Of a stretch of DNA of 64,000 bases, positions 1-64,000 are shown one piece after another. Under the pieces are notes generated by a model. The model saw only the letters and a program-made list of their open reading frames with translations. It made no database searches and was not told the DNA's origin. The DNA is from an uncultured Lentimicrobiaceae bacterium (GTDB lineage Bacteria; Bacteroidota; Bacteroidia; Bacteroidales; WCHB1-69), in the NCBI GenBank assembly GCA_964598505.1, contig CAZRCF010000001.1, positions 73,480 through 137,479 of the forward strand, in the 5' to 3' direction. Positions within the stretch are counted from its first letter, which is position 1. The number at the start of each line of letters is the position of its first letter. The translations under genes and the position numbers were made by a program.

Positions 1-237
1 AAACAACGTGGAGATGCAATGAGAGCAGCCGAAGTACGGAGAATGAATACAAATATAACAACTGCTACTCCCGCTTCTACTGTTAATAGAGATGATAAAG
101 GTTGGACTACAGGAGGACCGGATGCTTTCTTAAGAGCTGATTTAGGTTCATTTGCGTCTTATTTTAAAATACCTTATCAAAACTTTTCACGTGGATCACA
201 TATGGACAATGGTTTGGCTTCAGCAACATCAGCATAA
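1..237 (+). CDS. C-terminal end of a protein that starts upstream of the window (hypothetical)
   Basis: Frame 1 is open from base 1 to the stop at 235-237. Hairpin 256-302 follows. Confidence 0.4.
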   Translation, partial: KQRGDAMRAAEVRRMNTNITTATPASTVNRDDKGWTTGGPDAFLRADLGSFASYFKIPYQNFSRGSHMDNGLASATSA

Positions 238-255
238 ATAAGTTCGTATATTTTT

Positions 256-302
256 ACCGGCAAGAGTCTTTTAATTATTTCTAATTAAAGACTCTTGCCG
301 GT
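256..302. terminator. Class-I conserved-stem hairpin (ACCGGCAAGAGTCT...AGACTCTTGCCGGT)
   Basis: Inverted repeat of about 21 bp with one bulge, at a gene end. The stem belongs to the CGGCAAGAKCT family. No clear U-tract. Confidence 0.5.
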
Positions 303-333
303 AAACTAAAAATTAATTAAAAGGAGAAATAAT

Positions 334-606
334 ATGATTTCAATTATTAAATATTTAAGTGAAATGTTAGATGATGATGAATCTCACACAGGTCCTTTAG
401 ATAATAAATATAGAAAAGAAATGGGTCCAGAATATGATAGAAGATTACAAATGATGAAAAAAGCAAAAACTGGAGAAGCAAATCCAACTAACACTGGTAT
501 TGGTAAGAAAATTATTAAAAAAGTAATTCCAACACAACAAGAAGGAACTGAACCTGGAACAATAATAAAACCAATAAAAAAGATAATTGATGCTACTCAA
601 CAATAA
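334..606 (+). CDS. hypothetical Lys-rich small protein
   Basis: ORF with AAGGAG RBS 7 nt upstream of the ATG. Confidence 0.5.
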   Translation: MISIIKYLSEMLDDDESHTGPLDNKYRKEMGPEYDRRLQMMKKAKTGEANPTNTGIGKKIIKKVIPTQQEGTEPGTIIKPIKKIIDATQQ

Positions 607-641
607 GATCTTGCTGATTAAAAAGAGTAATTGGAGGAAAA

Positions 642-2483
642 ATGGGTATTATAATAAAACCTACAGAACTTACTGGAATGGATAAAGTTATTGCAGCTGG
701 AAAAACTGTGAGTGCAAAAACATCGGATGCTGCTTCCTCTTTTGGAAGTTGGGGAGCAGATATGGTTGGTTTTGATGCTGCTGGAAATTGGAGTGTTAGT
801 AATATAGGTGGAGCGCCAGCTATAACAGCAGCTACACCAACTGCAGCAACCGCGCCTGTTAAAGAGAGTTCTTGGTTATCAAATGCTGGATTAACAATTT
901 CAAGTGGGGCTTCATCTCTTATTGATAAAGCTTCTGGTGTAGCAGGAGATGTTGGAAAAGCTTTTTCCGATGCCAAAGGAATGGTTACAGATCAAACAAA
1001 TTCAAATAAGAAATCTTTACTTAAAAAAACAATCAATCCTTGGGAAACTAATGAAAATGATAAAAAATATAAAGATCTTTTTCCAATTGGCAGACCTTGT
1101 AAATTTAATGGAACAATTGATCAATACCAAAGATTTGGAAATTATTTAAGATCTAAAATGAGTGTTATTGATCTTATTCCAGTAGACTATGGTATTGATT
1201 TTGCAAATATGGCAAATATGGTTAAAGGACAAGACTTAAATGGAAAAGATAAGGATGGAAAACCATTAGGAAGCATATATTCTATAGGATATGATGAGCG
1301 GATTAAAAAATATGAAGAATTGTGTAAATATCATGGTTTAAAACCGTATGCCGGTATAAGATTATTTACCACTGATGATACAACAGCTAATGATACAATT
1401 CAAGTAAATTATAAAGAAAGTACATTTAAAGGAGTAACAGATTCTCTTTCCAGTGCAGGTCAAACTTTTAGAGATATTGCAAATTCAGCTCTTGGAACTA
1501 GAACTCAGACACTTACACAAGGAATTCAAAAGGAAGTCGATAAAACTGCTGGAGCTGCGTCTGATGCTTTAGGTGGTGGTGCTGGTATGAAAGCAATATT
1601 TGAAGGCGTTGCATCTGTTGGGTCTGATATGGTTTTAAATGGAAATAAAATGACATTTCCTAAAATTTGGCAAGAAACAACATATGATGGAAATCTCAGT
1701 GTTAATATTAGATTAGTTTCTCCATATGGTCATCCCAAAGCTGTTAAAGAATTTATAATGAAACCATTATCATATTTAGTTCTTTTAGCGGCACCACAAA
1801 CAATTAATGGTGTCACATATGGTGGAAGTATTCCTATAACAATTAAAGCATATGGTTTAAATTATACTGTTGTCGGATCAATTGCATCTATAACGTTAAG
1901 AAGAGGTGGAAGTGATACAAGTTTTAATCTTTACAAACAACCATTAACAATAGATGTATCGATCGCTTTTCAAACATTATTTAATGCTTTTGCAGTTTAT
2001 GATCCTACAGTTGTGAAAGGTTTAAAAGCTGATAAAGATATATTTTTAGATCCTAATTTATCAGAAGCTGGATCTTTAAATTTATGGGATACAGCTAATA
2101 AAGATTCTATGATGGTTTCTCTTGGTACTATTCTTGCATCTCTTCGACCGGTTCGAATAGTTGGTATGGATACAAATGTTGATCCGCAAGTTTATGGAAT
2201 GTTTCAAGCACCTTCTAGAACAGATATTCCAGATGCTCCTGGATTTATACCTCTTACAGGAAATTTAGGAAGTTCAATATCTTCAGCAGTTTCTGCTATT
2301 GGTAGTGTTGCAAGTTTAGTAACAAATGCTCCAAAATTAATTCAACAAGGACTTTCAAATGCAGTTTACAATACAGCAAAAAGTTCGGTAACTTCAATCG
2401 CAGGTACAGCTAGTAGTTGGCTTAATAAATCATCATCTGCTGCAACTTCAGTTGTTAATAAAATAAAAGGAAACTTTCTCTAA
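642..2483 (+). CDS. hypothetical protein of the virion module (Gly/Ser/Ala-rich termini)
   Basis: 613-aa ORF with GGAGG RBS, in the structural arm. No motif recognised. Confidence 0.6.
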   Translation: MGIIIKPTELTGMDKVIAAGKTVSAKTSDAASSFGSWGADMVGFDAAGNWSVSNIGGAPAITAATPTAATAPVKESSWLSNAGLTISSGASSLIDKASGVAGDVGKAFSDAKGMVTDQTNSNKKSLLKKTINPWETNENDKKYKDLFPIGRPCKFNGTIDQYQRFGNYLRSKMSVIDLIPVDYGIDFANMANMVKGQDLNGKDKDGKPLGSIYSIGYDERIKKYEELCKYHGLKPYAGIRLFTTDDTTANDTIQVNYKESTFKGVTDSLSSAGQTFRDIANSALGTRTQTLTQGIQKEVDKTAGAASDALGGGAGMKAIFEGVASVGSDMVLNGNKMTFPKIWQETTYDGNLSVNIRLVSPYGHPKAVKEFIMKPLSYLVLLAAPQTINGVTYGGSIPITIKAYGLNYTVVGSIASITLRRGGSDTSFNLYKQPLTIDVSIAFQTLFNAFAVYDPTVVKGLKADKDIFLDPNLSEAGSLNLWDTANKDSMMVSLGTILASLRPVRIVGMDTNVDPQVYGMFQAPSRTDIPDAPGFIPLTGNLGSSISSAVSAIGSVASLVTNAPKLIQQGLSNAVYNTAKSSVTSIAGTASSWLNKSSSAATSVVNKIKGNFL

Positions 2484-2497
2484 TAGGAGAATCGTTA

Positions 2498-4840
2498 ATG
2501 AGTACATTTGCCGATGCATATTCAAGATATTTATCAAACAATTTTAATTATACAAATAAATATAAGACTTTCCGAAAATATTTTAGAAATTCAATTATTT
2601 CTATAACAGACCCAAATTTTATGTCAAAAGCGTTAATTGATAATAAAGATTCTTTTCCAAAATATCCTTATTTTTTTAATGTTTTTGCACGCACAGATTC
2701 TATTAATTTGGTTAAAATTTATAATTCGACAATGGATAATACTGGGAATTTAATGGAGTCTATGGTTGGGTCTTCAGAATTAGCGAAGAAGGAATTTTAT
2801 GATACAGTTCCTTCTTCGCTAGATAGTTTTTTATCAGAAATTAATTTTCAATTTGCATACACCAGTACTCCGATTGATCTTTATAATTATGAATTGATTA
2901 TAAAATCATTTGTAAATGAGTATCAGTATAGAAATTTTTTTAGTGATTTATATGCCCCATTGTTTTATTCTGTTGACCAAATAGAAGGTCAGACTGCGGG
3001 ATTAGAATCAAATAGTTTTCTATATGAGTATATTTTGTACTGTACTTTATATAATACAATGACAATTTCTCATAATATTTATCCTAAAATGTTATTGTAT
3101 TTAACTTATATAAATTCCGAAGCGAATCCAATTGATAGAGTTGATCAACAAGCTATGTTAACTGGATTTTCAACATTTGTTACTAGTTATGCTGATACAA
3201 TAACTACAGATTTAGCAGTTGTTATTGGAAAATCAATGTATGATTTTCAAAATGTTTCAAAAACAATGTTAAAATATTTAACAGAAATAATTTCTGTGGA
3301 ACTTTGTGATTCTGTTAATGGTTTAAATCGAGCATTTTATAATTTTTATAATCCTGTTAAATCTTTAGGACCTATTAATTTTTTGGTTAATAATATTACA
3401 CAACAATTAAATGCTCTTGTTGCAGCGGATCTTGTTACTAAGATTTATACAAATATTAATATTATTGATCAAAATATAATGGATAATAGAACTATAGAAG
3501 AAGATAATATATATTCTGGATTTATGGAGAAACTTTCAGAATCTGAATTAAAAAATTATTTATTTTTATGTTTCTTGTATAAGTTCTGGCCGATAAAATT
3601 TTTAAATATTTTACAATTATCCATTAAAGAATATGTTGAAACTTTAATCAAATCTTCAAATGATAATGTAATGACTCAAGCCAATTATACTACTATTTTT
3701 GAAAATTTTGTTAATAAAGATAATACTAATATTAATTATACTAATTTGAAAATATTTCTAGATGGATATATTTCACCATTAGCAAGTATTGTTGTTGATG
3801 AATATGGAAATAATGCTAAATTTACATTCACAACAGGTTCGACTTTTATTACATGTTCTGATATTGATTCATATAATGCTGTTAATATACATGATTATAT
3901 TTATGCAGATGGTGAATCTTATGAGGTTGGTGGAGATAATAAAAAATACTCAGCTCACGTTGTATCTAAAGTAATTGGAACTCTCACTTTAGTAATTGAT
4001 AATGAATATACAGGATTGATTTCAGGTACGGCTGTTAATGCTTATAGATATTCATTTTCCCCAACAAATTATCTATATAATGCGTTATCAACATCTTATG
4101 TTACTGAATTTTCTTGTATAACATATTATATTTATGTTCTTGAAGAATTTTTCAAATCCACAACTTATAATAATTTTGTTGAAAATTTGACGGAAAAGAT
4201 TTTTACACAACTGAGAGATTCTGGACATATTGATTATACATTTGATTGGTATCAATATCATGATATTATTGATATTTATTTTAAAGTATTTTTAAGATGG
4301 AAATTATTAGATACATCAAAAAGATGTACCCTCTCAACACACGTTAATGCGCATTATAGTTTTACAAAAGATTTAGAGTATGTATATTGCGCTAATATTG
4401 ATTCATATAATTTAATTGCAGATAATACTTTTATATTTTCTGGTCAAGATACAATTGATAATGCAGTTCAAGTTATCGGACATCAAATTGTTGGAAACAA
4501 ATATGTTTTGAATTTAAATTCACATTATCTAGGAACAACAACAGATGTTGGAACAAATGATGTTGCTTACTCTTTTTTATCAACAGATAGCTTATTATTT
4601 GATAATGTGACAAAGAATCTTACAGGTAAATTATTACCACTATTTTTGACAAATTCAAGTCTAGTTCCTGAATATGATATTAATACCTCAATTCCAAGTG
4701 TGGAGGATTTGCAAAATTATTTTAAATCATATTCAAATTCAAATTCATTTGCAAGAAGTATGAATCAATTTAATGAAAATATGATGACTTCAACTGTGAC
4801 AAGAGAAATAATTTATAGCGTTCTATCAGAGTTCGTATAA
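2498..4840 (+). CDS. hypothetical large protein of the virion module
   Basis: 780-aa ORF with AGGAG RBS, tightly coupled to the upstream gene. Confidence 0.6.
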   Translation: MSTFADAYSRYLSNNFNYTNKYKTFRKYFRNSIISITDPNFMSKALIDNKDSFPKYPYFFNVFARTDSINLVKIYNSTMDNTGNLMESMVGSSELAKKEFYDTVPSSLDSFLSEINFQFAYTSTPIDLYNYELIIKSFVNEYQYRNFFSDLYAPLFYSVDQIEGQTAGLESNSFLYEYILYCTLYNTMTISHNIYPKMLLYLTYINSEANPIDRVDQQAMLTGFSTFVTSYADTITTDLAVVIGKSMYDFQNVSKTMLKYLTEIISVELCDSVNGLNRAFYNFYNPVKSLGPINFLVNNITQQLNALVAADLVTKIYTNINIIDQNIMDNRTIEEDNIYSGFMEKLSESELKNYLFLCFLYKFWPIKFLNILQLSIKEYVETLIKSSNDNVMTQANYTTIFENFVNKDNTNINYTNLKIFLDGYISPLASIVVDEYGNNAKFTFTTGSTFITCSDIDSYNAVNIHDYIYADGESYEVGGDNKKYSAHVVSKVIGTLTLVIDNEYTGLISGTAVNAYRYSFSPTNYLYNALSTSYVTEFSCITYYIYVLEEFFKSTTYNNFVENLTEKIFTQLRDSGHIDYTFDWYQYHDIIDIYFKVFLRWKLLDTSKRCTLSTHVNAHYSFTKDLEYVYCANIDSYNLIADNTFIFSGQDTIDNAVQVIGHQIVGNKYVLNLNSHYLGTTTDVGTNDVAYSFLSTDSLLFDNVTKNLTGKLLPLFLTNSSLVPEYDINTSIPSVEDLQNYFKSYSNSNSFARSMNQFNENMMTSTVTREIIYSVLSEFV

Positions 4841-4850
4841 AAATTCTAAA

Positions 4851-4871
4851 TTTATATAGAAATATTATTTT
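4851..4871 (+). promoter_or_regulatory. conserved promoter-like box (sense consensus TTTCATATAGAAATwAT)
   Basis: TTTATATAGAAATATTATTTT reads in sense orientation on the + strand, 30 nt upstream of the 4901 start. It is the same box as the 11 copies in the minus-strand arm. Confidence 0.5.
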
Positions 4872-4900
4872 GTAAGGTTAGACCAAGGAGGATATTTTAA

Positions 4901-5113
4901 ATGTTATCTATCTTAAAATTATTTGAAGTAACAAAATATGCTGATCCAGCAGAAGCTCCTACTAAGGAAAGAAATGAGTATGTTAAGCAGAGAAAGGCTA
5001 CATTGCGCAAAATGATAGGGAAACCGGGTCAGAATACTGCTGATTTATTACTTCAATTAAAAGATATTGAAAAAACTAAAAATGATATGGGTTGGGGAAA
5101 AACTAAATTTTAA
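4901..5113 (+). CDS. hypothetical protein
   Basis: 70-aa ORF with AAGGAGG RBS. Confidence 0.55.
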   Translation: MLSILKLFEVTKYADPAEAPTKERNEYVKQRKATLRKMIGKPGQNTADLLLQLKDIEKTKNDMGWGKTKF

Positions 5114-5146
5114 TTTTTTAAACTAGAAAAGAAAGAGGAGGCAAAT

Positions 5147-7048
5147 TTGAACATACCAGGACATGGAGGTATTAGAGATCAACGAACACTTTTGAAAGCA
5201 TTTATTTCAACATTTACATCTGAAGAATTTATGATAGATTTAGTTAGAATTGTTTTACATCCTTCAGAATTTGGTGCTTTCACATCTGAGAAATCTAATT
5301 CGGCAATTGATTATATTAAAGATTTTCTAAAAGGATTAGGGGAGACATCCAGAAGATTACAATTGCCAACAGCTAAAAACATTCAAAGTCAAATTCAAGT
5401 TGTTAATACATTATTGACTATACGAGAATCTAGTTCAAGTCTTTTGACCTACGAAAATGTATTTCAACATTTAGCAACCAGAGATTTGATGACAACGAAA
5501 TTAATTCAGAAAGCAGTTGAGACTAAATTAACAGAAGATGATCAATTTAGAAAATTAACTGATACTGTAATTGATATTATTCATGCTTATTATGAAGTGA
5601 TATCAGTTAGTTCAACAATTACATTATTAGATAATTTACAGGAATCTATTTCTGATAATAATTTGACTCCATTTGAAGCTTTGAAGAATTATAAGGATTT
5701 AGTTATTGCCGCTTATAATGATTTATCAAAACTTCAATCATTATCTAAAGCAGAATCTGTTGCTGATTATTTTATTATTTCTGATGAAAATTCCTGCGAA
5801 ACTTTAGCCAATACTCTTGTTACTTATATTTCAAAAGGATTTTCAGTTTTTAAAACAGGGTTTGATATATTTGATTCTGTTTTAAATGGTGTAGAAAGTT
5901 CTAGTGTTCATTTGTTAGCTGCGCCGTCAAATCATGGTAAATCTATTATGTGTATTAATATGTGTAAGAGAATGATTGAACAAAATATCTCAGATTTAGA
6001 TAAAAAAGATGCAATTATATTTCTTACACTAGAGGACGATATACACAAGTTAAGTAGACGGTTTATTTCTATCTTTGGTAACTATAAATTTGCTGCGATC
6101 CAACAATTATTTGCTAAAGCGTATGAAGTAACTAGATCACAACAAATTATGGGAATGTCAGTTGATAATAGTGAACAGTTAGTTACTTCACTTCAGAAGA
6201 TGTTTAAGATGTTACTTAAAGCAAGTATGTTAAAGGTTACACAGGGTAAATGTAGCTTAATTCTTAAACACGCTAATGAAAATACTTTCACTCCAGGCGA
6301 TCTTGGTAGATTTATTGATCGTCTAAAAGTTGAAGGATATAAGACGAAGCTCGTGTTTGTAGATTATATTGATACAATGTCGCCAACTACTGCTGTCTTT
6401 GGAAATAAGAGCGAATACGACAGTCAAGGAGCAATAGTTCAGGAGTTGAGAAACTTATCTCGAATTCATGGAATACCTGTTATTAGTCCGACTCAGAATC
6501 AAAGAGATTCTGAAGATGTGACCAAGTTACAGAGCAATAAACTAATCGGTGATAGTTATAAGAAAATTCGTTACTCTGATTTTATTTATATGATGAGAAT
6601 GAGAGAAGATAAAAATTTCTTATCAGAAGGAGTTCGAGAACAAGTTGTAACTAAAAAGAAGTCTGCTGATGGGATGCCACAAGATTCTGTTTCCCCAGAA
6701 GTATTAGCAATTAGGGATAAGTTGTCTGACGTTCTTGTACCATTAGAAATTAAGATAACAAAATCTAAGGACTCAGAAAAGAATAAATCAAGATTTTTAT
6801 TATTCTGTAAAGAGAATTTAAGAATTTATAATAATATTGATGAATATATTAAAGATGCACCGATGCTTAAAACTGCGAGCTCATCATTGGAAAGAGATAT
6901 TGATTTGTTAGTTAATCAGGCAATTACAAGTGTAGTGTCGACTGATTTTATGGAGATGACACCTGCTACTCCTGGATTAGCTGAAGTATTATATACAGAA
7001 CAGACTAATATTTTTCAAGTAGATGATGCATCAAATATGTTTCAATAA
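5147..7048 (+). CDS. DnaB/gp41-family (SF4, RecA-fold) helicase-like ATPase
   Basis: Walker A is APSNHGKS and Walker B-like is LVFVDYIDTM. The DnaB H3-like string is SPTQNQRDSE. TTG start with AGAGGAGG RBS. The N-terminal ~250 aa are unassigned. Confidence 0.6.
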   Translation: MNIPGHGGIRDQRTLLKAFISTFTSEEFMIDLVRIVLHPSEFGAFTSEKSNSAIDYIKDFLKGLGETSRRLQLPTAKNIQSQIQVVNTLLTIRESSSSLLTYENVFQHLATRDLMTTKLIQKAVETKLTEDDQFRKLTDTVIDIIHAYYEVISVSSTITLLDNLQESISDNNLTPFEALKNYKDLVIAAYNDLSKLQSLSKAESVADYFIISDENSCETLANTLVTYISKGFSVFKTGFDIFDSVLNGVESSSVHLLAAPSNHGKSIMCINMCKRMIEQNISDLDKKDAIIFLTLEDDIHKLSRRFISIFGNYKFAAIQQLFAKAYEVTRSQQIMGMSVDNSEQLVTSLQKMFKMLLKASMLKVTQGKCSLILKHANENTFTPGDLGRFIDRLKVEGYKTKLVFVDYIDTMSPTTAVFGNKSEYDSQGAIVQELRNLSRIHGIPVISPTQNQRDSEDVTKLQSNKLIGDSYKKIRYSDFIYMMRMREDKNFLSEGVREQVVTKKKSADGMPQDSVSPEVLAIRDKLSDVLVPLEIKITKSKDSEKNKSRFLLFCKENLRIYNNIDEYIKDAPMLKTASSSLERDIDLLVNQAITSVVSTDFMEMTPATPGLAEVLYTEQTNIFQVDDASNMFQ

Positions 7049-7056
7049 ATGATTTT

Positions 7057-7092
7057 GACCGACGAGATCACTATTCGATCTCGTCGGTCTTT
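7057..7092 (+). terminator. rho-independent terminator
   Basis: 13-bp perfect stem GACCGACGAGATC/GATCTCGTCGGTC followed by TTT, 9 nt after the stop. Confidence 0.65.
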
Positions 7093-7180
7093 AAAAATGA
7101 GAACCCTTTGTAATAAAACCTGTTAACGGTATGCATTTTCAGGTGGGTAAAACGGGCTAACTATATTGTATCCGGGAACT

Positions 7181-7211
7181 GTGTTTGTCTGATTCGAAAC
7201 AGACCAGACAC
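7181..7211 (+). other. hairpin with a T-loop-like loop (tRNA acceptor/T-arm minihelix-like)
   Basis: GTGTTTG-TCTG ATTCGAAA CAGA-C-CAGACAC forms about 11 bp with one bulge, in a 200-nt intergenic gap. Confidence 0.3.
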
Positions 7212-7255
7212 TTAAAGTTAAAACAAATTTAAAAATATTTAATGGAGGATTCTAC

Positions 7256-7519
7256 ATGTTACGTGAGTTTGTAAAATTGGTCGACGAGGCCGTGGATGAC
7301 GGATTCAACAGGGGTCTAAATTTGTTTATGGAAAATTTAGAAGAAGATCTTATTAAATCAGAAGTTATTTCTGAAAATGGTGGTGTTGATAATGTTTTTG
7401 CCGCTATTCTAGAAGCAGATGGTTATGAAGTTGAACTTCATGATGAAGAGCTTCAGAATCTTGATGAAAGTAAAATTGATGCAATGCTAGAACATTTCAA
7501 AAAAGAAGGTGTGGTCTAA
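7256..7519 (+). CDS. hypothetical acidic protein
   Basis: 87-aa ORF with GGAGG RBS. Confidence 0.55.
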   Translation: MLREFVKLVDEAVDDGFNRGLNLFMENLEEDLIKSEVISENGGVDNVFAAILEADGYEVELHDEELQNLDESKIDAMLEHFKKEGVV

Positions 7520-7525
7520 AAGAAA

Positions 7526-7909
7526 ATGGATAAATATATACTTCTTATAAACTTCTTGATCTTAATTGGTGTATCAATAATAATATTTTATTTTATTAGT
7601 GTTAAATTATCAAAAGATCGAGAAAGCGAATTTTTGGTGAATTACAAGGTATTAGAAACAACTATTGAATTGTATAAGGAATCTATTTTATTAAGTAGAA
7701 TTAATATGTTGAGATCTAAATATGATCTTAACGAAAAGTCACCAACAAATTCTAGACAGGCATTTGAAACAGCTAAAAACGAGCTAATTTCAGGAACTGT
7801 TAAAGAGATTATAAAAGATTATTTATCAAAAGAATGTGTAAATTCGTTATTAAGATACTATAGTGTAGATGGACTGAGTTTGTTGATTATAACTCATTTA
7901 AAAAGGTAA
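7526..7909 (+). CDS. hypothetical membrane-anchored protein
   Basis: 127-aa ORF with a hydrophobic N-terminal segment (LLINFLILIGVSIIIFYFI). Confidence 0.55.
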   Translation: MDKYILLINFLILIGVSIIIFYFISVKLSKDRESEFLVNYKVLETTIELYKESILLSRINMLRSKYDLNEKSPTNSRQAFETAKNELISGTVKEIIKDYLSKECVNSLLRYYSVDGLSLLIITHLKR

Positions 7910-7918
7910 TGTGAGAAA

Positions 7919-10009
7919 ATGGGATTTTTTAGTAGCTTTTTTGGAGATAGTGAGTTAAACAATATTGATGCTCGAATCGATAATGTGATTAATAATTTAC
8001 CAGGAGCTGGTTCAGTAGTACAACCAGATACTATTTCTGGAGATTTTATTAATGCATTTATACAAGAAGCACCAAAAACTGAAATCGACAGACTTCTTGA
8101 CAGTGTATCTGTGTCCAGAGAAAGATTAGAAAGATACAATGTATATGACGAAGCATTTAAATATGTTCCAATTATTAAAAGAATCTTAACAGTATATATA
8201 TCTAATATTCTGCAAAAGAATCCAGTTACAGGAAAATGTCTTCTTATAAAAGAAGCAGAAGATTTAACTGGGGAGAAAAAAGCAGACAATGATACTATAG
8301 ATAAAGCTAAAAAATTTGCTGATGAATGTATGAAAGCTTTTGATATAATTGTTAAGCTTCGTAAGAAGATCTTGCCGAATGAATTAGTATATGGTGATTG
8401 TTTTGTAGAAATTTTAAGTTTAGTCGAAGAAGGAAAGAAAAAAGTAGATCCAAATGCTTCTTTTTCAAATATTGCTTCTGCTATGCCATTATTTGAAGCA
8501 GAATTATCAAATATTAATAAAACAATAGAACAATTGAAATTTCAAAAAGATTACAATGGACAGACAGCCAAAAGTGATCAACTTGATAGACTTTTAATTA
8601 AACTTAGTGAGTATTTTATTGATGTTCAAACACCATCTATCTCTACAAATGTTATAACTGAAGTTGAGATAGATCAAAACACATCAAAGAATGATTCCAA
8701 ACAATCTAGTGATTCCAATAAAGAAACAGAAGAAGACGTCATAACATATAATGATGTTCTTATGAAAATTCACAAACCCCATAGGGTAATAGTTTTGGAA
8801 ACAGATTTTGGATCGTTACTTGGATATTTGATTATAACAAGAGATGAAGTACCACAAACAATTAATCTAACTCAATCACTTTCAACTTTAGTTGGTAGAA
8901 TAACAACTTTACATGGTTTAGATCAAAAATCTGAAAATGTTATTGTTGATAAATTAGTTAGATATATGCTTAAAACCGTATTAGATAAAACTCAGAAATC
9001 TGGTCAGATTAATCAAGCTCAGAATATTGATGAATTATTATCTGGATTACCTCCAGAAGTCCATCAGTATATGAAGAGATTGTTTGTTGAGCAAGGACTT
9101 GCATCTAAAGGTACATTTTATAACAGAATGAGGGTAAGATTTGTTCCTTCAAGTGATATGATTGCCTTTACAATTCCTTCTGCTGAACACGATCCTTACG
9201 GTCAGAGTTTTATTGATGCTTTAGTTTTTCCGTGTAAGCTGTATATTCTGTCACAGTTAAGTAACATTATTATCAAGTTATCACGAGCTGCACCCGTTAG
9301 AAAATGGACGCTAGATATAGGTCAAACACAGATGCAGGCTGGTATGATTCAGAAGTTGAAGCGTGAGCTTTATAACACACGTATTACACTTGATGATTTG
9401 AGTAGCTTTAAGAGCATTCCTAAGATCTTAAGTGATTTCAAAGATATGTTTATATTAAGTAAAGGTGGGCAGAAGGCAATTGACGTCGAGGTTGCTTCTC
9501 ATGGTGATCCAACAATCCGCGTAGCTGATCTTGAGGACTCACGTAGAGAAATTATGAGTCTTTCGGGGATTCCACCGGCATATTTAGGTTACGCTGACGT
9601 GATCGAATTGCGTGAACAGCTTGTTCATACGAATGTGGCTTTCGCAACAGAAATTGCAGATATTCAAGAAGGAGTATCAAAAGGATTAACTAAATTAGTT
9701 GACTTGGTAGCAAGTCATAAAAAATTGGGATTCGTACCCTCTCATTACATTTCTGTTCAATTGATTCCACCGGTAGTATTAATGGTTCAATTGATTGAAA
9801 TGACATTATCATCTATTGGTAATATGACAAGTGCACTCCAAAGCATGAATATACCTTTTGATCCATATTTCTTATTAGAGAAGTACATTCCCTATATTGA
9901 TTGGAGATCTTTTAAAGAAAAAGCAGTACAATTTAGAACAGAAATGGATACAGAGGCAACTCTAAATTCTGGTAATTCTCCTCCTGGTGGTTTTCCAGGT
10001 GGACAATAA
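7919..10009 (+). CDS. portal protein (assigned by position and size)
   Basis: 696-aa ORF immediately upstream of the prohead-core, protease and capsid genes, as in the T4-type head module order. Confidence 0.6.
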   Translation: MGFFSSFFGDSELNNIDARIDNVINNLPGAGSVVQPDTISGDFINAFIQEAPKTEIDRLLDSVSVSRERLERYNVYDEAFKYVPIIKRILTVYISNILQKNPVTGKCLLIKEAEDLTGEKKADNDTIDKAKKFADECMKAFDIIVKLRKKILPNELVYGDCFVEILSLVEEGKKKVDPNASFSNIASAMPLFEAELSNINKTIEQLKFQKDYNGQTAKSDQLDRLLIKLSEYFIDVQTPSISTNVITEVEIDQNTSKNDSKQSSDSNKETEEDVITYNDVLMKIHKPHRVIVLETDFGSLLGYLIITRDEVPQTINLTQSLSTLVGRITTLHGLDQKSENVIVDKLVRYMLKTVLDKTQKSGQINQAQNIDELLSGLPPEVHQYMKRLFVEQGLASKGTFYNRMRVRFVPSSDMIAFTIPSAEHDPYGQSFIDALVFPCKLYILSQLSNIIIKLSRAAPVRKWTLDIGQTQMQAGMIQKLKRELYNTRITLDDLSSFKSIPKILSDFKDMFILSKGGQKAIDVEVASHGDPTIRVADLEDSRREIMSLSGIPPAYLGYADVIELREQLVHTNVAFATEIADIQEGVSKGLTKLVDLVASHKKLGFVPSHYISVQLIPPVVLMVQLIEMTLSSIGNMTSALQSMNIPFDPYFLLEKYIPYIDWRSFKEKAVQFRTEMDTEATLNSGNSPPGGFPGGQ

Positions 10010-10025
10010 GATGTAGGAGGTAGCT

Positions 10026-10487
10026 ATGTTTTTATGTGAAATATTAATGGAACAACAGCAAGCTCCTGCACCGCCTCCGAAAGTTCCTGCACAACATGTT
10101 CACGTTCATGTCCAACAACCATCTGCTCCAAAAGAAAAAAAAGAACCAGAGCCAAAACAACCTGTTCAAGTTCAACAACAGGTTCCTGTTCAAGCTCCTG
10201 TTCAAGCGGACCAATATGGTGATGAATATGATCCTGAATTAGATGCAGAAGAAATACCTGAGGCGCCACCATTTCAGGAGATCTTGCCGATGAAAAGGTA
10301 TTATTTAATTGGAAGATTAAGAGAACTGAAATCCCGTTTAGATCAAAATAATATTCAAAATACAGATTTTAATATTATAATGAGATTTATTAATAATTTA
10401 TCTTATAGTTCTTTAGTCTCATTAACTGGCGGGATAATTCCAGTTGTTGAAGATCAATTAGCGAGGTTAACAACTAATGTACAATAA
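10026..10487 (+). CDS. prohead core / scaffold-like protein (Pro/Gln-rich, acidic)
   Basis: 153-aa low-complexity ORF with AGGAGG RBS, between the portal and the protease. Confidence 0.45.
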   Translation: MFLCEILMEQQQAPAPPPKVPAQHVHVHVQQPSAPKEKKEPEPKQPVQVQQQVPVQAPVQADQYGDEYDPELDAEEIPEAPPFQEILPMKRYYLIGRLRELKSRLDQNNIQNTDFNIIMRFINNLSYSSLVSLTGGIIPVVEDQLARLTTNVQ

Positions 10488-11262
10488 AAAAGATAGTAAT
10501 ACCAAACCAAAGAAGTACAATTTTATTTTTGAGAGAACATCGATGGTTAGGAACCATGACATTGAAATTTTGGAAGAGACAAGTATTGGTAATGGAAAAC
10601 ATAAAGTAGCGGCAAGATGTTCTTTACAAGAATCAGAAGTAAAGAATCGTAATAATCGTTATTACACGTCAGCTATTTGTGAATCTATTGTCAATCAACT
10701 TTCACCTAAAGCAACAGGTCGTTCTTTGCTGATGGAAGTAGATCATCCATTATTTGGTTCTAGTAATCCAGACGATCTCAAAAGAAGGGCATCAATTATA
10801 GAGATTAATAATTGTGGTGCATTAATACGTGAAATTGGATTTAAAAATAAACAAATTTATGGTATCTTTGAAACTCTTAGTGGTTTTAAAGGACCGGATT
10901 TGTATAATCTAATTACTAAAGATAAAGTTGATATTGGATTTTCATTAAGAGCTCTAGGTGCAGTAGAAACATTGCAAGATGGAACTATAATGGTTAAAGA
11001 CCCAATTAGACCAATTACTTACGACATCGTATCAAATCCAAGTCATGTTAATGCAAGAGTTCTTGAATTTTTGCCTGAAACTGCAAGTGAATTTATTCCC
11101 GATGGTAATGTAATTTGTGAAGCAGAGATGTTAGATATTCTCGGCAAAGATCAGATTGCAATTTCAGAGGGCGATTCAACGGTTATTCGATTCATTGACG
11201 ATATTATCAATGAAAGATTTGAAAGTGTAGTTTCTAAAGGAATTAAATTTAGAATCTATTAA
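10477..11262 (+). CDS. prohead core protease, T4 gp21-like
   Basis: The strings VKNRNNRYY, MEVDHP and GFSLRALG parallel NRNKRLY, ELNHP and VSSRGLG of T4 gp21 as I recall it. Confidence 0.75.
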   Translation: MYNKKDSNTKPKKYNFIFERTSMVRNHDIEILEETSIGNGKHKVAARCSLQESEVKNRNNRYYTSAICESIVNQLSPKATGRSLLMEVDHPLFGSSNPDDLKRRASIIEINNCGALIREIGFKNKQIYGIFETLSGFKGPDLYNLITKDKVDIGFSLRALGAVETLQDGTIMVKDPIRPITYDIVSNPSHVNARVLEFLPETASEFIPDGNVICEAEMLDILGKDQIAISEGDSTVIRFIDDIINERFESVVSKGIKFRIY

Positions 11263-11299
11263 ATAAAAAAATTAAATACTTTTAAGGAGATTTTTGATT

Positions 11300-12886
11300 A
11301 TGGAACTGGCTTTATTTGAAAATTACGAACATTTCATCAATGAACATAGTGATGATCTGTCAAATCCCGCTGGCGCACTAAAAATGATTACAGACAATGG
11401 TATGTTCCGAGCATATATGGATGCACTGACTGAGGGTCTGGAACCCCGTGTTAGATCTTCTGTGCTTGGTGTAGCAAATCGTCAGAGAGAAATGCTTCTG
11501 ACAGAATCTGCGAACGTTCCCGGTTCGAGTCTTAGTTTTGGTTGGACTGTGCTCAGTTTCCCGATTTTGGTTGATATTTACGCTGAACCTATTGTCAGCG
11601 AACTTTGCAATGTTTATCCGGTATCTTCCCCTGTTGCTTCTATTCCTCGTATTAAGATTATGGCTTATATTAAGGGCTATAGTGGAGCAGTTACTCAGGT
11701 TAAGATTCCTACTATGACTCAGTCTGTGCGCCCAGGTGCACTTGCTTTGACAGTTAGTCCGGCAGTTTCAAACAATATGTTTACATTGGCATCAGCTGCA
11801 GTTGCTCCCGCAACAGTATCTGGAGATCTGTATCGTATTAATCGTAGATATACTTTAATTACCAGCATTACAAGTAATGAGCTTCACGGTGGAGTTAATA
11901 CTGTTACAACTACAAATGTTGTTATTAAACCGGATAATCGTAATCAGTTTGTTGGCACATTCACTTATAATGATTTTGCTGGTGTAGCTGTTGTTGGATC
12001 ACTCACAGGTCATATTAATTATGATACAAGTGTGTTCTCATTCAATGTAATTTATTCAGGTGGAACTGGTGCTTCTACATTTACTTGCGTAACTGCAGTA
12101 ATGAGCATGAGATTCATGCCAACTAATACAATGAATGGTCGTGTAAAAGTCAAGATTGAAACCGAAATGACAGATATTACGATCGATCCGAATGAAGATT
12201 TCTTGATCGAGCTGCCACCTGAAGACATTCAGGACTTTAATGCAATCTTTAAGATTGATATTATTCGCACATTGTCTGAAGCTATTAAACGTCAGATTAT
12301 GTTGAACAAAGATACCGATTTGGCTTATTTCCTGTTGGCTGCTGAAGCTGATATGGCAACAAATGGTACATCTTTGTCTATGGATCTTGCTGATTACGAT
12401 ATGACTGGTACACGCTTCCAGCCGAACAGCATTATCGATGTATTCAAAGCTGTTATTCCTCGTATTGCAATTCTTGCTGGTACAATCCGCAGGAACTTCA
12501 ATATGTATCCTACCTACTTAGTAGCTGGTCTTAAGACCTCTGCTCTGCTTCGTTCACTTCAGACTCTTGCTATTGCAATGCCTGGTATCGGTCAGGGTGA
12601 CGGTGGATTAGGTTGGACTGGTGATACCGCAAGCTTCTTGAAGATGAAAGTTCTTGAGAGCAATGCTATCACAGAAGGAAAGATTTATCTGTCTACAAAG
12701 GCACCAAATGATGCACTTGAGAAATCAACCATCATTGATTTGATCTATCAACCAATATATATTGTAACAGAAGTAACTGATGGTAACACCAGAAACTTCG
12801 TAAAAGCTCGTACGCTCATCGAAATTGCAAGAGCAGACGGTCTTGGAGTTATTAATATTGCCGGTATGGATACACATTTAGCATAA
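11300..12886 (+). CDS. major capsid protein (assigned by position)
   Basis: An ORF of about 528 aa directly after the protease. GC content and codon usage look like a highly expressed gene. ATG 11300 is preferred over TTG 11294 because of its spacing from the AAGGAG RBS. Confidence 0.6.
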   Translation: MELALFENYEHFINEHSDDLSNPAGALKMITDNGMFRAYMDALTEGLEPRVRSSVLGVANRQREMLLTESANVPGSSLSFGWTVLSFPILVDIYAEPIVSELCNVYPVSSPVASIPRIKIMAYIKGYSGAVTQVKIPTMTQSVRPGALALTVSPAVSNNMFTLASAAVAPATVSGDLYRINRRYTLITSITSNELHGGVNTVTTTNVVIKPDNRNQFVGTFTYNDFAGVAVVGSLTGHINYDTSVFSFNVIYSGGTGASTFTCVTAVMSMRFMPTNTMNGRVKVKIETEMTDITIDPNEDFLIELPPEDIQDFNAIFKIDIIRTLSEAIKRQIMLNKDTDLAYFLLAAEADMATNGTSLSMDLADYDMTGTRFQPNSIIDVFKAVIPRIAILAGTIRRNFNMYPTYLVAGLKTSALLRSLQTLAIAMPGIGQGDGGLGWTGDTASFLKMKVLESNAITEGKIYLSTKAPNDALEKSTIIDLIYQPIYIVTEVTDGNTRNFVKARTLIEIARADGLGVINIAGMDTHLA

Positions 12887-12894
12887 ATTAAAAA

Positions 12895-12940
12895 TACCGG
12901 TAAGATCTGAATAAGTTTCTTTATTTAGATCTTGCCGGTA
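12895..12940. terminator. Class-I conserved-stem hairpin (variant CCGGTAAGATCT / AGATCTTGCCGG)
   Basis: Long inverted repeat 9 nt after the capsid gene stop. Confidence 0.55.
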
Positions 12941-12967
12941 TTAAATACTTCTTGAATCGAGTAAGCT

Positions 12968-13177
12968 ATGAATTTAGAATCTATAGATCGATCTAATCCA
13001 AAAGGTTTTATAATATATTGGAAACAAAGACCATTTCATTTTGAAGAAGTATTTAAAATATCCTCTACTCGTATTGAAGAATTAGCTGATAAAATATTAA
13101 ACGAAGAGATATTTAAGGATATTAAATTTACAAATATTGACGACGAATATTATAGTGACTTAAAAGGTGAATTATAA
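12968..13177 (+). CDS. hypothetical protein
   Basis: 69-aa ORF in the structural arm. Confidence 0.5.
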   Translation: MNLESIDRSNPKGFIIYWKQRPFHFEEVFKISSTRIEELADKILNEEIFKDIKFTNIDDEYYSDLKGEL

Positions 13178-13447
13178 ATGGCGACAATACTAACAGTAGA
13201 AGTTAAGGGAGTTTCTAAATCTGAACTTGAAAAGAATTTTCAAATAGTTGATACATATATGAATCAACAAAATATATTTGAATTAGTTTCAAGTACTAAA
13301 CCTAATTACAACCCAAGGATTTATTATAATCAGAAAACACTTAATTCAAAAGATATTCATGATATTATAACAGTATTAAAGACAGATAAAGTAATTTGTC
13401 ACGCGGTTAGAGTAGTTGAAATTGCAGGTCATCTAAATAAAGTTTAA
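13178..13447 (+). CDS. hypothetical protein
   Basis: 89-aa ORF whose start abuts the upstream stop. Confidence 0.5.
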   Translation: MATILTVEVKGVSKSELEKNFQIVDTYMNQQNIFELVSSTKPNYNPRIYYNQKTLNSKDIHDIITVLKTDKVICHAVRVVEIAGHLNKV

Positions 13448-13470
13448 AGTGAAAATAAAACGGAGGCGAA

Positions 13471-14376
13471 ATGTTAAGTTCATTTTTAAAAGCAGCAGAA
13501 GCAGTTGCGGGAATTAAGAAACAAGAAGTTCCTTTACCAATTGCACAAAAACAAGCAATAGTAACACCATTAAGAGTTGGCGATGATCTTTCAATGAGAT
13601 CTTCTTTAACATCTCCAGTTAATTATGATAGAGAAATGACTCGTATGCTTTATGATCATACTGAAGTTGTTTTATCTGAGGGAGCGACTCCAGTTAGAGA
13701 AAATTTTGAAAAGTTCTGTGCAACTCTATCTAACATTGATAAAATTTGTTTAATTTGGGCATTGTATAAAACCACATATGAAACACTCGGACAGAGATCT
13801 TTTAAATGTGATAAAGACAATTGTAAAACAGAATTCAAACAAGAGATTTTGTTAGATACATTAATTCAGGAAGATACATTTACTATTTGGGAAGAAGAAA
13901 AACAATTTTATGATTTTATATTTCCAATTGAAGTAGATTATGAAGGGTTTGTTTATGTATTCGAAAGCAGATTACCTTCAATTAAAGATAATAACAGATT
14001 GCTTAGCAATTTGTCAATAGATGCTCTTCAGAATAATTTAAATCAGACGGGTGCATTATTTACTCGGCGAGAGCAGATGACTCTTTTGTCAAGAGCAGTC
14101 TCTATTATTAAAAAAGGAATGGCGCTTGATGCTGAAGCTCCTAGAACAGAAAGTATGCAAGAAATGTTAATGGCTTTTGCCAATTATGTACCTCACATTG
14201 TATCCGAGGAATTCTTCAAAAAATATCGAGACAAGTTTGACAAATATTATCCAAAGTTCTACACTAATGTGAATTGTCCAGCTTGTAACTCTCAGATCAA
14301 ATTCCAAATTGATCTGGAAGTCGAGTTTTTTCGTCGAAGCTTATTTGGTAGAGGGGAGGGCGTCGAAGAGTTATAA
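13471..14376 (+). CDS. hypothetical virion-module protein with a C-terminal CPAC motif
   Basis: 301-aa ORF with GGAGG RBS. Confidence 0.6.
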   Translation: MLSSFLKAAEAVAGIKKQEVPLPIAQKQAIVTPLRVGDDLSMRSSLTSPVNYDREMTRMLYDHTEVVLSEGATPVRENFEKFCATLSNIDKICLIWALYKTTYETLGQRSFKCDKDNCKTEFKQEILLDTLIQEDTFTIWEEEKQFYDFIFPIEVDYEGFVYVFESRLPSIKDNNRLLSNLSIDALQNNLNQTGALFTRREQMTLLSRAVSIIKKGMALDAEAPRTESMQEMLMAFANYVPHIVSEEFFKKYRDKFDKYYPKFYTNVNCPACNSQIKFQIDLEVEFFRRSLFGRGEGVEEL

Positions 14377-14434
14377 GTATTTTGTTGATACTTTTTTATT
14401 GTATCAAGTATTATTTGATAATGCTGGTGATCCG

Positions 14435-14584
14435 ATGTCCATATTGGATATGCCATATCCTCTATATAATGATATAATTTTAAAACAAATAGAAGAAAAG
14501 AAACGTGAAAAGAAACAATATGATCAAAAAATGTCTCAAGTAAAGGCATCACAAAGTAAGAAATCTTCACCGAAAAGAAGGTAA
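14435..14584 (+). CDS. hypothetical small basic protein (start uncertain)
   Basis: The track ORF 14309..14584 overlaps the upstream gene, so the internal ATG at 14435 is preferred. The RBS is weak. Confidence 0.3.
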   Translation: MSILDMPYPLYNDIILKQIEEKKREKKQYDQKMSQVKASQSKKSSPKRR

Positions 14585-14593
14585 GGTAAACAT

Positions 14594-15130
14594 ATGGACG
14601 TAAATTTTACAACATTGCCAATTAGTATACAACGTCAAATTCCTTTATCTCTTAGATCATATAAAGATGTACATGTATTTGAGGAATTGCCAGTAACAAT
14701 TCAATATATTATTAGAGATTATTTTGAAAAATTTGTAAGCGTTGAATATTCCGTTTCTTTTGATCTTAAACCTCAAATTTCAAAATATAATGATTATTTA
14801 TCTTTTGATAATTTGACAGATCTTATTTCTGAATATTTAAAAAACTATTTATTAATATTACCAGAGACGTATCCATTTGATCCATATTTTGGTAGTAGAT
14901 TGAAATATCAAGTTCAAACAAGGGATTTAAATTTGCGACAAACATTGATAACATCTGAAGTTAATAATATTGTTAAAGCTGTAGCTGCTGAAGTTAATGC
15001 AGATATAACTGTTGAGGCTGTAGAAATAGTACCAGTTTCAATGGGTGCATATACAGAATATAATGCCACAATTGTTTTGAAGCTTAATAATGATCAGAAA
15101 AAACAGATTAATATTAATTTTAGAAATTAA
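14594..15130 (+). CDS. baseplate wedge protein, GPW/gp25-like
   Basis: PFDPYFGSRLKYQV...VNADITVEAVEIVP resembles the gp25-family pattern (P.fGs.l....ep.v.v..v.v). Confidence 0.5.
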   Translation: MDVNFTTLPISIQRQIPLSLRSYKDVHVFEELPVTIQYIIRDYFEKFVSVEYSVSFDLKPQISKYNDYLSFDNLTDLISEYLKNYLLILPETYPFDPYFGSRLKYQVQTRDLNLRQTLITSEVNNIVKAVAAEVNADITVEAVEIVPVSMGAYTEYNATIVLKLNNDQKKQININFRN

Positions 15131-15139
15131 GTTAAAAAT

Positions 15140-15184
15140 ATCGGCAAGATCTTAGACTAGAAACAGTCTTAGACTCTTGCCGAT
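15140..15184. repeat. Class-I hairpin, one of two near-identical 45-nt copies
   Basis: ATCGGCAAGATCTTAGACTAGAAACAGTCTTAGACTCTTGCCGAT differs at one base from the copy at 21766-21810. It sits between convergent genes. Confidence 0.6.
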
Positions 15185-15197
15185 ATTCAAAATATAA

Positions 15198-15971
15198 TTA
15201 AGTAATTTTAATATTTTGCGCGATTTTTGCAATTGTTATTTCTTCAGGTTTATCAAGATTATAACTTATATATATTAAGATTGGTGATGTTTCATTAATA
15301 TATCTATCTTGTATAAAATCTGATTGAAATTTAATTTGAATTGATTTACCAATATGAATATCAAATATTGGCCATAATGGCAATACATATTGTATTACAT
15401 TTATGATTTCATATTTTGAACATTCTCCAATAAATAATTCTTTTGGATTTGTTACAGAAACAAATAATTGACACATTGTTTTATTAACAGTTGAGAATAT
15501 AAATCCAGGTCTTAGAATGATCGGAAATGCTTTAAGAAAATCACTTTTAAACTTAATCTTTTGATTATAAATAAAAGTTTCTGGTTCACATTCGATTAAT
15601 TGAAAAATCATTTTTGGATCAACAACAACTTCCACTTTATCTTTTTTACTTTGTTTAACGGCGGAGAAATGGATATAACCTTCTGTTGCGTCGCCAAACA
15701 TATCAGCTGGAAGATTGCTAACACAATCAAATTTTATATTATTATCAATAACAGAGTATTGTGAAATACTTGAAATTGAATCATATAAAGTTTGAACTCT
15801 ATGTAATTGACTGATAGGGAGTATAAATCTAGAACTGAAATTATCTTTGATCTTTTTAAAAGGACTAATAACATCTGTAAAGTTTCCGATATTTTTTGCA
15901 AGAATAAAATTTTGATCTGTTGAGATTACGGCCTGTGTAGAGTTATTATTTTGTTTTGGTCGGTTCAACAT
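15198..15971 (-). CDS. hypothetical protein (the only minus-strand gene inside the late arm)
   Basis: 257-aa ORF with AGGAGG RBS and the promoter box 16025-16045 upstream. Confidence 0.6.
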   Translation of the reverse strand: MLNRPKQNNNSTQAVISTDQNFILAKNIGNFTDVISPFKKIKDNFSSRFILPISQLHRVQTLYDSISSISQYSVIDNNIKFDCVSNLPADMFGDATEGYIHFSAVKQSKKDKVEVVVDPKMIFQLIECEPETFIYNQKIKFKSDFLKAFPIILRPGFIFSTVNKTMCQLFVSVTNPKELFIGECSKYEIINVIQYVLPLWPIFDIHIGKSIQIKFQSDFIQDRYINETSPILIYISYNLDKPEEITIAKIAQNIKIT

Positions 15972-16024
15972 AAATTGTGTTCCTCCTTTAGTAAAATAGA
16001 ATTTTGGAATTTAATATCCTAAAA

Positions 16025-16045
16025 ATAATATTTCTATATAAAAAT
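16025..16045 (-). promoter_or_regulatory. conserved promoter-like box
   Basis: AATAATATTTCTATATAAAAA on the + strand reads in sense on the - strand, upstream of 15971. Confidence 0.45.
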
Positions 16046-16067
16046 AGATGTATAATGGAGTAGTATA

Positions 16068-17021
16068 ATGCAAAGTGCTTTGTATGATCCACAATCAGTT
16101 CAAACATATCATACTGAATATTTAAAACTTATTAATTATTATATGAATACAAAGCGGCCAAGTACATTTGTTAGATATTTCAATATAGATATAGACAATT
16201 CTACATATGATGATAAACTTGATGCTACATATGATTTATATCATGTATCAAATATTAAGTTTAATATCTATGATTTTACGCCGTCTTATTATTTAGCTCC
16301 TGTAGTAAATGCCGCTTCAAATGTTCCAGATTTACGTGGTCAAATGATGGACGCGACATCCTCAATTGTTGTTTACTCAATTGAGTCGCCAAGAATTCAT
16401 GATGTTTTGATGTTTTATGGTCCAGTGGCTAGCGGCGAGATCTTCAGAGTAACTGGATTGAGAACTCCTGTTAATGCTGTTCATTCTAATCCAAATGTTA
16501 GATGGTTTGAGTTAGAGTTAGAATATGCACCAATAAAAACAACACAAGAATTAAAAATTTTAAATCATTTTGTTTATGATTTGTCCGAAGAAAAATATAT
16601 CACATATACAGATTATCAAAATTTCACAAAGAATATAAAATCTTGTGAATTAATTCTTGACGAATTAATAAAGTATTATGATATGTATAATGATTTATAT
16701 CAATCTAACCAGCTCGCGCCGGTAGAAGTAAATGAAGTTATTATTTTCTTTAAAAAGATTTATGCAATAAAATATAAGAGAATCTATGAAAAATATAATC
16801 TTCCATATGGGTATTTAGATAAAATGAATTTCACTCAATATTATTCAAGTGTTGATTCATTACCATTTAAAATAGGAAATTATACATATCATGTTTATAA
16901 TCTAATTACAAAAAAAGTAGAAGACTATACTTGGTCAGTTACACATAAAATCCCTAATAATGATCTTGACAAAATGTTTCAATTAGCTTACAAATTGTTA
17001 CAAGAAGCATTTGGTTGGTAA
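16068..17021 (+). CDS. hypothetical tail/baseplate-module protein
   Basis: 317-aa ORF. The module assignment is by position only. Confidence 0.55.
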   Translation: MQSALYDPQSVQTYHTEYLKLINYYMNTKRPSTFVRYFNIDIDNSTYDDKLDATYDLYHVSNIKFNIYDFTPSYYLAPVVNAASNVPDLRGQMMDATSSIVVYSIESPRIHDVLMFYGPVASGEIFRVTGLRTPVNAVHSNPNVRWFELELEYAPIKTTQELKILNHFVYDLSEEKYITYTDYQNFTKNIKSCELILDELIKYYDMYNDLYQSNQLAPVEVNEVIIFFKKIYAIKYKRIYEKYNLPYGYLDKMNFTQYYSSVDSLPFKIGNYTYHVYNLITKKVEDYTWSVTHKIPNNDLDKMFQLAYKLLQEAFGW

Positions 17022-17048
17022 AATTAATTAGGGAAAGAAGGAGACGCC

Positions 17049-18755
17049 GTGTCGACCGATATTAATGATATTAATGGAAGTTCAGAAAATGAAAGTATAG
17101 GGTTAACACCTCTAACTATTGACGAAGTTAGAAATTTTTTTAATACCTATATTAAACCCTTTTCACCATATCAAGATGAAAAGGTTTATGATACAATAAT
17201 TAATAATCTTACGGAATATTACCACACTCAGATGTATTTGAATGTCCCTTCAAAATTAAAACAACTTTATGAAGAAGCAAATTTTGATTCTCTCGAAATA
17301 TATAATTTATTATTAATTGCAATAGGAGTTCCAGCAGCAATTATAAATACTATCTCTTTTAATGATAAAATAATATTTTTAAAAACATTTTCTGATTTTG
17401 AGAGACATAAAGGGACAATATCATTTTTCAAAAAAGTTGGAGAAGCATTTGGTGATAAAGTTAGTATTTATGAGTTATTTATTGATCTTGAAGATTCAGT
17501 ATGGGTTTTTAAACCTGTTATGATATATCTTAATAGTGATATGATTTTAAATACTACTTCAATTCCATATGAAACAGTTCAAAATTATGTACCATCTCTA
17601 CTTCTTAATACAGATCAATTGGATACTTTATATGAAGAAGAAAAAGTAATCTTGCCGATAAAATCAAATTTAATACTACTCGACAATGATATGGTAACAA
17701 ATATTTCAGTTATATATGATGTTATTGTTGCAATTTTTCTTCATACATATAAAGATAATTATATTGATTTATATTTTAAGGATACAGTTCAAGCTGTTCA
17801 ATTAAAAACAATATATTTTCTATGGTATTATTTATTAACAGATTACAATGAAATATCTTGGACAGCTTTTAATCCAACAAATTTATTAAGATTTACATAT
17901 GATGATATTGGTTTTCCATCTTTTATTGGAACAACTCCAACAACAATAGAAAATTTATCATTGATTATTGATAGGTATACTGATATAGGAATTAAAAATA
18001 CAACAACTAGAGATGTTGATAATTCTTTAAGTGAAAGAGATGAATTATATAAAGATATTTCAACGGCATTTTATATATTTACAGATTCATCTGCAACAAC
18101 TTTAGAAGAAATGTATGATGAATTAAAACTTATGAATATGTCGTTAATTTCATATATTGATGATAGAATTTTAAATACTTCTATTGGAATAAAAGCTGAA
18201 ATTAATTTAATATTATCTGAAATTTATTCATCTTTAATATTATATGCATCTGGATATAATTCTGATATATATTTTTCACAATATGTTGATTATTTTTTAA
18301 AATACTTACCACAAATAAGAATTAATCCAGAAGATACGGTAACACATACAATAATATATAATTTAAAACCATTTCATGTTGAATTGTATAATAATAATAA
18401 CATTGGTCTGAGAATTCAAGATAAATTTGATCAAATATTTATTGATGATGAAAAAGAAAGTTCGATCTTATTCAAACTTATTAAAGCCAGCGCTTTATCA
18501 TTTTCAGATGAAATGTTGTTTGAATATGAATTTACTGGAATCTCGGACATAACACTTTTAGAAGATAATATTTATAATTTAGTCGCAGTGTTACCAGATA
18601 GTAATTTTTTATTTAATGATGAAATGATAAATAATGTAGATATGAATAAAGCAAGTAGTTCAGAGATATCAGAAAATGTAAGAAATGATATTATCGAAGA
18701 TACAGTTTCTGATATGGTGATGAGAAGTGTATTTACAGTAACTAAAGTTCCATAA
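17049..18755 (+). CDS. hypothetical tail/baseplate-module protein
   Basis: 568-aa ORF with a GTG start after AAGGAG. Confidence 0.55.
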   Translation: MSTDINDINGSSENESIGLTPLTIDEVRNFFNTYIKPFSPYQDEKVYDTIINNLTEYYHTQMYLNVPSKLKQLYEEANFDSLEIYNLLLIAIGVPAAIINTISFNDKIIFLKTFSDFERHKGTISFFKKVGEAFGDKVSIYELFIDLEDSVWVFKPVMIYLNSDMILNTTSIPYETVQNYVPSLLLNTDQLDTLYEEEKVILPIKSNLILLDNDMVTNISVIYDVIVAIFLHTYKDNYIDLYFKDTVQAVQLKTIYFLWYYLLTDYNEISWTAFNPTNLLRFTYDDIGFPSFIGTTPTTIENLSLIIDRYTDIGIKNTTTRDVDNSLSERDELYKDISTAFYIFTDSSATTLEEMYDELKLMNMSLISYIDDRILNTSIGIKAEINLILSEIYSSLILYASGYNSDIYFSQYVDYFLKYLPQIRINPEDTVTHTIIYNLKPFHVELYNNNNIGLRIQDKFDQIFIDDEKESSILFKLIKASALSFSDEMLFEYEFTGISDITLLEDNIYNLVAVLPDSNFLFNDEMINNVDMNKASSSEISENVRNDIIEDTVSDMVMRSVFTVTKVP

Positions 18756-18853
18756 TAATTGAAATGAATCAATTGTAAATTAGTTCCCGGAAAGATCTAA
18801 TTAACTTTAAACTCAGTTGTGATTTATTTTAATTTATTTTTGAGTCCATATTT

Positions 18854-19549
18854 ATGGAGGAATATGTGTTGAACCAAGATATTATACTTAAAGAAGATTA
18901 CAAAATTTTTGATGATCTTGTATCTAGAAATAAATCATCAAATGGATTAATTGGATGGGCAAAAATATTTTTGCAGACAAAAAATGGTCTTATTTATGAT
19001 GAAGAGTCAAATTTAGTTATTTCACAAGGTCGAGAATATGTAGCGCAACGGGTATTCAATAGTAATACATATTCCGGAGGCTCTAGACCAGATTGGAGGG
19101 GCTATGTGATTTCACATTTTGCTGTCGGAAGCGGTGGATCAACAATATCAGGTAGTCCTTCTACAATTACGTTAAATGGTCCATATATTTGTGATACAAG
19201 TTTATTGTCCACAACGTCTCTTGGAATCACAGGATATTTGACGGAACCAAGTGGAACAACATTAGCTGTAAAACCGATTATTTCAAGTGGTGGATCGGTT
19301 TATCTTGAATCTGCCAGCTATTCTGGTGGTGGTGTTTCATGTACAAATTATACAAAAATGAAATGTACATGTATTGTTCCTAGTGGTGAACCAAGTACTT
19401 TAGCACCTGGTGGAACGACAAGAATTGACGAAGCTGGATTATATTTTGCGTCCGGTTTAACTCCACTTTTATTTTCACATATATGTTTTGCACCAAAATG
19501 GAAAGAAAAAGAATCAACATTAACAATTCAATGGTACATTCTATTTTAA
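18854..19549 (+). CDS. hypothetical tail-module protein
   Basis: 231-aa ORF. GGAGG lies inside the first codons, so the true start may be GTG 18866. Confidence 0.5.
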   Translation: MEEYVLNQDIILKEDYKIFDDLVSRNKSSNGLIGWAKIFLQTKNGLIYDEESNLVISQGREYVAQRVFNSNTYSGGSRPDWRGYVISHFAVGSGGSTISGSPSTITLNGPYICDTSLLSTTSLGITGYLTEPSGTTLAVKPIISSGGSVYLESASYSGGGVSCTNYTKMKCTCIVPSGEPSTLAPGGTTRIDEAGLYFASGLTPLLFSHICFAPKWKEKESTLTIQWYILF

Positions 19550-19718
19550 TTCTATGATTTTAATAAATTTCAATAAATCAGATCACTAAATTGAAAATCA
19601 ATAAATATTTATTATAATTAATAATTTAGTTTTAATAATATCTGATTTAATAGTTTAGAAATGATTCTGATGAAATTTTAATTAAACATAGAACAATTCT
19701 ATTAAAGGAGATAAATTT

Positions 19719-21755
19719 ATGCCTGTTACAGATCGTCGTGAGCCTGCAGTTTATGTAAGTATTGAAGATGCTTCATATGCTGCCCCTGCTCTTGAAACTG
19801 GAAGAATAGGTTACATTGCAACTTTGTGTGATCGTGGTCCACACAATAGAGTTGTCACAATTACTTCTCGTGAACAACTTTATAAATTATTTGGTCAACC
19901 AAATTATAGACGTACCTCTCAAGCCCATTATCTTGCTGATAAATTTCTTCAATATTCAAGCAAGCTTCTTCTTGTTCGTGTAATGCCAGCTGATGCAGAT
20001 TGGGCAAATAAGGAAATTGAATTATCAACATCAAGTACAAAAATTGTATATGGTACACCATCTGTAGATGCTTTATTTACATTTGCAGCAGGTTCAAATG
20101 AAGTTGTTTGTTCAAATACATCATCATATAATGCAGTTGAAGTTGGTTGGTGGATTTATGCAACTGGTGATGCAGTTGCAGACGCAGCTCAAGTTGTATC
20201 TAAAACAACATTAACACTAACTCTTGATAGAGATTATGAAGGAATTAGTGGAGTAGGTTTAGCTGGTTATTATTGCACACCTTATACAGAAAATTCAATA
20301 GCTCATGTTATTTCAGAATCACAAATGCCAGAAACTACACCAGCTATTGTTTGGTATTTTTATGCTAAGGGAGCTGGTACATATTATAATAAAATTAAGA
20401 TTATGGGAGCTCGAAATGTCGAACTCGAGAAAATGTATACGGACGTAAATGGTGTAACTTTATACAAATATTTATTTATGGATATTGGTATATATTACAT
20501 TAATGACGATGCAACAACGACTCTTCTTGAAGGACCGTGGACAGTTTCTCTTACCCGTAGAAATGCTTTTGGTTCAGCGATTCGAGATCTCACTTCTGGT
20601 ACTTCTTTATATATTGAAGATGTAATTAATGATAATAGTAATTTCATCAGTTGTATTTCTTCGGAAGCGGTTGATGGTTTAGTTGCAATTGGTTCGACAA
20701 CAGAATATCAGGCAACTAAACGAAGACTTCAAGTAATGTTACTTCTTACAGTTACAGGGAGTACAGTTGATTCATCAATTGGTAGTATTGCTGGTGGTGG
20801 TATTATGTTCGAAAATGGAACAGATGGAACTGTCAATACTGCTAGAACTCTATCAATGTATAATACAAGTAATAATTTAGAATCAGATCGTGATTATCTT
20901 AATGGTCAGATTACATTAGCATATCAGGGTTCTTTAACCAGTGTCGATGGTTCTATTGAACAAATACCAGAATGTTTATATCCTTGGTATCAACCGGATT
21001 ATATTATTACTGGTGGTTATCCAGCAGCAGTTCAATCTGGTGGAAGATTTCTTGCAGCATATCGCCAAGATTGTATACATCTTGCAGATACAGGTTCGTT
21101 CATAAATAGTTATTCAAAGGATATCACAGCTCGTTTAGATGATGTTCCTTGGAATGAGTGGACTTCTGCTTTGTATGTTCAATATAGAAAGATTTTTGAT
21201 CCATTCACAGGTGAGAAAATCTGGATGAATCCAGTGTATCATGCACTTGAGAGACATTTGTATTGTGATGGTGCTTACTTCTTAGCTGAACCAGTTGCTG
21301 GTATTGAGAAAGGTGCTATTTCTGACCCAATTGAATTGGCATACAAATCAAATCATACAGAACGTGGAGATTTGATGGATGTTGAGTTAAATTGTGTTAT
21401 TGTTGAGCCTCAAGGCAAATATATTCTCACTCAATTTACAACTTGGAAGAGACTTTCTGTTTTGAAGAGACTTCATGTTGCTAAATTTGTTGCTTATATT
21501 CGAAAAGTAATTCCTACTCTCTTGAAGGATATTTTACAGAGGAGAGCAACACAATATTGGATTGGACAAGCTCAGTTTAGAGTATCTAATTTCTTGAGTA
21601 AATTCCTTGAATCTAATATTGAGAGATATTCAGTATTGAAAAGTTATAATGTTGCAGTAAATTTTGACGATGTCAGATCAGAATTGAATGTAGTAATTGA
21701 TATTACACCGATTCGTGCGATCGAAAGAATTAATGTATTCATCATTGTCCACTAA
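19719..21755 (+). CDS. tail sheath protein
   Basis: The N-terminus (EPAVYVSIED...GRIGYIATLCDRGPHNRVVTITSREQLYKLFG) is typical of contractile sheath proteins. The size (678 aa) and the tube gene downstream fit. Confidence 0.75.
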   Translation: MPVTDRREPAVYVSIEDASYAAPALETGRIGYIATLCDRGPHNRVVTITSREQLYKLFGQPNYRRTSQAHYLADKFLQYSSKLLLVRVMPADADWANKEIELSTSSTKIVYGTPSVDALFTFAAGSNEVVCSNTSSYNAVEVGWWIYATGDAVADAAQVVSKTTLTLTLDRDYEGISGVGLAGYYCTPYTENSIAHVISESQMPETTPAIVWYFYAKGAGTYYNKIKIMGARNVELEKMYTDVNGVTLYKYLFMDIGIYYINDDATTTLLEGPWTVSLTRRNAFGSAIRDLTSGTSLYIEDVINDNSNFISCISSEAVDGLVAIGSTTEYQATKRRLQVMLLLTVTGSTVDSSIGSIAGGGIMFENGTDGTVNTARTLSMYNTSNNLESDRDYLNGQITLAYQGSLTSVDGSIEQIPECLYPWYQPDYIITGGYPAAVQSGGRFLAAYRQDCIHLADTGSFINSYSKDITARLDDVPWNEWTSALYVQYRKIFDPFTGEKIWMNPVYHALERHLYCDGAYFLAEPVAGIEKGAISDPIELAYKSNHTERGDLMDVELNCVIVEPQGKYILTQFTTWKRLSVLKRLHVAKFVAYIRKVIPTLLKDILQRRATQYWIGQAQFRVSNFLSKFLESNIERYSVLKSYNVAVNFDDVRSELNVVIDITPIRAIERINVFIIVH

Positions 21756-21765
21756 CAAAAATATA

Positions 21766-21810
21766 ATCGGCAAGATCTTTGACTAGAAACAGTCTTAGAC
21801 TCTTGCCGAT
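21766..21810. repeat. Class-I hairpin, second near-identical 45-nt copy
   Basis: ATCGGCAAGATCTTTGACTAGAAACAGTCTTAGACTCTTGCCGAT, 11 nt after the sheath stop. Confidence 0.6.
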
Positions 21811-21841
21811 TATAAAAATTTAAATAAGGAGATGTTTATTT

Positions 21842-22663
21842 ATGGCTGACACAACAACTATCATTAGTAGACTTTCTACAAGATTTACTAATGCTATAAA
21901 AGACAGAGAAAAGCCTGATTTTCTTACCAGGGACATTGGCGGACATTGGCGCTCGAATCAACCATATATTTCTGGTTATTTTCAGGTAGTCTTTGGACTT
22001 CCATCAGAACTTTTCGCTGGTGCTGATAATGTTCAAACTGCTTCAAAGTGGTTACATAGTACATGTGAAGGTTTTACACCTCATACTCAAGCACTTACTA
22101 AAGTTGATGTTATGGGACAAGGACAAATAGGTTCTTCATATGTTGCAAATATTACAACTACAAGAGAAATTACTTTAACATTTAGAGAAATGCAGAATCA
22201 ACCAATTTTGAATGTTGTTCGGCGTTGGGCTTCTGTATTTGATCCATTTACTGGTGTGAGTCCTCTTGAAGGAAACAAATTTATTCCTCAGAATTATAAA
22301 GGTTGGATAGCTGTTGCACAGACTAAACCTGTTCGTTCACAGAATGCAGATATTACTGCTGGGGATCTTGAAGAATGTTATATCTATCAGGGAGTTTTTC
22401 CAACATCAATTCCTATAGATACAGCTGGGTCATCTGATATTACATCAAATGAAACAGTTCAACTTTCTGTAACGTTTAGTTTTGACGGAGCGCCACTTAC
22501 TTCTGCAGAACCTAAAACAACAGACACAGTTGTTAATCTTCTGAAGAGTCTTAGGTATATGGGCGATCCAGATTCAACTTATGCAAGATACCATGATCAT
22601 GGTACAACTGTATCTGCATGGGGTTCACATAGTGGTTCAGTTTCATCTGAAATTAAACCGTAG
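21842..22663 (+). CDS. tail tube protein (assigned by position)
   Basis: 273-aa ORF directly after the sheath gene, with AAGGAG RBS. Confidence 0.55.
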   Translation: MADTTTIISRLSTRFTNAIKDREKPDFLTRDIGGHWRSNQPYISGYFQVVFGLPSELFAGADNVQTASKWLHSTCEGFTPHTQALTKVDVMGQGQIGSSYVANITTTREITLTFREMQNQPILNVVRRWASVFDPFTGVSPLEGNKFIPQNYKGWIAVAQTKPVRSQNADITAGDLEECYIYQGVFPTSIPIDTAGSSDITSNETVQLSVTFSFDGAPLTSAEPKTTDTVVNLLKSLRYMGDPDSTYARYHDHGTTVSAWGSHSGSVSSEIKP

Positions 22664-22760
22664 TATTTATACCTGTCAATATTGACAGGTTTCGTGAGAG
22701 CTTAAAAGGTTTGGTGAGCGCCTCCCAACAAATCCTTTTTTTTCCTTAGCTCTCCATTAA

Positions 22761-22793
22761 GCACCCTCCCTTATTAGGTGAGGGTGCTTTTTT
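22761..22793 (+). terminator. rho-independent terminator
   Basis: Stem GCACCCTC/GAGGGTGC followed by TTTTTT. Confidence 0.7.
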
Positions 22794-22810
22794 AACTGAA
22801 ATAAAAATAC

Positions 22811-22843
22811 TGTCTCTAGAGACGAATCTCTAGAGACATTTTT
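22811..22843. terminator. bidirectional terminator at the convergence point
   Basis: The stem is TGTCTCTAGAGAC...TCTCTAGAGACA. T-runs lie on both sides (TTTTT on + and TATTTTT on -). Confidence 0.55.
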
Positions 22844-22857
22844 ACCACATTTCAAAT

Positions 22858-23019
22858 TTATTGATTATGATCTTTGATAATTTGGTAAATTTCCCCAGCT
22901 TCTTGTTCACTTATGCAATTTCCTGTTAAAGGCGCAAGTATATCATTTTCTCCACAACCAATACATTCTGCCATTAGTTCAATTAATACAACAATCCTAT
23001 TTAGCTCATAACTTTTCAT
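22858..23019 (-). CDS. hypothetical 53-aa protein with a CIGCG motif
   Basis: Below the ORF-track cutoff. ATGA overlap with the upstream micro-ORF. Hand-translated as MKSYELNRIVV...IIKDHNQ. Confidence 0.4.
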   Translation of the reverse strand: MKSYELNRIVVLIELMAECIGCGENDILAPLTGNCISEQEAGEIYQIIKDHNQ

Positions 23020-23159
23020 TTTGAACACTCTATTACCTTTCTAATTATTTTGCACTCTTGTGGATGTGTGAAGCATTGTTCACTCAATCCAGAGCAACCT
23101 ATAAGTTTGCAAATTTCCCTTAACTCATTTATTAACTTAATTTGCTCTTTAAGATTCAT
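23016..23159 (-). CDS. hypothetical 47-aa Cys-rich protein
   Basis: GGAGGT RBS 7 nt upstream. Hand-translated as MNLKEQIKLINELREICKLIGCSG... Confidence 0.4.
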   Translation of the reverse strand: MNLKEQIKLINELREICKLIGCSGLSEQCFTHPQECKIIRKVIECSK

Positions 23160-23175
23160 TTTTTACCTCCATATG

Positions 23176-24195
23176 TTAACGCAATGACACATTTTTACCA
23201 CAAGCGTTCATTGTGAGTTTTAAGTTCGCTAAATTTTTTATGACTTGGCGATCTGTAAATGTGTAGTCTACCTTTAAAGGCAAACCTTCCGGTGGAATTA
23301 TTTGTGACTTTGATATAGCCGCATTATTCCATTTTTTATCAATGGTTTTGTTTTCTTTCATGAAGGTTTTGTGAAAGATTGAAACGAATCCTTTAATAAA
23401 TTGGGTAGTACTAAATACAACCAATAAGTTATCCCGATATTCACGACAAGAATCTATTGGAGTATCACCAATTTGTATCTGAGCATAAAGCTGATCCACA
23501 AATGGTGGATTGGCGTCTTTAGAAACAGCATATCTCATATTGATAAGTTTTCCTGCCTCTAATCGATATTTGCCTCCAAATACCCATACAGTTTCTGATG
23601 AAGCATTTGAATCATTGAGATTTTTTAGAATCTCGTTATACGCTTTATGATAGAATGGATTAATACCCACTCTAACATTGAATGTGACGTCAATCTGTGT
23701 TGCGCCAATTCTCTTTATTTTGTAACCTTCATAAGTCACAGTGTATTTCTCGCTAACCGGACGACTAGCAAGAATTCTCAACATTTCAACCAATTTTTTA
23801 ATCTGGTCCTGTCGTTGAATAACATTTGTATAATCTTTTAAAATATCATCATATGTGATTAATTTAATATTATCACGGAGAATAGTTTCGATCTTATCTT
23901 CAGATACTATGACATCTAATTTAACAACCGTGAGGTCATCAATTTTTGATGTTTGTAACAAGCGATAAGATTTAATATATCCTAATGATGATGCTACGAT
24001 TTGATCTTTTTGCAACTGATAATTTTGAACATCAGTTACTCCATAGATCAATGACCCCGTATACATATCAACACTTTCACGAAGCGCATTTGTAATGGCT
24101 TCGTCCTTTGTCGAACCTGTACCTGTCACAATGACAGCCCAGGCATTGGAAGTCATTAAAACAACCAATATAATATTTACTAATAATTTTTTCAT
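23176..24195 (-). CDS. secreted or lipoprotein-like protein
   Basis: The internal start MKKLLVNIILVVLMTSNAWA (signal-peptide-like) has an AAGGAG RBS. The longer track start at 24231 lacks one. Confidence 0.6.
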   Translation of the reverse strand: MKKLLVNIILVVLMTSNAWAVIVTGTGSTKDEAITNALRESVDMYTGSLIYGVTDVQNYQLQKDQIVASSLGYIKSYRLLQTSKIDDLTVVKLDVIVSEDKIETILRDNIKLITYDDILKDYTNVIQRQDQIKKLVEMLRILASRPVSEKYTVTYEGYKIKRIGATQIDVTFNVRVGINPFYHKAYNEILKNLNDSNASSETVWVFGGKYRLEAGKLINMRYAVSKDANPPFVDQLYAQIQIGDTPIDSCREYRDNLLVVFSTTQFIKGFVSIFHKTFMKENKTIDKKWNNAAISKSQIIPPEGLPLKVDYTFTDRQVIKNLANLKLTMNACGKNVSLR

Positions 24196-24245
24196 ATTTT
24201 GTTCTCCTTTCAAGAGATTGTATGAAAGCATAATTGCTTCCTTGT

Positions 24246-24265
24246 ATAAATAATTTCTATATGAA
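24246..24265 (-). promoter_or_regulatory. conserved promoter-like box
   Basis: ATAAATAATTTCTATATGAA on the + strand. Confidence 0.5.
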
Positions 24266-24334
24266 CGAAGTGAATACTAGAAATAATAGCAATAAAAATT
24301 CGGCAAGGTCTAGTTAAAGACCCTGCCTGTAGTG

Positions 24335-24586
24335 TTATTTCCTTTTCTGGAAGTAATAATCTACATCATGTCCATCTTGGGCATATCCGCAGATATAATA
24401 CTTTTTGTCATACATTTTTAGTTTAGCTCCTGTTCTCAGAAGCACTTCTTCGTTATTCTGAAGCTTTACATACGGCTGTATAACCTCATGCATTGCTTTG
24501 TCGATAGGACCTAATGTCCCATCTTTTAAAAAGCTTTTTCGAATAATTGCAATAGCTTTTTGTCTCGAAATTTCAACGTTTTTCAA
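24335..24586 (-). CDS. hypothetical protein
   Basis: 83-aa ORF with AAGGAAG RBS. Confidence 0.55.
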   Translation of the reverse strand: MKNVEISRQKAIAIIRKSFLKDGTLGPIDKAMHEVIQPYVKLQNNEEVLLRTGAKLKMYDKKYYICGYAQDGHDVDYYFQKRK

Positions 24587-24604
24587 TTTCTCACTTCCTT
24601 TCTT

Positions 24605-24919
24605 TTAAAATATTCTTAATCCATATAATCTTATATTATTTTTAAATTCATTATCAACATCTAATCTGGTAATATAATTTTCTAATTTTTGAGTAGCGTT
24701 ATTTCTTTTTTCTTGTTTCAGAATTTCATTTGGATGTTTCGGACACGAATGTGAAATTTGTTCTTGCATAAAATTTGGACTAAATCTAATTTTATGTCCA
24801 CATTTAAATTCAATCTCTTCATTCCAATGTCCATTTGAATGCTTGTTAGATCGTTGTTCCATAGTTACTATTGATCCACAAACTGGGCAAGATTCATATT
24901 TTAATTCGTTTAGTTTCAT
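24605..24919 (-). CDS. hypothetical zinc-ribbon protein
   Basis: CPVCG ... CGH ... SHSCPKH Cys/His pattern. Confidence 0.55.
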   Translation of the reverse strand: MKLNELKYESCPVCGSIVTMEQRSNKHSNGHWNEEIEFKCGHKIRFSPNFMQEQISHSCPKHPNEILKQEKRNNATQKLENYITRLDVDNEFKNNIRLYGLRIF

Positions 24920-25047
24920 AATTTTCTCCGATCGGCGAAGCTTTTAATTTGCCAATCATTATATTTTTTGCTAATAAACTTTAATAGATATATAAATCTA
25001 AGACGTTTTTGTGACATATTTAATGCTTTTCTTTTCGCTTGTCCCAT
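24916..25047 (-). CDS. hypothetical 43-aa basic protein
   Basis: Below the track cutoff. GAAAGGA RBS and ATGA overlap with the next gene. Confidence 0.35.
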   Translation of the reverse strand: MGQAKRKALNMSQKRLRFIYLLKFISKKYNDWQIKSFADRRKL

Positions 25048-25074
25048 TGTTATTATCCTTTCATAATGATAATT

Positions 25075-25105
25075 ATCGGCAAGACCTTTATAAGATCTTG
25101 CCGAT
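25075..25105. terminator. Class-I conserved-stem hairpin
   Basis: ATCGGCAAGACCT TTATA AGATCTTGCCGAT. Confidence 0.55.
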
Positions 25106-25109
25106 AAAA

Positions 25110-25490
25110 CTATGGTCTTAGTTTAACGTCGTAAACATGTCCCTTGTGGGCATATCCTGATGTTTTTACAATTTCGTCCATTCGAGAATCATAAATGACT
25201 TTCGAAATGAATAACCCTGACGCGAGTCCGATTAATGATGATATTATAATTATCGTATAGGACTTTTTAAGCCATTCTACAAATTTTATCAAACTTGATT
25301 TGATGATTAGAATTATTGAACTTATTTTTTTATTCAATTTCATCCAACCAAATTTAATCTTGGTTATTAATTTCTTCTTTTTTTCTTGAATGGTTTCCGG
25401 AATAATGTCTTGAGTATCTTCTTTAAATGTATCATATTCAAGATAATCTTCCATGAATAATTTTTGAACCGTATTAACATTCATCTTCAT
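25110..25490 (-). CDS. hypothetical membrane protein
   Basis: 126-aa ORF with two hydrophobic segments. Confidence 0.55.
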   Translation of the reverse strand: MKMNVNTVQKLFMEDYLEYDTFKEDTQDIIPETIQEKKKKLITKIKFGWMKLNKKISSIILIIKSSLIKFVEWLKKSYTIIIISSLIGLASGLFISKVIYDSRMDEIVKTSGYAHKGHVYDVKLRP

Positions 25491-25516
25491 AATAATTCTC
25501 CTTTCATTTTAATTTT

Positions 25517-26185
25517 TTAATTTGTTTTAATATGATTCTTTTTTAGTTGCGTATTTAATACTGCAAATTCCCCATGATATTTTATAGCTGCTACATCATA
25601 AGCTTTTGCTGCATCCTCTGGAGTATTAAATATTCCAATATTTATAATTTGATTATTAATTCTAATTCTTGCATACCATTTTTTATCTTTTTTGTGCCAA
25701 ACAATTCCTTTATATCCACTTGAATTGTTACATTTTATATCAACATTTTGTCGATTTTGTGAAATAGTACAAACTCTTAAATTATTTTCTAGATTATTTA
25801 AAGGATTTCGATCTATATGATCAATTTCATATCCAATTGGAACTTCTTGCCCAGATAATTGAATAATCGCTTGATGCAAATACATATTATGTTTTTTATT
25901 ATTTGTATCGATCCAAGTACTTACCACATATTTATTTGACATTCGCCATTTATATTTTTCGATTTCTTCTTTATATTTAAGATCAAATATTGTTTCTGTG
26001 ATTTCCTCACAGTTTGTATTATATAATTTTATTCGGCAAATATCATTTTCAATGATAAATTCATTTGGGTCATTTTTAGTTCGTTCTAAAACTGATCCAT
26101 ATTTTCGAACTTGTTTATTATGTTTATCACAAAATCCATTAGTCCGATGTTTCATACCACAATTTTCTACTGAACATAATCTCAT
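25517..26185 (-). CDS. HNH-AP2 homing endonuclease
   Basis: The HNH string is EIDHIDRNPLNNLENNLRVCTISQNRQN. The AP2 domain is GYKGIVWHKKDKKWYARIRINNQIINIGIFNTPEDAAKAYDVAAIKYHGEFAVLN. Confidence 0.8.
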   Translation of the reverse strand: MRLCSVENCGMKHRTNGFCDKHNKQVRKYGSVLERTKNDPNEFIIENDICRIKLYNTNCEEITETIFDLKYKEEIEKYKWRMSNKYVVSTWIDTNNKKHNMYLHQAIIQLSGQEVPIGYEIDHIDRNPLNNLENNLRVCTISQNRQNVDIKCNNSSGYKGIVWHKKDKKWYARIRINNQIINIGIFNTPEDAAKAYDVAAIKYHGEFAVLNTQLKKNHIKTN

Positions 26186-26202
26186 AATTATCTCACAGAA
26201 AT

Positions 26203-26394
26203 TTAATAATTTTCTTTTTTAGTTGCATATTTTAATAAAACTTTCGCTAATCGTTTATGACCAGATTGTTGATAATTCTTCTTCCACCAATCGGCGATAG
26301 CAATTACGTGAGATTCATCAATTTCTTTCAAGGCTTCTTCTGCAAGATCTGCTGCTTTGTCCATTTCTTTAAGAACTTCTTCATTTGCAGCCAT
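26203..26394 (-). CDS. hypothetical protein
   Basis: 63-aa ORF. Confidence 0.5.
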   Translation of the reverse strand: MAANEEVLKEMDKAADLAEEALKEIDESHVIAIADWWKKNYQQSGHKRLAKVLLKYATKKENY

Positions 26395-26396
26395 TT

Positions 26397-26744
26397 TTAA
26401 ATTTCTCCTTTAGTAATCATATTATATATACTATTCCAATCAGTTGTATCAACGATCAATTCGTCGTTTGAATAATATGCCATGAAACTTAATTTATCTT
26501 TTTGAACAGCATATACTGCATAAATATCATACACCGGAATTATACCAATTACAATTCGACTTTTATCAATATTATAATATTTTGGAGGATCATTATTTAC
26601 AGAATTATCAAATTCAATATACTCTATAATTTCAGTAAACATATTCTGATCGTCTTGACATCTTATTAGAGTTGCACCAATAATCTTTTGAAGGCATATT
26701 TTACCTTCATCTTTTAATTTCTGTAATACTTGATTTGTTAACAT
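26397..26744 (-). CDS. hypothetical protein
   Basis: 115-aa ORF with AAGGAGA RBS. Confidence 0.55.
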   Translation of the reverse strand: MLTNQVLQKLKDEGKICLQKIIGATLIRCQDDQNMFTEIIEYIEFDNSVNNDPPKYYNIDKSRIVIGIIPVYDIYAVYAVQKDKLSFMAYYSNDELIVDTTDWNSIYNMITKGEI

Positions 26745-26768
26745 CTTTTAGTTTCTCCTTTTCAGTTT

Positions 26769-27893
26769 TTATTTGTTGAACCAAACTACATGACTCCAAC
26801 GATCGTCAAATGTTTCCATACTAATATTACTTGGATTGACAACAATTCTTGTCATTTTATCTTCAGTAGCATAATATCCCGTACCATCATCGTCGGTGAA
26901 AGCACCATCATAACAGGCTTCTACAAAATCTTCAACGGACATTTTATCGCCATATTCAGGGATATCTTCTAATTCCACTGGTTGTAGTTTTTGAACTTGT
27001 CTTAGGATTTCAATCGGAAGTTCATCAAACTGACAACCACTTGCTTGCTTGTGTCCGCCACCGCCTAGTTTCTTAGCGAGAAGTGAAACATCGACTCCTG
27101 GTTTGTCAGTATAGAAGCTAAATGTCCAAAATCCATTCTTGTGTAATCCGAAACTAATCATCAAATCATATTTTGTATTATCCCAAATGGATTCAAAGAA
27201 CTGAGAATTGTTTAACATTTTATTGCAAGCTATTGCTTTATATCCTTCAAAGAGGACTTCAAAAGCACAGCTTTTAACATATTTTTCATTCTCCTGCTTT
27301 TGATATTTGAGAATTGTTTCTCCATCATTAATGATTTCTTTAATATGATTTTTAGTATTAGTAGTCTCAACATCAAAATATTGTGCCCACAAGTTCTGAT
27401 TATCTGGATTAGTATTAAATAATCTAAATCCATATTGAAATTTAAGTACTTTTGGATCTTCTAAATCCCAAACATCATAACGTCCGAGTAATCGAACAGC
27501 TTCTGGAGTTTCACGATCAGGGAATAATACTTCCCATGTAAGTTCACAACCAGCTTTTCCATCATGTCTCTTGCCGGGACAAATATTATTAAATGTAATT
27601 TCAATGCCTTTACTTACTAACATGACACTTTCAGCTTCTTTAATGGCGCTTATATGATGATCAATCCAAATTAGATTATTCATTCCAACATGAGCAGCAA
27701 GTTGAACCATTTTTATAAACGGTTGTAAGCTAAAGTCTACCATGTAGATAATATCGTCTTTTGAAATATTATTATAATCAATTTCTTGTCCATAATTTAT
27801 CCCGATTAATTGGGCTTCTGGAAATTTATATTTCACAATTGCTCCACTACAATGTCCATCAAGGTCTGCTGAATGGTAATATATTTTGATCAT
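26769..27893 (-). CDS. DHH/DHHA1-family phosphoesterase (NrnA/RecJ-like fold) with a C-terminal extension
   Basis: The motifs are HSADLDG, WIDHH (DHH) and GGGGHKQASG (DHHA1 GGGH). Confidence 0.7.
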   Translation of the reverse strand: MIKIYYHSADLDGHCSGAIVKYKFPEAQLIGINYGQEIDYNNISKDDIIYMVDFSLQPFIKMVQLAAHVGMNNLIWIDHHISAIKEAESVMLVSKGIEITFNNICPGKRHDGKAGCELTWEVLFPDRETPEAVRLLGRYDVWDLEDPKVLKFQYGFRLFNTNPDNQNLWAQYFDVETTNTKNHIKEIINDGETILKYQKQENEKYVKSCAFEVLFEGYKAIACNKMLNNSQFFESIWDNTKYDLMISFGLHKNGFWTFSFYTDKPGVDVSLLAKKLGGGGHKQASGCQFDELPIEILRQVQKLQPVELEDIPEYGDKMSVEDFVEACYDGAFTDDDGTGYYATEDKMTRIVVNPSNISMETFDDRWSHVVWFNK

Positions 27894-28225
27894 TTCATTC
27901 TCCTCCCATAATGCTTTTCACGTTTTTGTATAGCGTCATCTAAATTTTGAAGACATGTTTGTAAAAACTTATTAAGATTGTCATCTATATTCCATTTTTT
28001 ATTTTCATATCTTCGTATAGCATAATCAAAAGTTTTAAGACAATATGTTAAATAATCAGCTAGTATATAATCAGGAGTATTTGAACCGTTTTCAAGAGAC
28101 TTTTTATTAATTAATTTTTCAAGATCTTTTACAAATAACGCATAGTCCATACTGTCTGGTCTAAGTTGTTTTTTCTTAACCAATTTCGTGCAATTTACTT
28201 CTTGATGAATTTCTTTTGCTTTCAT
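27890..28225 (-). CDS. hypothetical protein
   Basis: 111-aa ORF with a 4-nt overlap with the downstream gene. Confidence 0.55.
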   Translation of the reverse strand: MKAKEIHQEVNCTKLVKKKQLRPDSMDYALFVKDLEKLINKKSLENGSNTPDYILADYLTYCLKTFDYAIRRYENKKWNIDDNLNKFLQTCLQNLDDAIQKREKHYGRRMK

Positions 28226-28234
28226 TTCTACTCC

Positions 28235-28642
28235 TTATCTTGGTATATTTATAATTTGTTGTTTGATCGATTCACCAAACTGACAGAATGTTGATTGGAA
28301 TATTTGATCAATTGCGTTTGCGATTCTTTTAGTCATTCCATCTTTTATAGCATTTTCAATAAGAATTAATATCTTATCTTGATTTTCATTCATCCATCTC
28401 ACAATAGCATTTCTTACTTGTTCTTGAATATTTTTATCAACAAGTTCTTCACTAAGAGAAGGACCATATTCATTATTACTATAAGTTGATCTTTTTAATT
28501 TTGGTTCGAAATATAGTTTTTCTATACCTTTTTCAACAATCTTTTTAAGATCATCTGGTGTGAATAAGTTTCCAGCGTTTTCTTTCATCATATCCATCAT
28601 TCGTTCTTCAAATGTTTTTGATACAGCTATTTCAGTTGTCAT
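28235..28642 (-). CDS. hypothetical protein
   Basis: 135-aa ORF. Confidence 0.55.
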   Translation of the reverse strand: MTTEIAVSKTFEERMMDMMKENAGNLFTPDDLKKIVEKGIEKLYFEPKLKRSTYSNNEYGPSLSEELVDKNIQEQVRNAIVRWMNENQDKILILIENAIKDGMTKRIANAIDQIFQSTFCQFGESIKQQIINIPR

Positions 28643-28893
28643 TTTTTCACCTTCTTTCTTCGAATTTTACCAAGAAATGCACGAAGTGTTCCACCACTTA
28701 TTTTAATATTATAAGTCATATCAATATTATCTTCATCTTTAATTTCAGATATTATGAATAATGATTTAATAAATTGTTTTGCTCTTTCGTCAGCATTAGC
28801 ATAAATCATATCTTTCATAGTTTCTGCTAACATTTCAATAAGTTGATTGCGTTCTATTTCTGTTGTTTCTTGCATATTAAATGATTTTTTCAT
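28639..28893 (-). CDS. hypothetical protein
   Basis: 84-aa ORF with a 4-nt overlap. Confidence 0.5.
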   Translation of the reverse strand: MKKSFNMQETTEIERNQLIEMLAETMKDMIYANADERAKQFIKSLFIISEIKDEDNIDMTYNIKISGGTLRAFLGKIRRKKVKK

Positions 28894-28919
28894 TTATTTC
28901 CTTTCTTTTTAATTCAAAT

Positions 28920-28952
28920 ATCGGCGAGAGCTTTTTATTAGCTCTCGCCGAT
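28920..28952. terminator. Class-I hairpin, variant stem CGGCGAGAGCT
   Basis: ATCGGCGAGAGCT TTTTATT AGCTCTCGCCGAT. Confidence 0.55.
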
Positions 28953-28957
28953 ATAAA

Positions 28958-29464
28958 CTACATTTGTAATCTTCGATATATTCCTAAAACAGCGTCTGCT
29001 TGCCTAAACGCTGTTGGATTAATACCACCTTTATACATTGCTAAAGCTGTTCTCAAATTTTGATCGGCTATTGCCAATTTTTCTTTGAGAATCCTAGCAC
29101 CATGCAACGTATCGACATCAATATAATATGTTGCATTTGGAGTCATCATTAATCCTTTATATCGAATCCCAGTCCAATTTTCAGGACCTATTGCTTTTTT
29201 ATTGAAGTTACTTTCCGTATACATTAACGCTGTTATCAATTTAGGATTTATTCCAGTTGATTTATGCGATGAATATATTGCATCTGAAAGTTCTTCAATA
29301 TCTTTTTCAGGAGCATCTAACTTCGTTAGATCTTTTTTGATATCCCGAGTTACTACAATTTTGTTAATTTTATTTACTGCCTGCGGAAGAGAATTTGTTA
29401 GATTGACATAAGCTATGCCAACAACAATTACACAAACTATCTGTACTATTCTTGTTAATTTCAT
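28958..29464 (-). CDS. lytic transglycosylase (SLT domain) with an N-terminal membrane anchor
   Basis: ALMYTESNFNKKAIG is the catalytic Glu-Ser region of the SLT family. The hydrophobic N-terminus is IVQIVCVIVVGIAYV. Confidence 0.65.
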   Translation of the reverse strand: MKLTRIVQIVCVIVVGIAYVNLTNSLPQAVNKINKIVVTRDIKKDLTKLDAPEKDIEELSDAIYSSHKSTGINPKLITALMYTESNFNKKAIGPENWTGIRYKGLMMTPNATYYIDVDTLHGARILKEKLAIADQNLRTALAMYKGGINPTAFRQADAVLGIYRRLQM

Positions 29465-29515
29465 CAGCTATACCTCCTTCTTTTATTTGTCTGCGGCAAG
29501 CAGTTAAACTACAAT

Positions 29516-30010
29516 TTATAGACTACAATATATAATTCTTTTATCACCTGTTTCTAAAATAGGTTCAACATCTTTAAATTCTAATTCACCGTTATTACAA
29601 CCCGGTAGCGGTAAATATACCTCCTCCAGATTAAATTTATTAATAAATTCTCCTAATTGATTTAGACTTTGTTCTATTAATTTTAGATCGGCTTTACAAT
29701 GATATCCCGGTATTTGGTTTCCAGGTTTATACATATAACGCACTTTATCTAGAACTTGTTCATAATTTCCAGATGCTGGTTTAACTGGAAATGAAATAAT
29801 TCTTTTTCCTATTGGTCCAACCACATTGCCGTTTTGTTTAATGTGAATTGCCAAATTAATTGGAAGAGTTGGATATCTAGTTGCAGCGGCAAGAGCATTA
29901 CCGCGCCCAAGAACTCCTTGATTATTCTTTTTTATAAATCCATTAGTTGTTATACATATAATTTTACCATTTTCATGCAAGGTTATAATATTTGCTTTTA
30001 TTATGTTCAT
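29516..30010 (-). CDS. hypothetical protein, possible macrodomain-like fold
   Basis: ICITTNGFIKKNNQGVLGRGNALAAATRYP resembles the Gly-rich loop of macro/Poa1p-like domains. This is motif-level evidence only. Confidence 0.4.
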   Translation of the reverse strand: MNIIKANIITLHENGKIICITTNGFIKKNNQGVLGRGNALAAATRYPTLPINLAIHIKQNGNVVGPIGKRIISFPVKPASGNYEQVLDKVRYMYKPGNQIPGYHCKADLKLIEQSLNQLGEFINKFNLEEVYLPLPGCNNGELEFKDVEPILETGDKRIIYCSL

Positions 30011-30052
30011 TTGATTCTCCTAAGTCAAAATTAAGTTATATTGCTTAATTAT

Positions 30053-30073
30053 ATGTATAATTTCTATATGAAA
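30053..30073 (-). promoter_or_regulatory. conserved promoter-like box
   Basis: ATGTATAATTTCTATATGAAA on the + strand. Confidence 0.5.
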
Positions 30074-30089
30074 TCTATTAATATTAAAA

Positions 30090-30123
30090 ATCCGGCAAGC
30101 TCTAGTTTAAGAGCTTGCCGGAT
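30090..30123. terminator. Class-I conserved-stem hairpin
   Basis: ATCCGGCAAGCTCT AGTTTA AGAGCTTGCCGGAT. On the minus strand it is followed by TTTTTA. Confidence 0.6.
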
Positions 30124-30127
30124 TAAA

Positions 30128-30400
30128 TTATTCATATTTAATTTTATTAACTAATTCAGATTTAGCATTTAAAATGTTTACGATTTTTTGTAATACCATT
30201 AATGTATATTTACCATCTGAAAATATTTGTTCTAAATTCTGAAGCGGTAATATATTTCTTAATATTCCTTGTTGTCCAGGTAATCCAATTCCTGATATTT
30301 TACCATGAATGTGCATTGCTAATTTTTCACATTGTGAAGTAACTTCATTAATCTTATCTGTTAGCTCTGTTATTTTATCTAGAGTAGTATCTTCGATCAT
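30128..30400 (-). CDS. hypothetical protein
   Basis: 90-aa ORF that abuts the glycosyltransferase stop. Confidence 0.55.
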   Translation of the reverse strand: MIEDTTLDKITELTDKINEVTSQCEKLAMHIHGKISGIGLPGQQGILRNILPLQNLEQIFSDGKYTLMVLQKIVNILNAKSELVNKIKYE

Positions 30401-32653
30401 TTACTTCTCCTTTATTAAATGTTGAATTCTCTCGATAACTTGTTCTGGTTGGATACTTGTTGTACAAATAAAATTATTTTTGCGTGGACAGAAATCCCAA
30501 TTTGGTTTATCTAGATTTATCGTTGGATCATTAAAACAACCATGACATACGTCTGTGTTTATAATTCTTATACAATCTTGCATTTCAACAAATGTTTCTG
30601 TACAACCAGAAATTAGAACTATTTGTTTTCCCAATCCCCAAGCCAACCAAGCTAATCCATTACTTGTTGTCATTAAGAATTCACAATGTTGAAGATTATT
30701 AACTGTAGTTTCAAAAGTTTTACCAGTTTGATGGACCACTCTCTTTAGAAATGATTTCTCTTTAGCAACTGTCATTACTTTATATCCAAGAGAATTCAAA
30801 TAATCAACTACAGTTTGCCAACCTTTTGGATGATTCCAATACTTACATCTAAAAGTTGAATGTTCTGCAATACAAACATATTTCTCTTTTATTGGTCTTT
30901 TTAATTTCTTCACTTGCATATCTGGTCTAATTTCTTTATATTCTAAACCAAGATAATCTGTTGCAGCTTGCTGTAAAGGTATTAAATGCCAATTATTCTT
31001 ATTAATGTCAAATTGTTTATCTTCCATTCGAATACTATATGTTGCATAAATATTATCAACATTAATACAATAAGGAATAAAATTAATTTCAGGATATGCT
31101 TTTATAAATAAATCATTCAATCCTGTTGCAAGAAAAACGGTACAATTATATTTCTTTCTAAATTCTTCAGCGTAAGGCATCCAGCAAATTCGATCACCAA
31201 TTGCAGTGCTATCTAATACAATAATAACTCTTTTGCCGGTAGGATCAAATAAATGATCTGAATAAACTTCTTCATTTACTTCAACTCTAACTTTCCAATT
31301 AACATGATACTTAATATTAGTTTTAACCCAAGTGTGTGTATCTATTGTTTTTTGATGTAATACTTTATTTGTATTATTATCAATAAATTTAACGTTATAT
31401 TGTAATTCCTTTGGACCATTAATATCAACCATTGCTCCATTATGAAATGAGTATTTAACTGATTCTTCTGGAGATCTATATATACGTTTATAATGATCTT
31501 TTACATCCTCTTCTGTAATTTCTTTTATATGGGTTAAAGCTATATTGACTGCATTTTCCCATGAGAATTTTTTTCTAATTATTTTTGAATCGGCAAGAGC
31601 TTTAATTTTATAATCATTATAATTTTCATATACATCTCTCATTACATGACCAAGATGTTCAAAATCGGGTTCTGCATATGTTCCTTCTAGTTGTTGATCT
31701 TTTTGCATAAAAACTTCTTTTGGCGGCAAATGATCTTTAATGTCAACCATGTGAGAAACATTTTTTGCAAAATGTAATTGCGCACCATAGTTTGAACATA
31801 TAGTTGGCATACCACTAGCAATAGCTTCTATAAGTGGTAAGCCCCAACCTTCTGCTCTGGCGCATGATATCAAGCAATGTCCGGATTTTAAATGAGAAAC
31901 ATATTCTTGCCGACTTGGAAAATGAAGAATTTTAATTCTATCATCTATAAGTTTATGTTTTCTTAAACGTTCTTCAGTTGATTTCATTCCATCTGCTGGA
32001 AACGGATTATCAACAGAAATAATTAAATCTACAGGTTCGGATCTTTTAAATGTATTTAAAAATGCTCGAATAGTTTCTGTTGTAGCTTTTCTGTAATCCC
32101 ATCTTCCAAATATTAAAAACTTAAATCGTCTATCAGTATAATGTTTTAATTTAAGTTCTGGTTCTCCTGGAAAGAATACATCTCCATCAACACCTTCTGG
32201 AACTATTTTAACTAGTCTTTCATCACAACCTTGTTCTATGGTGCAATCTCGTTGCCATTCTGTTGGCACCCAAAGTTGAAGACATTTTTTCCATTGATTA
32301 AAAAATTTCTCGGGTTGACGTGTTATTTCCCATACATTATAACCAATAACTGGTTCATCATAATCTTCATAATAATAGAAATGATTTGTTTCCATTAAAA
32401 TAATATTTAGTATTTTATCATATTCTTGTTTAGCGAAATTACTTCCGAATTCCCAAGGAGCTTCTTTCCAAGTTTGTTTGATAACCATTTGATTATGTAA
32501 ATCATTTAAATGATCGAATTTGTCTATCCATGTGAAATTTCGGATTCTTGTTGGAATATGAGTATTAAGTCTTGTGAAAAAATCACGACTGTGAGCCGCA
32601 TATCCAGTATGTGATATGAAACTACAATGGCCTATTATTCTATCAAATAGCAT
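30401..32653 (-). CDS. two-domain glycosyltransferase (N-terminal GT-B/GT4-like; C-terminal half possibly heptosyltransferase-like)
   Basis: EGWGLPLIEAIASGMPTICSNYGAQLHF is the GT1/GT4 E-x7-E region. The C-terminal DSTAIGDRICWMPYAEEFRKKYNC resembles TibC-type O-heptosyltransferases from memory, with low certainty. Confidence 0.65.
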   Translation of the reverse strand: MLFDRIIGHCSFISHTGYAAHSRDFFTRLNTHIPTRIRNFTWIDKFDHLNDLHNQMVIKQTWKEAPWEFGSNFAKQEYDKILNIILMETNHFYYYEDYDEPVIGYNVWEITRQPEKFFNQWKKCLQLWVPTEWQRDCTIEQGCDERLVKIVPEGVDGDVFFPGEPELKLKHYTDRRFKFLIFGRWDYRKATTETIRAFLNTFKRSEPVDLIISVDNPFPADGMKSTEERLRKHKLIDDRIKILHFPSRQEYVSHLKSGHCLISCARAEGWGLPLIEAIASGMPTICSNYGAQLHFAKNVSHMVDIKDHLPPKEVFMQKDQQLEGTYAEPDFEHLGHVMRDVYENYNDYKIKALADSKIIRKKFSWENAVNIALTHIKEITEEDVKDHYKRIYRSPEESVKYSFHNGAMVDINGPKELQYNVKFIDNNTNKVLHQKTIDTHTWVKTNIKYHVNWKVRVEVNEEVYSDHLFDPTGKRVIIVLDSTAIGDRICWMPYAEEFRKKYNCTVFLATGLNDLFIKAYPEINFIPYCINVDNIYATYSIRMEDKQFDINKNNWHLIPLQQAATDYLGLEYKEIRPDMQVKKLKRPIKEKYVCIAEHSTFRCKYWNHPKGWQTVVDYLNSLGYKVMTVAKEKSFLKRVVHQTGKTFETTVNNLQHCEFLMTTSNGLAWLAWGLGKQIVLISGCTETFVEMQDCIRIINTDVCHGCFNDPTINLDKPNWDFCPRKNNFICTTSIQPEQVIERIQHLIKEK

Positions 32654-32654
32654 A

Positions 32655-32903
32655 TTAACCTCGTTTCTGTTTTACAATCTTTCTAACTTTTGGTTCTTTA
32701 GTCATATCAAACCATTTTTGAGCACTAAATTTTGTTTCTAATAAACAAGATCCATCTTCAAATCTTACAGCGACTGCACATATATTCTCATTTGGCATTG
32801 GATCTGCAGAAATAATCCATCCTTTTGATCCTACTGGATCTGTATATTGTCTGTTTAGTAAAGCCTCCAATAATATTTTATCTTCTGTATTAGCGAAAAC
32901 CAT
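32655..32903 (-). CDS. hypothetical protein
   Basis: 82-aa ORF. Confidence 0.5.
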   Translation of the reverse strand: MVFANTEDKILLEALLNRQYTDPVGSKGWIISADPMPNENICAVAVRFEDGSCLLETKFSAQKWFDMTKEPKVRKIVKQKRG

Positions 32904-33091
32904 TATGTTTCTCCTTTATCAATATCCAATAATGTTTTAAATAGTTCTGATTTAAAGAATTTAACAATTGCAGTTTTATTTTTTAAACCAGTTTCATAAC
33001 TTCCACCACCGTCATAATCTATTTTTATCATAAATTGAGTTGGGTCAGATTTATTTATTTTTTCAAAATTAGTTGTTATATTTATATTCAT
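32903..33091 (-). CDS. hypothetical protein
   Basis: 62-aa ORF with AAAGGAG RBS. Confidence 0.5.
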   Translation of the reverse strand: MNINITTNFEKINKSDPTQFMIKIDYDGGGSYETGLKNKTAIVKFFKSELFKTLLDIDKGET

Positions 33092-33106
33092 TCTAATCTC
33101 CTTTAT

Positions 33107-33256
33107 TCATTTATCATCAAATTCAAGATATCTAGTTGTTAATCTATTGATAAGTGCTAATAAAACTCCTTTAGCAGTTTGCTTATTATACATCATGTGA
33201 ATAAATTCTATTAGCGCGTCTGCCATTTGAATTCCAGCATTTTCTTTTCTTGTCAT
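33107..33256 (-). CDS. hypothetical 49-aa protein
   Basis: Below the track cutoff. Hand-translated as MTRKENAGIQMADALIEF... Its RBS and start context is a copy of that of the next gene. Confidence 0.4.
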   Translation of the reverse strand: MTRKENAGIQMADALIEFIHMMYNKQTAKGVLLALINRLTTRYLEFDDK

Positions 33257-33277
33257 TCTAATCTCCTTTATTCATTT

Positions 33278-33931
33278 TTACACTATATTATTTAGAACAG
33301 CGAATTCACCATGATATTTTAAAGCTGCAGAATTGTAAGTTTCTGCAGCTTCTTCTATTTCTTTAAAATTTCCAAGATTTATCTCTTGATTATTAATTGT
33401 GATTCGAACATGCCATTTTTTACATGCTTTATCCCAAGTAACACCTTTATATCCACTTGTATTGTTTTTATTTTTTCCTCTATTTTGACCATTTTGAGAT
33501 TTAGTACATATTCTTAAATTATTATCTAAACAATTTAATTTATTACCATCTTTATGATCAATTTCATAACCATCTGGAATCTCTTGATCTGATAATTGAA
33601 TAATCGCTTCGTGTAAAAATATATGTTGTTGAATATTATTTTCGTCTGTCCAAATAGCACCAACATATCCATAATTATGTAAATGCCATTTTAATTTAGG
33701 ATTACATATTTGATTATAATATATGGAAAGAAATTTAGCTCTTGTTTTTTCTTTATTATTTTTATCATATAATATAACCCAACAAATATCACCATCGATA
33801 ATGAATTCATTTGCATCTCGACGAGTTCTTTTTGGAATTTCACCATATCTTTTAAATTGTTTGTAATGTTTAATACAATATCCAAGACCAAAATGATCTT
33901 TATTACAATTTTCTATAATGCATAATTTCAC
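33278..33931 (-). CDS. HNH-AP2 homing endonuclease (paralogue of 25517..26185)
   Basis: The HNH string is EIDHKDGNKLNCLDNNLRICTKSQNGQN. The AP2 domain is GYKGVTWDKACKKWHVRITINNQEINLGNFKEIEEAAETYNSAALKYHGEFAVLN. Confidence 0.8.
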   Translation of the reverse strand: MKLCIIENCNKDHFGLGYCIKHYKQFKRYGEIPKRTRRDANEFIIDGDICWVILYDKNNKEKTRAKFLSIYYNQICNPKLKWHLHNYGYVGAIWTDENNIQQHIFLHEAIIQLSDQEIPDGYEIDHKDGNKLNCLDNNLRICTKSQNGQNRGKNKNNTSGYKGVTWDKACKKWHVRITINNQEINLGNFKEIEEAAETYNSAALKYHGEFAVLNNIV

Positions 33932-33934
33932 ACT

Positions 33935-34810
33935 CTAATCTCCTTTTGTTAATTTAACTAAATCAATAATTCTACCCACTGTTGTACTATATAAAGTATC
34001 CCATTGTACATTACCATCAATTTGTATTTGAAATTCACTGAGTTTTTTATCTAAAAGTAATTTATCATATATTTGGGGAATTACAATTCCTTTAACCTTA
34101 GTCATATCAAGATTTGATTTTTGAAATAACTTTGGGTTTCTAAATATACAATAAATGAAATTGCCGGCGCTACCCATTGAAAATACTTCTTTTCCCATAA
34201 TAAAATTATACATGCTCATTCCATTAATAAACATATCTTGTTTCGCCCATTTACCTGGAATTGAAATATTAGAAAGTTCAAGATTGTTAATATTATCTTT
34301 GAATTCAACATTAAATCTATTAACAATATCTGAAGTCTTTGAAAGTCTTTCTTTAGAATGTAATTTATCATTTAGAACTACATTTTCAATAATTTCCCGA
34401 AGCATATCCTGTGTCATTTTGGCAGCGTTGCTCCGAACTACCTGAATACCAGTATACTCAATTTCTGGATTATCTAATATCTTTCCTTTTTTAGCTTCAA
34501 GTTTATAAGCGTAGTTCTTCTTCACATCAAGAAACATTATTGCACTCATTAGCATTTCAGACTTAAAGTAAGTTGCATTCTGATCAATTGATATGTTTGA
34601 TTTAGGTAGAAAATACTCATTTAAATATTTCGTAACTGCTACATTAATATCATTTGATACTTTGTCTGCTATTACTAATTTTTCTTGGGTTGTTAAATTT
34701 TCGGAATTTTTAGCTGGGATTGCTATAAAAAGTGAGTCGGTGTCACCATAAAGGATATGTTTTAAAGCTCCTGGCTTCTCGACATCATCGTAAAAATTTT
34801 TAGAGAGCAT
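33935..34810 (-). CDS. family-B DNA polymerase, C-terminal fragment (motif C plus thumb)
   Basis: LYGDTDSLFIAIP is PolB motif C and VKKNYAYKL is the KKRY-type motif. There are no exonuclease, motif A or motif B sequences in this ORF. Confidence 0.85.
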   Translation of the reverse strand: MLSKNFYDDVEKPGALKHILYGDTDSLFIAIPAKNSENLTTQEKLVIADKVSNDINVAVTKYLNEYFLPKSNISIDQNATYFKSEMLMSAIMFLDVKKNYAYKLEAKKGKILDNPEIEYTGIQVVRSNAAKMTQDMLREIIENVVLNDKLHSKERLSKTSDIVNRFNVEFKDNINNLELSNISIPGKWAKQDMFINGMSMYNFIMGKEVFSMGSAGNFIYCIFRNPKLFQKSNLDMTKVKGIVIPQIYDKLLLDKKLSEFQIQIDGNVQWDTLYSTTVGRIIDLVKLTKGD

Positions 34811-34813
34811 TTA

Positions 34814-35206
34814 TTACTCCTTATGTGGATTTACTAATTTAACTTCTTTACCTTGATCAATTAATTCCATTTGATCTAATAATTCATCTTGAGTCATATC
34901 TGGATCATTCCACATATTTAAAAGAGGAATTCTGTATTTTTGAATTCTTTCAATTAAAGAATTTAATTCTGTTGTATTTATAAGAGTTTTATATGATCCA
35001 GAAATAAATTTTATTTTACTACCGTCTTCATTTAAAGAAATCGAAAATCCAGAAAACTCTAATCCTTTTTTGAAGAATTTTACTCTTGGTCCATATTGAA
35101 TCTTTTTATTACCTGGTTGTAAAATATGCATTTTTAAATTGACCCCAAACTTATGAGATCTTGGACCAATATTTGCCATATCCATTATTACTTCAAAATT
35201 ATCCAT
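34814..35206 (-). CDS. hypothetical protein
   Basis: 130-aa ORF with AAGGAGTG RBS. Confidence 0.55.
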   Translation of the reverse strand: MDNFEVIMDMANIGPRSHKFGVNLKMHILQPGNKKIQYGPRVKFFKKGLEFSGFSISLNEDGSKIKFISGSYKTLINTTELNSLIERIQKYRIPLLNMWNDPDMTQDELLDQMELIDQGKEVKLVNPHKE

Positions 35207-35232
35207 TTATCACTCCTTATTGATTGTTTATA

Positions 35233-35254
35233 AAATAATATTTCTATATAAAAA
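35233..35254 (-). promoter_or_regulatory. conserved promoter-like box
   Basis: AAATAATATTTCTATATAAAAA on the + strand. Confidence 0.5.
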
Positions 35255-35262
35255 ATGATGTA

Positions 35263-35295
35263 ATCCGGCAAGATCAAGTTAAGATCTTGCCGGAT
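35263..35295. terminator. Class-I conserved-stem hairpin
   Basis: ATCCGGCAAGATC AAGTTA AGATCTTGCCGGAT. The core and loop are identical to the copy at 41317-41347. Confidence 0.6.
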
Positions 35296-35305
35296 TAAAT
35301 ATCTT

Positions 35306-35458
35306 TCATAATAAGAATTTTAATGTAATAATTTCAAATCCATCATGTTCTTTATCATCGAATACACATTCATAAGGAATTTTTTGCTCTTGTAATAGCT
35401 CATTTACTTTAGCTATAATAGTAAAAATATCATCATCATGTTCGATTCTTATTTCCAT
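35306..35458 (-). CDS. hypothetical 50-aa acidic protein
   Basis: Below the track cutoff, with GAAGGAG RBS. Hand-translated as MEIRIEHDDDIFTIIAKVNELL... Confidence 0.4.
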   Translation of the reverse strand: MEIRIEHDDDIFTIIAKVNELLQEQKIPYECVFDDKEHDGFEIITLKFLL

Positions 35459-35493
35459 TATATTAATTCTCCTTCTCTTAATTTTATTTACTA

Positions 35494-35778
35494 TTATTTT
35501 AGGTCTTTACTCCAAGAGCAGGTTTCTTCATATGATTTATCTCTTGTCGATTCTACATTTTTTATTACTTCATAAAGATTCACTTGAATTCTTCCACCTA
35601 TTTCAATCATACGTTCTAAACTTGGAATTAATGATTTTGAACAACTAATCCCACTTGATCCACTACTAGATTGTGAATTTGGAACAAATAATTCAACTAA
35701 TAATGAACTTTGATTATTAATATTAATTATAATAGAATTAAGTTCACTACATAAATCTGGAACTTTTTTATTTGACAT
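35494..35778 (-). CDS. hypothetical protein
   Basis: 94-aa ORF. Confidence 0.5.
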   Translation of the reverse strand: MSNKKVPDLCSELNSIIININNQSSLLVELFVPNSQSSSGSSGISCSKSLIPSLERMIEIGGRIQVNLYEVIKNVESTRDKSYEETCSWSKDLK

Positions 35779-35988
35779 TTATTTCTTCCTTTCTACAAAA
35801 ACAATATGTCCATCGATTGTTCTTGGTTCATGTGTTGATTCAGGGAATATATTATTATTTTTCTTATTAGTTACTTTAATTTTGTAATCAACTAATTCTT
35901 TAAATGCAACTTTCAAAGGAACTATTTTTGCTTGATCTTTTCTTTTTTTATCCGCTTCATTCATACTGATTTTTTCTCCTTCTTCCAA
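35779..35988 (-). CDS. hypothetical protein
   Basis: 69-aa ORF that overlaps the rtcB 3' end by 28 nt. Confidence 0.45.
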   Translation of the reverse strand: MEEGEKISMNEADKKRKDQAKIVPLKVAFKELVDYKIKVTNKKNNNIFPESTHEPRTIDGHIVFVERKK

Positions 35989-37247
35989 GGTTTTTCTTCT
36001 GAATCATCTTTCATGTTATGAATAGGAATTATTCTATCGATAATTGTAGCTGTCGGTTCAATACATTTAATGATTAAATCTGAATCTTTATAAGCTTTCT
36101 TACACTCATCAAGTGTATTAATTCCAATAGAAGTTGAGAAAATTCCTTTTTTATCCATACCTTGTTTATATTCTTCTAAACTTAAAACTTCTTTTGCTTT
36201 AGTTCTAGACAACAATCTTCCTGCTCCATGTGGTGCTGAAAAATTCCATTCTGAATTTGATTTACCTTCACATATAAGAATACCATCTTCCATATTTAAA
36301 GGAATGATCATTTTTTCACCAATGTAAGATCTAATAGCACCTTTTCTAATTATATTATCTTTAGGATCAATATAATTGTGAACAATTTCAATAAGATCTA
36401 AAAATGAATATTTATTACCTAATTCAATAATTGAAGCTATAATATCATTCATTATATACATTCTATTTGTCATTGCATACCAGGAAGAAAATTCCATATC
36501 TTCAAGATATAGTTTTTTATTTTCTCCTTCAATATAATCAAGTTCTGTTTTTTTATGATTATTTATTTCTTGTCTTAATTTAAGTATTCTGTCATTCCAT
36601 TCTTCTTTTGAATAACATATTTTTATTTCAGATAAACCTACATTAAAATTTATTGTATCTTTTATAGAAGCTACGTTTTGCCAATATTCACAAACCTTCT
36701 TTCCAAGATTTCTAGATCCAGTATGAACAGTCACCCAGGTATCTTCAGTTGATATAGATTTCCCCATTTCTATGAAATGATTCCCAGAACCGAGAGTTCC
36801 GATACTACATTGGGCATAAAATGGATCTATTCCAATTCTTTTACAAAAAGATTTAAACCATTCATAAGACCATTTTGGATTTACATATTCCCACACTATA
36901 TCTCTTTCAAAATTGAGAACAGGTTTTTTTCTAATGTTTTGACCAAATGGAATTTTCTCTCTTATTTTCTTATCTAATTCAATTCGATCTAATTCAATTT
37001 TTCCAATATTAAATGATAACATTCCACAATTTCCATCCACACCAACTACATTAGGGCTTACTTTATCACCAACCAGCATAGTAAATCCAATAACAGATCC
37101 TGTTCCTGAGTGACAATCTGGCATAATTGATACTGGGTTTGTGAATGCTTCATGATTAATCATTTCAATAATTTGTAATCTACATTTTTCATCAACAGTA
37201 TCGATCATTATTTTAGCAGAGGTGTATTTTCCAGTAAGTTCAATCAT
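35961..37247 (-). CDS. rtcB: RtcB-family RNA 3'-phosphate ligase
   Basis: The RtcB signature strings are present: VGVDGNCGM, GSGNHFIE, HTGSRNLG and SAPHGAGR. Confidence 0.85.
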   Translation of the reverse strand: MIELTGKYTSAKIMIDTVDEKCRLQIIEMINHEAFTNPVSIMPDCHSGTGSVIGFTMLVGDKVSPNVVGVDGNCGMLSFNIGKIELDRIELDKKIREKIPFGQNIRKKPVLNFERDIVWEYVNPKWSYEWFKSFCKRIGIDPFYAQCSIGTLGSGNHFIEMGKSISTEDTWVTVHTGSRNLGKKVCEYWQNVASIKDTINFNVGLSEIKICYSKEEWNDRILKLRQEINNHKKTELDYIEGENKKLYLEDMEFSSWYAMTNRMYIMNDIIASIIELGNKYSFLDLIEIVHNYIDPKDNIIRKGAIRSYIGEKMIIPLNMEDGILICEGKSNSEWNFSAPHGAGRLLSRTKAKEVLSLEEYKQGMDKKGIFSTSIGINTLDECKKAYKDSDLIIKCIEPTATIIDRIIPIHNMKDDSEEKPWKKEKKSV

Positions 37248-38620
37248 ACTAATTCTTCTCCATCTCCAACTATTTGTTGATCACGAACATCTTGAATATC
37301 ACAATTGAATTCAGTTTTAACAACATTCTTTTTAGCTTTTACATCGGGTAAGAATAAGCTAGGAAATCCCATGTCAATTAAATCATCAACAACAGGAGCC
37401 ATTTTAATTTTACCTTCAGTTGCTGCTCGTAAGATTCTACCAATTACTTGAATTAATGATTTCTTACCAGCTAAATTTGTTCCCAATATAAGAGAACTTA
37501 ATTGTTCGAAATCAAATCCTTTTCCGGCATACGAATATGTTGCAACGACAACTTTAACAGTCGCTTTATCTAATGCATCTTTTTCATCGCCATAAAATCT
37601 TCTATGAATAATATTCTCTGCTTCTAATCCATCTGATATTAATTTTATTTGAGCTTTTGTAAAAACTAATACTATAACAGTATGTCCTTCTTCCAATCTC
37701 TTTTTAATAAGTTTTATAATGATTTTTAAGTATTCTGGACTTTTAACAATAATTGAATTATAGAATGCTTTGCGTTTAATATAATCCGGCATTTTACCAA
37801 GTACAAATGAATATTTTCCAGATAACTTACTATCATAATAATTTAAAATATAAGTTGGTTTAAGATCATAATGTTTTGTTTCGTATATAATTTCACCAAT
37901 TGTATTTTTCATAAGAACTTCAGCTGTGCCACTTTGAAAGGGTGTTGCTGATAGTCCTATAAAATTTTGAGTTCTAAACATTAATGATGCTTTCGCGTAT
38001 TTGCTCGAACTTGAGGTATTATGAACTTCGTCATAAAAGACCAATCCGAATCTTGCCGCATCCATTAATTGAAAATTTTTATGCATATCTGTTTTAATTT
38101 TAGACAATAATGTTTGAACAGTAGCTATTACAACTGGTCTATCAACTACGAAATGTTTTCCTTTAATCAATCCTATATCTTCTGGTTTAAGATCTGTAAA
38201 TTTAAGAAAACTTTCGACCCATTGATTGAGTAAATTCTCGTTATCTATAACGATACAAGTCTTTAAACCAATTTTAGAAGCAATATATGTACTTACAACA
38301 GTTTTACCAAAACCAGGTCTAGCTTTACCTATTCCATTAACCTGTTTTAAATTTTTATTATATGTATCTAATATTGTTTTAATAAATTCTACCTGTTCAT
38401 CTCTTAATGTTCCCGTGAATTTATAGAAGGTTGGACTTGGGGTTACATTCTCTTTGCTCTCAAACACTTCTACTCCAGCTGGAAAATTCTTATAGAATAA
38501 TCTAGGTAGGAAAATTTTATCTTCAGTCTCATACAAATTAATTTCATCAAAACCTTCAGCTAACTGAGAGTATTTATTGATAAAGTTTTCTAGATTTTCT
38601 TTCTTTAGATAACACCACAC
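37244..38620 (-). CDS. SF2 DEAD/DEAH-box helicase
   Basis: Walker A is GFGKTV, motif II is YDEVHN, motif III-like is SATP and motif VI-like is QVIGRILR. Confidence 0.75.
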   Translation of the reverse strand: MWCYLKKENLENFINKYSQLAEGFDEINLYETEDKIFLPRLFYKNFPAGVEVFESKENVTPSPTFYKFTGTLRDEQVEFIKTILDTYNKNLKQVNGIGKARPGFGKTVVSTYIASKIGLKTCIVIDNENLLNQWVESFLKFTDLKPEDIGLIKGKHFVVDRPVVIATVQTLLSKIKTDMHKNFQLMDAARFGLVFYDEVHNTSSSSKYAKASLMFRTQNFIGLSATPFQSGTAEVLMKNTIGEIIYETKHYDLKPTYILNYYDSKLSGKYSFVLGKMPDYIKRKAFYNSIIVKSPEYLKIIIKLIKKRLEEGHTVIVLVFTKAQIKLISDGLEAENIIHRRFYGDEKDALDKATVKVVVATYSYAGKGFDFEQLSSLILGTNLAGKKSLIQVIGRILRAATEGKIKMAPVVDDLIDMGFPSLFLPDVKAKKNVVKTEFNCDIQDVRDQQIVGDGEELV

Positions 38621-38823
38621 TAATCATTCTCCTTTATTGCTCGTAATTTACGTTCCCATATATTACCTTTGTGTCCATGAGAACTTAAGAAAGTTGCACA
38701 ATCTCTTATATATTCAATTTCTTTTTCTTGATCACCTGGTTCTGGAATAAATTCACAATATATACGAGTTATTTTGTGACCTTGTTCATCAATATGCGTT
38801 TTAGATCTCGATTCATATTTCAT
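38620..38823 (-). CDS. hypothetical protein
   Basis: 67-aa ORF. Confidence 0.5.
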   Translation of the reverse strand: MKYESRSKTHIDEQGHKITRIYCEFIPEPGDQEKEIEYIRDCATFLSSHGHKGNIWERKLRAIKEND

Positions 38824-38827
38824 ATCA

Positions 38828-39175
38828 TTAATCCCATTCTAATGTTTTAACTATTTCACTATATTTGACTTTTTTTGTAACTATTTTACAATTATCTTTA
38901 AAATTTTGAAGTTGAGCTTTCATTTCTTTTTTCAAAGCTTCTTTAAAGTCATCAGAAATATAGTCTGGAAAATTTGTAATTTGTATAAGAAGATGACAAA
39001 TTTCTCCTACTTCTGATCCTTCTAATTCTGAATATTTTGTAAGTTCATTAGCTAATTTTCTTAACTGAAAATTTATAGTTTCCTTCATGTTTATTCTCCC
39101 GCTCACTTCTGATAATTTGTTCAATTGCTCCGAGAAGAATACCATAATTTGGTATTCTTTGCTCTCCCCCACCAT
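38828..39175 (-). CDS. hypothetical protein (start uncertain; an internal MKETINF start at 39088 has a GGGAG RBS)
   Basis: 115-aa track ORF. See the frameshift and micro-ORF note for 39121-39255. Confidence 0.45.
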   Translation of the reverse strand: MVGESKEYQIMVFFSEQLNKLSEVSGRINMKETINFQLRKLANELTKYSELEGSEVGEICHLLIQITNFPDYISDDFKEALKKEMKAQLQNFKDNCKIVTKKVKYSEIVKTLEWD

Positions 39176-39257
39176 CCATCTCCCTTTTTATATATATCTG
39201 GATAAGCTTCTCGAATTGCAATTGCTGCTAATCCAAATGTGTCTTTTCTTTCCATAT

Positions 39258-40781
39258 CTATCTTCCACTCTTTATTAAATTCAATTTATCTCTAACATGT
39301 TTAATTACTTGTGATTTCTCACGACCAGAGATATGAACAATACCATCGACTTGATCTGTTATTTGATTACATTGATTCCAATTTGCATTCTTTACATAGA
39401 AATGTAAATTATAATCAGTTAATAAATATTTCTTTTGACCTTTTTGATCTATAAAGATCATAAGTATTTTATCATTAACTTCTCTTACGTCGAAAAACGT
39501 TAAGTCAGCTGTAATTTCAGTCACAAATTTATCTCCTGTTGTTATAATTGGAACTTCATATCTTGGAATTTCTGGAACAACTATTGAAGTAGTTACGGAA
39601 GCTTGTTCATCTTTTGACTTAAACATATTTAAGATTGTTCCAAAGTCTTTCTTAAACTTATCTAAATTGTCAGCATTATAATTTGCCGAACTAGGATGAA
39701 TAATAGGAATTATTGATTGATTATTACTTGTAAATACTTTTCCTGATAAACTTGCCATTCCACCTTTAAGTCCAAACCAATCAGATGCTTTAGCTCCTAA
39801 AGGAACAATAATTTTAGCTGGAAATGTTTGTTTAATTCCATCTACTAAATCTCTACATCTAGTTTTAACATCCTCTGGATTTTTGATGTCACTTTCATTT
39901 CTAGTATGACATAAAACTACATTCGTAATTACCCATTTTATGTGAGGTGGAATTAAAGCCATACGCTCTCTTAATATTTTACCAGATTTACCAACGAATG
40001 GTTTTCCAATTTCAACTTCCTCTGTTCCGGGATTTAATCCAAAGAAGATTATATCGATATTACCACCATCGTCCATATTTGTATCGAGAATTACAGTTGG
40101 TTTTCCATATAGTTCACAACCTTTACATTCTGGTCGTGAAAATATATATTGTTTTGCTTGATCACAAAATGTTTTAATTCCAGGTGGAAGTTCTCTATAA
40201 ATATCTAAAACAAAGTTATTAACTTTTGGACTGTTTAGTAAAGGTGTATCGTCTAATTTCAAAGTTGCTTTACCACTATTTATATGTTTATCCATTTTTT
40301 CGACATCATCAAAGGATATTACATTTAAATTAACTAGATCATAAAAGAAGTTAAGTTCATTTTCATTATATTCTTTATCATATAATCTTCCGAAATATTC
40401 TTCCAGAAGTTCTTTTATTTTCTGTTTATTTTTATCGGCAAGTTCTGTATTTTTGAGATACATTAATTTTTCTGGAATTGATCTTTTTGTAACTCTATTC
40501 GCATCCAATAAATAAGTTAAACTATAAATTAAATTAACTGTATCAAATTTATTAAAAAGATATAAATGATTTAAATATTTATTAATGAACCACGTTATAT
40601 GTGGTGTATTGTATGTATATAATAAAAATCGTTTAATAATATTATTATCGAATTCATATTTTTCGATAAGCCATTCTAGTTCTTCTCTTCTTCGATTATT
40701 ACTAAATAACCAATTTGTTAGACCTTTTAGACCATTTAAAAAATTTGATTTCTTCTTTGTTATATTCCCTTTTGTTGGCAC
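39258..40781 (-). CDS. protein with a C-terminal family-4 uracil-DNA glycosylase-like domain
   Basis: FFGLNPGTEEVEIGKPFVGKSGKILR (compare GEAPG..E...G.PFvG.aG.lL), VITNVVLCHTRNE and IHPSS. The N-terminal ~230 aa are unassigned. Confidence 0.6.
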   Translation of the reverse strand: MPTKGNITKKKSNFLNGLKGLTNWLFSNNRRREELEWLIEKYEFDNNIIKRFLLYTYNTPHITWFINKYLNHLYLFNKFDTVNLIYSLTYLLDANRVTKRSIPEKLMYLKNTELADKNKQKIKELLEEYFGRLYDKEYNENELNFFYDLVNLNVISFDDVEKMDKHINSGKATLKLDDTPLLNSPKVNNFVLDIYRELPPGIKTFCDQAKQYIFSRPECKGCELYGKPTVILDTNMDDGGNIDIIFFGLNPGTEEVEIGKPFVGKSGKILRERMALIPPHIKWVITNVVLCHTRNESDIKNPEDVKTRCRDLVDGIKQTFPAKIIVPLGAKASDWFGLKGGMASLSGKVFTSNNQSIIPIIHPSSANYNADNLDKFKKDFGTILNMFKSKDEQASVTTSIVVPEIPRYEVPIITTGDKFVTEITADLTFFDVREVNDKILMIFIDQKGQKKYLLTDYNLHFYVKNANWNQCNQITDQVDGIVHISGREKSQVIKHVRDKLNLIKSGR

Positions 40782-40792
40782 AATTTACTCCT

Positions 40793-41029
40793 TTAATTTA
40801 GAGTTTGGTCCTTACTTTCTTTAATCGCATCTATATTAGATACTGCGTGTGATAAATTTATAAGATGATCTACACTTACTTTTGAAATCTCTTTTGAAAT
40901 ATCTAATTCATTAACAATTTCAATTATTAATATTTCAAGTTGTAAAATTCGTCTTCCAAAAGAATATAATAATATAGCTATAATAATTATTCCTATTGCA
41001 AATATAATTGTAGCAAAAATGTTTAACAT
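40793..41029 (-). CDS. hypothetical membrane protein
   Basis: 78-aa ORF with an N-terminal TM segment. Confidence 0.5.
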   Translation of the reverse strand: MLNIFATIIFAIGIIIIAILLYSFGRRILQLEILIIEIVNELDISKEISKVSVDHLINLSHAVSNIDAIKESKDQTLN

Positions 41030-41044
41030 TCGTTTCTCTCCTTT

Positions 41045-41065
41045 ATAATATTTCTATATAAAAAT
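41045..41065 (-). promoter_or_regulatory. conserved promoter-like box
   Basis: TATAATATTTCTATATAAAAA on the + strand. Confidence 0.5.
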
Positions 41066-41075
41066 AGAAAAATAT

Positions 41076-41291
41076 TTATTTGTTTTTTAAAAATCTTTCA
41101 CATCCAGGTTGATCAAGTTCATCGAAAACATATTCATTTACAGCATATGGAGGACCATTATACCAATCTTCTTTTCTTGAATAATCATCAAGACATATAG
41201 CGGTAATAACTCTACTACCAATATCTGTGCAACGCCATTTTTCTCCAGCACATATAAAAGTTTCTCCAATTTTAAAATCAGATAGTTTCAT
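41076..41291 (-). CDS. hypothetical protein
   Basis: 71-aa ORF. Confidence 0.5.
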   Translation of the reverse strand: MKLSDFKIGETFICAGEKWRCTDIGSRVITAICLDDYSRKEDWYNGPPYAVNEYVFDELDQPGCERFLKNK

Positions 41292-41316
41292 ATTATCTCC
41301 TTATAAAAATATTTTA

Positions 41317-41347
41317 ATCGGCAAGATCAAGTTAAGATCTTGCCGAT
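41317..41347. terminator. Class-I conserved-stem hairpin
   Basis: ATCGGCAAGATC AAGTTA AGATCTTGCCGAT. Confidence 0.6.
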
Positions 41348-41366
41348 TAAAAATGAACATAGTATT

Positions 41367-42338
41367 TTAACTTAATATATCTTTAAAATATTCATCTGAA
41401 ATTGTATCAATTATAAAATCATCCCAAAACGTTCTATCGACTTTTTCCGGCAAAGAACTTTTAAATGATAACAATTCTACTTCTTCAATTAATAATTCTA
41501 ATTGTGGAGCTACTACTGTTTGATAATCAAATTTTCCTTGTTTAATATCAAGTAATAAATTAGCTTCTTTTAAAGGAAATATAATAGTGTTTTCCAAGAG
41601 AATTTGTTTTACTTGATACGCTGCTCTAAAGGCATGAGATATGGCTTTCCAATCAATTCCTTCATTAGCTGCTGCCATACGAGCTCGTTCGCCATAATTC
41701 TTGACGAAATATGAAACCACTGCACTGGCGTTTGTAATCATTTCTGTTTCACCAATCTTTCGACCACATACTTCATAATATCTTACACCATTTTCATTTG
41801 GTGGATGTTTGATTATATGATCTCCTGTTGGTAGATTATCCCAAATAGTATACATTTTTCTTACACCATTAATATAATCATCGTAAGTATATGCATCTAA
41901 AAATTTTAATACTTTTTCAGCATCGTTTAATCTCGATCCTTTGATACCATATTTAGAAGCTTGCCGCTTAGCATAACCAATGAAAGCTTTAAGATTCTTA
42001 GTATAAAATTTATCCCTATTAAGGACAATATTATCCCAAATTTGGGATTTTTCTAAAATCATATTTTCAGGGGCATGAAGCATATCAAGAGCTACAGTTT
42101 CACCTTCACATGCTAAATGAATAAAATAATGTAATGAATATTCTTCAAAATCAATATCACCTGGTGAATTTTTAAGAGTAGAATCTTTTTTAGAATCCTG
42201 TTTCATACTCTTTGGAAATTTACCAAGTAATATCTCTTTTTTAGCCGGCAAGAACACTCCTTTGAAATCTTTATTAGATTCGGGAGTGCTCGTGCCGTAT
42301 AAATGAGATCCATATATCATTTTAACTATTGTTTTCAT
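41367..42338 (-). CDS. predicted nucleotidyltransferase (Pol-beta superfamily)
   Basis: The N-terminal IYGSHLYGTSTPESNKDFKGVF matches the GS..YG....S(D/N).D pattern of the nucleotidyltransferase family often linked to RNA-repair operons. Confidence 0.5.
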   Translation of the reverse strand: MKTIVKMIYGSHLYGTSTPESNKDFKGVFLPAKKEILLGKFPKSMKQDSKKDSTLKNSPGDIDFEEYSLHYFIHLACEGETVALDMLHAPENMILEKSQIWDNIVLNRDKFYTKNLKAFIGYAKRQASKYGIKGSRLNDAEKVLKFLDAYTYDDYINGVRKMYTIWDNLPTGDHIIKHPPNENGVRYYEVCGRKIGETEMITNASAVVSYFVKNYGERARMAAANEGIDWKAISHAFRAAYQVKQILLENTIIFPLKEANLLLDIKQGKFDYQTVVAPQLELLIEEVELLSFKSSLPEKVDRTFWDDFIIDTISDEYFKDILS

Positions 42339-42352
42339 TATTATTTACTCTC

Positions 42353-42781
42353 CTAAGTCATTAAGATTTCTAAGGCACTTTCATATCGTTTTAGTAGTTT
42401 TTCAGCTCCAGGAACCATTCTTGTTGGATCAGAATTATGTTGTAAGTCTGCTATTTTAACTTGAATGGCTATTTCATTTCCTGATTCTTTTATTTTTCTT
42501 ATCCAATCTATATAAGTTATATTTTTATCCAATTTTGAAACAAGGACAACAGCATCTACTACTTCTTTTGAAAACCCCATAGCTAATAAATTTTCTGCAG
42601 TATATTTAGTATCTTCTAAAACATCATGAAGTAAAGCAACAACACCACCAACCTCAAAATATTTTCTCGGAAGTATTAGACTAACAGTAAGAGGATGGAT
42701 ATAATATTCATTACCTGATTTATCTACTTGTCCTTTATGGGCAATTTTAATAAATTCTAATGCTATATCATACATGTTCAT
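42353..42781 (-). CDS. HD-domain hydrolase, SpoT/Mesh1-like small alarmone hydrolase
   Basis: YYIHPLTV ... ALLHDVLEDT is the RelA/SpoT hydrolase HD signature. At 142 aa it is a single domain. Confidence 0.7.
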   Translation of the reverse strand: MNMYDIALEFIKIAHKGQVDKSGNEYYIHPLTVSLILPRKYFEVGGVVALLHDVLEDTKYTAENLLAMGFSKEVVDAVVLVSKLDKNITYIDWIRKIKESGNEIAIQVKIADLQHNSDPTRMVPGAEKLLKRYESALEILMT

Positions 42782-42996
42782 AATTCCTCTTTACCAGGAT
42801 ATATTTTTTTGAATGGTTCGAGTTTCCAACTATCTATTCTTTTTATAATCCCAAGATAATGAGCTTGATTTATTGTCAAAATTACTTGTATGTGTCCACC
42901 ACCTTCATTAACTGCCCATTCACTAAATCCATGTAATTTACAAAATTGTTTCCAATCAGAACAAGTGTTCATTATTTCTTGCAATGACATTATCAT
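42778..42996 (-). CDS. hypothetical protein
   Basis: 72-aa ORF with 4-nt overlaps on both sides. Confidence 0.5.
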   Translation of the reverse strand: MIMSLQEIMNTCSDWKQFCKLHGFSEWAVNEGGGHIQVILTINQAHYLGIIKRIDSWKLEPFKKIYPGKEEL

Positions 42997-44240
42997 ATAT
43001 AATCATCTCCTATTGTACTTGGTGAAAACTTTTTCTTTGATTTATTTTCTTGAGTTGATGTGATAATCATTTCACCAGTTTCAATTGCTTTATTTCTTAG
43101 ATCTTTGACTCTTTTTTCAACTTCTATATATTCATTTGATTTTGTTTCTTCAATAATAGCTTTCTTTGGTCTAGATTTATCAATTGTTTCGTCTACGAAT
43201 TTCTTTAACATATTATTAATTGTTGGACTTGGTTTTTCATGTTCTTCTGAAACTTCTTCATGAGGAATTTCATATTTAACTGCTTCAATCTTATCATCAA
43301 ATAATTCTTTCTCAATTAAAGCAATTCCAAGATTATCATATATAAATACTTTTCGTTCAACAATCGAAGGAATACCAAAGAACATTTTATTGATAATCTT
43401 TATTGTTGGTTTATAATTACTATTATAATCTCCACCAATGTTCGGATCATCAACAAATCTATTAATTGAATAATATAATCCTATTAAAGGTTTATTACCA
43501 CAAGTGGCTCTTAGATCTCTTAGATTTTTATAATTGTTCTTTTGAGCAAATTTCATTTCAGTAATCTCATCATCAATTAATCGAAGAATTAAATAATCTC
43601 CACTTTCTTCTCCAAATTGATCAATTTCATCCTCTTCTGTTTCAGAATTAATAATTTCATTTGTAGTTTCTGGTTCTTGAGATGATAATTGTTCTTCTTT
43701 TGAAGTTATTTCATCGAAAACTTTTTGTTCTATTTCTTCTTTAACAACTTCTGTTAATTCTATTTCCGGAAGTAATGATTTAGCAGGATAATTAGAATTA
43801 TCATGATGTTTACCTTTTTGATCATACATAGAGATTTGAAAAATAGGATCAGAAGATTTATTATGTTTCTTTATCCAAGATTTAATAAGTTCTATATCCT
43901 TCATAGTTTTTTCTAATTCAAGATTAAATATTTCGTTTTCTGTTCCAATATACTTATCTTCTGCTAATTTATCTACAATTTTTTGATAGTTTTCTTTAAA
44001 TTGCTCTTCTTTATCGGCAAGAGCTTTTATTGGATCTATAATTTTAACGGTTTCAGGATTTTTATTTTCAAAATCCAAAGCTAGTGGGATACAATCAAGG
44101 CAGAACATTCCGCTTTCGACATATTGCTTTGTTTGATCCCCGTTAAGAATTCGACTTTCAAAGATTCTAACTTTATTAGCATCCTCGAAATCAATACCGC
44201 ATCCATCGCAGCTATATAGTGGCTTATATTTTAATACCAT
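42993..44240 (-). CDS. hypothetical protein with an N-terminal zinc ribbon and an acidic linker
   Basis: CDGCG ... CLDC, 415 aa. Confidence 0.55.
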   Translation of the reverse strand: MVLKYKPLYSCDGCGIDFEDANKVRIFESRILNGDQTKQYVESGMFCLDCIPLALDFENKNPETVKIIDPIKALADKEEQFKENYQKIVDKLAEDKYIGTENEIFNLELEKTMKDIELIKSWIKKHNKSSDPIFQISMYDQKGKHHDNSNYPAKSLLPEIELTEVVKEEIEQKVFDEITSKEEQLSSQEPETTNEIINSETEEDEIDQFGEESGDYLILRLIDDEITEMKFAQKNNYKNLRDLRATCGNKPLIGLYYSINRFVDDPNIGGDYNSNYKPTIKIINKMFFGIPSIVERKVFIYDNLGIALIEKELFDDKIEAVKYEIPHEEVSEEHEKPSPTINNMLKKFVDETIDKSRPKKAIIEETKSNEYIEVEKRVKDLRNKAIETGEMIITSTQENKSKKKFSPSTIGDDYI

Positions 44241-44250
44241 TTTTATTCTC

Positions 44251-44442
44251 CTAATGTAGTTTTTTAACTAATGCTTTTTTAATATCTTTTACTTTGATAT
44301 CTTTTGACATAAATTTAAATAATTCTTGAAAAATATTATGAAGTTCTCTAGCTTTGCAACTTATTGTAAATCCTTTTGAACTAGCTGTGATTGTGGCTCC
44401 CTCTAATTGTAACATCATTTTTATTCTCCTTTCGAATTTCAA
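44251..44442 (-). CDS. hypothetical protein
   Basis: 63-aa ORF with AAAGGAGA RBS. Confidence 0.5.
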   Translation of the reverse strand: MKFERRIKMMLQLEGATITASSKGFTISCKARELHNIFQELFKFMSKDIKVKDIKKALVKKLH

Positions 44443-44460
44443 AAATATAGTTATTTAATT

Positions 44461-44480
44461 ATATAATTTCTATATGAAAA
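44461..44480 (-). promoter_or_regulatory. conserved promoter-like box
   Basis: ATATAATTTCTATATGAAAA on the + strand, immediately downstream (minus sense) of terminator 44492-44525. Confidence 0.55.
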
Positions 44481-44491
44481 TTGTTAATAAT

Positions 44492-44525
44492 AAAAAATGC
44501 TTGGGAGGTTTTACGCCTCCCAAGC
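44492..44525 (-). terminator. rho-independent terminator (class II, unique stem)
   Basis: On the minus strand, GCTTGGGAGGCGTAAAACCTCCCAAGC is followed by ATTTTTT. Confidence 0.7.
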
Positions 44526-44549
44526 GGGGTTATTCATATTTAGTTCATG

Positions 44550-44753
44550 TCATACTAAAGAATTTATGTATTCTTCAATATTAGGTGCATTGTCAGGATC
44601 TTTAATAGTTAACAATGTGAATTCAAGAAACTGTTTTACAGTTAATTTTTCGCTATGTTCGTCTGATAATTGTTCAATCATTTCAAGCATTGTATCTCCA
44701 CAATCCTCATCAATTTCAAAGATCTCTTCAACTATTTCTTCAAATGTCCTCAT
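44550..44753 (-). CDS. hypothetical acidic protein
   Basis: 67-aa ORF with AGGAGG RBS. Confidence 0.5.
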   Translation of the reverse strand: MRTFEEIVEEIFEIDEDCGDTMLEMIEQLSDEHSEKLTVKQFLEFTLLTIKDPDNAPNIEEYINSLV

Positions 44754-44804
44754 ACTTCCTCCTTTTTAGTTTGTGTTATTTTCGGCTACCAATGTCGTTC
44801 ATCA

Positions 44805-45785
44805 TTAATATCTCCATAAATAATTAGCAAGTCTTCTTGTTGGAATATTCTCAAAATCTCGAATTAATAATAATATTGGTATTGCATGATATTCCTTAAT
44901 ACTATATATTCCTTGATCAAATAAATATTCTTGATATGTATTATTAATATCAAATAATATTGTTTTTAGTATGTTTTTCTTATATGTAATTTCTTTTTGT
45001 ATATTATGTAATTTATTAAATGCTATATTATAATTATCTACTCCAGAGCCACATATTTCAATACCATTTGTTATTTTATTATCAAGTTCTATAATTTCTT
45101 CAATTTGAGTTCGAGTTTTTTCTAATTTTGAAATCTTTTTTTCTATATAATTTTTACGACTTATAACATGATACATTCCATATAACATATTACTTTTTGT
45201 AGATCTATATTCATCTCGAATAAGTTCTTTATATCCGAAATTAAAATGTTTGCCTATAAATTTCATTATATAATTGAGACGTTCGGCTATTAAACTAAAG
45301 TTAACATTTTCCGAAAATGTTTTAAGAAATGTTATCATATCTGCTGATTCTCTACCTTTTAAAAGAGTAATACTTAAGAAAAAATTATCAGAATTAATAT
45401 TTTTAAAAATATAAGACATTTCTTTTATAAGATCTAATGAAAATTTATTACAAAAATCTAATAACAAAACATCTAGTTTTATGTGATTTTTATTAATTTC
45501 TTTAATAGCTTCAGATACTTTCATATTATAAATTTTAATTAATGGATAATAATTTTGCCATTTTGAGTTCTTTAGAAATTCGGCATTTTGTTCAACCGCA
45601 TGAAGATTTTCTTCTTTAAATCCTAAACTTAGAGCTAATGGTATTTCTAGACCTTCCTCAGATGGCAAAAATAATATTTGTACATTATCTTTGTTTTTAA
45701 AGTTTTTTGATAATAAATTCCATATTGTTTTACGATATTTAGTTTTTTCTGAAAAGCAGTAACCAGTATCAGGTCGATTTCTCAT
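44805..45785 (-). CDS. hypothetical protein (a Rossmann/methyltransferase-like N-terminal half is only a guess)
   Basis: 326-aa ORF. The ILFLPSEEGLEIPLALSLGF ... LLLDFC pattern is weak. Confidence 0.5.
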   Translation of the reverse strand: MRNRPDTGYCFSEKTKYRKTIWNLLSKNFKNKDNVQILFLPSEEGLEIPLALSLGFKEENLHAVEQNAEFLKNSKWQNYYPLIKIYNMKVSEAIKEINKNHIKLDVLLLDFCNKFSLDLIKEMSYIFKNINSDNFFLSITLLKGRESADMITFLKTFSENVNFSLIAERLNYIMKFIGKHFNFGYKELIRDEYRSTKSNMLYGMYHVISRKNYIEKKISKLEKTRTQIEEIIELDNKITNGIEICGSGVDNYNIAFNKLHNIQKEITYKKNILKTILFDINNTYQEYLFDQGIYSIKEYHAIPILLLIRDFENIPTRRLANYLWRY

Positions 45786-45848
45786 TAGATATTTTTCCTT
45801 TCAATTTAAAATAAAGATTAAAATATAGTATATATTTTAATTTATAAT

Positions 45849-45869
45849 CTTATTATTTCTATATGAAAG
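45849..45869 (-). promoter_or_regulatory. conserved promoter-like box
   Basis: CTTATTATTTCTATATGAAAG on the + strand, next to terminator 45881-45914. Confidence 0.55.
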
Positions 45870-45880
45870 ATTCGAATAAT

Positions 45881-45914
45881 AAAAAATGCTCAGGGACAAT
45901 AAATGTCCCCGAGC
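45881..45914 (-). terminator. rho-independent terminator (class II)
   Basis: On the minus strand, GCTCGGGGACATTTATTGTCCCTGAGC is followed by ATTTTTT. Confidence 0.7.
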
Positions 45915-45936
45915 GGGTTGTTAATTCTATTCCTTT

Positions 45937-46737
45937 TTATACCTCGAATGTGGAATAACCACTACTATTGAATGTTATAATCTCGGGAGGAATTTCAGAT
46001 GATACTAAAATTCTCTGAATATTACAGAAAAGTAGAGTTGCCGATAAACTATTAATACTCTGACTTTGATCTCCAAAAAACGCACAACTATCGGTTGGTG
46101 CTTCTTCCTCTATTGTTGGAAACATTTTCATAAAGTTAATTTTTTTACGCTTCTTGAGTTGCTTGAATAAAGCGACTGAATCTTCTTGATTCTCATTGGA
46201 TAAGTTATTTATTACAAACTCATTAAATCCATATGATAAAGTAACAATTTGTCCATTATATAAGAGATTACCGCTATCAATATAAACAACTGGACAATGA
46301 AAGTCCTTATTCAATCCCTTTGCTAGTCTATTTATTAGTTGTCTTGATTTATTATTATCAACACATCCTAATATAAACACTAATGTCTCTGTCCGCATAT
46401 CATAATCAGGATTATGAAATATTAATCTAGATATATCATTTTTCGATCTCATCCTATATTTAATTGCTTCCATGTTTTTAAAATTATAACAGTATTTAGT
46501 GACCAAGGATAATGCTTTACCTTTACCAATATCCCATTCATTAAAATTCTGTCTTAATATATTTCTTTGTTCTACCACATCATCATCTATTATTTTATAG
46601 ATAACTTCGACTTCTTCTGGTAGTCTCAATTTAATGTTATTCAATAATTTAGAGAGTAGTGGAACTAACCAAGAGCCAGTTCCACCACATCCCACTTGTA
46701 ATATAACTATTTTCCTACAGTGCTGGATTAAGTTCAT
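45937..46737 (-). CDS. ThiF/E1-like adenylyltransferase
   Basis: VILQVGCGGTGSWLVP (nucleotide-binding loop), IIDDDVVEQRNILRQNF and GCVDNNKSRQLIN. The ATG at 46737 has GGAG 9 nt upstream. The track start at 46767 is the alternative. Confidence 0.75.
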   Translation of the reverse strand: MNLIQHCRKIVILQVGCGGTGSWLVPLLSKLLNNIKLRLPEEVEVIYKIIDDDVVEQRNILRQNFNEWDIGKGKALSLVTKYCYNFKNMEAIKYRMRSKNDISRLIFHNPDYDMRTETLVFILGCVDNNKSRQLINRLAKGLNKDFHCPVVYIDSGNLLYNGQIVTLSYGFNEFVINNLSNENQEDSVALFKQLKKRKKINFMKMFPTIEEEAPTDSCAFFGDQSQSINSLSATLLFCNIQRILVSSEIPPEIITFNSSGYSTFEV

Positions 46738-54449: not shown

Positions 54450-55175
54450 TTATTTCAAATGCTGTTGAGCTGTAAGTTCAAATCCTTTTGTGTATGCAAA
54501 ATTACATGCATAAAGGAATGCTTCTCGTTGCCAACCAATAAAATCATAAAAATACGTACCATTTCTTGGATCTTTGACAGTGAATCTAATTTTCTCTTCA
54601 TTTTTTTCAATTGTACAAACTGGTCTTTCTTGTTGCCAATTTGCACCTGGAATCTGTTTGAATAATTGTTCAAGACAAGTTGTTGATAATCTTGGGGAAG
54701 TATACGCATTAAAAGCTGTAGCTGGATAAACTGTTCCGGCAACGAGACGTTTTAAATTCTCAAGATATACAACATTTCCTTGAATTGAATTGTTTGTTAG
54801 ATTAAGAAATGCAACTCTCATGTTTCCAAAATCAAGATTAAACGAAAGAATTACAAAATGTGCCTCAGTTTGTGCTGGTTGTTGTCTTGGATTCATATAA
54901 AATTTAGGATTAATTAACCAGAATAAATCAACAATTGCATATTTCTGTTTAGCTGGTGATGGTGGAACAAATTCTGAAACTGGAGCTGAAAATGGATCTG
55001 TTACAATTCCACCATTTCCAGTTGCGAAACTATCCGCACCAGTTGAGAAACTATCTGGACCAGGAACACCAGTTGTACCAGCATCTGTTACTAAACTTTC
55101 AAATGTTTGATTTCCTGTTTGCATAAAGCCAACAGGAGGAGTTCCAAAAGGAACACCATTTTCTTCATTACCCAT
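54450..55175 (-). CDS. hypothetical protein (Gly/Pro/Thr-rich N-terminus)
   Basis: 241-aa ORF with AAGGAGG RBS. Confidence 0.55.
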   Translation of the reverse strand: MGNEENGVPFGTPPVGFMQTGNQTFESLVTDAGTTGVPGPDSFSTGADSFATGNGGIVTDPFSAPVSEFVPPSPAKQKYAIVDLFWLINPKFYMNPRQQPAQTEAHFVILSFNLDFGNMRVAFLNLTNNSIQGNVVYLENLKRLVAGTVYPATAFNAYTSPRLSTTCLEQLFKQIPGANWQQERPVCTIEKNEEKIRFTVKDPRNGTYFYDFIGWQREAFLYACNFAYTKGFELTAQQHLK

Positions 55176-55209
55176 ATTTGCTGCCTCCTTGTATTTTCTT
55201 TTATATTTT

Positions 55210-55710
55210 TTATTTTTCTGGTGGAGTAAATAACCTTAATTCAAATTTTGTTGGTTGTATATTATATGAAGATTTCTCATAAACAAGAATATCAGCTAAA
55301 AATTCTGTAGATAAACTTATAAGTATATCTGCCTCACGGCGAGTTATTGGGCATGACGATTTTTGAGATCTTAAAGCTTTAATAGCTCTGTCTTCTGCGT
55401 TATCACGACCATATGCTTTAATCGGTTGATCTAGAAAACTACACAGAGAAATACCTCTTGAATACTTATTTGATTTGATATCATAAAGAACACAAATTGT
55501 AATTCTAGGATGTTTATTTGCATCTCGATAATGATAAAATCTTCTCTTAATTGTATTACAATTTGAATAAAGAAATTCTTTATTCTTTTTAAATTTAATT
55601 TGATCTTCTAAATTAGAATCTGTTTGATTCATTGCTTTGAGTAATTCAATTGCTTCTTCTGATAGTTTATATTTTACTGGTCTATAAGTTACTGTTGTAC
55701 TCTTAAACAT
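55210..55710 (-). CDS. hypothetical protein
   Basis: 166-aa ORF with AGGAAAGGAA RBS. Confidence 0.55.
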   Translation of the reverse strand: MFKSTTVTYRPVKYKLSEEAIELLKAMNQTDSNLEDQIKFKKNKEFLYSNCNTIKRRFYHYRDANKHPRITICVLYDIKSNKYSRGISLCSFLDQPIKAYGRDNAEDRAIKALRSQKSSCPITRREADILISLSTEFLADILVYEKSSYNIQPTKFELRLFTPPEK

Positions 55711-55727
55711 ATTTCCTTTCCTCTTTT

Positions 55728-56072
55728 TTATAGTTCTGTTATTATAATATCTAATTTATTCATTAACCATTTAGCTACAATATGACGATGACAAAAATTC
55801 AACGATGCTTCATAACATAATAGAATAGAATCTTCTCCAAGTTCTTGATAAGTTTTTGCCGCATCCAAATTGTTTAAAATCTCATTATGATATCTAATTG
55901 TATACTCTTCTTTTGTAATTTTTTTTGATTTATAATCCATAACTAAGTCCCAACTTGGACAAAGTGGTTTATAAATTCTAACTTTGAATCCCTCTGGGGG
56001 TTTTCTCGAAATTGATACTAATTTTGGATCATCTTTTACAATTTTTGGAGATGCGAAATATGAAGTCTTCAT
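55728..56072 (-). CDS. DUF488-like protein
   Basis: VSISRKPP...YKPLCPSWDLVMDYK...ILLCYE...FCHRHIVAKWL fits the DUF488 pattern as I recall it. Confidence 0.5.
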   Translation of the reverse strand: MKTSYFASPKIVKDDPKLVSISRKPPEGFKVRIYKPLCPSWDLVMDYKSKKITKEEYTIRYHNEILNNLDAAKTYQELGEDSILLCYEASLNFCHRHIVAKWLMNKLDIIITEL

Positions 56073-56225
56073 AGGGCATTTATTCTCCTCTTCTAATTAA
56101 TTCTTTTTGTGCTTTGATTTTTGTGGGTTCATCTGGAGGACTTGTTGCTAGAAATTGAATATACCAATATGGTATATCTTCCATTGGAATGAGTTTACCT
56201 TTTATGTAATACCTACTACAATCCA

Positions 56226-58319
56226 TTATTTGCCTCCTTTTAAAGATTCTAAATACATTTCAGCAATGAGCTGGGCTGCTTTCAAACTTAGACGTCCTTG
56301 GGTAGTTATACTCTTAGCTAATTGTTTGTTACTAAATCTATAACTTTGTTGACCAAATAATCCATATAACGTATTCATTGTGACCTTGATTGCTTTTTGC
56401 CGCATCTCAAAAAATGAATAATCATTAGTTCCTTTTTTAAATTGATCTCTTTCTTTCTCATAATTATTTCTAAGGTCTTTAAGATTTTTTAAGAAATCAA
56501 TAAATAATCCTTTTTTAGTTTCATGTTTTACAAACAAGCAACCAGATAAAGATAATATTAAATTATTTGTTTTCAAATAGTTCTCAAAAGACTTTACAGG
56601 AATTTTTATTATCTTAATTGTTGGTTTTAAAATATCTTCAATTATATATAGAAAATCTGGATCTGTCGGCAAAGAATCATTTATAAGATACTCATTACAA
56701 AAACTATTGTATTCTTTACTGTTCGGATGTACATCATCAAATAAATCAATCATTGGTAAGAAATATCTTCTTATAATCATGTAATCTTCAATCTCTTGTT
56801 GATTAAATAATTGAGATAATGATTTCTTATGATCTTCTATTTTCTTCAATAAATATGCTATAATTAAATAATAATTTTGAACGTATTCACCTTTGTTTTG
56901 TGGCTTTAATTTATCTACATATTTGACAGTCATTTCATATAAAGAAAGATATATACTCTGTGGTATCGGCATTTTAGCTATTAGAGCTTTATCTATTGCT
57001 GCTAAAAACTTATATGTTAACGGGTCGATAATTTTTCCAAAGAATGTATCAAACGATATATTTAATTGAGTAATCATTGATGGATATAATGAACTAGCAT
57101 CCAAATCTACTATGATACCATCTTTACTTGTTAAAATTTGTGCTCGTGATTGTTTCACATAAGCACCTGGAAAATGACCAGTAATTGAACGATAAGTTTG
57201 TTGACTTATTTCTTTTATGGTCTTTTTCATTTGTTTTGGGATATAAAGAGTTGCCATTTCATCATCTGAAATAGATACGGTCGATTCATCTAATATTCCA
57301 AATCTTGTAAATTTACCTTCTTCATTTAATTTGTAATTAACATAAGTATCAAATAAGATTGACGAACCTCTTAAAGAAGCAGTAAATGGTGTTTTCATTA
57401 ATCTTCTTAAGAGATTGTAAGATTCAATATGTTTTAATTTTGAATTCATTCTAACACATAAAGCTACGTCAATTATATTATATAGAAGAAAATTAACAGG
57501 ATCTTTTTCATAGAAAGTATCAAGAGTCATTCCCTCTGATTTATATTCTTTTTTCCTTAAATCTAATTCTGCATCAGATACAAAATCTAATGCATAACTA
57601 CTCTGTTTTGACCCCATATTTAAACCACCGTCGTCTCTTGGTTTGTACGCGTATAAGAGATCTAAAACAGGGTATTCTGGAATCTTAATTAAGAATTCAT
57701 TATTGAATTTTTCAACTTTTATTTTACCGAATTGTGATAAGATCTTGCCGATTTCAACTTCATTCTTATTTAATATATTACTTAATCTAAAATAAATATA
57801 AGGCAAATCGAATCTATCAGTTGCCCAACCAGAAAGAACACTTGGATCAATTTCTTTAATTTTATTCCAACATGCTTTAATTAAATCTGTTTCATTATTA
57901 AAAACATATATTTCCAAACTCTCACCATCAACAATATATTTATCATCGGCAAGATCTTTTGTAAAAGCTTGTATAAGATTCGGAATTTCTTCTTTTTCTG
58001 GAAATTTTTGAATATTACTATGTCCTAATAAATAATAAGATCTAAATATTTTATCAAATGTGTTATAAATTGTGATTGCATTTATTGGAAATTTAGCTAT
58101 TTCTGGTTTTGGAAATATTCCAGCATTGCTAGTGTATACTTCAATATCCAAAAATAAAATATTCAGTTGTTGATCTTTATCGATCACATCTGTTCTATTT
58201 TTTAAATAATTTTGTATACTATAATATTGTTGATAGTCTAAATCCAATCCATAAACTTGATACGGGTTTATATTCATATCTTTAAACTCTTGAAAAGAAA
58301 AAGATTGCAAAGCTTTCAC
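56226..58319 (-). CDS. family-B DNA polymerase, N-terminal fragment (3'-5' exonuclease plus palm motifs A and B)
   Basis: Exo I is FLDIEVY, Exo II is DRFDLPYIYFR and Exo III is LLYNIIDVA. Motif A is DLDASSLYPSMI and motif B is KVTMNTLYGLFG. The ORF ends before motif C. The GTG start is uncertain. Confidence 0.9.
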   Translation of the reverse strand: MKALQSFSFQEFKDMNINPYQVYGLDLDYQQYYSIQNYLKNRTDVIDKDQQLNILFLDIEVYTSNAGIFPKPEIAKFPINAITIYNTFDKIFRSYYLLGHSNIQKFPEKEEIPNLIQAFTKDLADDKYIVDGESLEIYVFNNETDLIKACWNKIKEIDPSVLSGWATDRFDLPYIYFRLSNILNKNEVEIGKILSQFGKIKVEKFNNEFLIKIPEYPVLDLLYAYKPRDDGGLNMGSKQSSYALDFVSDAELDLRKKEYKSEGMTLDTFYEKDPVNFLLYNIIDVALCVRMNSKLKHIESYNLLRRLMKTPFTASLRGSSILFDTYVNYKLNEEGKFTRFGILDESTVSISDDEMATLYIPKQMKKTIKEISQQTYRSITGHFPGAYVKQSRAQILTSKDGIIVDLDASSLYPSMITQLNISFDTFFGKIIDPLTYKFLAAIDKALIAKMPIPQSIYLSLYEMTVKYVDKLKPQNKGEYVQNYYLIIAYLLKKIEDHKKSLSQLFNQQEIEDYMIIRRYFLPMIDLFDDVHPNSKEYNSFCNEYLINDSLPTDPDFLYIIEDILKPTIKIIKIPVKSFENYLKTNNLILSLSGCLFVKHETKKGLFIDFLKNLKDLRNNYEKERDQFKKGTNDYSFFEMRQKAIKVTMNTLYGLFGQQSYRFSNKQLAKSITTQGRLSLKAAQLIAEMYLESLKGGK

Positions 58320-58337
58320 CTCCTTTTATATTCTTAA

Positions 58338-58358
58338 TAATATAATTTCTATATGAAA
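58338..58358 (-). promoter_or_regulatory. conserved promoter-like box
   Basis: AATATAATTTCTATATGAAAA on the + strand, next to terminator 58371-58395. Confidence 0.55.
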
Positions 58359-58370
58359 ATTGTAATTAAT

Positions 58371-58395
58371 AAAAAATGGGAGATTTGACTCTCCC
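58371..58395 (-). terminator. rho-independent terminator (class II)
   Basis: On the minus strand, TGGGAGAGTCAAATCTCCCA is followed by TTTTT. Confidence 0.65.
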
Positions 58396-58409
58396 ACTGT
58401 TTCTTGCCG

Positions 58410-58778
58410 TTATTTAACTAATTTTAAATATGATCTTTCATGTTTACTTTCGATTTTTTCTGGTAATGGAACCGGAGCATCTGCATCTTGTTTTTTAGTT
58501 ATAGCTTCTGGTATTTTTACTTCATACTCAACTTTTAATAATTGATGTGGAATACCACCCATAGTAAATTCTTCTCCACGAATTTGTTGATTATCTAATT
58601 TCCAAACAGTTTCTCTTAATTTAAAATCTTTAGTTGGAACTAATGGGTAGAATTTAACGTTCCACCATCCCGGCTTATAATCTGGAGTTACATCAATAAT
58701 TTTAATATAAAATCCTTGAACTTTATTAACTTTTACTAAGACAATTTCACCATTATTTGTGATTACGGAATTATCCAT
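58410..58778 (-). CDS. hypothetical protein
   Basis: 122-aa ORF with AGGAG RBS. Confidence 0.55.
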   Translation of the reverse strand: MDNSVITNNGEIVLVKVNKVQGFYIKIIDVTPDYKPGWWNVKFYPLVPTKDFKLRETVWKLDNQQIRGEEFTMGGIPHQLLKVEYEVKIPEAITKKQDADAPVPLPEKIESKHERSYLKLVK

Positions 58779-58821
58779 TTCTGACTCCTATAATTTGGCA
58801 CTTTGTGTGCTGTATCATTCA

Positions 58822-58950
58822 TTATTCCTCCCAATGTCCCTGACAATCACAATTTTCAATATTACAATTTTGCCAACCATGGTTTTCTTGATCATGATCA
58901 CATGTACAATTTACAAAGTTTATTTGTTCTTCATTATATTCATCATCCAT
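58822..58950 (-). CDS. hypothetical 42-aa Cys/His-rich protein
   Basis: Below the track cutoff, with AGGAGGCAG RBS. Hand-translated as MDDEYNEEQINFVNCTCDHDQENHGWQNCNIENCDCQGHWEE. Confidence 0.45.
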   Translation of the reverse strand: MDDEYNEEQINFVNCTCDHDQENHGWQNCNIENCDCQGHWEE

Positions 58951-58967
58951 TTCTGCCTCCTGTAATG

Positions 58968-59000
58968 AAAAATTGGTGGGAAGATTTCTCTTCCCACCAA
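58968..59000 (-). terminator. rho-independent terminator (class II)
   Basis: On the minus strand, TTGGTGGGAAGA-GAAA-TCTTCCCACCAA is followed by TTTTT. Confidence 0.7.
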
Positions 59001-59147
59001 TTAAATGGGCACTTGGTGTGCAATAGGTCTTTCAACCAGGTCGCGTATGCGACCCTTCTATTAGGTTACCAAACCACCATTTTTAAAAAGGTATAGGGAC
59101 TAATATAGATGTCGACTTCTCTAACGCCAAACCTACCTTTCTAGTAT
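59001..59147 (-). ncRNA. unassigned structured trailer between tRNA-Met and the terminator
   Basis: 147 nt with no ORF. It contains a GGGTCGC-ATAC-GCGACCT hairpin, a GGTT-GAAA-GACC hairpin and an AAAGGTAGG...CCTATACCTTTT pairing. Confidence 0.25.
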
Positions 59148-59222
59148 TGGTAGCGAGAGCTGGAATCGAACCAGCTTATACAAGCTTATGAGGCTCGTGA
59201 GTAACCACTACTTTATCTCGCA
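59148..59222 (-). tRNA. tRNA with a CAU anticodon (Met, or Ile2 if lysidine-modified), CCA encoded
   Basis: Hand-folded. The anticodon arm is CGAGC-CTCATAA-GCTTG and the T arm is GCTGG-TTCGATT-CCAGC. The acceptor is TGCGAGA/TCTCGCT with a U1-U72 mismatch. It starts 7 nt after the Ro60 stop. Confidence 0.75.
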
Positions 59223-59228
59223 ACGATA

Positions 59229-60788
59229 TTAAGCTTCTGACTCGTACTGTTTCATCAGTCGAGCCTTAAATGTATCAAAATCAATTAGAGCTTCAATCAT
59301 CTTGATGATTTTACCATCGAGTCCTGAGATACGGACAACCTTCGAACTGGGTTTGAAGACTGATTTTTGATTAGGAGCTACATTAATTAGCAAGACTTTG
59401 CCTGCCAGATGATCTGGCATAATTCTGCGATATGCTTCAATGTTACACTCCTCTACCCAAGTTACTTCGTCTGTAATGATGACGAACAAATCCATTTCTG
59501 GATTATTCTTCAATGTCCACTCGATAGCATTCATTAATTCAGTACCACCATTACAAACAATTGAATTCTGAATCTTTTTAGCTATATCATTCGGACCGAA
59601 ATTGTTAAGCATGGGTTTAAAAGTTGATGTAATATCTTCAATTCCAGCAGATCCATGTCCTCCGTAGTTTTTCGACGCAAATGTATAGAACTTAAAATCC
59701 TTTAAGAACAATCCATTCAACATCGATAGAAATTTAGAGCCAGTTCGATGTCCTTCTCCTTTCATTGATCCTGATCGATCATATAAAATGACAGGCTTAG
59801 ATGCACGGCACTTAAAGGATACGTACTTTCTGAGAATTTCATCGCACACATCCTCAATTTCTTGAGGAACTCGGATATGTTTATTATATCCACTGTGTTC
59901 GATACTTTCCAGAAAAATCAGATCAAACGGATTGATGAATCTTAATGCAGATCCACCCTGAAAGAGTGAAGTTAAACGAGTTTTCAATGTACCAGCATCC
60001 TCTCCTTCTAAGAACGATAAATTCTTGATGAGTGAATTAATGGGAAGTTTAGCCACGTTTAATTTAACATACTCTTGCTTTTGTTCATGTGAAACACGAT
60101 CATCACTAATCGCTGCAGTTGTATGTTCTGATTTCTCGATCGCTCCAGTCTCTTTATTAACGACTGTTACCAGTTTCGATCCTTTACTATCTTCGATGAT
60201 TGCTTTGTAAAGCAAACTCATTTCAGACGTAGCAGGTTTTGGCTTCAAGATCTTGATTAAGTCTTTCAGTTTGAATTCACGGTTAAGCATCTTACGACGC
60301 TTTAGAGTGAGATCACCATAGGATTCAAGTGACATCCTAAGAGACAAAAATGTTACTTTTGGAATTGACTTTAGACCACCGATAATTCTTCCTTTCCAGT
60401 AACTTAAGAAGTTAGCTAGAAAGTCAGGACGTGTAAACACATCATGAATGATTCTGTAACAGCTATGTCCAGCAGCTTCAAGACGAGCTACCATAATTAC
60501 GGGAGATAATCTGATTCCCATAATTTTTCCCAAATACCACGCGAGAGCGATAACAAACTGAGGTTCAGTTGCAATCAGCTTATCAATTAATCTCTCGAAA
60601 TTTTCCAATTTGGCTTTTATACCAAGATAGAAGCTATTTCGAGGAACGAACGATGAAGCTTCAAGGAACAACGCTTGGTCATTATGCATCTTATAGACTG
60701 TGTAACCTTCTTCGTTCTTGATTTTTTTACTTGCTTTCGCCCTCGCCGCATACACCTTGTTTTTCATCACTTTGTTAATTTTGTACAT
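59229..60788 (-). CDS. rsr: Ro60-like protein (TROVE domain plus C-terminal vWA/MIDAS)
   Basis: NEEGYTVYKMHNDQALFLEASSFVPRNSFY parallels the Ro60 N-terminal pattern N..dGyv....d...l.rfL..Gs..gtYY. The vWA MIDAS residues are YDRSGSM ... GGTEL ... FVIITDE. The ATG at 60788 has an AAAGGAG RBS. The track start at 60842 overlaps the promoter box. Confidence 0.75.
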   Translation of the reverse strand: MYKINKVMKNKVYAARAKASKKIKNEEGYTVYKMHNDQALFLEASSFVPRNSFYLGIKAKLENFERLIDKLIATEPQFVIALAWYLGKIMGIRLSPVIMVARLEAAGHSCYRIIHDVFTRPDFLANFLSYWKGRIIGGLKSIPKVTFLSLRMSLESYGDLTLKRRKMLNREFKLKDLIKILKPKPATSEMSLLYKAIIEDSKGSKLVTVVNKETGAIEKSEHTTAAISDDRVSHEQKQEYVKLNVAKLPINSLIKNLSFLEGEDAGTLKTRLTSLFQGGSALRFINPFDLIFLESIEHSGYNKHIRVPQEIEDVCDEILRKYVSFKCRASKPVILYDRSGSMKGEGHRTGSKFLSMLNGLFLKDFKFYTFASKNYGGHGSAGIEDITSTFKPMLNNFGPNDIAKKIQNSIVCNGGTELMNAIEWTLKNNPEMDLFVIITDEVTWVEECNIEAYRRIMPDHLAGKVLLINVAPNQKSVFKPSSKVVRISGLDGKIIKMIEALIDFDTFKARLMKQYESEA

Positions 60789-60843
60789 GTTATCTCCTTT
60801 CGATTGAGAATAAAATTTATGAGCGGAATTGCCCATATACAAA

Positions 60844-60864
60844 ATTACTATTTCTATATGAAAC
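60844..60864 (-). promoter_or_regulatory. conserved promoter-like box (rsr/tRNA-Met unit)
   Basis: ATTACTATTTCTATATGAAAC on the + strand. Confidence 0.55.
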
Positions 60865-60870
60865 TTTTAA

Positions 60871-60911
60871 AAACAAAAAATAATTCCCCTGCCCATTTTC
60901 ATGGTTAGGGG
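60871..60911 (-). terminator. rho-independent terminator closing the ncRNA unit
   Basis: On the minus strand, CCCCTAACCATGAAAATGGGCAGGGG is followed by AATTATTTTTTGTTT. Confidence 0.6.
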
Positions 60912-60914
60912 AAA

Positions 60915-61420
60915 ATTAGTGAGCATACGAAAGGAGATTCAAAGTTAAACTTTGATCTTTTAATTTTTATTTATAAAATTTAGTCGTATGTAATGCTCGC
61001 TAGCTTTTTAATTTTTTTAGTGACCACTCTTTCGAGTGGCCAAATTGATGCGGATAGTTTATAGAACCCAAGTCTATTGCGGATTTCTCCGCGGCATATG
61101 TAATCCACATCAGCTCTATCGAAACGGATTTCTCCGATTGATTGTGTAACTGCTCCCTATAAAGAAGCAGTCAAATTGGCAGGGATAATTTTGCCGCCAG
61201 CTTTCGTTGGCTTGCCATTGGAGCGAGTTTCCCCGCGATTTTAATTAATTAGATTAATTAGTCGTATGTAATCCCTGCAAGCGAATTTTGCTCCGCGACC
61301 TCGCCGAACCTCATTGGGTTTGACACTCACCGGAGAGCTAATTATAAATGAAACTATCCCGTCGAACAGTTTCACTTTCAAATAAGAGATGAATCCGTCG
61401 ACTCATTCTTATTTTATAAA
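60915..61420 (-). ncRNA. large structured ncRNA candidate (about 500 nt) upstream of rsr
   Basis: It is bounded by promoter box 61421-61441 and terminator 60871-60911, is GC-enriched and has no RBS-led ORF. Four GAAA-capped hairpins lie at 61024-61039, 61079-61092, 61125-61136 and 61196-61211. A 14-nt exact repeat TAGTCGTATGTAAT lies at 60981-60994 and 61259-61272. Two 5' hairpins have related loops, GTCGACGGAT and GTTCGACGGGAT. Confidence 0.45.
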
Positions 61421-61441
61421 AGTAATATTTCTATATGAAAC
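61421..61441 (-). promoter_or_regulatory. conserved promoter-like box (ncRNA unit)
   Basis: AGTAATATTTCTATATGAAAC on the + strand. Its flank ATTTCTATATGAAACTTTTGAAT is identical to the tRNA-Gln box. Confidence 0.55.
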
Positions 61442-61462
61442 TTTTGAATATCAGAAAATTAT

Positions 61463-61993
61463 CTATTTGATTTTATTAATGAATTCCATAAAAAGGGAAC
61501 TAGAAATTTTAGTTTCTTTAGTAGGCGGTGCGAGCTGAGGTTTAGTTTCTTCTGGAATCTTTGGTATAGCTGATTTCATAGTTATTTCATGAATTCGTTG
61601 TCCCATGATTGCTTTCATCTTTGGAATATTAAGTAATTGTTCAAACAGGTCCAATCTTGTAAAGCGACTAGTTTGATAACCTTGATCCGCTATAATAACA
61701 TGAATTTTTTTCCAAGCTCTTGCCGATTGCAATATTGAATTTGCTTCATTAAATGTAATTTCCCTTTTAAGAGAGCTTGCTTTTTCTCCTTCAATATATT
61801 TGAATCGATTCATATCTACGACTTTATCAAGAACATCTTCAATCAATCCTAATATCAATCTTTCAGGAATTTCAAACTCTTTTTTATCATTCCATCTATC
61901 ATCAAGATTTTTAATATCGATTTTCAATTTAATAGCTTCTTTGATTGTTATTTTCTTTTTCTTTGGATCATAGATACTTAAATTAAGTTTCAT
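61463..61993 (-). CDS. hypothetical protein
   Basis: 176-aa ORF. Confidence 0.55.
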   Translation of the reverse strand: MKLNLSIYDPKKKKITIKEAIKLKIDIKNLDDRWNDKKEFEIPERLILGLIEDVLDKVVDMNRFKYIEGEKASSLKREITFNEANSILQSARAWKKIHVIIADQGYQTSRFTRLDLFEQLLNIPKMKAIMGQRIHEITMKSAIPKIPEETKPQLAPPTKETKISSSLFMEFINKIK

Positions 61994-61994
61994 T

Positions 61995-62366
61995 TTATAC
62001 CTTCTTAATTAACTCTAGTGTTTGTGGATTAAGTTTAAATATAATTACTTCACCATGGAGTTTTGGTTTAGCTACAACCATTTCACCATTAATAATTTCT
62101 AAATATGGATCAAATGTAAACCATGCTGAAAGAGGTTTTTCAGTTGAAATTTTTTGAATATCAACATTATATGCAATTATTTTTATCCAACCTTCTTTAG
62201 CATTAGCTTCGATATCATGTCGAGACCAAGTATTATTAAAAAGAGTAGCATAATATGCATGTTCAACAAGTTCTAAATTACCATACTCCAATTGTTCAAA
62301 TTCATCTTTATGTTCTAGCATGTATTTTGGATCTTGATTATATATTTCCATTTTACTTATCCTCAT
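61995..62366 (-). CDS. hypothetical protein
   Basis: 123-aa ORF. Confidence 0.55.
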   Translation of the reverse strand: MRISKMEIYNQDPKYMLEHKDEFEQLEYGNLELVEHAYYATLFNNTWSRHDIEANAKEGWIKIIAYNVDIQKISTEKPLSAWFTFDPYLEIINGEMVVAKPKLHGEVIIFKLNPQTLELIKKV

Positions 62367-62742
62367 AAGTATTATGTATTATAATAGAGGTAATTAAATA
62401 TGCTGTAGCTGTAACAAACCATCCAGCTGCTACTAAAATAGTAGTTATAATAATATTAATTATAACCATCACTAGTACCGGTACTGGTCTAGTTGAAAAT
62501 GAAGACTTATAATTAAAATATATAATGTCTATTGGTCGAATTATTGTATTATAAATTAAATTAAATATCTTATTTTCTGGTGGTGGTATTTTTGTACAAA
62601 GTATCGCAATCAGGTTAGCCCAGATATAATATATTAGTAGATTACCTGTTGTCTTAACAAACATAAAAGTCGATAGCAAAAGACAACTAATTAATAATAC
62701 TTGTTCAATAATGTAATAGATTAACTGTTTATTTTTTTTCAT
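62353..62742 (-). CDS. hypothetical multi-pass membrane protein
   Basis: The start is trimmed to MKKNKQLIYY (ATG 62742, AAAGAAAGG RBS) because the track start at 62823 lies inside tRNA-Pro. There are about 4 hydrophobic segments. Confidence 0.55.
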   Translation of the reverse strand: MKKNKQLIYYIIEQVLLISCLLLSTFMFVKTTGNLLIYYIWANLIAILCTKIPPPENKIFNLIYNTIIRPIDIIYFNYKSSFSTRPVPVLVMVIINIIITTILVAAGWFVTATAYLITSIIIHNTYEDK

Positions 62743-62762
62743 CTTTATACCTTTCTTTAAAA

Positions 62763-62839
62763 TGGTCGGGGTGAGAGGATTCGAACCTCTGGCCCTTCGC
62801 TCCCAAAGCGAATGCTCTACCAAGCTGAGCTACACCCCG
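62763..62839 (-). tRNA. tRNA-Pro (anticodon UGG), CCA encoded
   Basis: Hand-folded. The acceptor is CGGGGTG/CACCCCG and the D arm is GCTC-AGCTTGGTA-GAGC. The anticodon arm is TTCGC-TTTGGGA-GCGAA and the T arm is AGAGG-TTCGAAT-CCTCT. ACCA follows. Confidence 0.9.
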
Positions 62840-62844
62840 ACGTA

Positions 62845-63033
62845 TTATTTACTTTCTTCTAATGGTTTAAATTGAAAATTGTCACCTTTATATTCTTTCA
62901 TTGCTTTAAGAATTATATCTTCCTTATCAAGAGTCGTAATAAAAATCTGTGAACTTAATCCAAGTATATTACTTAATATTTCCCATTCGTCAGTAGTTTC
63001 AGATGTTACTACTAATTGTTTTTCAATTTTCAT
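62845..63033 (-). CDS. hypothetical protein
   Basis: 62-aa ORF. Confidence 0.5.
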   Translation of the reverse strand: MKIEKQLVVTSETTDEWEILSNILGLSSQIFITTLDKEDIILKAMKEYKGDNFQFKPLEESK

Positions 63034-63536
63034 ACGTCTTCCTCGCGTCCAGTTTCATGATGGGTACTTTTAGTAGCACAGTTTCCACCAAATCTTGATA
63101 TATTTTCTTTTTCGCGAATATATCTTAAAGCAGTTTCGTGTCTAGATTCACCTGGATATTTATTTAAAACCTCAATAATGAGTTCATAGTATAATTCTTC
63201 AATTGGTTTAATTTTACAATTACATTCTGATTTTTTATCTTCGTAAGCTTTAATTGGAGTTTTAATTGGTGCATGAATTAAACAATAATATGGGGTATAA
63301 ATTTCTTTATCTTCAACCCATTGTGATTGAGGATAAACTGGACTCAATTGTTGTTTTTTTATGGATTTTACAAAACAAATTCCTTCAACAGCTTTTTTAG
63401 GATCAATTAAGCATCCACAAGTTTCACAAGTTTTAAATACTAGAGTAGGATGAAGTTTTTGTTCATGTGCATTTAAATAATCTCTACATAAATCATCAAC
63501 CATTTTATATATTTTGTTTTTAGTTCTCTTTAGCAT
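63030..63536 (-). CDS. hypothetical protein with Cys clusters
   Basis: 168-aa ORF with CETCGC ... CLIH ... CNC. Confidence 0.55.
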   Translation of the reverse strand: MLKRTKNKIYKMVDDLCRDYLNAHEQKLHPTLVFKTCETCGCLIDPKKAVEGICFVKSIKKQQLSPVYPQSQWVEDKEIYTPYYCLIHAPIKTPIKAYEDKKSECNCKIKPIEELYYELIIEVLNKYPGESRHETALRYIREKENISRFGGNCATKSTHHETGREEDV

Positions 63537-63780
63537 TTTTTAAATCCTCATTTTCTTTTAAAAACCAAGCTAATCCCAGTAGATAACGATCGCTGATTGG
63601 TTGTTTATTTTTAATTCTATTTATAGTTCCAAGACAAACTTCTGCTATTCTATTATTTTCTATTGCGCATGAGGCAAGAGCTTCTAATAATAATGGATCA
63701 TGAATTTTTTCAAAAACATATTGAATGGCAGATGAAGTTGATGGATGTCGTTCTCCTACATTTAGTTCTGTTCTATCCAT
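63520..63780 (-). CDS. hypothetical protein
   Basis: 86-aa ORF. Confidence 0.5.
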   Translation of the reverse strand: MDRTELNVGERHPSTSSAIQYVFEKIHDPLLLEALASCAIENNRIAEVCLGTINRIKNKQPISDRYLLGLAWFLKENEDLKNAKEN

Positions 63781-63783
63781 ATT

Positions 63784-63981
63784 TTATTCCTCTATGTTTA
63801 TAGATTTAGCGTCTCTCATAACTGTCCATTCATTTGGATTTGTTATATCAATGGACATAACTGCTGTTACTCTATCACCATAATGAGCAGTTACAATATA
63901 TGGTCTTGCAAAAGATTTTCCTATTACTGTATCTCCTACTTTAAGATCAGATAGCATTTCTACATCTGTTATTATTTTCAT
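63784..63981 (-). CDS. hypothetical protein
   Basis: 65-aa ORF. Confidence 0.5.
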   Translation of the reverse strand: MKIITDVEMLSDLKVGDTVIGKSFARPYIVTAHYGDRVTAVMSIDITNPNEWTVMRDAKSINIEE

Positions 63982-64000
63982 AGATTAATAACCTCTATTC

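Follow-up and report, generated by a model that had tools for sequence, protein, structure and literature searches.

The window, a stretch of 64,000 nucleotides, is part of the 205-kb genome of an uncultured myovirus distantly related to T4, and it carries a repeat system that is real and undescribed. A single 13-nt word, ATCGGC(A)AGAKCT, is employed in the phage and throughout its clade both as inverted pairs behind genes and as single copies inside genes. The best reading, for which the sequences give roughly an even chance, is a gene-end RNA hairpin that would form or stabilize 3' ends and is built from a word read by a putative clade-conserved factor.

The G+C content of the window is 29.95% (the earlier note had judged about 30% by eye). 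Among words of k = 7-10 none is more over-represented than CGGCAAG/CTTGCCG, which has 39 copies on both strands of the window where more than 35 had been claimed. With at most one mismatch, ATCGGCAAGAKCT has 21 matches in the window, 12 of them perfect, compared with 0.06 in shuffles; the core CGGCAAGA has 32 copies compared with 0.45 ± 0.67 expected from 100 dinucleotide-preserving shuffles of the window. Exact counting has thus confirmed the enrichment. The orientation ratio of 23:9 fits the 3.4:1 expected from coding cost alone; there is no intrinsic strand preference. The 21 loci are more evenly spread than random (CV 0.61 vs 0.93, P = 0.011), a weak test since hairpins are confined to gene ends.

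At least 12 gene-end hairpins with the same stem had been proposed, of which 11 are real, namely those at 256, 12896, 15140, 21766, 24299, 25075, 28920, 30091, 35264, 41317 and 52003, with energies of -18 to -32 kcal/mol and z-scores of -5 to -11 against shuffles. The "weaker copy" at ~18785 was rejected as a family hairpin; it is a single degenerate arm and its partner is absent. The second class that had been described, with unique stems and U-tracts, exists at eight positions. The hairpins and one relic are as follows.

253..305, + strand: family hairpin of the ACCGGCAAGAGTC variant, stem long and extended, CGGCAAGA in both arms, between ORF 19-237 and ORF 334-606; -32.4 kcal/mol, z -11.0
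12892..12943, + strand: family hairpin 9 nt past the stop of the major-capsid-like gene (11294-12886); -31.3 kcal/mol, z -10.3
14545..14574, + strand: family-hairpin relic inside the 3' end of ORF 14309-14584, from alignment with relatives
15137..15187, unstranded: family hairpin between convergent genes 14594-15130 (+) and 15198-15971 (-); z -10.4
21762..21814, + strand: family hairpin 10 nt past the tail sheath stop (19719-21755); z -9.9
24302..24327, - strand: diverged family hairpin GGCAGGGUCU...AGACCUUGCC after gene 24335-24586 (-); -18.4 kcal/mol, z -5.1
25073..25107, - strand: family hairpin 4 nt past the stop of gene 25110-25490 (-); z -8.1
28917..28955, - strand: family hairpin, CGGCGAG variant, after SLT-domain gene 28958-29464 (-); z -7.5
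30088..30125, - strand: family hairpin, TCCGGCAAGCTCT variant, after gene 30128-30400 (-); z -10.2
35258..35300, - strand: family hairpin after small ORF 35306-35458 (-); z -8.9
41311..41353, - strand: family hairpin after the RlaP-like gene 41367-42338 (-); z -10.9; an identical copy in L150
52002..52036, - strand: family hairpin after tRNA-Gln (52049-52124) and before gene 51113-51982 (-); z -6.9
22759, 22809, 44497, 45887, 50159, ~58380, 58970 and 60884: second hairpin class, unique stems and U-tracts

Position and strand both point to RNA. At 56 co-directional junctions across the clade the hairpin stands mostly 4-11 nt past the stop codon; in long spacers it adjoins the stop in 10 cases vs 5. 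Where G·U on one strand and A·C on the other make a difference of at least 2 kcal/mol, the transcribed strand is the stabler by 19:2, equivalent to at least 10 independent variants vs 2. In the hairpin at 12892..12943 only the sense strand can form a U·G pair (-27.0 vs -17.9 kcal/mol), that at 25073..25107 folds with -19.6 kcal/mol sense vs -15.5 antisense, and the arm mismatch at 24302..24327 is G·U on the sense strand, with a U5 run next to it. Since arm mismatches become G·U pairs in the transcribed strand, the hairpins act as RNA, and this polarity together with stop-codon proximity narrows their role to an RNA-level gene-end function; from position and polarity we infer a function at 3' ends. 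Averaged over 61 family hairpins from the clade, the first 8 nt downstream contain 3.3 T and 3.7 A, so that most indeed lack a U-tract, as the earlier note had said, and U5 runs follow three copies (24299, 30091, 52003). A family hairpin without a U-tract is therefore not a classical intrinsic terminator. A ribosome terminating 4-11 nt upstream would partly melt the hairpin, which complicates a simple terminator model. No promoter module was found at the family hairpins.

The stem recurs behind the capsid, sheath and tRNA-Gln genes of relatives in which loops, flanks and neighboring genes have diverged to 65-80% nucleotide identity, and it is kept at orthologous and non-orthologous gene ends across the clade, which supports the claim that these are not independently evolved ordinary terminators. 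The capsid gene end has a family hairpin in L127, L062 and L121, the sheath-end orthologues in L127 and L059 share the stem and differ in their loops, and the tRNA-Gln hairpin is kept in four lineages. Among 45 hairpins, double compensatory changes occur at 6 of 11 pairs, pairs 4, 5, 9 and 10 are invariant or broken in one sequence only, and CGGC and AGA are nearly fixed. Such double changes include ATGGGTAAGAG...CTCTTACCCAT in the L269 orthologue of the tRNA-Gln hairpin and, at 28917..28955, pair 7, changed from A-U to G-C in both arms.

Single copies of the word lie inside genes. All ten intragenic half-sites of the earlier list (8367 through 61714) lie where it placed them, as do the looser copies at 27567, 42244, 51212 and 53205.

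8367..8379, - strand: isolated site, 1 mismatch, in gene 7919-10009 (+)
10279..10291, - strand: isolated perfect site in gene 10026-10487 (+), no partner arm
17647..17659, - strand: isolated site, 2 mismatches, core intact, in gene 17049-18755 (+)
31589..31601, + strand: isolated perfect site in glycosyltransferase gene 30401-32653 (-); 12/13 in L145
40434..40446, + strand: isolated site, 1 mismatch, in UDG-domain gene 39258-40781 (-)
44013..44025, + strand: isolated perfect site in gene 42993-44240 (-)
48676..48688, - strand: isolated perfect site in gene 47550-49337 (-)
57740..57752, - strand: isolated perfect site in the DNA polymerase B (PolB) gene (56226-58319, -), ATC GGC AAG ATC (IGKI)
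57945..57957, + strand: isolated perfect site, also in PolB, antisense to the mRNA (KDLAD)
61715..61727, - strand: isolated perfect site in gene 61463-61993 (-); perfect in L266, 12/13 in L262

The seven perfect sites compare with 0.003 expected from codon usage, a ~2500-fold excess that makes chance untenable, as had been argued. The sites fall in at least five frame/orientation classes, in agreement with the reported use of both orientations and different reading frames, and no partner arm was found locally. Single sites of the relatives' own occur at ~70 times chance; the density of perfect sites is 0.11 per kb here vs 0.012 per kb in a 285-kb relative, and most sites are not kept at deeper divergence. 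They align to relatives without indels and originated by point substitutions; an insertion-type origin was not found in these alignments. Two were created by synonymous changes to rare codons. At site 8367 (KILPN), L129 has AAG ATT TTA CCG AAT vs AAG ATC TTG CCG AAT in the window, and at 17647..17659 L127 already has TTGCCGAT.

Site 57740, the sole run of four G/C-ending codons in the PolB gene, is perfect in four independent lineages (L266, L262, L260 and L269). G/C-ending codons elsewhere keep the third base only 30-49% of the time, and overall only 3-6% of 13-mers are conserved. Site 57740 is under synonymous-site constraint, a result rigorous for this one single site, in a locally conserved PolB stretch. 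L259 and L260, though 99.6% identical, differ at this site, where two of their three PolB differences lie. Site 57945 is 12/13 in L266 and L262, and neither L260 nor L269 has it; in L258 a site occurs at a non-homologous position, 10 codons off. Stem conservation, intragenic enrichment and synonymous constraint support the proposed sequence-specific function of the word.

Lineage variation and turnover of the single sites could reflect templated mutation or short-patch conversion from hairpin arms. Continuing conversion could also mimic constraint at single sites. It is possible, if doubtful, that only the hairpins are functional (as RNA) and that the single sites are functionless by-products of such templated mutagenesis or short-patch gene conversion, for which each genome's 20-60 identical hairpin arms would provide ectopic donors wherever coding sequence is partly similar. 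Substitutions cluster in the word and leave the flanks unchanged, three of them in the ELAD codons of site 40434 (GAA TTA GCA GAT in L185, GAA CTT GCC GAT in the window); the two differences between L259 and L260, the turnover of positions and the lineage-specific density also fit, and L258 single sites match the local hairpin variant CGGC[G/C]AGA. Quasi-palindrome-templated mutation has a precedent in phage T4, where it was reportedly first described by Ripley and colleagues. However, site 57740 keeps its four rare codons in four lineages at an expectation of ~1-6% per lineage, sites 61715 and 57945 are also largely kept, the core 8-mer is still enriched without hairpin-type flanks (~10 copies vs ~0.5 expected), and spacing tends to be even and not clustered by donors.

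The hairpins spread by copying and replacement, and this part of the suggested "small mobile palindromic element" stands. The copies at 15140 and 21766 are identical at 44 of 45 positions, and those at 35264 and 41317 have the loop CUUAACUUGA in common. Loop variants are genome-specific, with 4-12 repeats per genome, and identity between copies stops sharply at the stem ends. The 15140 copy stands where two relatives (L064 and L127) have an unrelated canonical bidirectional terminator (A-tract/hairpin/T-tract), and the relic at 14545..14574 belongs to a decay series, with a full hairpin in L064, the right arm only in L127 and AAATCTTCACCGAA in the window. All of this would suit a selfish REPIN- or MITE-like miniature element, non-autonomous and bounded by 13-bp terminal inverted repeats, whose copying would depend on a transposase gene elsewhere, the terminator-like effect being incidental and the single sites decayed or aborted copies. 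Such an element is nevertheless unlikely: no Y1/RAYT or other transposase was found among the 51 window ORFs or among 112 ORFs covering ~160 kb of the 285-kb relative, flanks of the hairpins are complementary and not direct repeats, so that there is no target-site duplication, many copies hold orthologous positions over deep divergence, the single sites arose by point substitution, and selection on the RNA is indicated by the G·U polarity and by how the copies are oriented relative to transcription.

Very improbable are purely DNA-level protein sites of the operator, stoperator or roadblock type, in which the hairpin potential would be irrelevant. The strand-indifferent ratio of orientations and the 13-bp asymmetric word, a typical footprint of a monomeric DNA-binding domain, would fit. 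Stoperators of Cluster A mycobacteriophages are co-oriented with transcription and repressor-bound. Many-copy phage sites have precedents: mycobacteriophage repeats likewise number at least 30 copies of a 13-17-bp sequence between and inside genes, and the 17-bp palindrome of Cluster O, with its fixed 3-bp spacer and no orientation to transcription, fits a dimeric DNA-binding protein (PMC4351075). Unlike these, the hairpins of the phage vary in their loops, have extended stems and show RNA-strand polarity (the 19:2 ratio); arm-to-arm spacing varies from 5 to >19 nt, pairing reaches past the word and is preserved by compensatory double changes, and a DNA site needs no strict post-stop placement. 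Where the earlier note had listed many possible functions, the evidence narrows the hairpins to an RNA-level gene-end role and speaks against a promoter, a target for nicking and a dimer operator of fixed spacing.

Ordinary intrinsic terminators homogenized by concerted evolution, with chance or compositional copies in genes, would suit the gene-end position, the strong G+C-rich stems in an A+T-rich genome, the three U5 runs and the one replaced canonical terminator, but this explanation is scarcely credible and already contradicted by the enrichment and conservation tests, since most copies lack a U-tract, canonical terminators with U-tracts and unique stems coexist in the same genome, the stem is identical across lineages with largely randomized synonymous sites, and the intragenic copies are strongly enriched and partly conserved.

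Strong hairpins without U-tracts directly after coding regions are also found under the Mimivirus "hairpin rule" and at T7 RNase III sites, where mRNA 3' ends are defined or protected by them. In Mimivirus it is the structure that is conserved and not the sequence; the T7 sites, about ten in number, have internal loops and are cleaved by the host RNase III. We know of no intragenic half-sites in either system. The PeSL/PmSL cassettes of T4-like phages are likewise repeated intergenic stem-loops that can move or recombine between gene junctions (PMC2839356; PMC4122927). PeSLs, however, are composites of a simple stem-loop, a sigma70-like early promoter and a Shine-Dalgarno sequence, with low-complexity stems (Gn-loop-Cn), in hyperplastic regions and without intragenic half-sites, whereas the present hairpins have a specific 13-nt stem and no promoter module, stand just 17-35 nt ahead of the next start codon and follow core structural genes. 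REP/REPIN elements, thought to stabilize mRNA or attenuate transcription, are similar as short, high-copy extragenic palindromes at gene 3' ends without U-tracts, long persistent, whose replicating unit is the inverted-word doublet and whose singlets are remnants (PMC3116915, PMC3337134, PMC3733652). They differ in that the phage system has no RAYT found, no GTAG or CGTC tag and a half-word that is not itself palindromic, in that its single copies are intragenic and derive from point mutation, and in that a phage is the carrier. Similar in layout too are the uptake sequences DUS of Neisseriaceae and USS of Pasteurellaceae, asymmetric words of 9-13 nt, enormously over-represented across the genome, with single copies in genes in both orientations, one favored by coding constraints, and inverted pairs as gene-end hairpins (PMC2346458; PMC3630211). 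DUS and USS serve bacterial competence machinery, whereas the present word is unrelated, belongs to a lytic-type phage clade and has a larger share of its copies in hairpins. To our knowledge, no uptake-like process is known for this clade.

Under the preferred reading of a gene-end RNA hairpin, two inverted copies of the word, usually a few extra pairs, and a variable A/T-rich loop, set 4-11 nt past the stop, would be transcribed within the mRNA and fold to an RNA hairpin of 13-22 bp that most likely defines or protects mRNA 3' ends, whether by blocking 3' exonucleases, by marking a processing site, or by terminating transcription with the help of a factor or in an attenuating manner. The genes served would include highly expressed ones (capsid, sheath) alongside many others, and the hairpin can replace a canonical terminator. 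The stem is constrained in sequence as well as pairing, and a putative factor conserved in the clade or its hosts would read the CGGC...AGA duplex; no candidate for such a protein turned up, and most window proteins have no Pfam or PHROG match. The single copies, in either orientation, are made by point substitutions, including silent rare-codon changes, and at least one is held by selection on the nucleic acid. Most simply, the same putative factor would also read the word as double-stranded DNA, which would give the single sites a DNA-level role. The resulting layout would be like that of bacterial DNA uptake sequences, with single words in genes and inverted pairs as gene-end hairpins.

The enrichment of CGGCAAG claimed in the earlier note was borne out by exact k-mer counting against an order-3 Markov background: the heptamer and its complement occur 39 times in the window, which has a G+C content of 29.95%, and lead the over-represented words for k = 7 to 10. 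In dinucleotide-preserving shuffles of the window, 0.45 copies of CGGCAAGA were expected and 32 were seen; for ATCGGCAAGAKCT with at most one mismatch, 0.06 were expected and 21 were seen, 12 of them perfect. The hairpin consists of two inverted copies of the word (A/T)(T/C)CGGC(A)AGA(T/G)CT, paired as the base of the stem, to which copy-specific pairs are often added; the A/T-rich loop measures 3-9 nt. Eleven of the twelve hairpins named in the first reading are real, with free energies of -18 to -32 kcal/mol and z-scores of -5 to -11, whereas the copy at ~18785 is a lone degenerate arm. All of the half-sites noted inside genes were found in place, and the hairpins of the second class, each with its own stem and a U-tract, exist as described. 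The 21 motif loci of the window (11 doublets, the family hairpins, and 10 singlets, the lone copies inside genes) show a more even spacing than random placement gives (CV 0.61 versus 0.93 ± 0.18, P = 0.011), which is a weak test because the hairpins are confined to gene ends. The 10 kb flanking the window on each side show the same pattern: topoisomerase genes contain single sites, and a hairpin precedes the terminase gene.

The window is contained in the 205,069-bp metagenomic contig ena:ERZ27262927:k141_123413, the genome of the T4-like phage, of which 84 kb was read. Its genes include those for the tail sheath, a capsid-like protein, the prohead protease, a DnaB-like helicase, SSB and a split family-B DNA polymerase (PolB). 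Genes run rightwards to ~22.7 kb and leftwards from ~23 kb, and where these two blocks meet there are two canonical terminators, placed back to back. Among GenBank phages, megablast gave no matches, tblastn with the capsid protein gave none, and nothing was nearer to the window PolB than T4-type gp43, to which it is 23-27% identical. Scanning genome contigs for the hairpin pattern did not lead to a host, as the hits were chance matches in high-GC genomes and low-GC contigs that are misbinned relatives of the window phage. Bacteroidota rarely use strong Shine-Dalgarno sequences; such sequences are present in the phage genes, which argues against a Bacteroidota host.

Genes of the window referred to in the text (coordinates, strand, feature)
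56226-58319, minus strand, split family-B DNA polymerase, exonuclease domain and start of the polymerase domain
33935-34810 and 33278-33931, minus strand, PolB fragment and adjoining HNH_3+AP2 gene (Pfam)
25517-26185, minus strand, second HNH_3+AP2 homing-type endonuclease gene (Pfam)
58779-60842, 35961-37247 and 41367-42781, minus strand, RNA repair and quality-control set

The PolB fragment matches Pfam DNA_pol_B positions 223-356 and lies 21 kb from the N-terminal gene at 56-58 kb, directly beside a homing-type endonuclease gene, the second such gene being at 25.5 kb; L258, a relative, has an N-terminal PolB gene of like length (706 aa). The RNA repair and quality-control set comprises an RtcB ligase, an RlaP-like nucleotidyltransferase, an HD phosphohydrolase and a Ro60-vWA-like protein. 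Directly after the Ro60-like gene a 'tRNA-Met' (59148-59222) lies within a structured non-coding stretch of ~300 nt, which ends in a U-tract terminator and might serve as a Y-RNA-like partner; over all 450 nt of 58779-59228 the folding z is -3.6, and a Cys/His-rich ORF of ~42 codons follows the stretch. Neighbouring, overlapping genes for a ThiF (E1-like) and a JAB-domain protein (45937-47584, minus strand) constitute a ubiquitin-like conjugation/deconjugation pair, which is kept in L258.

Within the genes of the window, 7 perfect and 3 near-perfect 13-mers were found, with 0.003 perfect copies expected under a codon-usage model. They fall into five or more classes of frame and orientation, and the peptides that they encode are unrelated (IGKI, YRQEL, QSARA, xILPx and xLAD), so that a P-loop or other peptide motif was rejected. 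Hidden partner arms were rejected as well: duplex energies with the ±70-nt flanks were no better than with random flanks, and no single site has a partner nearby. Across the clade 23 single sites are antisense and 9 are sense, as compared with the 3.4:1 expected from coding cost alone; codon cost thus accounts for the antisense bias and no strand preference is left. A bias towards the 5' half of genes was also discarded, the window sites all lying at ≤0.55 of gene length and those of the relatives ranging from 0.02 to 0.93 with a mean of 0.45.

The single sites align to relatives without indels. Two of them were born by silent changes to rarer codons, from AAG ATT TTA CCG AAT to AAG ATC TTG CCG AAT and from GAA TTA GCA GAT to GAA CTT GCC GAT. 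At deep divergence the positions are not kept, and the relatives' own single sites run at ~70 times chance; in PolB, two lineages have a site ten codons apart. Constraint is demonstrated rigorously for one single site only, that in PolB, where ATC GGC AAG ATC, the gene's only run of four G/C-ending codons, stands unaltered in four independent lineages (82-86% amino-acid identity in PolB); at other G/C-ending codons for conserved residues the third base is kept in only 30-49%, and 13-mers are perfectly conserved in only 3-6%. Two further single sites persist, intact or almost so, in one or two lineages. Two metagenomic genomes, L259 and L260 (site at 10559-10571 in each), are 99.56% identical over 19 kb and show only three differences in PolB; two of these, neighbouring and silent, convert ATT GGT AAG ATC T to the perfect word ATC GGC AAG ATC T.

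These observations suggest that single copies of the word are maintained in coding DNA whichever way they are oriented, a pattern that would fit recognition of a 13-bp duplex on DNA better than a role in RNA. According to the main rival explanation, the single sites stem from templated mutation or short-patch conversion off the many hairpin arms, which would account for the clusters of multi-base changes, for the turnover of sites and for densities that differ between lineages, but less easily for the retention of rare codons. A broader proposal is one that we consider rather unlikely: a phage 'self word', the viral counterpart of bacterial uptake or Chi sequences, would be read on double-stranded DNA in either orientation by a clade-conserved protein, selection or molecular drive would hold it at a ~3-kb spacing across 205 kb despite rare codons in essential genes, and the inverted pairs at gene ends would have been co-opted as the standard RNA 3'-end hairpin. 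Candidate readers would be a terminase, a recombination or replication factor, or a nucleoid-type protein.

The same stem occurs in a 285-kb IMG/VR contig, the largest relative, with ~30 hairpins in the ~160 kb (~56%) that was retrieved and read, in an 87-kb contig and in several smaller viral contigs. These relatives, and the contigs from bacterial bins described below, are 65-80% identical to the window DNA where alignable, and their hairpin density is inflated because they were partly retrieved via the motif itself. Behind the capsid, sheath and tRNA-Gln genes, the hairpin keeps its position across relatives, with the same stem and different loops, and one orthologous hairpin carries the double compensatory change ATGGGTAAGAG...CTCTTACCCAT. 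The loops are genome-specific and recur within each genome, which indicates intragenomic copying. One junction shows the element at successive stages of decay: one relative has it whole, another retains half of it, and the window has a relic. The lineages have not drifted to stems of their own, as selection on structure alone with concerted evolution would allow, and this argues that something reads the sequence, putatively a factor conserved in the clade or in its hosts that recognizes the stem sequence-specifically. Comparison of ~70 window proteins with Pfam and PHROG gave no RNA-binding or obvious sequence-specific protein except the two HNH+AP2 homing-type endonucleases, and nothing ties these to the word.

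Scans for sister clades with variant words (G or C at position 7) yielded scattered single matches and a few within the same clade, and such clades were dismissed. Contigs of ~30% G+C with the same hairpin and with proteins 45-65% identical to those of the phages were also found in metagenome-assembled genomes (MAGs), namely at loci L145, L147 and L175 (JAGVVH01, 'Bacteroidetes WAS_Bin_9'), L150, L185 and L186 (CAZFOG01, 'Nitrospiraceae') and L190 ('Geobacteraceae'). Because proteins at this level of identity are common to them and these phages, the phage-like contigs in MAGs of three unrelated phyla are probably binning contaminants. The 285-kb relative, IMGVR_UViG_3300021520_000002 (loci L012-L142), encodes an Apyc1-like anti-Pycsar protein. 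It also has genes for a FolE2 GTP cyclohydrolase, a QueD-like 6-pyruvoyl-tetrahydropterin synthase, a radical-SAM protein and a Vut_1 transporter, a set that suggests synthesis of 7-deazaguanine and perhaps modification of DNA.

The copying could be explained by a selfish element of the REPIN or MITE kind, but this leaves the point-mutation origin of the single sites unexplained, and neither a transposase nor target duplications were found. REPIN-RAYT systems include a Y1 (RAYT) transposase gene, which the repeats typically flank; among 51 ORFs of the window and 112 ORFs drawn from ~160 kb of the 285-kb relative, none had a Y1_Tnp or other transposase domain. The arms act as terminal inverted repeats, as in a MITE, but the flanks are complementary (AT..AT, AC..GT, TC..GA) and not direct repeats, so that the target-site duplication of a MITE is absent.

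All 11 family hairpins of the window are intergenic, and the genes upstream of them include those for the capsid-like, tail sheath, SLT-domain and RlaP-like proteins and tRNA-Gln. Over 56 co-directional junctions from the window and its relatives, the distance from stop codon to hairpin is mostly 4-11 nt and that from hairpin to the next start mostly 17-35 nt; in long spacers the hairpin lies near the stop codon in 10 versus 5 cases. A promoter role was rejected, since the hairpins hug stop and not start codons and an alignment of 47 oriented sites has no conserved position at all outside the word, and so none resembling a -10 or -35 element, hence no attached promoter module. A transition in one arm gives G·U on one strand and an A·C mismatch on the other. 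The transcribed strand is the stabler one in 19 of the 21 hairpins whose strands differ by at least 2 kcal/mol, the 19 cases representing at least ten independent variants from several genomes and the exceptions numbering two; copies of one variant never differ in their orientation to the genes. RNAalifold on 45 sense-oriented hairpins gave 11 pairs, of which six show double compensatory changes, while pairs 4, 5, 9 and 10 are invariant or broken in one sequence only. The G·U polarity points to a hairpin that works as RNA. A pure DNA operator is argued against by this polarity, by the covariation and by the variable spacing of the arms.

Family hairpins have the stem-loop of an intrinsic terminator but mostly lack its U-rich tract. 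Over 61 of them, the 8 nt downstream of the stem contain on average 3.3 T and 3.7 A, and ~13 have at least five T in these 8 nt, so that a U-run accompanies about one copy in five. A consensus terminator scan of 1-20 kb detected no family copy. Canonical terminators with unique stems are present alongside them.

Canonical hairpin-plus-U-tract terminators with unique stems (window coordinates)
7056-7090
22759-22840
44497-44527
45887-45915
50159-50200
58970-59003
60884-60913

With its compensated changes, the hairpin at 7056 (CCGACGAGATC...GATCTCGTCGG) resembles a diverged member of the family. At junction 15130/15198, where genes converge, two relatives have an unrelated A-tract/hairpin/T-tract terminator and the window has a family hairpin, which is identical at 44 of 45 positions to the copy behind the sheath gene, the identity ending exactly at the stem ends. 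This replacement of a terminator by a near-identical copy indicates that the element fills the terminator niche and spreads by copying. The family hairpin is not a classical terminator, yet appears interchangeable with one. The account with the best support is that the inverted pairs would be transcribed and, as strong hairpins in the RNA, would set or shield the 3' ends of mRNAs or attenuate read-through with the aid of a factor; sequence-specific reading of the stem and maintenance of the single copies, as described above, are its other two parts.

Bacterial uptake sequences, which a competence receptor for DNA uptake recognises, occur both as single words in genes and as inverted pairs that give hairpins at gene ends (PMC2346458). 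The element resembles these DUS and USS in being an over-represented asymmetric word with intragenic singles and intergenic inverted pairs; its word differs from GCCGTCTGAA, AAGTGCGGT and ACAAGCGGT in our own comparison, and its carrier is a phage. With REP and REPIN elements it shares the form of a high-copy, U-less palindrome at gene ends (PMC3116915, PMC3733652), and with REPIN-RAYT systems the inverted-word doublets and the singlets, although the singlets here are intragenic; the doublets stand 4-11 nt after stops. The REP end tag is GTAG or CGTC (PMC3733652), whereas the stems of the window start with (A/T)(T/C)CGGC and have neither tag. The nearest phage precedent for mobile intergenic stem-loops is the PeSL of T4-type phages, which has an attached early promoter and low-complexity stems (PMC4122927). 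Unlike PeSLs, the hairpins of the window have no module of sigma70-like promoter and Shine-Dalgarno sequence and no low-complexity stem, and the next start is mostly 17-35 nt away. PeSLs lie preferentially in hyperplastic regions beside indels; the family hairpins follow both core genes (capsid, sheath), at kept positions, and small variable ORFs. Repeats of Cluster O mycobacteriophages are likewise distributed in many copies inside and between genes, but have a fixed spacer and no transcriptional polarity (PMC4351075), in contrast to the variable arm spacing and RNA-strand polarity found here. Chi-like hotspots are words of 5-8 nt that depend on the RecBCD or AddAB of the host and are over-represented, with strand skew, in its chromosome; the 13-nt extent of the word argues against a simple Chi. 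The covariance models of Rfam 15 gave no family match, only three tRNAs and one chance miRNA match at E ≤ 1, and in the literature searched the word was absent save for one unrelated primer. The element is akin to known repeated palindromic gene-end elements of phages and bacteria, and belongs to none of the uptake sequences, REP/REPIN, PeSL or Cluster O repeats.

Phages are known to carry intergenic hairpins in repeated copies, and competent bacteria to have over-represented words that also occur inside genes. To our knowledge, no described system joins a sequence-fixed stem, RNA-strand polarity, conservation over a deeply diverged clade of uncultured jumbo phages and selected single copies in essential genes. 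The word is a cheap clade marker, which revealed the misbinned phage contigs in Bacteroidetes, Nitrospiraceae and Geobacteraceae MAGs, and the hairpin might be used as a portable module for 3' ends. Should the word have a dedicated reader, that factor would offer a new handle on how large phages punctuate and stabilise their transcripts, or mark their own DNA.

Follow-up and report, generated by a model that had tools for sequence, protein, structure and literature searches.

A phage family-B DNA polymerase divided between two distant genes probably works as a two-subunit replicase

In the window, meaning the whole stretch of 64,000 nucleotides analysed here, two genes on one strand together encode a family-B DNA polymerase (PolB), which we consider to be an obligate non-covalent two-subunit phage replicase with a composite active site, its split having arisen once in the clade; we put the probability of this reading at roughly 80%. 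Comparison with its relatives indicates that the split is ancestral within a very large clade and no peculiarity of one genome. The two genes are the following.

56226..58310, minus strand: polB-N, 694 aa, with Exo I-III and motifs A and B; the large subunit
33935..34810, minus strand: polB-C, 291 aa, with motif C, KKxY and the thumb; the small subunit

Both ORFs and their spacing of about 21 kb were correctly described in the earlier note; the gap measures 21,415 bp, and ENA contig k141_123413 (205,069 bp) bears the two halves at 92360-94444 and 115860-116735. Between them lie about 36 called protein genes and a tRNA-Gln, a little short of the roughly 40 genes first counted, including ssb and rtcB, as reported, together with a ThiF-like gene, a UDG-family gene and an SNF2/ResIII helicase gene. 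A complete PolB elsewhere, which the earlier note had recognized as the finding that would tell against a split enzyme, is absent from the 64-kb window, as is any second PolB-like sequence; contig positions 1-82359 and 150670-205069 fall outside both it and L005.

The longest ORF for the large subunit, 56226..58319, gives 697 aa from a GTG. Because this GTG falls inside the GGAGG Shine-Dalgarno sequence, while a TTG at 58310 has normal spacing from it, the TTG is the likely start, and the 694-aa product is the version found in public gene calls (P0105), where the 697-aa product is not on record. PolB-N matches the Pfam families DNA_pol_B_exo1 (E 1.8e-15) and DNA_pol_B (profile positions 106-200, E 6.4e-17) and comprises an N-terminal domain, a 3'-5' exonuclease (Exo I D55/E57, Exo II D168, Exo III Y277/D281), palm motif A (D404, Y409) and fingers with motif B (K642, N646, Y649, G650), which ends at G653. 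The chain stops 41 residues later, within the helix after motif B, in the sequence ...ESLKGGK*. Thus, the motif content given in the earlier note holds for this half, its start at 58319 gives way to the likelier TTG, and its end is now placed at those 41 residues. PolB-C, for which motif C, KKNY, the thumb and an independent start are all borne out, covers DNA_pol_B profile positions 223-356 (E 2.2e-9), with motif C, YGDTDS, at residues 21-26 (Y21, D23, T24, D25, S26), the KKxY motif at residues 97-100 (K97, K98, Y100) and a conserved N-terminal peptide, MLxxxFYxxVE. Its start is preceded by AAGGAG and lies 3 nt from the stop of an upstream 130-aa ORF.

All lineages share one break point, in a palm loop that connects the helix following motif B to the strand of motif C. 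Mapped onto RB69 gp43, as the earlier note had proposed, polB-N residues 637-690 match RB69 555-608, which sets the break in the palm after motif B; Y21-D25 of polB-C presumably corresponds to RB69 Y619-D623, by matching the motif to published numbering and not by alignment. The N-half C-terminus and the C-half N-terminus are identical in position across six paired genomes, and unsplit relatives have a variable loop at this point, so the cut is structurally tolerated because it falls in a variable surface loop. No intein blocks occur after the polB-N terminus or at the polB-C junction sequence, MLSKNFYDDVEKPGALKHILYGDTDS, in agreement with the earlier note, nor at the junctions of any other lineage examined. 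An AlphaFold2 model of the joined halves, an artificial fusion and not a two-chain prediction, reached pLDDT 85.7 and pTM 0.73, and was of low confidence only in the tail of the N-half (residues 691-694) and across residues 790-820. It resembles RB69 gp43 along its full length, RB69 gp43 entries being the best PDB matches (~1030-1085 aligned columns, E 4.6e-28, TM 0.55-0.66).

When 1.84 billion cluster representatives were searched with a profile of the C-half, 106 clusters scored E<=1e-30, all of them stand-alone (280-340 aa), intein-bearing (440-700 aa) or shorter partial calls, and the first full-length PolBs appeared only at <=84 bits; stand-alone C-halves make up more than 100 protein clusters at 50% identity. 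Of 120 relatives of the N-half, with identities as low as 37%, nearly all measure 690-705 aa. Those of 1016-1076 aa that were examined (P0117, P0151) consist of the N-half plus a motif A intein, P0117 ending at the common break point; inteins in the relatives' polymerase lie in motif A and motif C. No close unsplit relative was found among 5.8 billion proteins. Neither half is a remnant, since all catalytic residues stay unchanged across 23 diverse sequences per half and NG86 dN/dS lies at 0.09-0.13 (N-half) and 0.09-0.29 (C-half).

The comparison of relatives' genomes suggested in the earlier note thus yielded a common break and no intact close relative, along with differing gene orders, read in more than 20 contigs. 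In early-branching relatives polB-C lies immediately upstream of polB-N (spacing -29 to +9 nt), intermediate relatives have C→N gaps of 0.9-15 kb, and in the clade of the window polB-N comes first, 6.5-21 kb ahead of polB-C (N→C), although most contigs of the crown clade show only that no polB-C lies within roughly 9 kb of polB-N. Wherever a contig was long enough for the test, it held both halves. A rooted neighbour-joining tree (520 columns, with saturated outgroup distances) supported the split clade in 200/200 bootstrap replicates, the N→C crown clade in 194/200, and the crown plus intermediates, without the C→N-adjacent lineages, in 164/200 (82%). The reversed order of the adjacent genes in earlier-branching relatives is the more surprising fact, and one that the earlier note could not have seen.

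Around and between the two genes lie the following features.

58337..58398, minus strand: terminator-like hairpin (58398-58375), then promoter-like motif tttcaTATAGAAAT, directly upstream of polB-N
56080..56226, minus strand: 48-aa ORF, its ATG overlapping the stop codon of polB-N (TAATG)
54450..55175, minus strand: 241-aa gene, function unassigned
53404..54186, minus strand: ssb, with two OB-fold matches
39258..40781, minus strand: UDG-family gene
37244..38620, minus strand: SNF2/ResIII helicase gene
35235..35297, minus strand: terminator-like 15-bp hairpin (35297-35261), then promoter-like motif (TATAGAAAT at 35248-35240)
34814..35206, minus strand: 130-aa ORF preceding polB-C, function unassigned

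PolB-N, a ~240-aa gene and ssb form a conserved block: a gene of 231-242 aa, alike by size alone, lies directly downstream of polB-N in L003, L004, L081 and L082, and in the window three additional small genes separate the 241-aa gene from polB-N. The UDG-family and helicase genes (37244..40781) make up a second conserved block, found before polB-C in relatives L003, L004, L078 and L079. The 130-aa ORF, present in the 97% relative L157 and absent from L003 and L004, stops 3 nt before the polB-C start and is therefore probably co-transcribed with it; the second hairpin and promoter-like motif sit upstream of this ORF. The motif TATAGAAAT, which also lies within tttcaTATAGAAAT at 58353-58345, is found at 14 sites (3.6 expected), 12 of which are intergenic, and its presence upstream of both transcription units suggests that polB-N and polB-C may be co-expressed from a common class of promoter-like motif.

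On its 3' side, polB-C is followed by an insertion.

33113..33930, minus strand: ~820-bp insertion immediately 3' of polB-C
33278..33931, minus strand: free-standing HNH-AP2 endonuclease gene within the insertion
33107..33256, minus strand: 49-aa ORF, mostly inside the insertion

The endonuclease gene, rightly placed directly 3' of polB-C by the earlier note, matches HNH_3 (E 2.8e-10), with an AP2 match of 30.4 bits, below the gathering score of 33.3. The insertion is recent, and, because it is missing from L157, whose C-half is 97% identical, the endonuclease gene was ruled out as the source of the split. A ribosome-binding and start cassette, AAAGGAGATTAGA[AG]TG, recurs at each gene junction.

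Several split polymerases invite comparison. The gp43A/gp43B replicases of the T4-related Aeromonas and Acinetobacter phages 25, 44RR, 31, 65 and 133 are likewise two-cistron, intein-free phage family-B enzymes, with motif A and motif C on separate chains and with associated mobile endonuclease genes, and the split 43A/43B proteins co-purify and are active (PMC2988022). The parallel drawn in the earlier note therefore stands for the two-cistron organization and fails for the break point: in Aeromonas phage 25, the 498-aa 43A stops short of motif B, within the fingers, and 43B opens ahead of that motif with ...NRKILINSLYG (PMC3061061), a fingertip break, whereas the window phage breaks in the palm after motif B. 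Moreover, the T4-like genes keep N→C order 2 bp to 3 kb apart, in a few T4-like phages only, whereas the window's clade, ~27% identical to T4-like gp43, has either order and gaps of up to 21 kb. Pfu polymerase split at the fingertip and reconstituted from separate fragments showed wild-type behaviour (PMC3061061). The distance, which had seemed exceptional in the earlier note, is not in itself unprecedented, since the Methanobacterium split PolB genes lie 85 kb apart (PMC3061061) and those of Nanoarchaeum are non-adjacent (PMC4104785). The Methanobacteriales enzyme (Methanobacterium thermoautotrophicum, Kelman et al. 1999) shares distant, intein-free genes, the need for both subunits and a palm break (PMC3061061; PMC4104785), which lies ~83 residues C-terminal of Pfu position 467/468 (PMC3061061). 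Unlike the phage enzyme of the window, it is a cellular polymerase, of archaea. We take its break to fall just after motif C, from the reckoned position of that motif in Pfu, and both catalytic aspartate motifs would therefore be on its large subunit; by this published map, which is not an alignment, motif C is on the large subunit in Methanobacterium and on the small one in the window phage. PolB is also in two genes in Nanoarchaeum equitans, with non-adjacent halves, in the Pseudomonas jumbo phage MIJ3/PA5oct ("fractured gene"), a jumbo-phage context like the window's, and in PolB16 OarG, but there each half carries part of a split intein, and trans-splicing ligates the two (PMC4104785, PMC6892783, PMC10189870), whereas the window junction has no intein. 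Rhodothermus phage RM378 PolB is also encoded as separate pieces, and group 2.2 jumbo phages carry a split minimal PolIII-alpha, of another polymerase family, in "distantly located genes" (PMC7824862).

The two ORFs might instead be decaying remnants of a disrupted gene, with another phage polymerase or a host enzyme replicating the genome; ~136 kb of the 205-kb contig lies outside the inspected sequence, and one jumbo phage group is reported with a second, minimal PolIII-alpha-like enzyme (PMC7824862). Yet a second polymerase elsewhere would not make polB-N and polB-C remnants, neither ORF is interrupted and each has a good ribosome-binding site, the proteins searched include no close unsplit relative, and the retention of both halves across more than 100 clusters, with every catalytic residue invariant and dN/dS of 0.09-0.29, effectively refutes this very improbable account. 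Division of labour after divergence, with PolB-N acting alone as, for example, an exonuclease or a DNA-binding factor while PolB-C serves another partner, finds some encouragement in a distant C-half homologue fused to a primase-like zinc-finger/Toprim region (P0328) and in a relative of polymerase domain without exonuclease (P0319), which show that the modules are re-usable; the invariance of every motif, A and B in PolB-N as much as C and KKxY in PolB-C, makes sense only with a single shared active site, however, and the halves share every sufficiently long contig, their genes overlapping or abutting in basal lineages, so that we regard it as unlikely.

The assembly is metagenomic, and a JGI contig with an identical C-half begins inside the interval without spanning both halves, as a chimeric or misjoined contig would allow. 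Against such an artefact, which the earlier note had allowed for and which we judge exceedingly improbable, the exact N-half occurs on three contigs with mostly the same neighbours (including the 205-kb and a 257-kb contig), in independent relatives the same genes bracket same-strand gaps of 6.5, 8.3 and 17.8 kb, related arrangements recur in numerous independent assemblies, and the N-half stop and C-half start are present in every lineage; the separation is real. Joining after expression, by split-intein protein trans-splicing or split-intron RNA trans-splicing, has precedents in the split-intein PolBs of Nanoarchaeum (PMC4104785), phage MIJ3 (PMC6892783) and a sheep-gut metagenome (PMC10189870), and inteins do invade the relatives' polymerase in motifs A and C. 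Those inteins are whole and at other sites, however, and the halves total 985 aa, the junction being only ~9 residues longer than in unsplit PolBs, which therefore leaves no room for intein fragments; with no Cys/Ser/Thr +1 residue after an HN, and no Rfam intron family at gathering score anywhere in the 64-kb window, there is very little chance of this. The same-strand arrangement, though nothing specific, also led us to consider the 21 kb as an excisable element whose programmed rearrangement fuses the halves, like the sigK skin and nifD elements, a prospect close to nil: no shared direct or inverted repeat of at least 9 nt was found at the two junctions, the N-half ends with a stop codon of its own and the C-half begins with its own start, core replication genes, among them ssb and the helicase, lie in the interval, no recombinase family is among the Pfam matches listed for its genes, and the C→N order of relatives cannot fuse correctly.

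For the two-subunit replicase, we propose that PolB-N would supply the N-terminal and exonuclease domains, palm motif A and the fingers with motif B, while PolB-C would supply the palm motif C hairpin, the KKxY primer-binding motif and the thumb, with no covalent bond between the assembled chains. The small chain, through its motif C hairpin, would complete the palm sheet beside the motif A strand of the large one, and, from the RB69 gp43 architecture and the fused model, the two metal-binding aspartate motifs would come from different polypeptides; the MLxxxFYxxVE peptide of PolB-C is probably a docking handle. The split would have a single origin, at the root of a large clade of myovirus-like phages that are uncultivated and mostly jumbo; in the early lineages of this clade polB-C would have stood directly upstream of polB-N and was probably translationally coupled to it. 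Insertions and rearrangement would later have moved the genes apart, bringing polB-N first in the window's lineage with polB-C 6.5-21 kb downstream, and the 21-kb gap may represent an expanded replication module (ssb, UDG-like, SNF2 helicase) with added cassettes. In this phage family, the split looks like an old, working two-subunit enzyme and not a broken gene.

The earlier note's claim that a family-B DNA polymerase (PolB) is divided between two genes was confirmed: both open reading frames (ORFs) were found on the minus strand, 21,415 bp apart on a single 205,069-bp ENA contig, with about 36 protein genes and a tRNA-Gln in the interval between them.

56226..58319, minus strand: polB-N, ORF up to a GTG at 58319, with an alternative TTG start at 58310
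56080..56226, minus strand: 48-aa ORF whose ATG overlaps the polB-N stop (TAATG), also called in the ENA record
33935..34810, minus strand: polB-C, 291 aa

The further claim that each gene has its own start and ribosome-binding site (RBS) holds for polB-C, which has an AAGGAG of its own and starts 3 nt past the stop of a 130-aa ORF; in polB-N, the GTG falls inside the GGAGG RBS and the TTG has proper RBS spacing. The 694-aa product from the TTG is identical (100%) to P0105, a protein in public gene calls; an exact look-up of the 697-aa GTG-start product returned no record. In the N-half, Pfam recognized the exonuclease domain PF03104 (E 1.8e-15) and profile positions 106-200 of PF00136, and in the C-half it recognized positions 223-356 of PF00136, i.e. 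the next stretch of the polymerase domain. The N-half carries Exo I (DxE; D55/E57), Exo II (NxxxFD; F167/D168) and Exo III (YxxxD; Y277/D281), together with motifs A (DxxSLYPS) and B (KxxxNxxYG), and the C-half carries motif C (YGDTDS) and KKNY.

Alignment by phmmer of N-half residues 637-690 to residues 555-608 of RB69 gp43 placed the break in the palm, beyond motif B. The C-half stretch Y21-G-D-T-D25 corresponds to RB69 Y619-D623 by motif match to the published numbering rather than by alignment, and phmmer of the C-half against PDB sequences gave no match at E<=0.01. An alignment of six split pairs and eight unsplit PolBs put the break in a variable loop, past the helix that follows motif B and ahead of the motif C strand; it lies 41 residues after motif B and about 20 aa before motif C. 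C-halves of the split clade have about nine extra N-terminal residues with a conserved MLxxxFYxxVE.

For structure prediction, both window proteins were joined end to end and submitted to AlphaFold2 with a 45-row alignment; the C-half rows were placed correctly when the two halves had equal numbers of rows (22 + 22). The resulting model (pLDDT 85.7, pTM 0.73) has low confidence only at the last four residues of the N-half and at 790-820, and its best PDB matches are to RB69 gp43 over the whole length (E 4.6e-28, TM 0.55-0.66). The predicted fold contains the N-terminal, exonuclease, palm, fingers and thumb domains of a replicative PolB. Since the chain was modeled as a fusion, the prediction shows that the two halves together make up one complete polymerase, rather than that they associate. 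In a two-chain enzyme, the motif C hairpin would be expected to slot in alongside the motif A strand, and the FYxxVE peptide (F6, Y7, V10, E11) to pack against the final helix of the N-half.

Comparison with related phage genomes revealed the same split clade-wide. Relatives of the C-half (104, with identity down to 33%) are almost all 285-300 aa long, about 15 of them being 440-500 aa with an intein Pfam domain; likewise, the best 120 N-half relatives (identity down to 37%) are nearly all 690-705 aa, and those of 1016-1076 aa carry an intein. A C-half profile run against 1.84 billion cluster representatives retrieved 106 clusters at E<=1e-30, all of them stand-alone, intein-bearing or shorter partial calls; full-length PolBs score at most 84 bits with this profile, against 100-430 bits for the stand-alone family. 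In IMG/VR, the C-half profile was swamped by the generic YGDTDS pattern and yielded three true relatives only, and the single C-half protein found no relatives; the scan that worked used an N-half segment specific to the clade (alignment A5). Across 23 diverse sequences per half, Exo I-III, motifs A, B and C, and KKxY do not vary. Against three relatives, the N-half has a dN/dS ratio (NG86) of 0.09-0.13; the C-half has 0.29 against a 97% identical relative and 0.09 against a distant one. Among GenBank phages, the best matches to the N-half are about 27% identical over 62-64% of its length, matches to the C-half are weak (22-25% identity) and to unsplit PolBs, and the major head protein has no match, which indicates a lineage without a close relative among the 50,697 records searched.

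Whole inteins, either mini or with an endonuclease domain, occur in relatives within motif A (DLDA/S...AHN/S) or motif C (YGD/S...VHN/TDS), and the complete intein-bearing sequences examined end at the same points as the window proteins. Motif A inteins (Ser1/Ser+1) are found in P0117 and P0151, and motif C inteins in P0021, P0030, P0036, P0225 and the relative's locus L008 (8861..10864); some genomes have two inteins on top of the split, and the window genes have none. On another relative's contig (L004 95..2148), an N-half ORF starts within a motif A intein (MPPDEKIF...) and has an HNH gene (95..640) in front of it. The arrangement may represent a "fractured gene" with a split intein, which would give a three-piece polymerase; the contig ends before the upstream part. 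Two further proteins depart from the common architecture: P0328 (618 aa) fuses a region that, on reading its sequence, looks like a primase-type zinc finger and Toprim to the N-terminus of a diverged PolB C-half, and P0319 (745 aa) has a polymerase domain unbroken at the window's break point and no exonuclease domain.

Gene order varies across the clade. Both halves lie on the same strand in every arrangement tabulated, and an adjacent N→C pair was never seen among them.

Arrangement of the two polymerase genes in the window genome and its relatives (genome or locus; identity; order in reading direction; gap)
Window genome; -; N→C; 21.4 kb
SESG01025921.1; 59-61% to window; N→C; 17.8 kb
L004; 77% to window; N→C; 8.3 kb
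L003; 58-60% to window; N→C; 6.5 kb
Ga0453684_0000144 (314.8 kb); 48-49% to window; C→N; 13.6 kb
NODE_5 (89 kb); 46-47% to window; C→N; 15.0 kb
L006; 31-40% to window; C→N; 9.5 kb
L153 / L155 / L156; 42-58% to nearest of several split-clade queries; C→N; 2.2 / 2.1 / 0.9 kb
L007, L008/L091/L092, L129, L134, L137, L139, L142, L143; L007/L008 31-40% to window, rest 42-49% to the N-half of L008; C→N, abutting; -29 to +9 nt

Two blocks recur, one of polB-N, a gene of about 240 aa and ssb, the other of a UDG-like gene, an SNF2/ResIII helicase gene and polB-C; their relative order differs between lineages, and the window has extra inserted cassettes (a ThiF-containing set and RlaP, HD, RtcB and DUF488 genes). 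In a neighbour-joining tree of N-halves, a simple distance tree rooted on eight unsplit PolBs with 200 bootstraps, the split clade forms a single group in 200/200 replicates, within which a crown of window-like N→C lineages is nested (194/200), and the abutting C→N lineages branch earlier (164/200 for the node excluding them). By parsimony, polB-C directly upstream of polB-N would be the ancestral arrangement, and the 21-kb N→C arrangement derived. Such an order could have arisen if an intact gene was duplicated in tandem and the two outer halves were then lost reciprocally. The ancestral polB-C would have been coupled to polB-N; later the genes could have separated by 1-21 kb and exchanged their order.

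Ahead of each polB transcription unit stands a terminator-like hairpin, followed by the motif tttcaTATAGAAAT. In the form tttcaTATAGAAAT(a/t)tat, the motif has 14 copies in the window, where 3.6 would be expected by chance, and 12 copies are intergenic (4855, 16038, 24261, 30068, 35248, 41058, 44474, 45863, 52146, 58353, 60858 and 61435), 8-156 nt upstream of the next annotated gene and often after a terminator hairpin. Eleven of these 12 lie 8-70 nt before the start of a protein gene, and the copy at 52146 lies about 14 nt before tRNA-Gln. The motif is probably a phage-specific promoter class (putative promoter TATAGAAAT), and the hairpin and motif ahead of both units suggest that the halves are co-regulated.

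The earlier note had pointed to an HNH-AP2 homing endonuclease gene immediately 3' of polB-C. The position and the HNH_3 domain (40.1 bits, cut-off 24.8) of the gene at 33278..33931 stand, while its AP2 match (30.4 bits) is under the cut-off of 33.3; a paralogue 54% identical to it lies at 25517..26185. In L157, a relative's locus whose C-half is 97% identical, no HNH-AP2 gene is called at either position, and a 62-aa gene directly follows polB-C. DNA alignment of the two delimits an insertion of about 820 bp (33930..33113) beside polB-C that contains the HNH-AP2 gene together with the greater part of a 49-aa ORF; two close relatives differ in whether they have this insertion, and it adjoins a conserved gene. 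An RBS/start cassette, AAAGGAGATTAGA[AG]TG, occurs in three copies, one per junction (window 33089..33954; L157 2650..2700), as if genes had been slotted in at a conserved RBS/start junction. Judged from these comparisons, this is a recent mobile insertion unrelated to the ancient split, and an origin of the split in the HNH-AP2 gene was rejected. Overall, the earlier interpretation was judged right in part.

Several other explanations were rejected. Joining of the products by an intein or intron finds neither space nor signature at the junction ...SLKGGK* / MLSKNFYDDVE, which has only about nine extra residues relative to unsplit PolBs; there are no N- or C-intein fragments and no nucleophilic +1 residue after HN, as first noticed from the sequence, and no Rfam intron families were found. 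The inteins of relatives are whole and confined to motifs A and C, away from the split junction. Fusion of the halves by excision is opposed by the lack of junction repeats >=9 nt, by the stop or start that each half has of its own, by the essential genes within the interval and by the C→N order in relatives. An assembly artefact could produce a spurious separation, but several assemblies and the relatives agree on it. If the genes were remnants, a complete PolB might be expected elsewhere; no other PolB-like sequence was found within the 64-kb window, part of the roughly one-third of the genome that was read. Clade-wide conservation, invariant motifs and low dN/dS (0.09-0.29) argue that neither half is a pseudogene. 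The pair probably forms an ancient family-B replicase with two obligate subunits, shared by a large clade of uncultivated phages.

Known split polymerases offer partial parallels. The likeness to T4-related phages drawn by the earlier note extends to a split phage PolB whose cistrons lie closer together, in the order N→C and 2 bp to 3 kb apart (PMC3061061), but not to the break point. The gp43A/gp43B break is at the fingertip between two finger helices, before motif B, whereas the window break follows motif B; translated 43A/43B of Aeromonas phage 25 place motif B on 43B, in agreement with PMC3061061 and PMC2988022. The spacing also differs, being 21.4 kb in the window, and adjacent in C→N order or with gaps of 0.9-17.8 kb in relatives. 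With its N-half about 27% identical and its head protein without a match, the phage falls outside the T4-like (Straboviridae) gp43 lineage. The Methanobacterium polymerase is also broken in the palm, some 83 aa past Pfu 467/468, with genes 85 kb apart (PMC3061061), a split that has been attributed to erratic intein excision (PMC4104785). By the published map, a break of the Methanobacteriales type would lie C-terminal to motif C and leave motifs A, B and C on the large subunit, and the window break, about 20 aa before motif C, would be at a different site. Split inteins are used by Nanoarchaeum (PMC4104785), MIJ3 (PMC6892783) and PolB16 (PMC10189870), and these trans-spliced polymerases have intein fragments at the junction, which the window junction lacks. 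Like these systems, the window enzyme would work by fragment complementation of a modular PolB; unlike them, it has a different break point (going by the published map for Methanobacterium), a far larger clade and a permuted, variable gene order. Full-text literature searches, in which subscription journals are thinly covered, did not turn up any account of the clade or of where its polymerase is broken.

The surroundings of the polymerase genes were also surveyed, and Pfam on ten further large window ORFs matched only the SSB.

Genes around the polymerase and elsewhere in the window
1..22663, plus strand: DnaB-like helicase (5147..7048), weak major head match (11294..12886), tail sheath (19719..21755)
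22858..64000, minus strand: replication and auxiliary block
35961..37247: RtcB RNA ligase, between the halves
45937..46767: ThiF (E1-like), between the halves, among a run of genes without a Pfam match
53404..54186: SSB, 260 aa, two OB-fold matches (SSB_1 34-124, SSB 139-234)
55728..56072: DUF488-N3a, between the halves
59148..59222: tRNA-Met
59229..60842: Ro60/TROVE-like vWA gene, adjoining tRNA-Met

The strand switch near 22.7 kb coincides with a change of sign in GC skew. A 231-242-aa gene without a Pfam match, matched by size and position, follows polB-N in every lineage examined (window 54450..55175; L003 4230..4925; L004 2165..2881; L081 5070..5798; L082 5094..5801); a sliding clamp would fit as a candidate by size and position. 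SSBs beside polB-N are 123-139 aa in L003, L081 and L082, and 217 aa in L004. The 314.8-kb relative (L078) has both Ro60/TROVE-like and RtcB genes, which may form an RNA repair or quality-control set, and the DUF488-N3a and ThiF genes are both present in the 59-61% relative (L079, L084).

We give roughly even odds, a probability near 0.5, to the full reading that a very large, essentially undescribed clade of uncultivated, mostly jumbo phages has an obligate heterodimeric PolB with a palm break between motifs B and C unlike those in the literature searched, encoded by ancestrally permuted, coupled genes that later drifted apart. If true, a replicative polymerase would here work by fragment complementation in nature, in a form that is stable over evolution. 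Naturally split PolBs have so far been treated as rare, known from a few T4-like phages, one archaeal order and one nanoarchaeon; in the present case the split is the mark of an entire phage clade of high diversity and has remained stable through deep divergence. With motifs A and C stably on separate chains, a replicative palm could be two-chain indefinitely. The clade would supply many natural sequence pairs for split-polymerase engineering and a clean classification marker for these uncultivated jumbo phages. Genes of about 290 and 700 aa annotated as "partial PolB" would be halves of one enzyme rather than fragments or pseudogenes; database names of relatives include "hypothetical protein", "3'-5' exonuclease" and "DNA polymerase domain-containing protein, partial". 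The shifting gene order would also provide a test case for how, in large phage genomes, genes whose products are obligate partners become unlinked.

What the first reader, a model, noticed from the sequence alone, without database searches (positions are those of the whole stretch)
59229..60788. Ro60/Rsr orthologue (TROVE plus vWA) encoded by a phage and co-transcribed with a tRNA
The N-terminal pattern is TROVE-like and the C-terminal MIDAS residues are DRSGSM...T...D. This matches Ro60, a ring-shaped RNA quality-control protein that in bacteria works with Y RNAs, and with exoribonucleases in the RYPER complex. In some bacteria it is encoded together with rtcB. This phage also carries rtcB (35961..37247) and has structured non-coding RNA on both sides of the gene. 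The unit runs: promoter box, rsr, tRNA(CAU) 7 nt after the stop, a 147-nt structured trailer, then a terminator. Phage Ro60 homologues have been noted before but are rare and functionally unexplored.
Basis: partly seen in the sequence, partly recalled or inferred. Interest (0 to 1): 0.6.

Follow-up and report, generated by a model that had tools for sequence, protein, structure and literature searches.

The report
Divergent phage Ro60 with tRNA
A 257-kb bacterial virus encodes a very divergent relative of Ro60, a ring-shaped RNA quality-control protein, and the gene sits between an array of small RNAs that are probably its partners and an initiator-like tRNA; this is a real but not unprecedented addition to the known phage Ro60 proteins.

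Summary
ORF 60788..59229 (-) encodes a 519-aa Ro60-family protein. A profile of its 26 relatives matches the solved Ro60 of Thermus phage phiLo over its full length (E 2.6e-35) and also matches human, Xenopus and Deinococcus Ro60. The predicted fold finds only Ro60 structures as its top 12 matches. The MIDAS residues D337, S339, S341, T416 and D440 are invariant.

Pfam's TROVE model gives no hit at all. Homology shows only at profile level, and through TROVE-positive intermediates.

A tRNA(CAU) starts 6 nt after the stop codon and has initiator-like marks. A 145-nt trailer and a strong terminator follow it. A recurrent phage promoter box precedes the gene. Co-transcription is inferred, not shown.

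RtcB is real but lies 22 kb away. It is absent from three other viral genomes of this clade.

The main addition lies upstream. There are three Y-RNA-like modules: a covarying 9-bp stem, then UACAUA, then RAUUU. They accompany this Ro60 clade across metagenomes, and in distant relatives they are interleaved with tRNA genes. An earlier report of this scan already described them.

Verdict: a new, divergent clade of a known kind. Phage Ro60 has been characterised since 2025.

The parts
59229..60788 (-). Ro60-family gene (519 aa, stop codon included): N-terminal TROVE-type helical repeats, about residues 20-330, and a C-terminal vWA domain with MIDAS D337/S339/S341/T416/D440
60838..60880 (-). Phage promoter box 2 (core TTTCATATAGAAATA at 60863-60849, then TAATTTTG), directly upstream of the rsr 5' UTR
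   Evidence: Repeat family D1. 13 copies against 1.8 expected. Invariant in five related loci
60818..60837 (-). Small hairpin at the start of the rsr 5' UTR (UAUGGGC/GCUCAUA). It covaries between loci: CACGGGU/GCCUGUG in L008
   Evidence: read from the alignment
59148..59222 (-). tRNA(CAU) with encoded CCA. It has a U1.U72 mismatch, A11:U24 and A73, but only two G/C pairs in the anticodon stem, so it is initiator-like with unresolved identity
   Evidence: The same position is occupied in L004, L006, L121 and L122
59003..59147 (-). 145-nt trailer between the tRNA and the terminator. It is moderately structured. The distal ~90 nt are shared with L004, with one compensatory change; the first ~57 nt are specific to this window
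58971..59002 (-). Intrinsic terminator: 14-bp perfect stem, GAAA-containing loop, U-run. It is conserved in all five close loci
   Evidence: (I9)
61415..61457 (-). Promoter box 1, which drives the upstream non-coding array
61179..61278 (-). Y-like module M1: P1 stem GCAGGGAU/AUCCCUGC, UACAUACGAC, variable hairpins, then CAAUUUG
61048..61110 (-). Y-like module M2: P1 stem AUGUGGAU/AUCCGCAU, UACAUAUGCC, two hairpins, then CAAUUUG
60919..61000 (-). Y-like module M3: P1 stem GCGAGCAU/AUGCUCAC (7 of 8 pairs), UACAUACGAC, then UAAUUUU
60876..60911 (-). Terminator of the non-coding array (CCCCU...AGGGG hairpin plus U-run). The stem covaries in relatives
35961..37247 (-). RtcB RNA ligase gene, 22 kb from rsr and overlapping a helicase gene at its start. 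It is in the same genome but not the same unit

Best explanation
The gene encodes a divergent, phage-specific member of the Ro60 family: a ring-type helical-repeat RNA-binding domain closed by a vWA/MIDAS domain.

It is transcribed from its own copy of a recurrent phage promoter box. The transcript also carries an initiator-like tRNA(CAU) 6 nt after the stop codon and a 145-nt trailer, and it ends at a strong intrinsic terminator.

Its most likely RNA partners are the three Y-RNA-like modules made from the separate transcription unit immediately upstream. Each module is a covarying 9-bp closing stem. UACAUA follows the 5' strand, and RAUUU follows the 3' strand.

By analogy with Thermus phage phiLo Ro60 and with bacterial Rsr/Y RNA/PNPase, the protein-RNA particle would bind structured or misfolded RNAs. 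It would engage or sequester a host 3'-to-5' exoribonuclease during infection. That would favour the maturation or survival of the phage's own stable RNAs, tRNAs among them.

Shown here: family membership by profile and fold, the conserved MIDAS, the gene/tRNA/terminator layout, and the exclusive co-occurrence and covariation of the modules.

Inferred: co-transcription, RNA binding, and the nuclease partner.
For: Protein.
- The profile of 26 homologues matches phiLo Ro60 (9L5Y/9KOP) over positions 14-488 at E 2.6e-35. It also matches human Ro60 (2.9e-12), Xenopus Ro60 (5e-12) and D. radiodurans Rsr (4.8e-5).
- The AlphaFold model has pLDDT 80.8 and pTM 0.79. Its 12 best PDB matches are all Ro60 proteins, aligned over 520-570 columns with TM 0.45-0.62.
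- The best viral matches are TROVE or Ro-like phage proteins.
- All 10 sampled second-tier full-length relatives carry Pfam TROVE at 50-107 bits.
- vWA_Ro60 is above its cut-off. PHROG 850 'RNA-binding protein' matches the full length.
- The MIDAS residues are invariant.
- The basic stretch K163-K184 aligns with the phiLo alpha8-alpha10 RNA-binding residues. K175, K179 and K184 sit opposite R169, R173 and R178.

RNA partners.
- A strict module pattern occurs 46 times in 36 kb upstream of rsr on the same strand, in 21 of 31 loci. It occurs 0 times in 282 kb elsewhere in those loci.
- In the 3.5-Mb assembly, the only convincing copies are the two next to rsr.
- All 8 P1 pairs show double changes. 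A ninth pair that was not used for selection is 94% paired with five pair types.

Unit.
- The tRNA adjacency recurs in L004, L006, L121 and L122.
- In L134 the order tRNA, module, tRNA, module, rsr fits into 355 nt.

Candidate host partners PNPase, RNase E/G and an RNB-family nuclease are encoded in the assembly but not on the phage contig.
Against: - There is no RNA or binding data.
- Pfam TROVE and the NCBIfam Rsr equivalog do not recognise the protein.
- The modules lack both hallmarks of known bacterial Y RNAs, the GNCGAAN0-1G motif and the tRNA-like domain, and Rfam gives no match at E<=10. The phiLo upstream region has no UACAUA. The modules could therefore have another role.
- The fold matches have rmsd of 8-10 A, and I could not inspect coordinates to confirm that the ring closes.
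- Assignment of the phage contig to this assembly as host rests only on binning, similar G+C and a shared U1.U72 initiator feature.
Confidence: 0.7

Rival explanations
1. The Ro60 protein is the RNA-holding platform of a phage tRNA-repair pathway. It presents tRNAs cut by host anticodon nucleases to the phage RtcB ligase, as proposed for the bacterial rsr-yrlBA-rtcBA operon. The adjacent tRNA and the tRNA arrays in relatives would reflect that task.
For: RtcB is present and intact in the same phage. The rsr genes of this clade repeatedly sit among tRNA genes. Jumbo-phage TROVE proteins were interpreted this way in PMC7824862.
Against: rtcB lies 22 kb away, in a different gene neighbourhood of helicase and polymerase genes. 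There is no RtcA. Three other viral genomes of this Ro60 clade, two of them complete, have no RtcB. The phiLo work points to PNPase rather than a ligase.
Confidence: 0.15
2. The downstream 'tRNA(CAU)' is not an ordinary decoding tRNA. It is the tRNA-like partner of this Ro60, standing in for the tRNA-like domain that canonical YrlA RNAs carry internally.
For: The upstream modules lack any tRNA-like domain. The tRNA is glued to the gene with a 6-nt spacer in five relatives. It has an unusual 1:72 mismatch and a weak D stem.
Against: It folds as a full cloverleaf with an anticodon arm, a T loop UUCGAUU, G18G19 and an encoded CCA. Its 1:72 U.U mismatch, A11:U24 and A73 are the same as in the assembly's own initiator tRNA. 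It is absent from L008, L010 and L011-L013, which keep the modules.
Confidence: 0.1
3. The protein is a vWA/MIDAS protein that only resembles Ro60 superficially, and it acts on proteins or DNA rather than RNA.
For: The single-sequence hits are weak: vWA_Ro60 at 29.8 bits against a cut-off of 27.7, and no TROVE hit.
Against: Full-length profile and fold matches go to Ro60 proteins only. Generic vWA proteins appear at E>1e-3 and cover only about 200 columns. Conserved structured RNAs travel with the gene.
Confidence: 0.03

Closest known systems
phiRo60 of Thermus phage phiLo (PDB 9KOP, 9L5Y; Hu et al., NAR 2025, PMC12135203)
   Same: It is a phage-encoded Ro60 of about 500 aa, and the best sequence and fold match here. 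Non-coding RNAs that bind it are encoded directly upstream. A basic patch in the same helices aligns. That phage also has no nuclease of its own.
   Different: Identity is about 20%. The phiLo protein is annotated as a TROVE-domain protein in the PDB, whereas this clade escapes Pfam TROVE. The phiLo Yrl RNAs were defined by a CGAA motif, and its upstream region has no UACAUA. The modules here carry UACAUA and RAUUU. phiLo has no tRNA abutting the gene in the 5.6-kb locus examined.
Bacterial Rsr with YrlA/Yrn1 Y RNAs and the RYPER complex (Chen et al. 2014, PMC4201824)
   Same: A ring-type Ro60 with vWA/MIDAS. Partner RNAs are encoded within a few hundred nt on the same strand, sometimes in several copies. 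There is a link to tRNA biology.
   Different: The NCBIfam Rsr equivalog is not met (15.9 against 900 bits). The modules have no GNCGAAN0-1G motif and no tRNA-like domain, and there is no Rfam match. Real tRNA genes flank the gene and the modules instead.
Ro-like proteins of actinophages and TROVE proteins of jumbo and crAss-like phages (PMC4201824; Iyer et al. 2021, PMC7824862)
   Same: They are phage-borne Ro60 homologues in genomes rich in tRNAs and RNA-repair genes. They are fold-level relatives.
   Different: Those proteins are recognised by standard TROVE models. The actinophage ones come with YrlA-type RNAs. No GenBank phage record matches this protein by tblastn at E<=1e-3.
Salmonella rsr-yrlBA-rtcBA RNA repair operon
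   Same: Ro60 and RtcB are encoded by one genome.
   Different: There is no operon here. The genes are 22 kb apart, there is no RtcA, and RtcB is absent from three other genomes of the clade.

Membership tests
Ro60/Rsr family (TROVE ring plus vWA) | Direct hit to the Pfam TROVE model PF05731 | tested here: not met
   No hit at E<=1 for the protein, for its 26 relatives, or six-frame on the contig
Ro60/Rsr family (TROVE ring plus vWA) | N-terminal helical-repeat domain homologous to TROVE at profile level | tested here: met
   The clade profile matches phiLo Ro60 over its full length at E 2.6e-35. All 10 sampled second-tier full-length hits carry Pfam TROVE at 50-107 bits
Ro60/Rsr family (TROVE ring plus vWA) | C-terminal vWA domain with MIDAS (DxSxS...T...D) | tested here: met
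   PF25045 vWA_Ro60 scores 29.8 bits against a cut-off of 27.7. D337, S339, S341, T416 and D440 are invariant and align to the Ro60 MIDAS
Ro60/Rsr family (TROVE ring plus vWA) | Overall Ro60 fold | tested here: met
   The AF2 model (pLDDT 80.8) has only Ro60 proteins among its top 12 PDB matches, over 520-570 columns, with TM 0.45-0.62
Ro60/Rsr family (TROVE ring plus vWA) | Closed ring with a central cavity | not testable with these tools
Ro60/Rsr family (TROVE ring plus vWA) | Binds a cognate small RNA | not testable with these tools
   Only co-occurrence and covariation of neighbouring RNA modules are shown
Bacterial Rsr (NCBIfam NF041674 equivalog) | Score above the equivalog cut-off | tested here: not met
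   15.9 bits against a cut-off of 900
YrlA-type Y RNA as partner | GNCGAAN0-1G motif plus tRNA-like T and D arms, or an Rfam match | tested here: not met
   No Y RNA family appears at E<=10 in 58700-61600. The modules can be as short as 42 nt and carry UACAUA instead
rsr-rtcBA RNA repair operon | rsr adjacent to rtcB and rtcA | tested here: not met
   rtcB lies 22 kb away. There is no RtcA in the assembly. There is no RtcB in three related viral genomes
Bacterial initiator tRNA (for the tRNA(CAU)) | 1:72 mismatch, A11:U24, A73, and three G:C pairs in the anticodon stem | tested here: inconclusive
   U1.U72, A11:U24 and A73 are present, and U1.U72 is shared with the assembly's own initiator tRNA. 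The anticodon stem has A29-U41, G30-C40 and C31-G39. The L006 copy has all three G:C pairs

The most novel reading that the evidence does not exclude
This clade of phage Ro60 and its UACAUA modules may be an integral part of phage tRNA gene arrays. The modules would be released from the same precursors as the tRNAs. The resulting Ro60 particle would then supervise or shield phage tRNA and stable-RNA maturation, for instance by tethering or blocking host PNPase or RNase at those precursors. Maturation of the abutting initiator-like tRNA by RNase P would set the 3' end of the rsr mRNA, which would couple Ro60 dosage to tRNA processing.
Probability: 0.2. Interest if true: 0.7.

Novelty: new variant of a known kind. 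Interest (0 to 1): 0.5.

Why it matters
What Ro60 does in bacteria and phages is still largely open. The only phage example studied so far (phiLo, 2025) comes from a thermophile and has RNAs of the classic CGAA type.

This clade offers three things:
- It extends the family beyond what standard domain models detect.
- It comes with a different, sharply defined RNA signature that can be tested directly by EMSA or RIP.
- Its genes are wired into tRNA gene arrays, which gives a concrete hypothesis for what phage Ro60 particles act on.

It also shows that annotation pipelines relying on Pfam TROVE miss these genes.

Tried and rejected
- Megablast of the locus and tblastn of the protein against 50,697 GenBank phage records gave no match.
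- Rfam at gathering threshold, and at E<=10 over 58700-61600, found only the tRNA.
- An exact 14-mer scan of IMG/VR with GGATTACATATGCC gave 107 hits. None has the module architecture, so they are chance matches.
- I tested whether the conserved flanks (uGYAG ... RAUUU) extend the P1 stem. Only 55% of cells pair, and only the first added pair covaries, so the flanks are not a standard helix.
- I looked for rtcB as a conserved companion of rsr. This was rejected.
- The trailer as a conserved RNA element was rejected. It is shared only with the closest relative, it is absent from L008, and its z-score is -2.4.
- A second Ro60 in the host bin was sought. There is none.
Full report
**The locus**

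The window is positions 73480-137479 of a 256,708-bp contig (C1). The contig lies in a 3.5-Mb, 563-contig metagenome-assembled genome.

The contig has phage features: split family-B DNA polymerase genes, a helicase, RtcB, five tRNAs, and a recurrent promoter box. Its G+C is 30.9%, close to the 29.8% of the rest of the bin.

On the - strand, ORF 60788..59229 gives a 519-aa protein, P0001. The ATG at 60788 follows GGAG at 60797-60794. The string CGAAAGGAGA is invariant in five related loci. The longer TTG start at 60842 would fall inside the promoter box, so I reject it.

**Is it a Ro60?**

Single-sequence searches are weak:
- Pfam gives only vWA_Ro60 (29.8 bits, cut-off 27.7) and no TROVE hit at E<=1.
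- The NCBIfam Rsr equivalog scores 15.9 bits against a cut-off of 900.
- PHROG 850 'RNA-binding protein' matches the full length at E 2e-14.
- phmmer against PDB sequences finds a 'TROVE domain-containing protein' (9L5Y/9KOP) at E 2.8e-8 over residues 24-207.

I collected 29 homologues from metagenomes and aligned 26 sequences, the query and 25 of them (A1). The profile matches:
- 9L5Y/9KOP over positions 14-488 at E 2.6e-35;
- human Ro60 at 2.9e-12;
- Xenopus Ro60 at 5.2e-12;
- D. radiodurans Rsr at 4.8e-5.

9L5Y/9KOP is the Ro60 of Thermus phage phiLo (PMC12135203).

An AlphaFold model built on A1 has pLDDT 80.8 and pTM 0.79. Its twelve best PDB matches are all Ro60 proteins (phiLo, Xenopus, human, Deinococcus), aligned over 520-570 columns with TM 0.45-0.62. 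Generic vWA proteins follow at E>1e-3 over about 200 columns. In the viral structure library the best matches are a TROVE protein of a crAss-like phage and Ro-like proteins of actinophages.

A search with the clade profile of 1.84 billion representative proteins gives 82 proteins at E<=1e-30 and 1388 at E<=1e-10. I sampled ten second-tier, full-length hits (E 1e-25 to 1e-34). All ten carry Pfam TROVE at 50-107 bits.

So the N-terminal half is a TROVE-type domain that the Pfam model cannot see directly. It is overturned by the profile, by the TROVE-positive intermediates and by the fold.

The MIDAS residues D337, S339, S341, T416 and D440 are invariant and align with those of human Ro60.

The basic stretch K163-K184 aligns with phiLo helices alpha8-alpha10. 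K175, K179 and K184 sit opposite R169, R173 and R178, whose mutation lowered Yrl2 binding.

I could not inspect model coordinates, so ring closure itself remains unverified.

**The transcription unit**

The motif TTTCATATAGAAATA occurs 13 times in the window at up to 2 mismatches, against 1.8 expected. Eleven copies are on the coding strand. One lies directly upstream of tRNA-Gln.

One copy, at 60863-60849, precedes rsr. A small covarying 5'-UTR hairpin at 60837-60818 follows it.

The tRNA(CAU) lies at 59222-59148, starts 6 nt after the stop codon, and has CCA encoded. The 145-nt trailer (59147-59003) folds only moderately better than shuffles (z -2.4). Its distal ~90 nt are shared with the closest relative L004, with one compensatory change (AAUAG/CUAUU to GACAG/CUGUU). 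Its first ~57 nt are specific to the window, and L008 has no trailer.

The terminator at 59002-58971 is a 14-bp perfect stem followed by a U-run. It is conserved in all five close loci.

Co-transcription of rsr and the tRNA is inferred from two things. A 6-nt spacer cannot hold a promoter or a terminator. The same adjacency is conserved in L004, L006, L121 and L122.

**The tRNA**

- It has a U1.U72 mismatch, A11:U24 and A73.
- Its anticodon stem has A29-U41, G30-C40 and C31-G39, not three G:C pairs.
- The bin's own initiator tRNA (contig C42) also has U1.U72 and A73.
- The phage tRNA is 64% identical to that initiator and 52% identical to the bin's tRNA-Ile2.
- The L004 copy keeps U.U. The L006 copy has C.C and all three G:C pairs.

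I read it as an initiator-like tRNA whose exact identity is unresolved.

**RNA partners**

In every homologous locus a non-coding gap of 390-830 nt precedes rsr, even where the neighbouring genes differ. In the window this stretch (61414-60881) folds with z -8.6. It has its own promoter box (61457-61415) and its own terminator (about 60911-60876).

Aligning five loci revealed a repeated module. An 8-bp stem, P1, has a 5' strand that usually ends GGAU and is followed at once by UACAUA(Y)GC. Variable hairpins come next, many with GNRA or UUCG loops. Then come the 3' strand of P1 and N-R-AUUU.

The window has three modules: 61278-61179, 61110-61048 and 61000-60919.

I defined a strict pattern: 8 of 8 pairs, plus UACAUA, plus the U-rich tail.
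- It occurs 46 times in 36 kb upstream of rsr on the same strand, in 21 of 31 loci.
- It occurs 0 times in the other 282 kb of those loci, both strands counted.
- In the whole 3.5-Mb bin it gives 29 hits. The other 27 are A/U-rich matches with many G.U pairs, scattered over other contigs. The only two on the phage contig are M1 and M2.

On 50 distinct modules trimmed to their conserved ends, all eight P1 pairs show changes on both sides. A ninth pair that was not used for selection is 94% paired with five pair types (GC 19, AU 16, UA 5, GU 4, CG 2). The conserved flanks beyond that do not form a standard helix. Because the modules were chosen for pairing in P1, the ninth pair and the positional enrichment are the independent evidence.

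Rfam finds no Y RNA family here even at E<=10. The modules lack the GNCGAAN0-1G motif and the tRNA-like domain that define bacterial YrlA RNAs (PMC4201824). The phiLo upstream region, where Yrl1 and Yrl2 were defined by a CGAA motif, contains no UACAUA.

After I had reached this reading, a look-up showed that an earlier report of this scan (e1-2826299) had already described the array as Y-like modules with a GAUUACAUA motif. My analysis agrees with it.

**Link to tRNA genes**

In more distant relatives the modules and rsr lie inside same-strand tRNA arrays. In L134 the order fits into the first 355 nt of the locus:
- tRNA-Ala at 5-76;
- module at 88-159;
- tRNA-Lys at 177-249;
- module at 262-313;
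- rsr starting at 355.

There is no room there for separate promoters or terminators. Association of this Ro60 clade with tRNA genes is therefore recurrent, in varying arrangements.

**RtcB**

The ORF at 35961-37247 (-) is an RtcB (Pfam 185.9 bits; PHROG 1075 at E 6.6e-111).
- It lies 22 kb from rsr, and its start overlaps a helicase gene.
- No RtcA is found in the assembly.
- Three other viral genomes with this Ro60 clade have no RtcB. Two of them, 29 kb and 276 kb, are complete by terminal repeats.

The rsr-rtcB pairing of Salmonella is therefore not reproduced here.

**Mechanism**

Most likely (about 0.7): the protein forms particles with the upstream modules.

By analogy with phiLo Ro60, these particles would engage a host 3'-to-5' exoribonuclease and act on structured RNAs during infection. 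phiLo Ro60 binds Yrl1 and Yrl2, forms ternary complexes with host PNPase and attenuates its activity. The RYPER complex of Deinococcus is a second analogy.

The bin encodes PNPase, RNase E/G and an RNB-family nuclease. None of them is on the phage contig.

The conserved RAUUU tail resembles the A/U-rich single-stranded sites favoured by RNase E. That resemblance rests on my own knowledge and was not tested. It could mark where modules are cut from precursors.

Rival readings are a repair platform for RtcB (about 0.15), the tRNA itself as the tRNA-like partner (about 0.1), and a vWA protein that does not bind RNA (about 0.03).

**Novelty**

Phage Ro60 homologues have been known since 2014 (PMC4201824). 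They were noted in jumbo phages in 2021 (PMC7824862). One was solved and characterised in 2025 (PMC12135203).

What is new here:
- a metagenome-only clade, with no GenBank phage match, that standard TROVE and Rsr models miss;
- its different RNA signature;
- its embedding among tRNA genes.

I rate it a new variant of a known kind, of moderate interest.

Noticed in passing
window 56226-58319 (-) and 33935-34810 (-): The family-B DNA polymerase appears to be split. A 697-aa exonuclease/N-terminal part lies next to the rsr unit. A 291-aa piece matching Pfam DNA_pol_B positions 223-356 lies 22 kb away beside rtcB.
   Followed up: partly
L134:1-355; also L133:344-1082 and L141:11-540: In distant relatives the UACAUA modules are interleaved with tRNA genes on the same strand, directly upstream of rsr (tRNA, module, tRNA, module, rsr). 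This implies one precursor processed by tRNA-maturation enzymes.
   Followed up: partly
G000 contig C42:1633-1705 (-): The bin's own initiator tRNA has a U1.U72 mismatch rather than the usual C1xA72. The phage tRNA(CAU) has the same mismatch, which hints that the bin is the real host lineage.
   Followed up: partly
window 58822-58950 (-) and 58410-58778 (-): A 42-aa Cys/His-rich ORF and a 122-aa ORF follow the rsr terminator with no promoter box of their own. They share a near-identical translation start region (AUUAyAGGAGnCAGAAAUGGAUrAU, repeat D4). They may depend on read-through of the terminator.
   Followed up: no
window 60818-60837 (-): A small hairpin at the very 5' end of the rsr mRNA covaries among relatives. 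It could stabilise the mRNA or serve for autoregulation.
   Followed up: no
L001 (IMGVR_UViG_3300025605_000001, 29,339 bp with direct terminal repeats): A complete 29-kb phage genome carries a 42%-identical Ro60 and three UACAUA modules about 1 kb upstream, with a short ORF in between. This clade is therefore not restricted to jumbo phages.
   Followed up: partly
window 59229-60788: The rsr gene is 37.4% G+C against 30.0% for the window. The flanking non-coding RNAs are 39-41%.
   Followed up: no
window 52137-52151 (-): A perfect copy of the promoter box lies directly upstream of tRNA-Gln (52124-52049). The box therefore also drives stand-alone tRNA genes.
   Followed up: no

What the first reader, a model, noticed from the sequence alone, without database searches (positions are those of the whole stretch)
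60915..61420. Ornate non-coding RNA of about 500 nt with its own promoter and terminator, directly upstream of the Ro60 gene
A 620-bp gap has no ORF led by an RBS. The motif at 61421-61441 is the same promoter box used across the arm, and a good terminator lies at 60871-60911. The interior is clearly richer in G+C than the flanking coding DNA and is full of structure. There are four GAAA-capped hairpins: CCACTC-GAAA-GAGTGG, GCGGA-GAAA-TCCGC, CGGA-GAAA-TCCG and GCCAAC-GAAA-GCTGGC. There is a 10-11-bp hairpin, TGACTGCTTCT/GGGAGCAGTTA. Long-range complementarities include GCAGGGAT...ATCCCTGC, GCTTGC...GCAAGC and GAGCA(tta)CATACGA...TCGTATGCTC. Two 5' hairpins have related loops (GTCGACGGAT and GTTCGACGGGAT). 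A 14-nt exact repeat lies at 60981-60994 and 61259-61272, with a third degenerate copy at 61095-61104. Two explanations seem possible. It may be one or several Y-RNA-like partners of Ro60, since bacterial YrlA RNAs are encoded next to rsr and carry tRNA-like modules. Alternatively it may be a single large ornate RNA of the kind seen in phages near tRNA genes (GOLLD/ROOL-like classes). I cannot tell which by eye.
Basis: seen in the sequence. Interest (0 to 1): 0.78.

Follow-up and report, generated by a model that had tools for sequence, protein, structure and literature searches.

The report
Array of Y-like RNAs beside Ro60
The supposed single 500-nt ornate RNA is one transcript carrying three small Y-RNA-like modules, the likely RNA partners of the phage's Ro60 protein, and they belong to an undescribed Y-RNA subfamily marked by a GAUUACAUA motif.

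Summary
The 620-bp gap (60843-61462, genes on the - strand) is non-coding, richer in G+C, strongly structured (z = -8.1), and bounded by a phage promoter box and a terminator. It is not one large RNA. It is a tandem array of three modules: M1 61279-61178, M2 61111-61047 and M3 61001-60918. Each module has an 8-9-bp closing helix made by its two ends, the motif GAU|UACAUAYG on the 5' strand, a variable apical domain, and a 3' tail RAUUU followed by a hairpin.

A covariance model built only from modules of other phages finds exactly these three sites in the 64-kb window (E = 1e-9 to 5e-5). It finds 62 sites in 32 Ro60 loci, all on the Ro60 strand. All nine pairs of the closing helix covary. In related phages the same scaffold carries YrlA-type tRNA-like domains (sub-threshold Rfam YrlA matches).

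The window modules lack the YrlA tRNA-like domain and the GNCGAA motif, so they are a new variant of Y RNA, not YrlA members. Ro60 binding and processing are inferred, not shown.

Two extras stand out. M2 carries an anticodon-arm-like hairpin. M3 carries 11 nt complementary to the Ro60 ribosome-binding site.

The parts
61423..61444 (-). Phage promoter box (AAAGTTTCATATAGAAATAtta) that drives the RNA array
   Evidence: An identical 19-mer lies at 60867 and 52155, with three degenerate copies. All six are on the - strand and none is on the + strand. The box is conserved upstream of the arrays in relatives.
61381..61413 (-). HP1, the 5'-terminal hairpin, with UCGACGG in its loop region
   Evidence: It folds at -12.1 kcal/mol, z = -4.0. 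The base of the stem (AAUAAGAG/CUCUUAUU) is kept in L001 and, with changes, in L030 and L010. UCGACGG occurs only here and in HP2 in the 64 kb. A stabilising role is inferred.
61349..61374 (-). HP2, the second hairpin with the same UCGACGG loop region
   Evidence: It folds at -12.1 kcal/mol, z = -4.6. This is the second of the only two UCGACGG sites in the window. Function unknown.
61290..61338 (-). E1, a G+C-rich element conserved only with L001
   Evidence: The outer helix shows compensatory differences between the window and L001 (by eye). Its fold is no better than shuffles, z = -0.6. It has no module motif. Function unknown.
61178..61279 (-). Module M1, Y-RNA-like: closing helix GCAGGGAU/AUCCCUGC, the motif UACAUACGAC, and three apical hairpins (two with GAAA loops)
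   Evidence: CM R1, trained on other loci, matches 61283-61171 at 31.4 bits, E = 2.9e-5. Unconstrained folding gives the closing helix, z = -4.1. A homologous module is present in L001.
61147..61173 (-). Hairpin after M1 (UGACUGCUUCU/GGGAGCAGUUA), starting inside the AAUUUG tail
   Evidence: It folds at -13.3 kcal/mol, z = -5.6. Hairpins in the same position, with a conserved base UGRC...GYCA and covarying interiors, occur in L001, L003-L005, L030, L033 and L036 (by eye).
61118..61138 (-). Spacer hairpin CGGA-GAAA-UCCG between the M1 hairpin and M2
   Evidence: It is weak: -4.4 kcal/mol, z = -0.5. L001 has a different hairpin at this place.
61047..61111 (-). Module M2, Y-RNA-like mini class: closing helix GAUGUGGAU/AUCCGCAUC, UACAUAUGCC, the hairpin GCGGA-GAAA-UCCGC, and the anticodon-arm-like hairpin AUAGA-CUUGGGU-UCUAU
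   Evidence: R1 matches 61115-61040 at 49.2 bits, E = 1.1e-9. The fold reproduces all three helices, z = -3.0. The RNAalifold consensus of nine mini-class modules keeps the closing helix and the 5-bp/7-nt hairpin, with double changes in every pair of the latter.
61021..61042 (-). Hairpin after M2 (UGGCCACUC-GAAA-GAGUGGUCA)
   Evidence: It folds at -14.4 kcal/mol, z = -5.5. Equivalents in the same position (UGGCCAGC...GCUGGUCA) occur in L003-L005 and L036.
60918..61001 (-). Module M3, Y-RNA-like, last of the array: closing helix AGCGAGCAU/AUGCUCACU (one C.A mismatch), UACAUACGAC, an A+U-rich apex and an anti-SD-like tract
   Evidence: R1 matches 61005-60911 at 30.7 bits, E = 4.5e-5. The fold has z = -3.8. 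L001 has the closing helix UAUGAGCAU/AUGCUCAUA, which differs by two compensatory pairs.
60928..60936 (-). CUCCUUUCG inside M3 (11 nt, AUCUCCUUUCG, with flanks), complementary to the Ro60 ribosome-binding site
   Evidence: This is the only copy of the 9-mer on the - strand of the window. Eight loci have an exact complement of 10-13 nt to the Ro60 RBS, p <= 0.017 each against shuffles.
60869..60911 (-). Intrinsic terminator that ends the array
   Evidence: Hairpin of -15.4 kcal/mol followed by AAUUAUUUUUUGUUUUU. Relatives have different G+C-rich hairpins plus a U run at the same position.
60846..60867 (-). Second copy of the promoter box, for the Ro60 mRNA
60818..60837 (-). Hairpin in the Ro60 5' UTR (UAUGGGC-AAUUCC-GCUCAUA)
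   Evidence: It folds at -7.1 kcal/mol, z = -3.4. Covarying stems with similar AAUUC-containing loops occur in L003, L010 and L030 (by eye).
60794..60802 (-). Ro60 Shine-Dalgarno region CGAAAGGAG
59229..60788 (-). Ro60-like gene (519 aa, TROVE-like ring plus vWA domain)
   Evidence: Pfam vWA_Ro60 at 6.8e-7. The family profile matches phiLo Ro60 (9KOP/9L5Y) at E = 1.7e-31 over positions 14-486, and Xenopus and human Ro60 at about 1e-8. There are 44 homologues.
59148..59222 (-). tRNA (anticodon CAU) directly after the Ro60 stop codon
   Evidence: ARAGORN and Rfam. A tRNA follows Ro60 in L001 and L003-L005 as well.

Best explanation
The gap encodes one transcription unit of about 545 nt, running from the promoter box at 61444 to the terminator at 60869 on the - strand. 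It carries three Y-RNA-like modules (M1, M2, M3) in tandem behind a leader made of HP1, HP2 and E1.

Each module is built the same way:
- Its 5' and 3' ends pair into an 8-9-bp helix whose sequence is free to vary.
- The 5' strand ends in GAU and runs on as a conserved single-stranded UACAUAYG.
- A variable apical domain follows.
- The 3' strand is followed by RAUUU and a stable hairpin. For M3 this hairpin is the terminator.

What is inferred, by analogy with Ro60-Y RNA complexes of animals, Deinococcus, Salmonella and Thermus phage phiLo:
- The helix plus the UACAUA segment is the docking site for the phage Ro60, which is encoded 130 nt downstream under a second copy of the same promoter.
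- The apical domains are effector ends that tether Ro60 to other partners, such as host PNPase or tRNA-handling enzymes.
- The modules are probably released from the precursor at the conserved RAUUU tails, which match the RNase E consensus RN|WUU (my own knowledge). In more distant relatives the modules sit between tRNA genes, where tRNA processing would release them.

Shown here: the anatomy, the covariation, and the exclusive association with Ro60 genes and their strand.

Inferred: expression, processing, Ro60 binding and the downstream function.
For: Module architecture and strand bias:
- The module architecture recurs 47 times on the Ro60 strand and twice on the other strand in 24 non-redundant loci plus the window.
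- A partner strand with the required tail exists for 65 of 115 motif-like sites on the Ro60 strand. The figure is 3 of 41 on the other strand and 4.3% after shuffling the downstream sequence.

Covariation:
- In 59 distinct modules all nine pairs of the closing helix show changes on both sides (151 cells).
- The covariation score is 0.823, against 0.188 in shuffles (0 of 500 reach it) and at most 0.19 when the partner is slid.

Independent detection:
- A covariance model was built from 22 modules of other loci only.
- It finds exactly three significant hits in the 64-kb window, on the - strand inside the gap: 49.2, 31.4 and 30.7 bits, E = 1.1e-9 to 4.5e-5. The next hit has E = 0.037.
- It finds 62 hits at E <= 0.01 in 32 Ro60 loci (160 kb, both strands), all on the Ro60 strand.

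Link to known Y RNAs:
- The same scaffold encloses YrlA-type T-arm, acceptor-like stem and D-arm domains in L004 (RF02553, 36.6 bits, E = 3.4e-6), L036 (41.8 bits) and L013 (34.1, 29.2 and 27.6 bits).
- L003 and L004 have the same closing helix and first hairpin but different apical domains.

Other support:
- The neighbouring protein is a Ro60 homologue.
- Phage Ro60 genes with upstream Y-like RNAs that bind Ro60 and PNPase are documented (PMC4201824, PMC12135203).
- Each window module folds on its own into the proposed shape, z = -3.0 to -4.1.
- No ORF in the gap is conserved.
Against: - There are no expression, end-mapping or binding data. Ro60 binding rests on genomic association and analogy.
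- The motif shared by known bacterial Y RNAs (GNCGAAN0-1G), which their authors propose is involved in Ro60 recognition, is absent from the gap.
- The Rfam YrlA and Y_RNA models do not match the window even at E <= 10.
- The modules used for the covariation count were preselected for at least 8 of 9 pairs, so the 96.8% paired figure is circular. The double changes, the shuffle control and the independent model are not.
- Some distant Ro60 loci (phiLo, a crAss-like phage, an Anaeroplasmataceae MAG, L016) have no such module.
- The leader (HP1, HP2, E1), about 135 nt of the transcript, is not explained by this model.
Confidence: 0.77

Rival explanations
1. The transcript works as one large structured RNA. 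It would be either an ornate RNA of the GOLLD/ROOL kind or an unprocessed multivalent scaffold that assembles several Ro60 rings on one molecule.
For: - There is one promoter box and one terminator, with no internal U-tract terminators.
- The whole-region fold has z = -8.1.
- phiLo Ro60 forms higher-order RNPs with its Y-like RNAs (PMC12135203).
- Processing has not been shown.
Against: - No Rfam family matches.
- All supported helices are local to a module or hairpin.
- Relatives gain and lose whole modules: 1 to 7 per locus, with 186-862 nt between the promoter boxes.
- In distant relatives the modules are separated by tRNA genes, which must be cut out.
- Each module keeps its own conserved 5' and 3' flanks.
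Confidence: 0.1
2. The region is mainly a cis-regulatory leader of the Ro60 gene. Read-through of the terminator would place the anti-SD tract of M3 on the same RNA as the Ro60 ribosome-binding site and block its translation. The repeated helices would be incidental.
For: - In eight loci, 10-13 nt of the last module are exactly complementary to the Ro60 RBS about 145-155 nt upstream of the ATG, p <= 0.017 each.
- L033 has a shifted, longer duplex.
- The 9-mer occurs once on this strand in 64 kb.
Against: - Ro60 has its own promoter box downstream of the terminator.
- The tract is confined to one clade and to one module.
- The module scaffold is conserved far beyond that clade, including downstream of Ro60 in L021 and L029.
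- Any strong SD is complementary to any anti-SD-like tract.
- Another gene (RBS at 44434) has the same SD.
- This is more likely an added feature of M3 than the purpose of the array.
Confidence: 0.07
3. The modules are decayed tRNA or tRNA-like genes, or repeats of an RNA antitoxin of the ToxI kind (repeats, then a terminator, then a protein gene), with no functional tie to Ro60.
For: - The arrays lie in tRNA-rich regions and are interleaved with tRNAs in L018, L019 and L022.
- Some modules contain T- and D-arms.
- The layout of repeats, terminator and protein gene resembles type III toxin-antitoxin loci (my own knowledge).
Against: - ARAGORN and Rfam find no tRNA in the gap.
- The conserved part of the module (helix, UACAUA, RAUUU) is not a tRNA feature.
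- The helix covaries, which means selection on structure.
- The units are not near-identical repeats.
- The adjacent protein is a Ro60 homologue, not an endoribonuclease.
- All 62 model hits lie in the Ro60 loci, none outside them in the 64-kb window.
Confidence: 0.04

Closest known systems
YrlA / bacterial Y RNAs (Rfam RF02553; Chen et al. 2014, PMC4201824)
   Same: - They are encoded within a few hundred bases of a Ro60 gene on the same strand, often several per locus and from one precursor.
- The 5' and 3' ends pair into a stem that flanks an internal loop with a conserved 5'-strand motif.
- The apical domain is modular.
- In related phages (L004, L036, L013) the very same scaffold holds a YrlA-type T-arm, 7-bp acceptor-like stem and D-arm.
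   Different: - The window modules have no T- or D-arm and no YrlA model match.
- The conserved motif is GAU|UACAUAYG, not GNCGAAN0-1G.
- The 3' tail RAUUU and the 5' flank G(U/C)(A/U) are conserved.
- Arrays reach 5-7 modules.
Yrl1 and Yrl2 of Thermus phage phiLo with phiRo60 (PMC12135203; PDB 9KOP, 9L5Y)
   Same: - phiRo60 is the closest solved relative of the window's Ro60 family (E = 1.7e-31).
- Two Y-like RNAs lie upstream of the phage Ro60 gene.
- They bind Ro60 and host PNPase in vitro.
   Different: - The phiLo upstream region has no GAUUACAUA copy with up to 2 mismatches and no model R1 hit.
- Its RNAs were defined by a CGAA motif.
- It has two RNAs, not a promoter-to-terminator array with inter-module hairpins.
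Metazoan Y RNAs and Deinococcus Yrn1/Yrn2
   Same: - The overall design is a terminal helix plus an internal loop that binds Ro60, with a variable loop that recruits other proteins.
- The 3' end is U-rich.
- Yrn1 also has tRNA-like parts, including an anticodon-arm-like hairpin (PMC4201824).
   Different: - The recognition sequence differs (GGUCCGA with a bulged helix).
- Metazoan Y RNAs are single genes.
- No homology is detectable by Rfam.
GOLLD / ROOL large ornate RNAs of phages
   Same: Phage-borne, near tRNA genes, G+C-rich relative to the flanks, with many GNRA hairpins.
   Different: - No model match.
- No conserved long-range architecture.
- The length varies by whole modules between relatives.

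Membership tests
Y RNA in the broad sense (Ro60-associated ncRNA) | Encoded next to (within 4 kb of) a Ro60 homologue, on the same strand | tested here: met
   M1-M3 lie 130-490 nt upstream of the Ro60 ATG on the - strand. The protein is Ro60-like. All 62 model hits in 32 loci are on the Ro60 strand.
Y RNA in the broad sense (Ro60-associated ncRNA) | The 5' and 3' ends pair into a stem that flanks an internal loop; size roughly 80-130 nt | tested here: met
   The 9-bp closing helix has double changes in all nine pairs across 59 modules. The window modules are 65, 84 and 102 nt, so M2 is shorter than the classical range.
Y RNA in the broad sense (Ro60-associated ncRNA) | Bound by Ro60 in vivo or in vitro | not testable with these tools
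   Needs immunoprecipitation or gel shifts.
Y RNA in the broad sense (Ro60-associated ncRNA) | Conserved recognition motif GGUCCGA (animals) or GNCGAAN0-1G (bacteria) near the 5' end | tested here: not met
   There is no G.CGAA in the 620-nt gap. CGAA occurs twice, both times inside GAAA-loop hairpins. None of the 11 GNCGAANG matches in the window falls in the gap. A different invariant motif, UACAUA, takes the equivalent place.
YrlA (Rfam RF02553) | Match to the covariance model at the gathering score (69 bits) | tested here: not met
   There is no YrlA match in window 60700-61600 even at E <= 10. Relatives reach only 27.6-41.8 bits.
YrlA (Rfam RF02553) | tRNA-like domain: T-arm, acceptor-like stem-loop and D-arm inside the Ro60-binding stem | tested here: not met
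   It is absent from M1-M3. It is present inside the same scaffold in L004 2580-2710, L036 28-167 and L013 999-1136 and 1565-1708. A T-arm alone is present in L013 2757-2858 and L025 1534-1616.
GOLLD / ROOL / other large ornate RNAs | Match to the family model; conserved multi-domain architecture over the whole RNA | tested here: not met
   There is no Rfam match at the gathering score or at E <= 10. Homologous regions differ by whole modules.
tRNA | Cloverleaf detected by ARAGORN or Rfam tRNA | tested here: not met
   There are only three tRNAs in the window, none in the gap.
Type III toxin-antitoxin RNA (ToxI-like) | Near-identical short tandem repeats upstream of an endoribonuclease toxin gene | tested here: not met
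   The modules share only the roughly 9-nt motif and their architecture. The downstream protein is Ro60-like.

The most novel reading that the evidence does not exclude
The modules may form a programmable family: one Ro60-docking scaffold with swappable apical domains that copy different parts of tRNA.
- The mini class, including window M2, would present an anticodon stem-loop. The loops are CUUGGGU, CUGAUAA, CUUCUAA, UUGUGGU and CUCGCAA, all with U33- and R37-like positions. The M2 loop shares UUGGG with the phage's own tRNA-Pro(UGG).
- Other modules present the T/D/acceptor half.
- The phage would use them as decoys or guides towards host enzymes that cut or modify tRNA anticodon loops, with Ro60 and an exonuclease as the effector.
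- In addition, M3 would act as an antisense regulator of the Ro60 ribosome-binding site, giving feedback between the RNA and its protein.
Probability: 0.18. Interest if true: 0.8.

Novelty: new variant of a known kind. Interest (0 to 1): 0.58.

Why it matters
Ro60 and its Y RNAs are conserved from bacteria to humans and are a major autoantigen, yet how Ro60 recognises its RNAs outside animals is poorly defined. Few bacterial and phage Y RNAs are known.

This family offers several things:
- It has dozens of natural variants of one docking scaffold. The motif differs from all described ones: UACAUA after a free-sequence helix.
- It shows that the tRNA-like domain is an exchangeable cargo. The closely related loci L003 and L004 have the same helix but either an anticodon-arm-like hairpin or a full T/acceptor/D domain.
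- It shows that phages can carry up to seven such RNAs in one array with tRNA genes.

This gives a direct way to test what determines Ro60 binding and what the effector ends recruit during infection. It also provides a model (R1) for annotating these RNAs, which Rfam currently misses.

Tried and rejected
- Rfam at gathering scores on the whole window, and at E <= 10 on the gap, gave only chance-level matches.
- GenBank phages were searched with the gap DNA (blastn) and the Ro60 protein (tblastn). There was no match. The phage is distant from cultured ones; its DNA polymerase B is about 27% identical to T4-like gp43.
- An IMG/VR search with the single Ro60 protein found nothing. With the alignment it gave two loci.
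- An IMG/VR pattern scan with TGTAGN6GATTACATA gave 120 stretches. All appear to be chance matches. None has a Ro60 homologue by tblastn, and the candidate stems look like noise. This reverse test of the association was therefore uninformative.
- A GTDB scan gave two distant Ro60 loci (31% identity, Anaeroplasmataceae and Mycoplasma MAGs) with no module nearby.
- phiLo and the crAss-like phage cr106_1 have no GAUUACAUA module and no R1 hit.
- Small ORFs in the gap have no SD and are interrupted in relatives.
- E1 and the spacer hairpin fold no better than shuffles.
- The canonical GNCGAA motif is absent. The near-matches GUCGAC and GGCGAG in HP1 and E1 are too short to mean anything.
- Two reviews by Sim and Wolin could not be read because they are not held.
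Full report
**Setting**

All genes around the finding are on the - strand. The gap 60843-61462 lies between a 176-aa ORF (61463-61993) and a 519-aa gene (60788-59229). That gene matches Pfam vWA_Ro60 at 6.8e-7. A profile of 25 homologues matches the solved Ro60 of Thermus phage phiLo (9KOP/9L5Y) over its full length at E = 1.7e-31. The same profile matches Xenopus and human Ro60 at about 1e-8. The Ro60 label is therefore sound.

The source is a large uncultured phage. The same protein sits on contigs of 205 and 257 kb. Neither the gap DNA nor the Ro60 protein matches any GenBank phage, and the DNA polymerase B is only about 27% identical to T4-like gp43.

**Checking the observation**

- The box AAAGTTTCATATAGAAATA lies at 61444-61426. 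It recurs at 60867 (before Ro60) and at 52155 (before tRNA-Gln), with three degenerate copies. All are on the - strand only.
- The terminator at 60911-60869 folds at -15.4 kcal/mol and has a U run.
- G+C rises to 0.41-0.44 inside the gap.
- The - strand folds with z = -8.1.
- The listed hairpins and the 14-nt repeat are all present.
- The small ORFs have no SD and are broken by stops in relatives.
- Rfam finds nothing in the gap even at E <= 10.

**What the region is**

I collected Ro60-homologue loci from metagenomes, assemblies and IMG/VR. The box-to-box architecture upstream of Ro60 is conserved, but its length ranges from 186 to 862 nt. Reading the regions side by side shows why: they are built of repeated modules. 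A module has these parts, in order:

- a 5' flank G(U/C)(A/U);
- six variable bases;
- GAU, then UACAUA(Y/A)(G/C);
- an insert;
- AUC, then the complement of the six bases;
- RAUUU or GCUUU.

**Statistics**

- With a strict filter the module occurs 47 times on the Ro60 strand and twice on the other strand.
- A partner strand exists for 65 of 115 motif-like sites on the Ro60 strand, for 3 of 41 on the other strand, and for 4.3% after shuffling.
- On 59 distinct modules every one of the nine helix pairs has changes on both sides. The covariation score is 0.823, against 0.188 for shuffles and at most 0.19 for slid partners.
- These modules were preselected for pairing, so I built a covariance model from 22 modules of other loci only, with just the closing helix as structure.
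- With filters off on the whole window, the model gives three significant hits and no others: 61115-61040 (49.2 bits, E = 1.1e-9), 61283-61171 (31.4 bits, 2.9e-5) and 61005-60911 (30.7 bits, 4.5e-5). The next hit is 19 bits, E = 0.037, inside coding DNA without the motif.
- Over 32 Ro60 loci the model gives 62 hits at E <= 0.01, all on the Ro60 strand. Forty of them were not in the training set.

**Link to known Y RNAs**

In L004, whose Ro60 is 67% identical, the module at 2580-2710 encloses three tRNA-like parts: a T-arm (ACAGG-UUCGAGU-CCUGU), a 7-bp acceptor-like stem (CAUUCAC/GUGGAUG) and a D-arm (GCUC-AGUUGGUA-GAGC). It matches Rfam YrlA at 36.6 bits, E = 3.4e-6, below the gathering score of 69. 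L036 gives 41.8 bits, and L013 gives 34.1, 29.2 and 27.6 bits.

L003 is a close relative of L004. It has the same closing helix and first hairpin, but a short anticodon-arm-like hairpin in place of the tRNA-like domain. The scaffold is therefore constant and the apical domain is exchangeable cargo.

Chen et al. [quoted passage not shown] The window modules meet only the first. They work like Y RNAs by architecture and context, but they are not YrlA members.

phiLo's Yrl1 and Yrl2 (PMC12135203) are the nearest experimentally studied case. Its locus lacks this motif.

**The window array in detail**

- HP1 and HP2 come first. Their loop regions hold the only two UCGACGG sites in 64 kb.
- E1 follows. 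It is shared only with L001, and its fold is not significant.
- M1 has three apical hairpins.
- A hairpin with the conserved base UGAC...GUUA follows M1, then a weak spacer hairpin.
- M2 belongs to the mini class.
- The hairpin UGGCC...GGUCA follows M2.
- M3 has an A+U-rich apex and is followed by the terminator.
- Downstream lie the second promoter box, a conserved 5'-UTR hairpin, the RBS CGAAAGGAG and Ro60.
- A tRNA (CAU) follows the Ro60 stop codon directly, as it does in relatives.

**Two further features**

First, the mini class combines a tetraloop hairpin with a 5-bp stem and a 7-nt loop. RNAalifold on nine members keeps this second hairpin, with double changes in all its pairs. Across all modules there are 32 distinct 5-bp/7-nt hairpins, against about 10 expected. 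Six have T-loops and eight fit the anticodon-loop pattern YU-NNN-R-N, against 0.77 expected. The M2 loop CUUGGGU shares UUGGG with the loop UUUGGGA of the window's tRNA-Pro(UGG). This suggests anticodon-arm mimicry, but it rests on six or seven independent loops.

Second, the last module in eight loci carries 10-13 nt exactly complementary to the Ro60 RBS, p <= 0.017 each. In L033 the duplex is shifted and longer. CUCCUUUCG occurs once on the - strand of the window, and CGAAAGGAG occurs twice. This may be an antisense or anti-SD function of M3. It may also reflect only that anti-SD-like tracts pair with any strong SD.

**Mechanism and confidence**

I commit to the following, at confidence 0.77:

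- One precursor is transcribed from the phage promoter.
- Three Y-RNA-like RNAs are released at the RAUUU tails, which fit the RNase E consensus RN|WUU (my own knowledge).
- Each RNA docks on the phage Ro60 through its helix and UACAUA segment.
- The apical domains tether other factors, as Y RNAs do for PNPase in Deinococcus, Salmonella and phiLo.

The anatomy, the covariation and the association with Ro60 are shown. Transcription, processing, binding and function are inferred.

The rivals are a single functional large RNA or scaffold (0.10), a cis-regulatory leader (0.07), and tRNA relics or a ToxI-like antitoxin (0.04).

**Novelty**

Phage Ro60 genes with adjacent Y-like RNAs are known. The following appear undescribed in the literature I could search and in Rfam 15:

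- the GAUUACAUA scaffold;
- the promoter-to-terminator arrays of up to seven modules;
- the interleaving with tRNA genes;
- the swappable cargo.

I rate this a new variant of a known kind.

Noticed in passing
window 61413-61381 and 61374-61349 (- strand): Two adjacent 5' hairpins carry UCGACGG in their loop regions. This heptamer occurs nowhere else in the 64-kb window on either strand. GUCGAC/UCGA is self-complementary, so a loop-loop contact or a dimeric protein site is possible. L001 keeps the pair as GUUGAC and CUCGAC.
   Followed up: partly
window 60936-60928 against 60802-60794 (- strand); also 44434: AUCUCCUUUCG in M3 is an 11-nt exact complement of the Ro60 ribosome-binding site. Complements of 10-13 nt are kept in eight related loci. 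CGAAAGGAG occurs only twice on the - strand. The second copy is the RBS of a small gene behind another promoter box (44483).
   Followed up: partly
window 61444, 60867, 58362, 52155, 45872, 44483 (- strand): A phage-specific promoter-like box TTTCATATAGAAAT occurs six times, all on the - strand. It precedes the RNA array, Ro60, DNA polymerase B, tRNA-Gln and two other genes. It is conserved in related phages.
   Followed up: partly
window 60837-60818 (- strand): The Ro60 5' UTR starts with a hairpin. Its AAUUC-containing loop is similar, and its stem covaries, in L003, L010 and L030.
   Followed up: no
window 59222-59148 (- strand): A tRNA with anticodon CAU and an encoded CCA end starts 7 nt after the Ro60 stop codon. 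A tRNA follows Ro60 in L001 and L003-L005 too, so Ro60 and this tRNA may be co-transcribed.
   Followed up: no
L003 240-420, L004 2275-2470, L033 2010-2165: A conserved insert of about 150 nt lies between modules. It starts GG(U)GGCGUGGUAGCCUGA(C/U)AUGAA and has no Rfam match at E <= 0.5 in L003 and L033, the two of these loci that were searched. It may be another structured RNA carried in these arrays. It is not present in the window.
   Followed up: no
L041 (crAss-like phage cr106_1, MT774378.1) 3350-3700: Downstream of its TROVE gene lie four repeated units with a different but similar-looking motif, (U/G)UUAC(A/U)UCA after UAGUGUA-N-ACAGA. There is also a tRNA-like gene split by a long insert that contains one such unit. 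This may be a sister class of Ro60-associated RNAs in Crassvirales.
   Followed up: no
L001 2340-2400 and 2690-2790: The closest relative carries two extra G+C-rich elements with a recurring CGGUGA(G/A) motif, which is also present in the window's E1. They account for its longer array (729 nt against 577 nt between the boxes).
   Followed up: no
L019 2248-2915, L022 2323-2907, L018 436-1013: In the distant Ro60 loci (28-30% identity) the modules alternate with tRNA genes in one cluster just upstream of Ro60. This implies release by tRNA-processing enzymes.
   Followed up: partly
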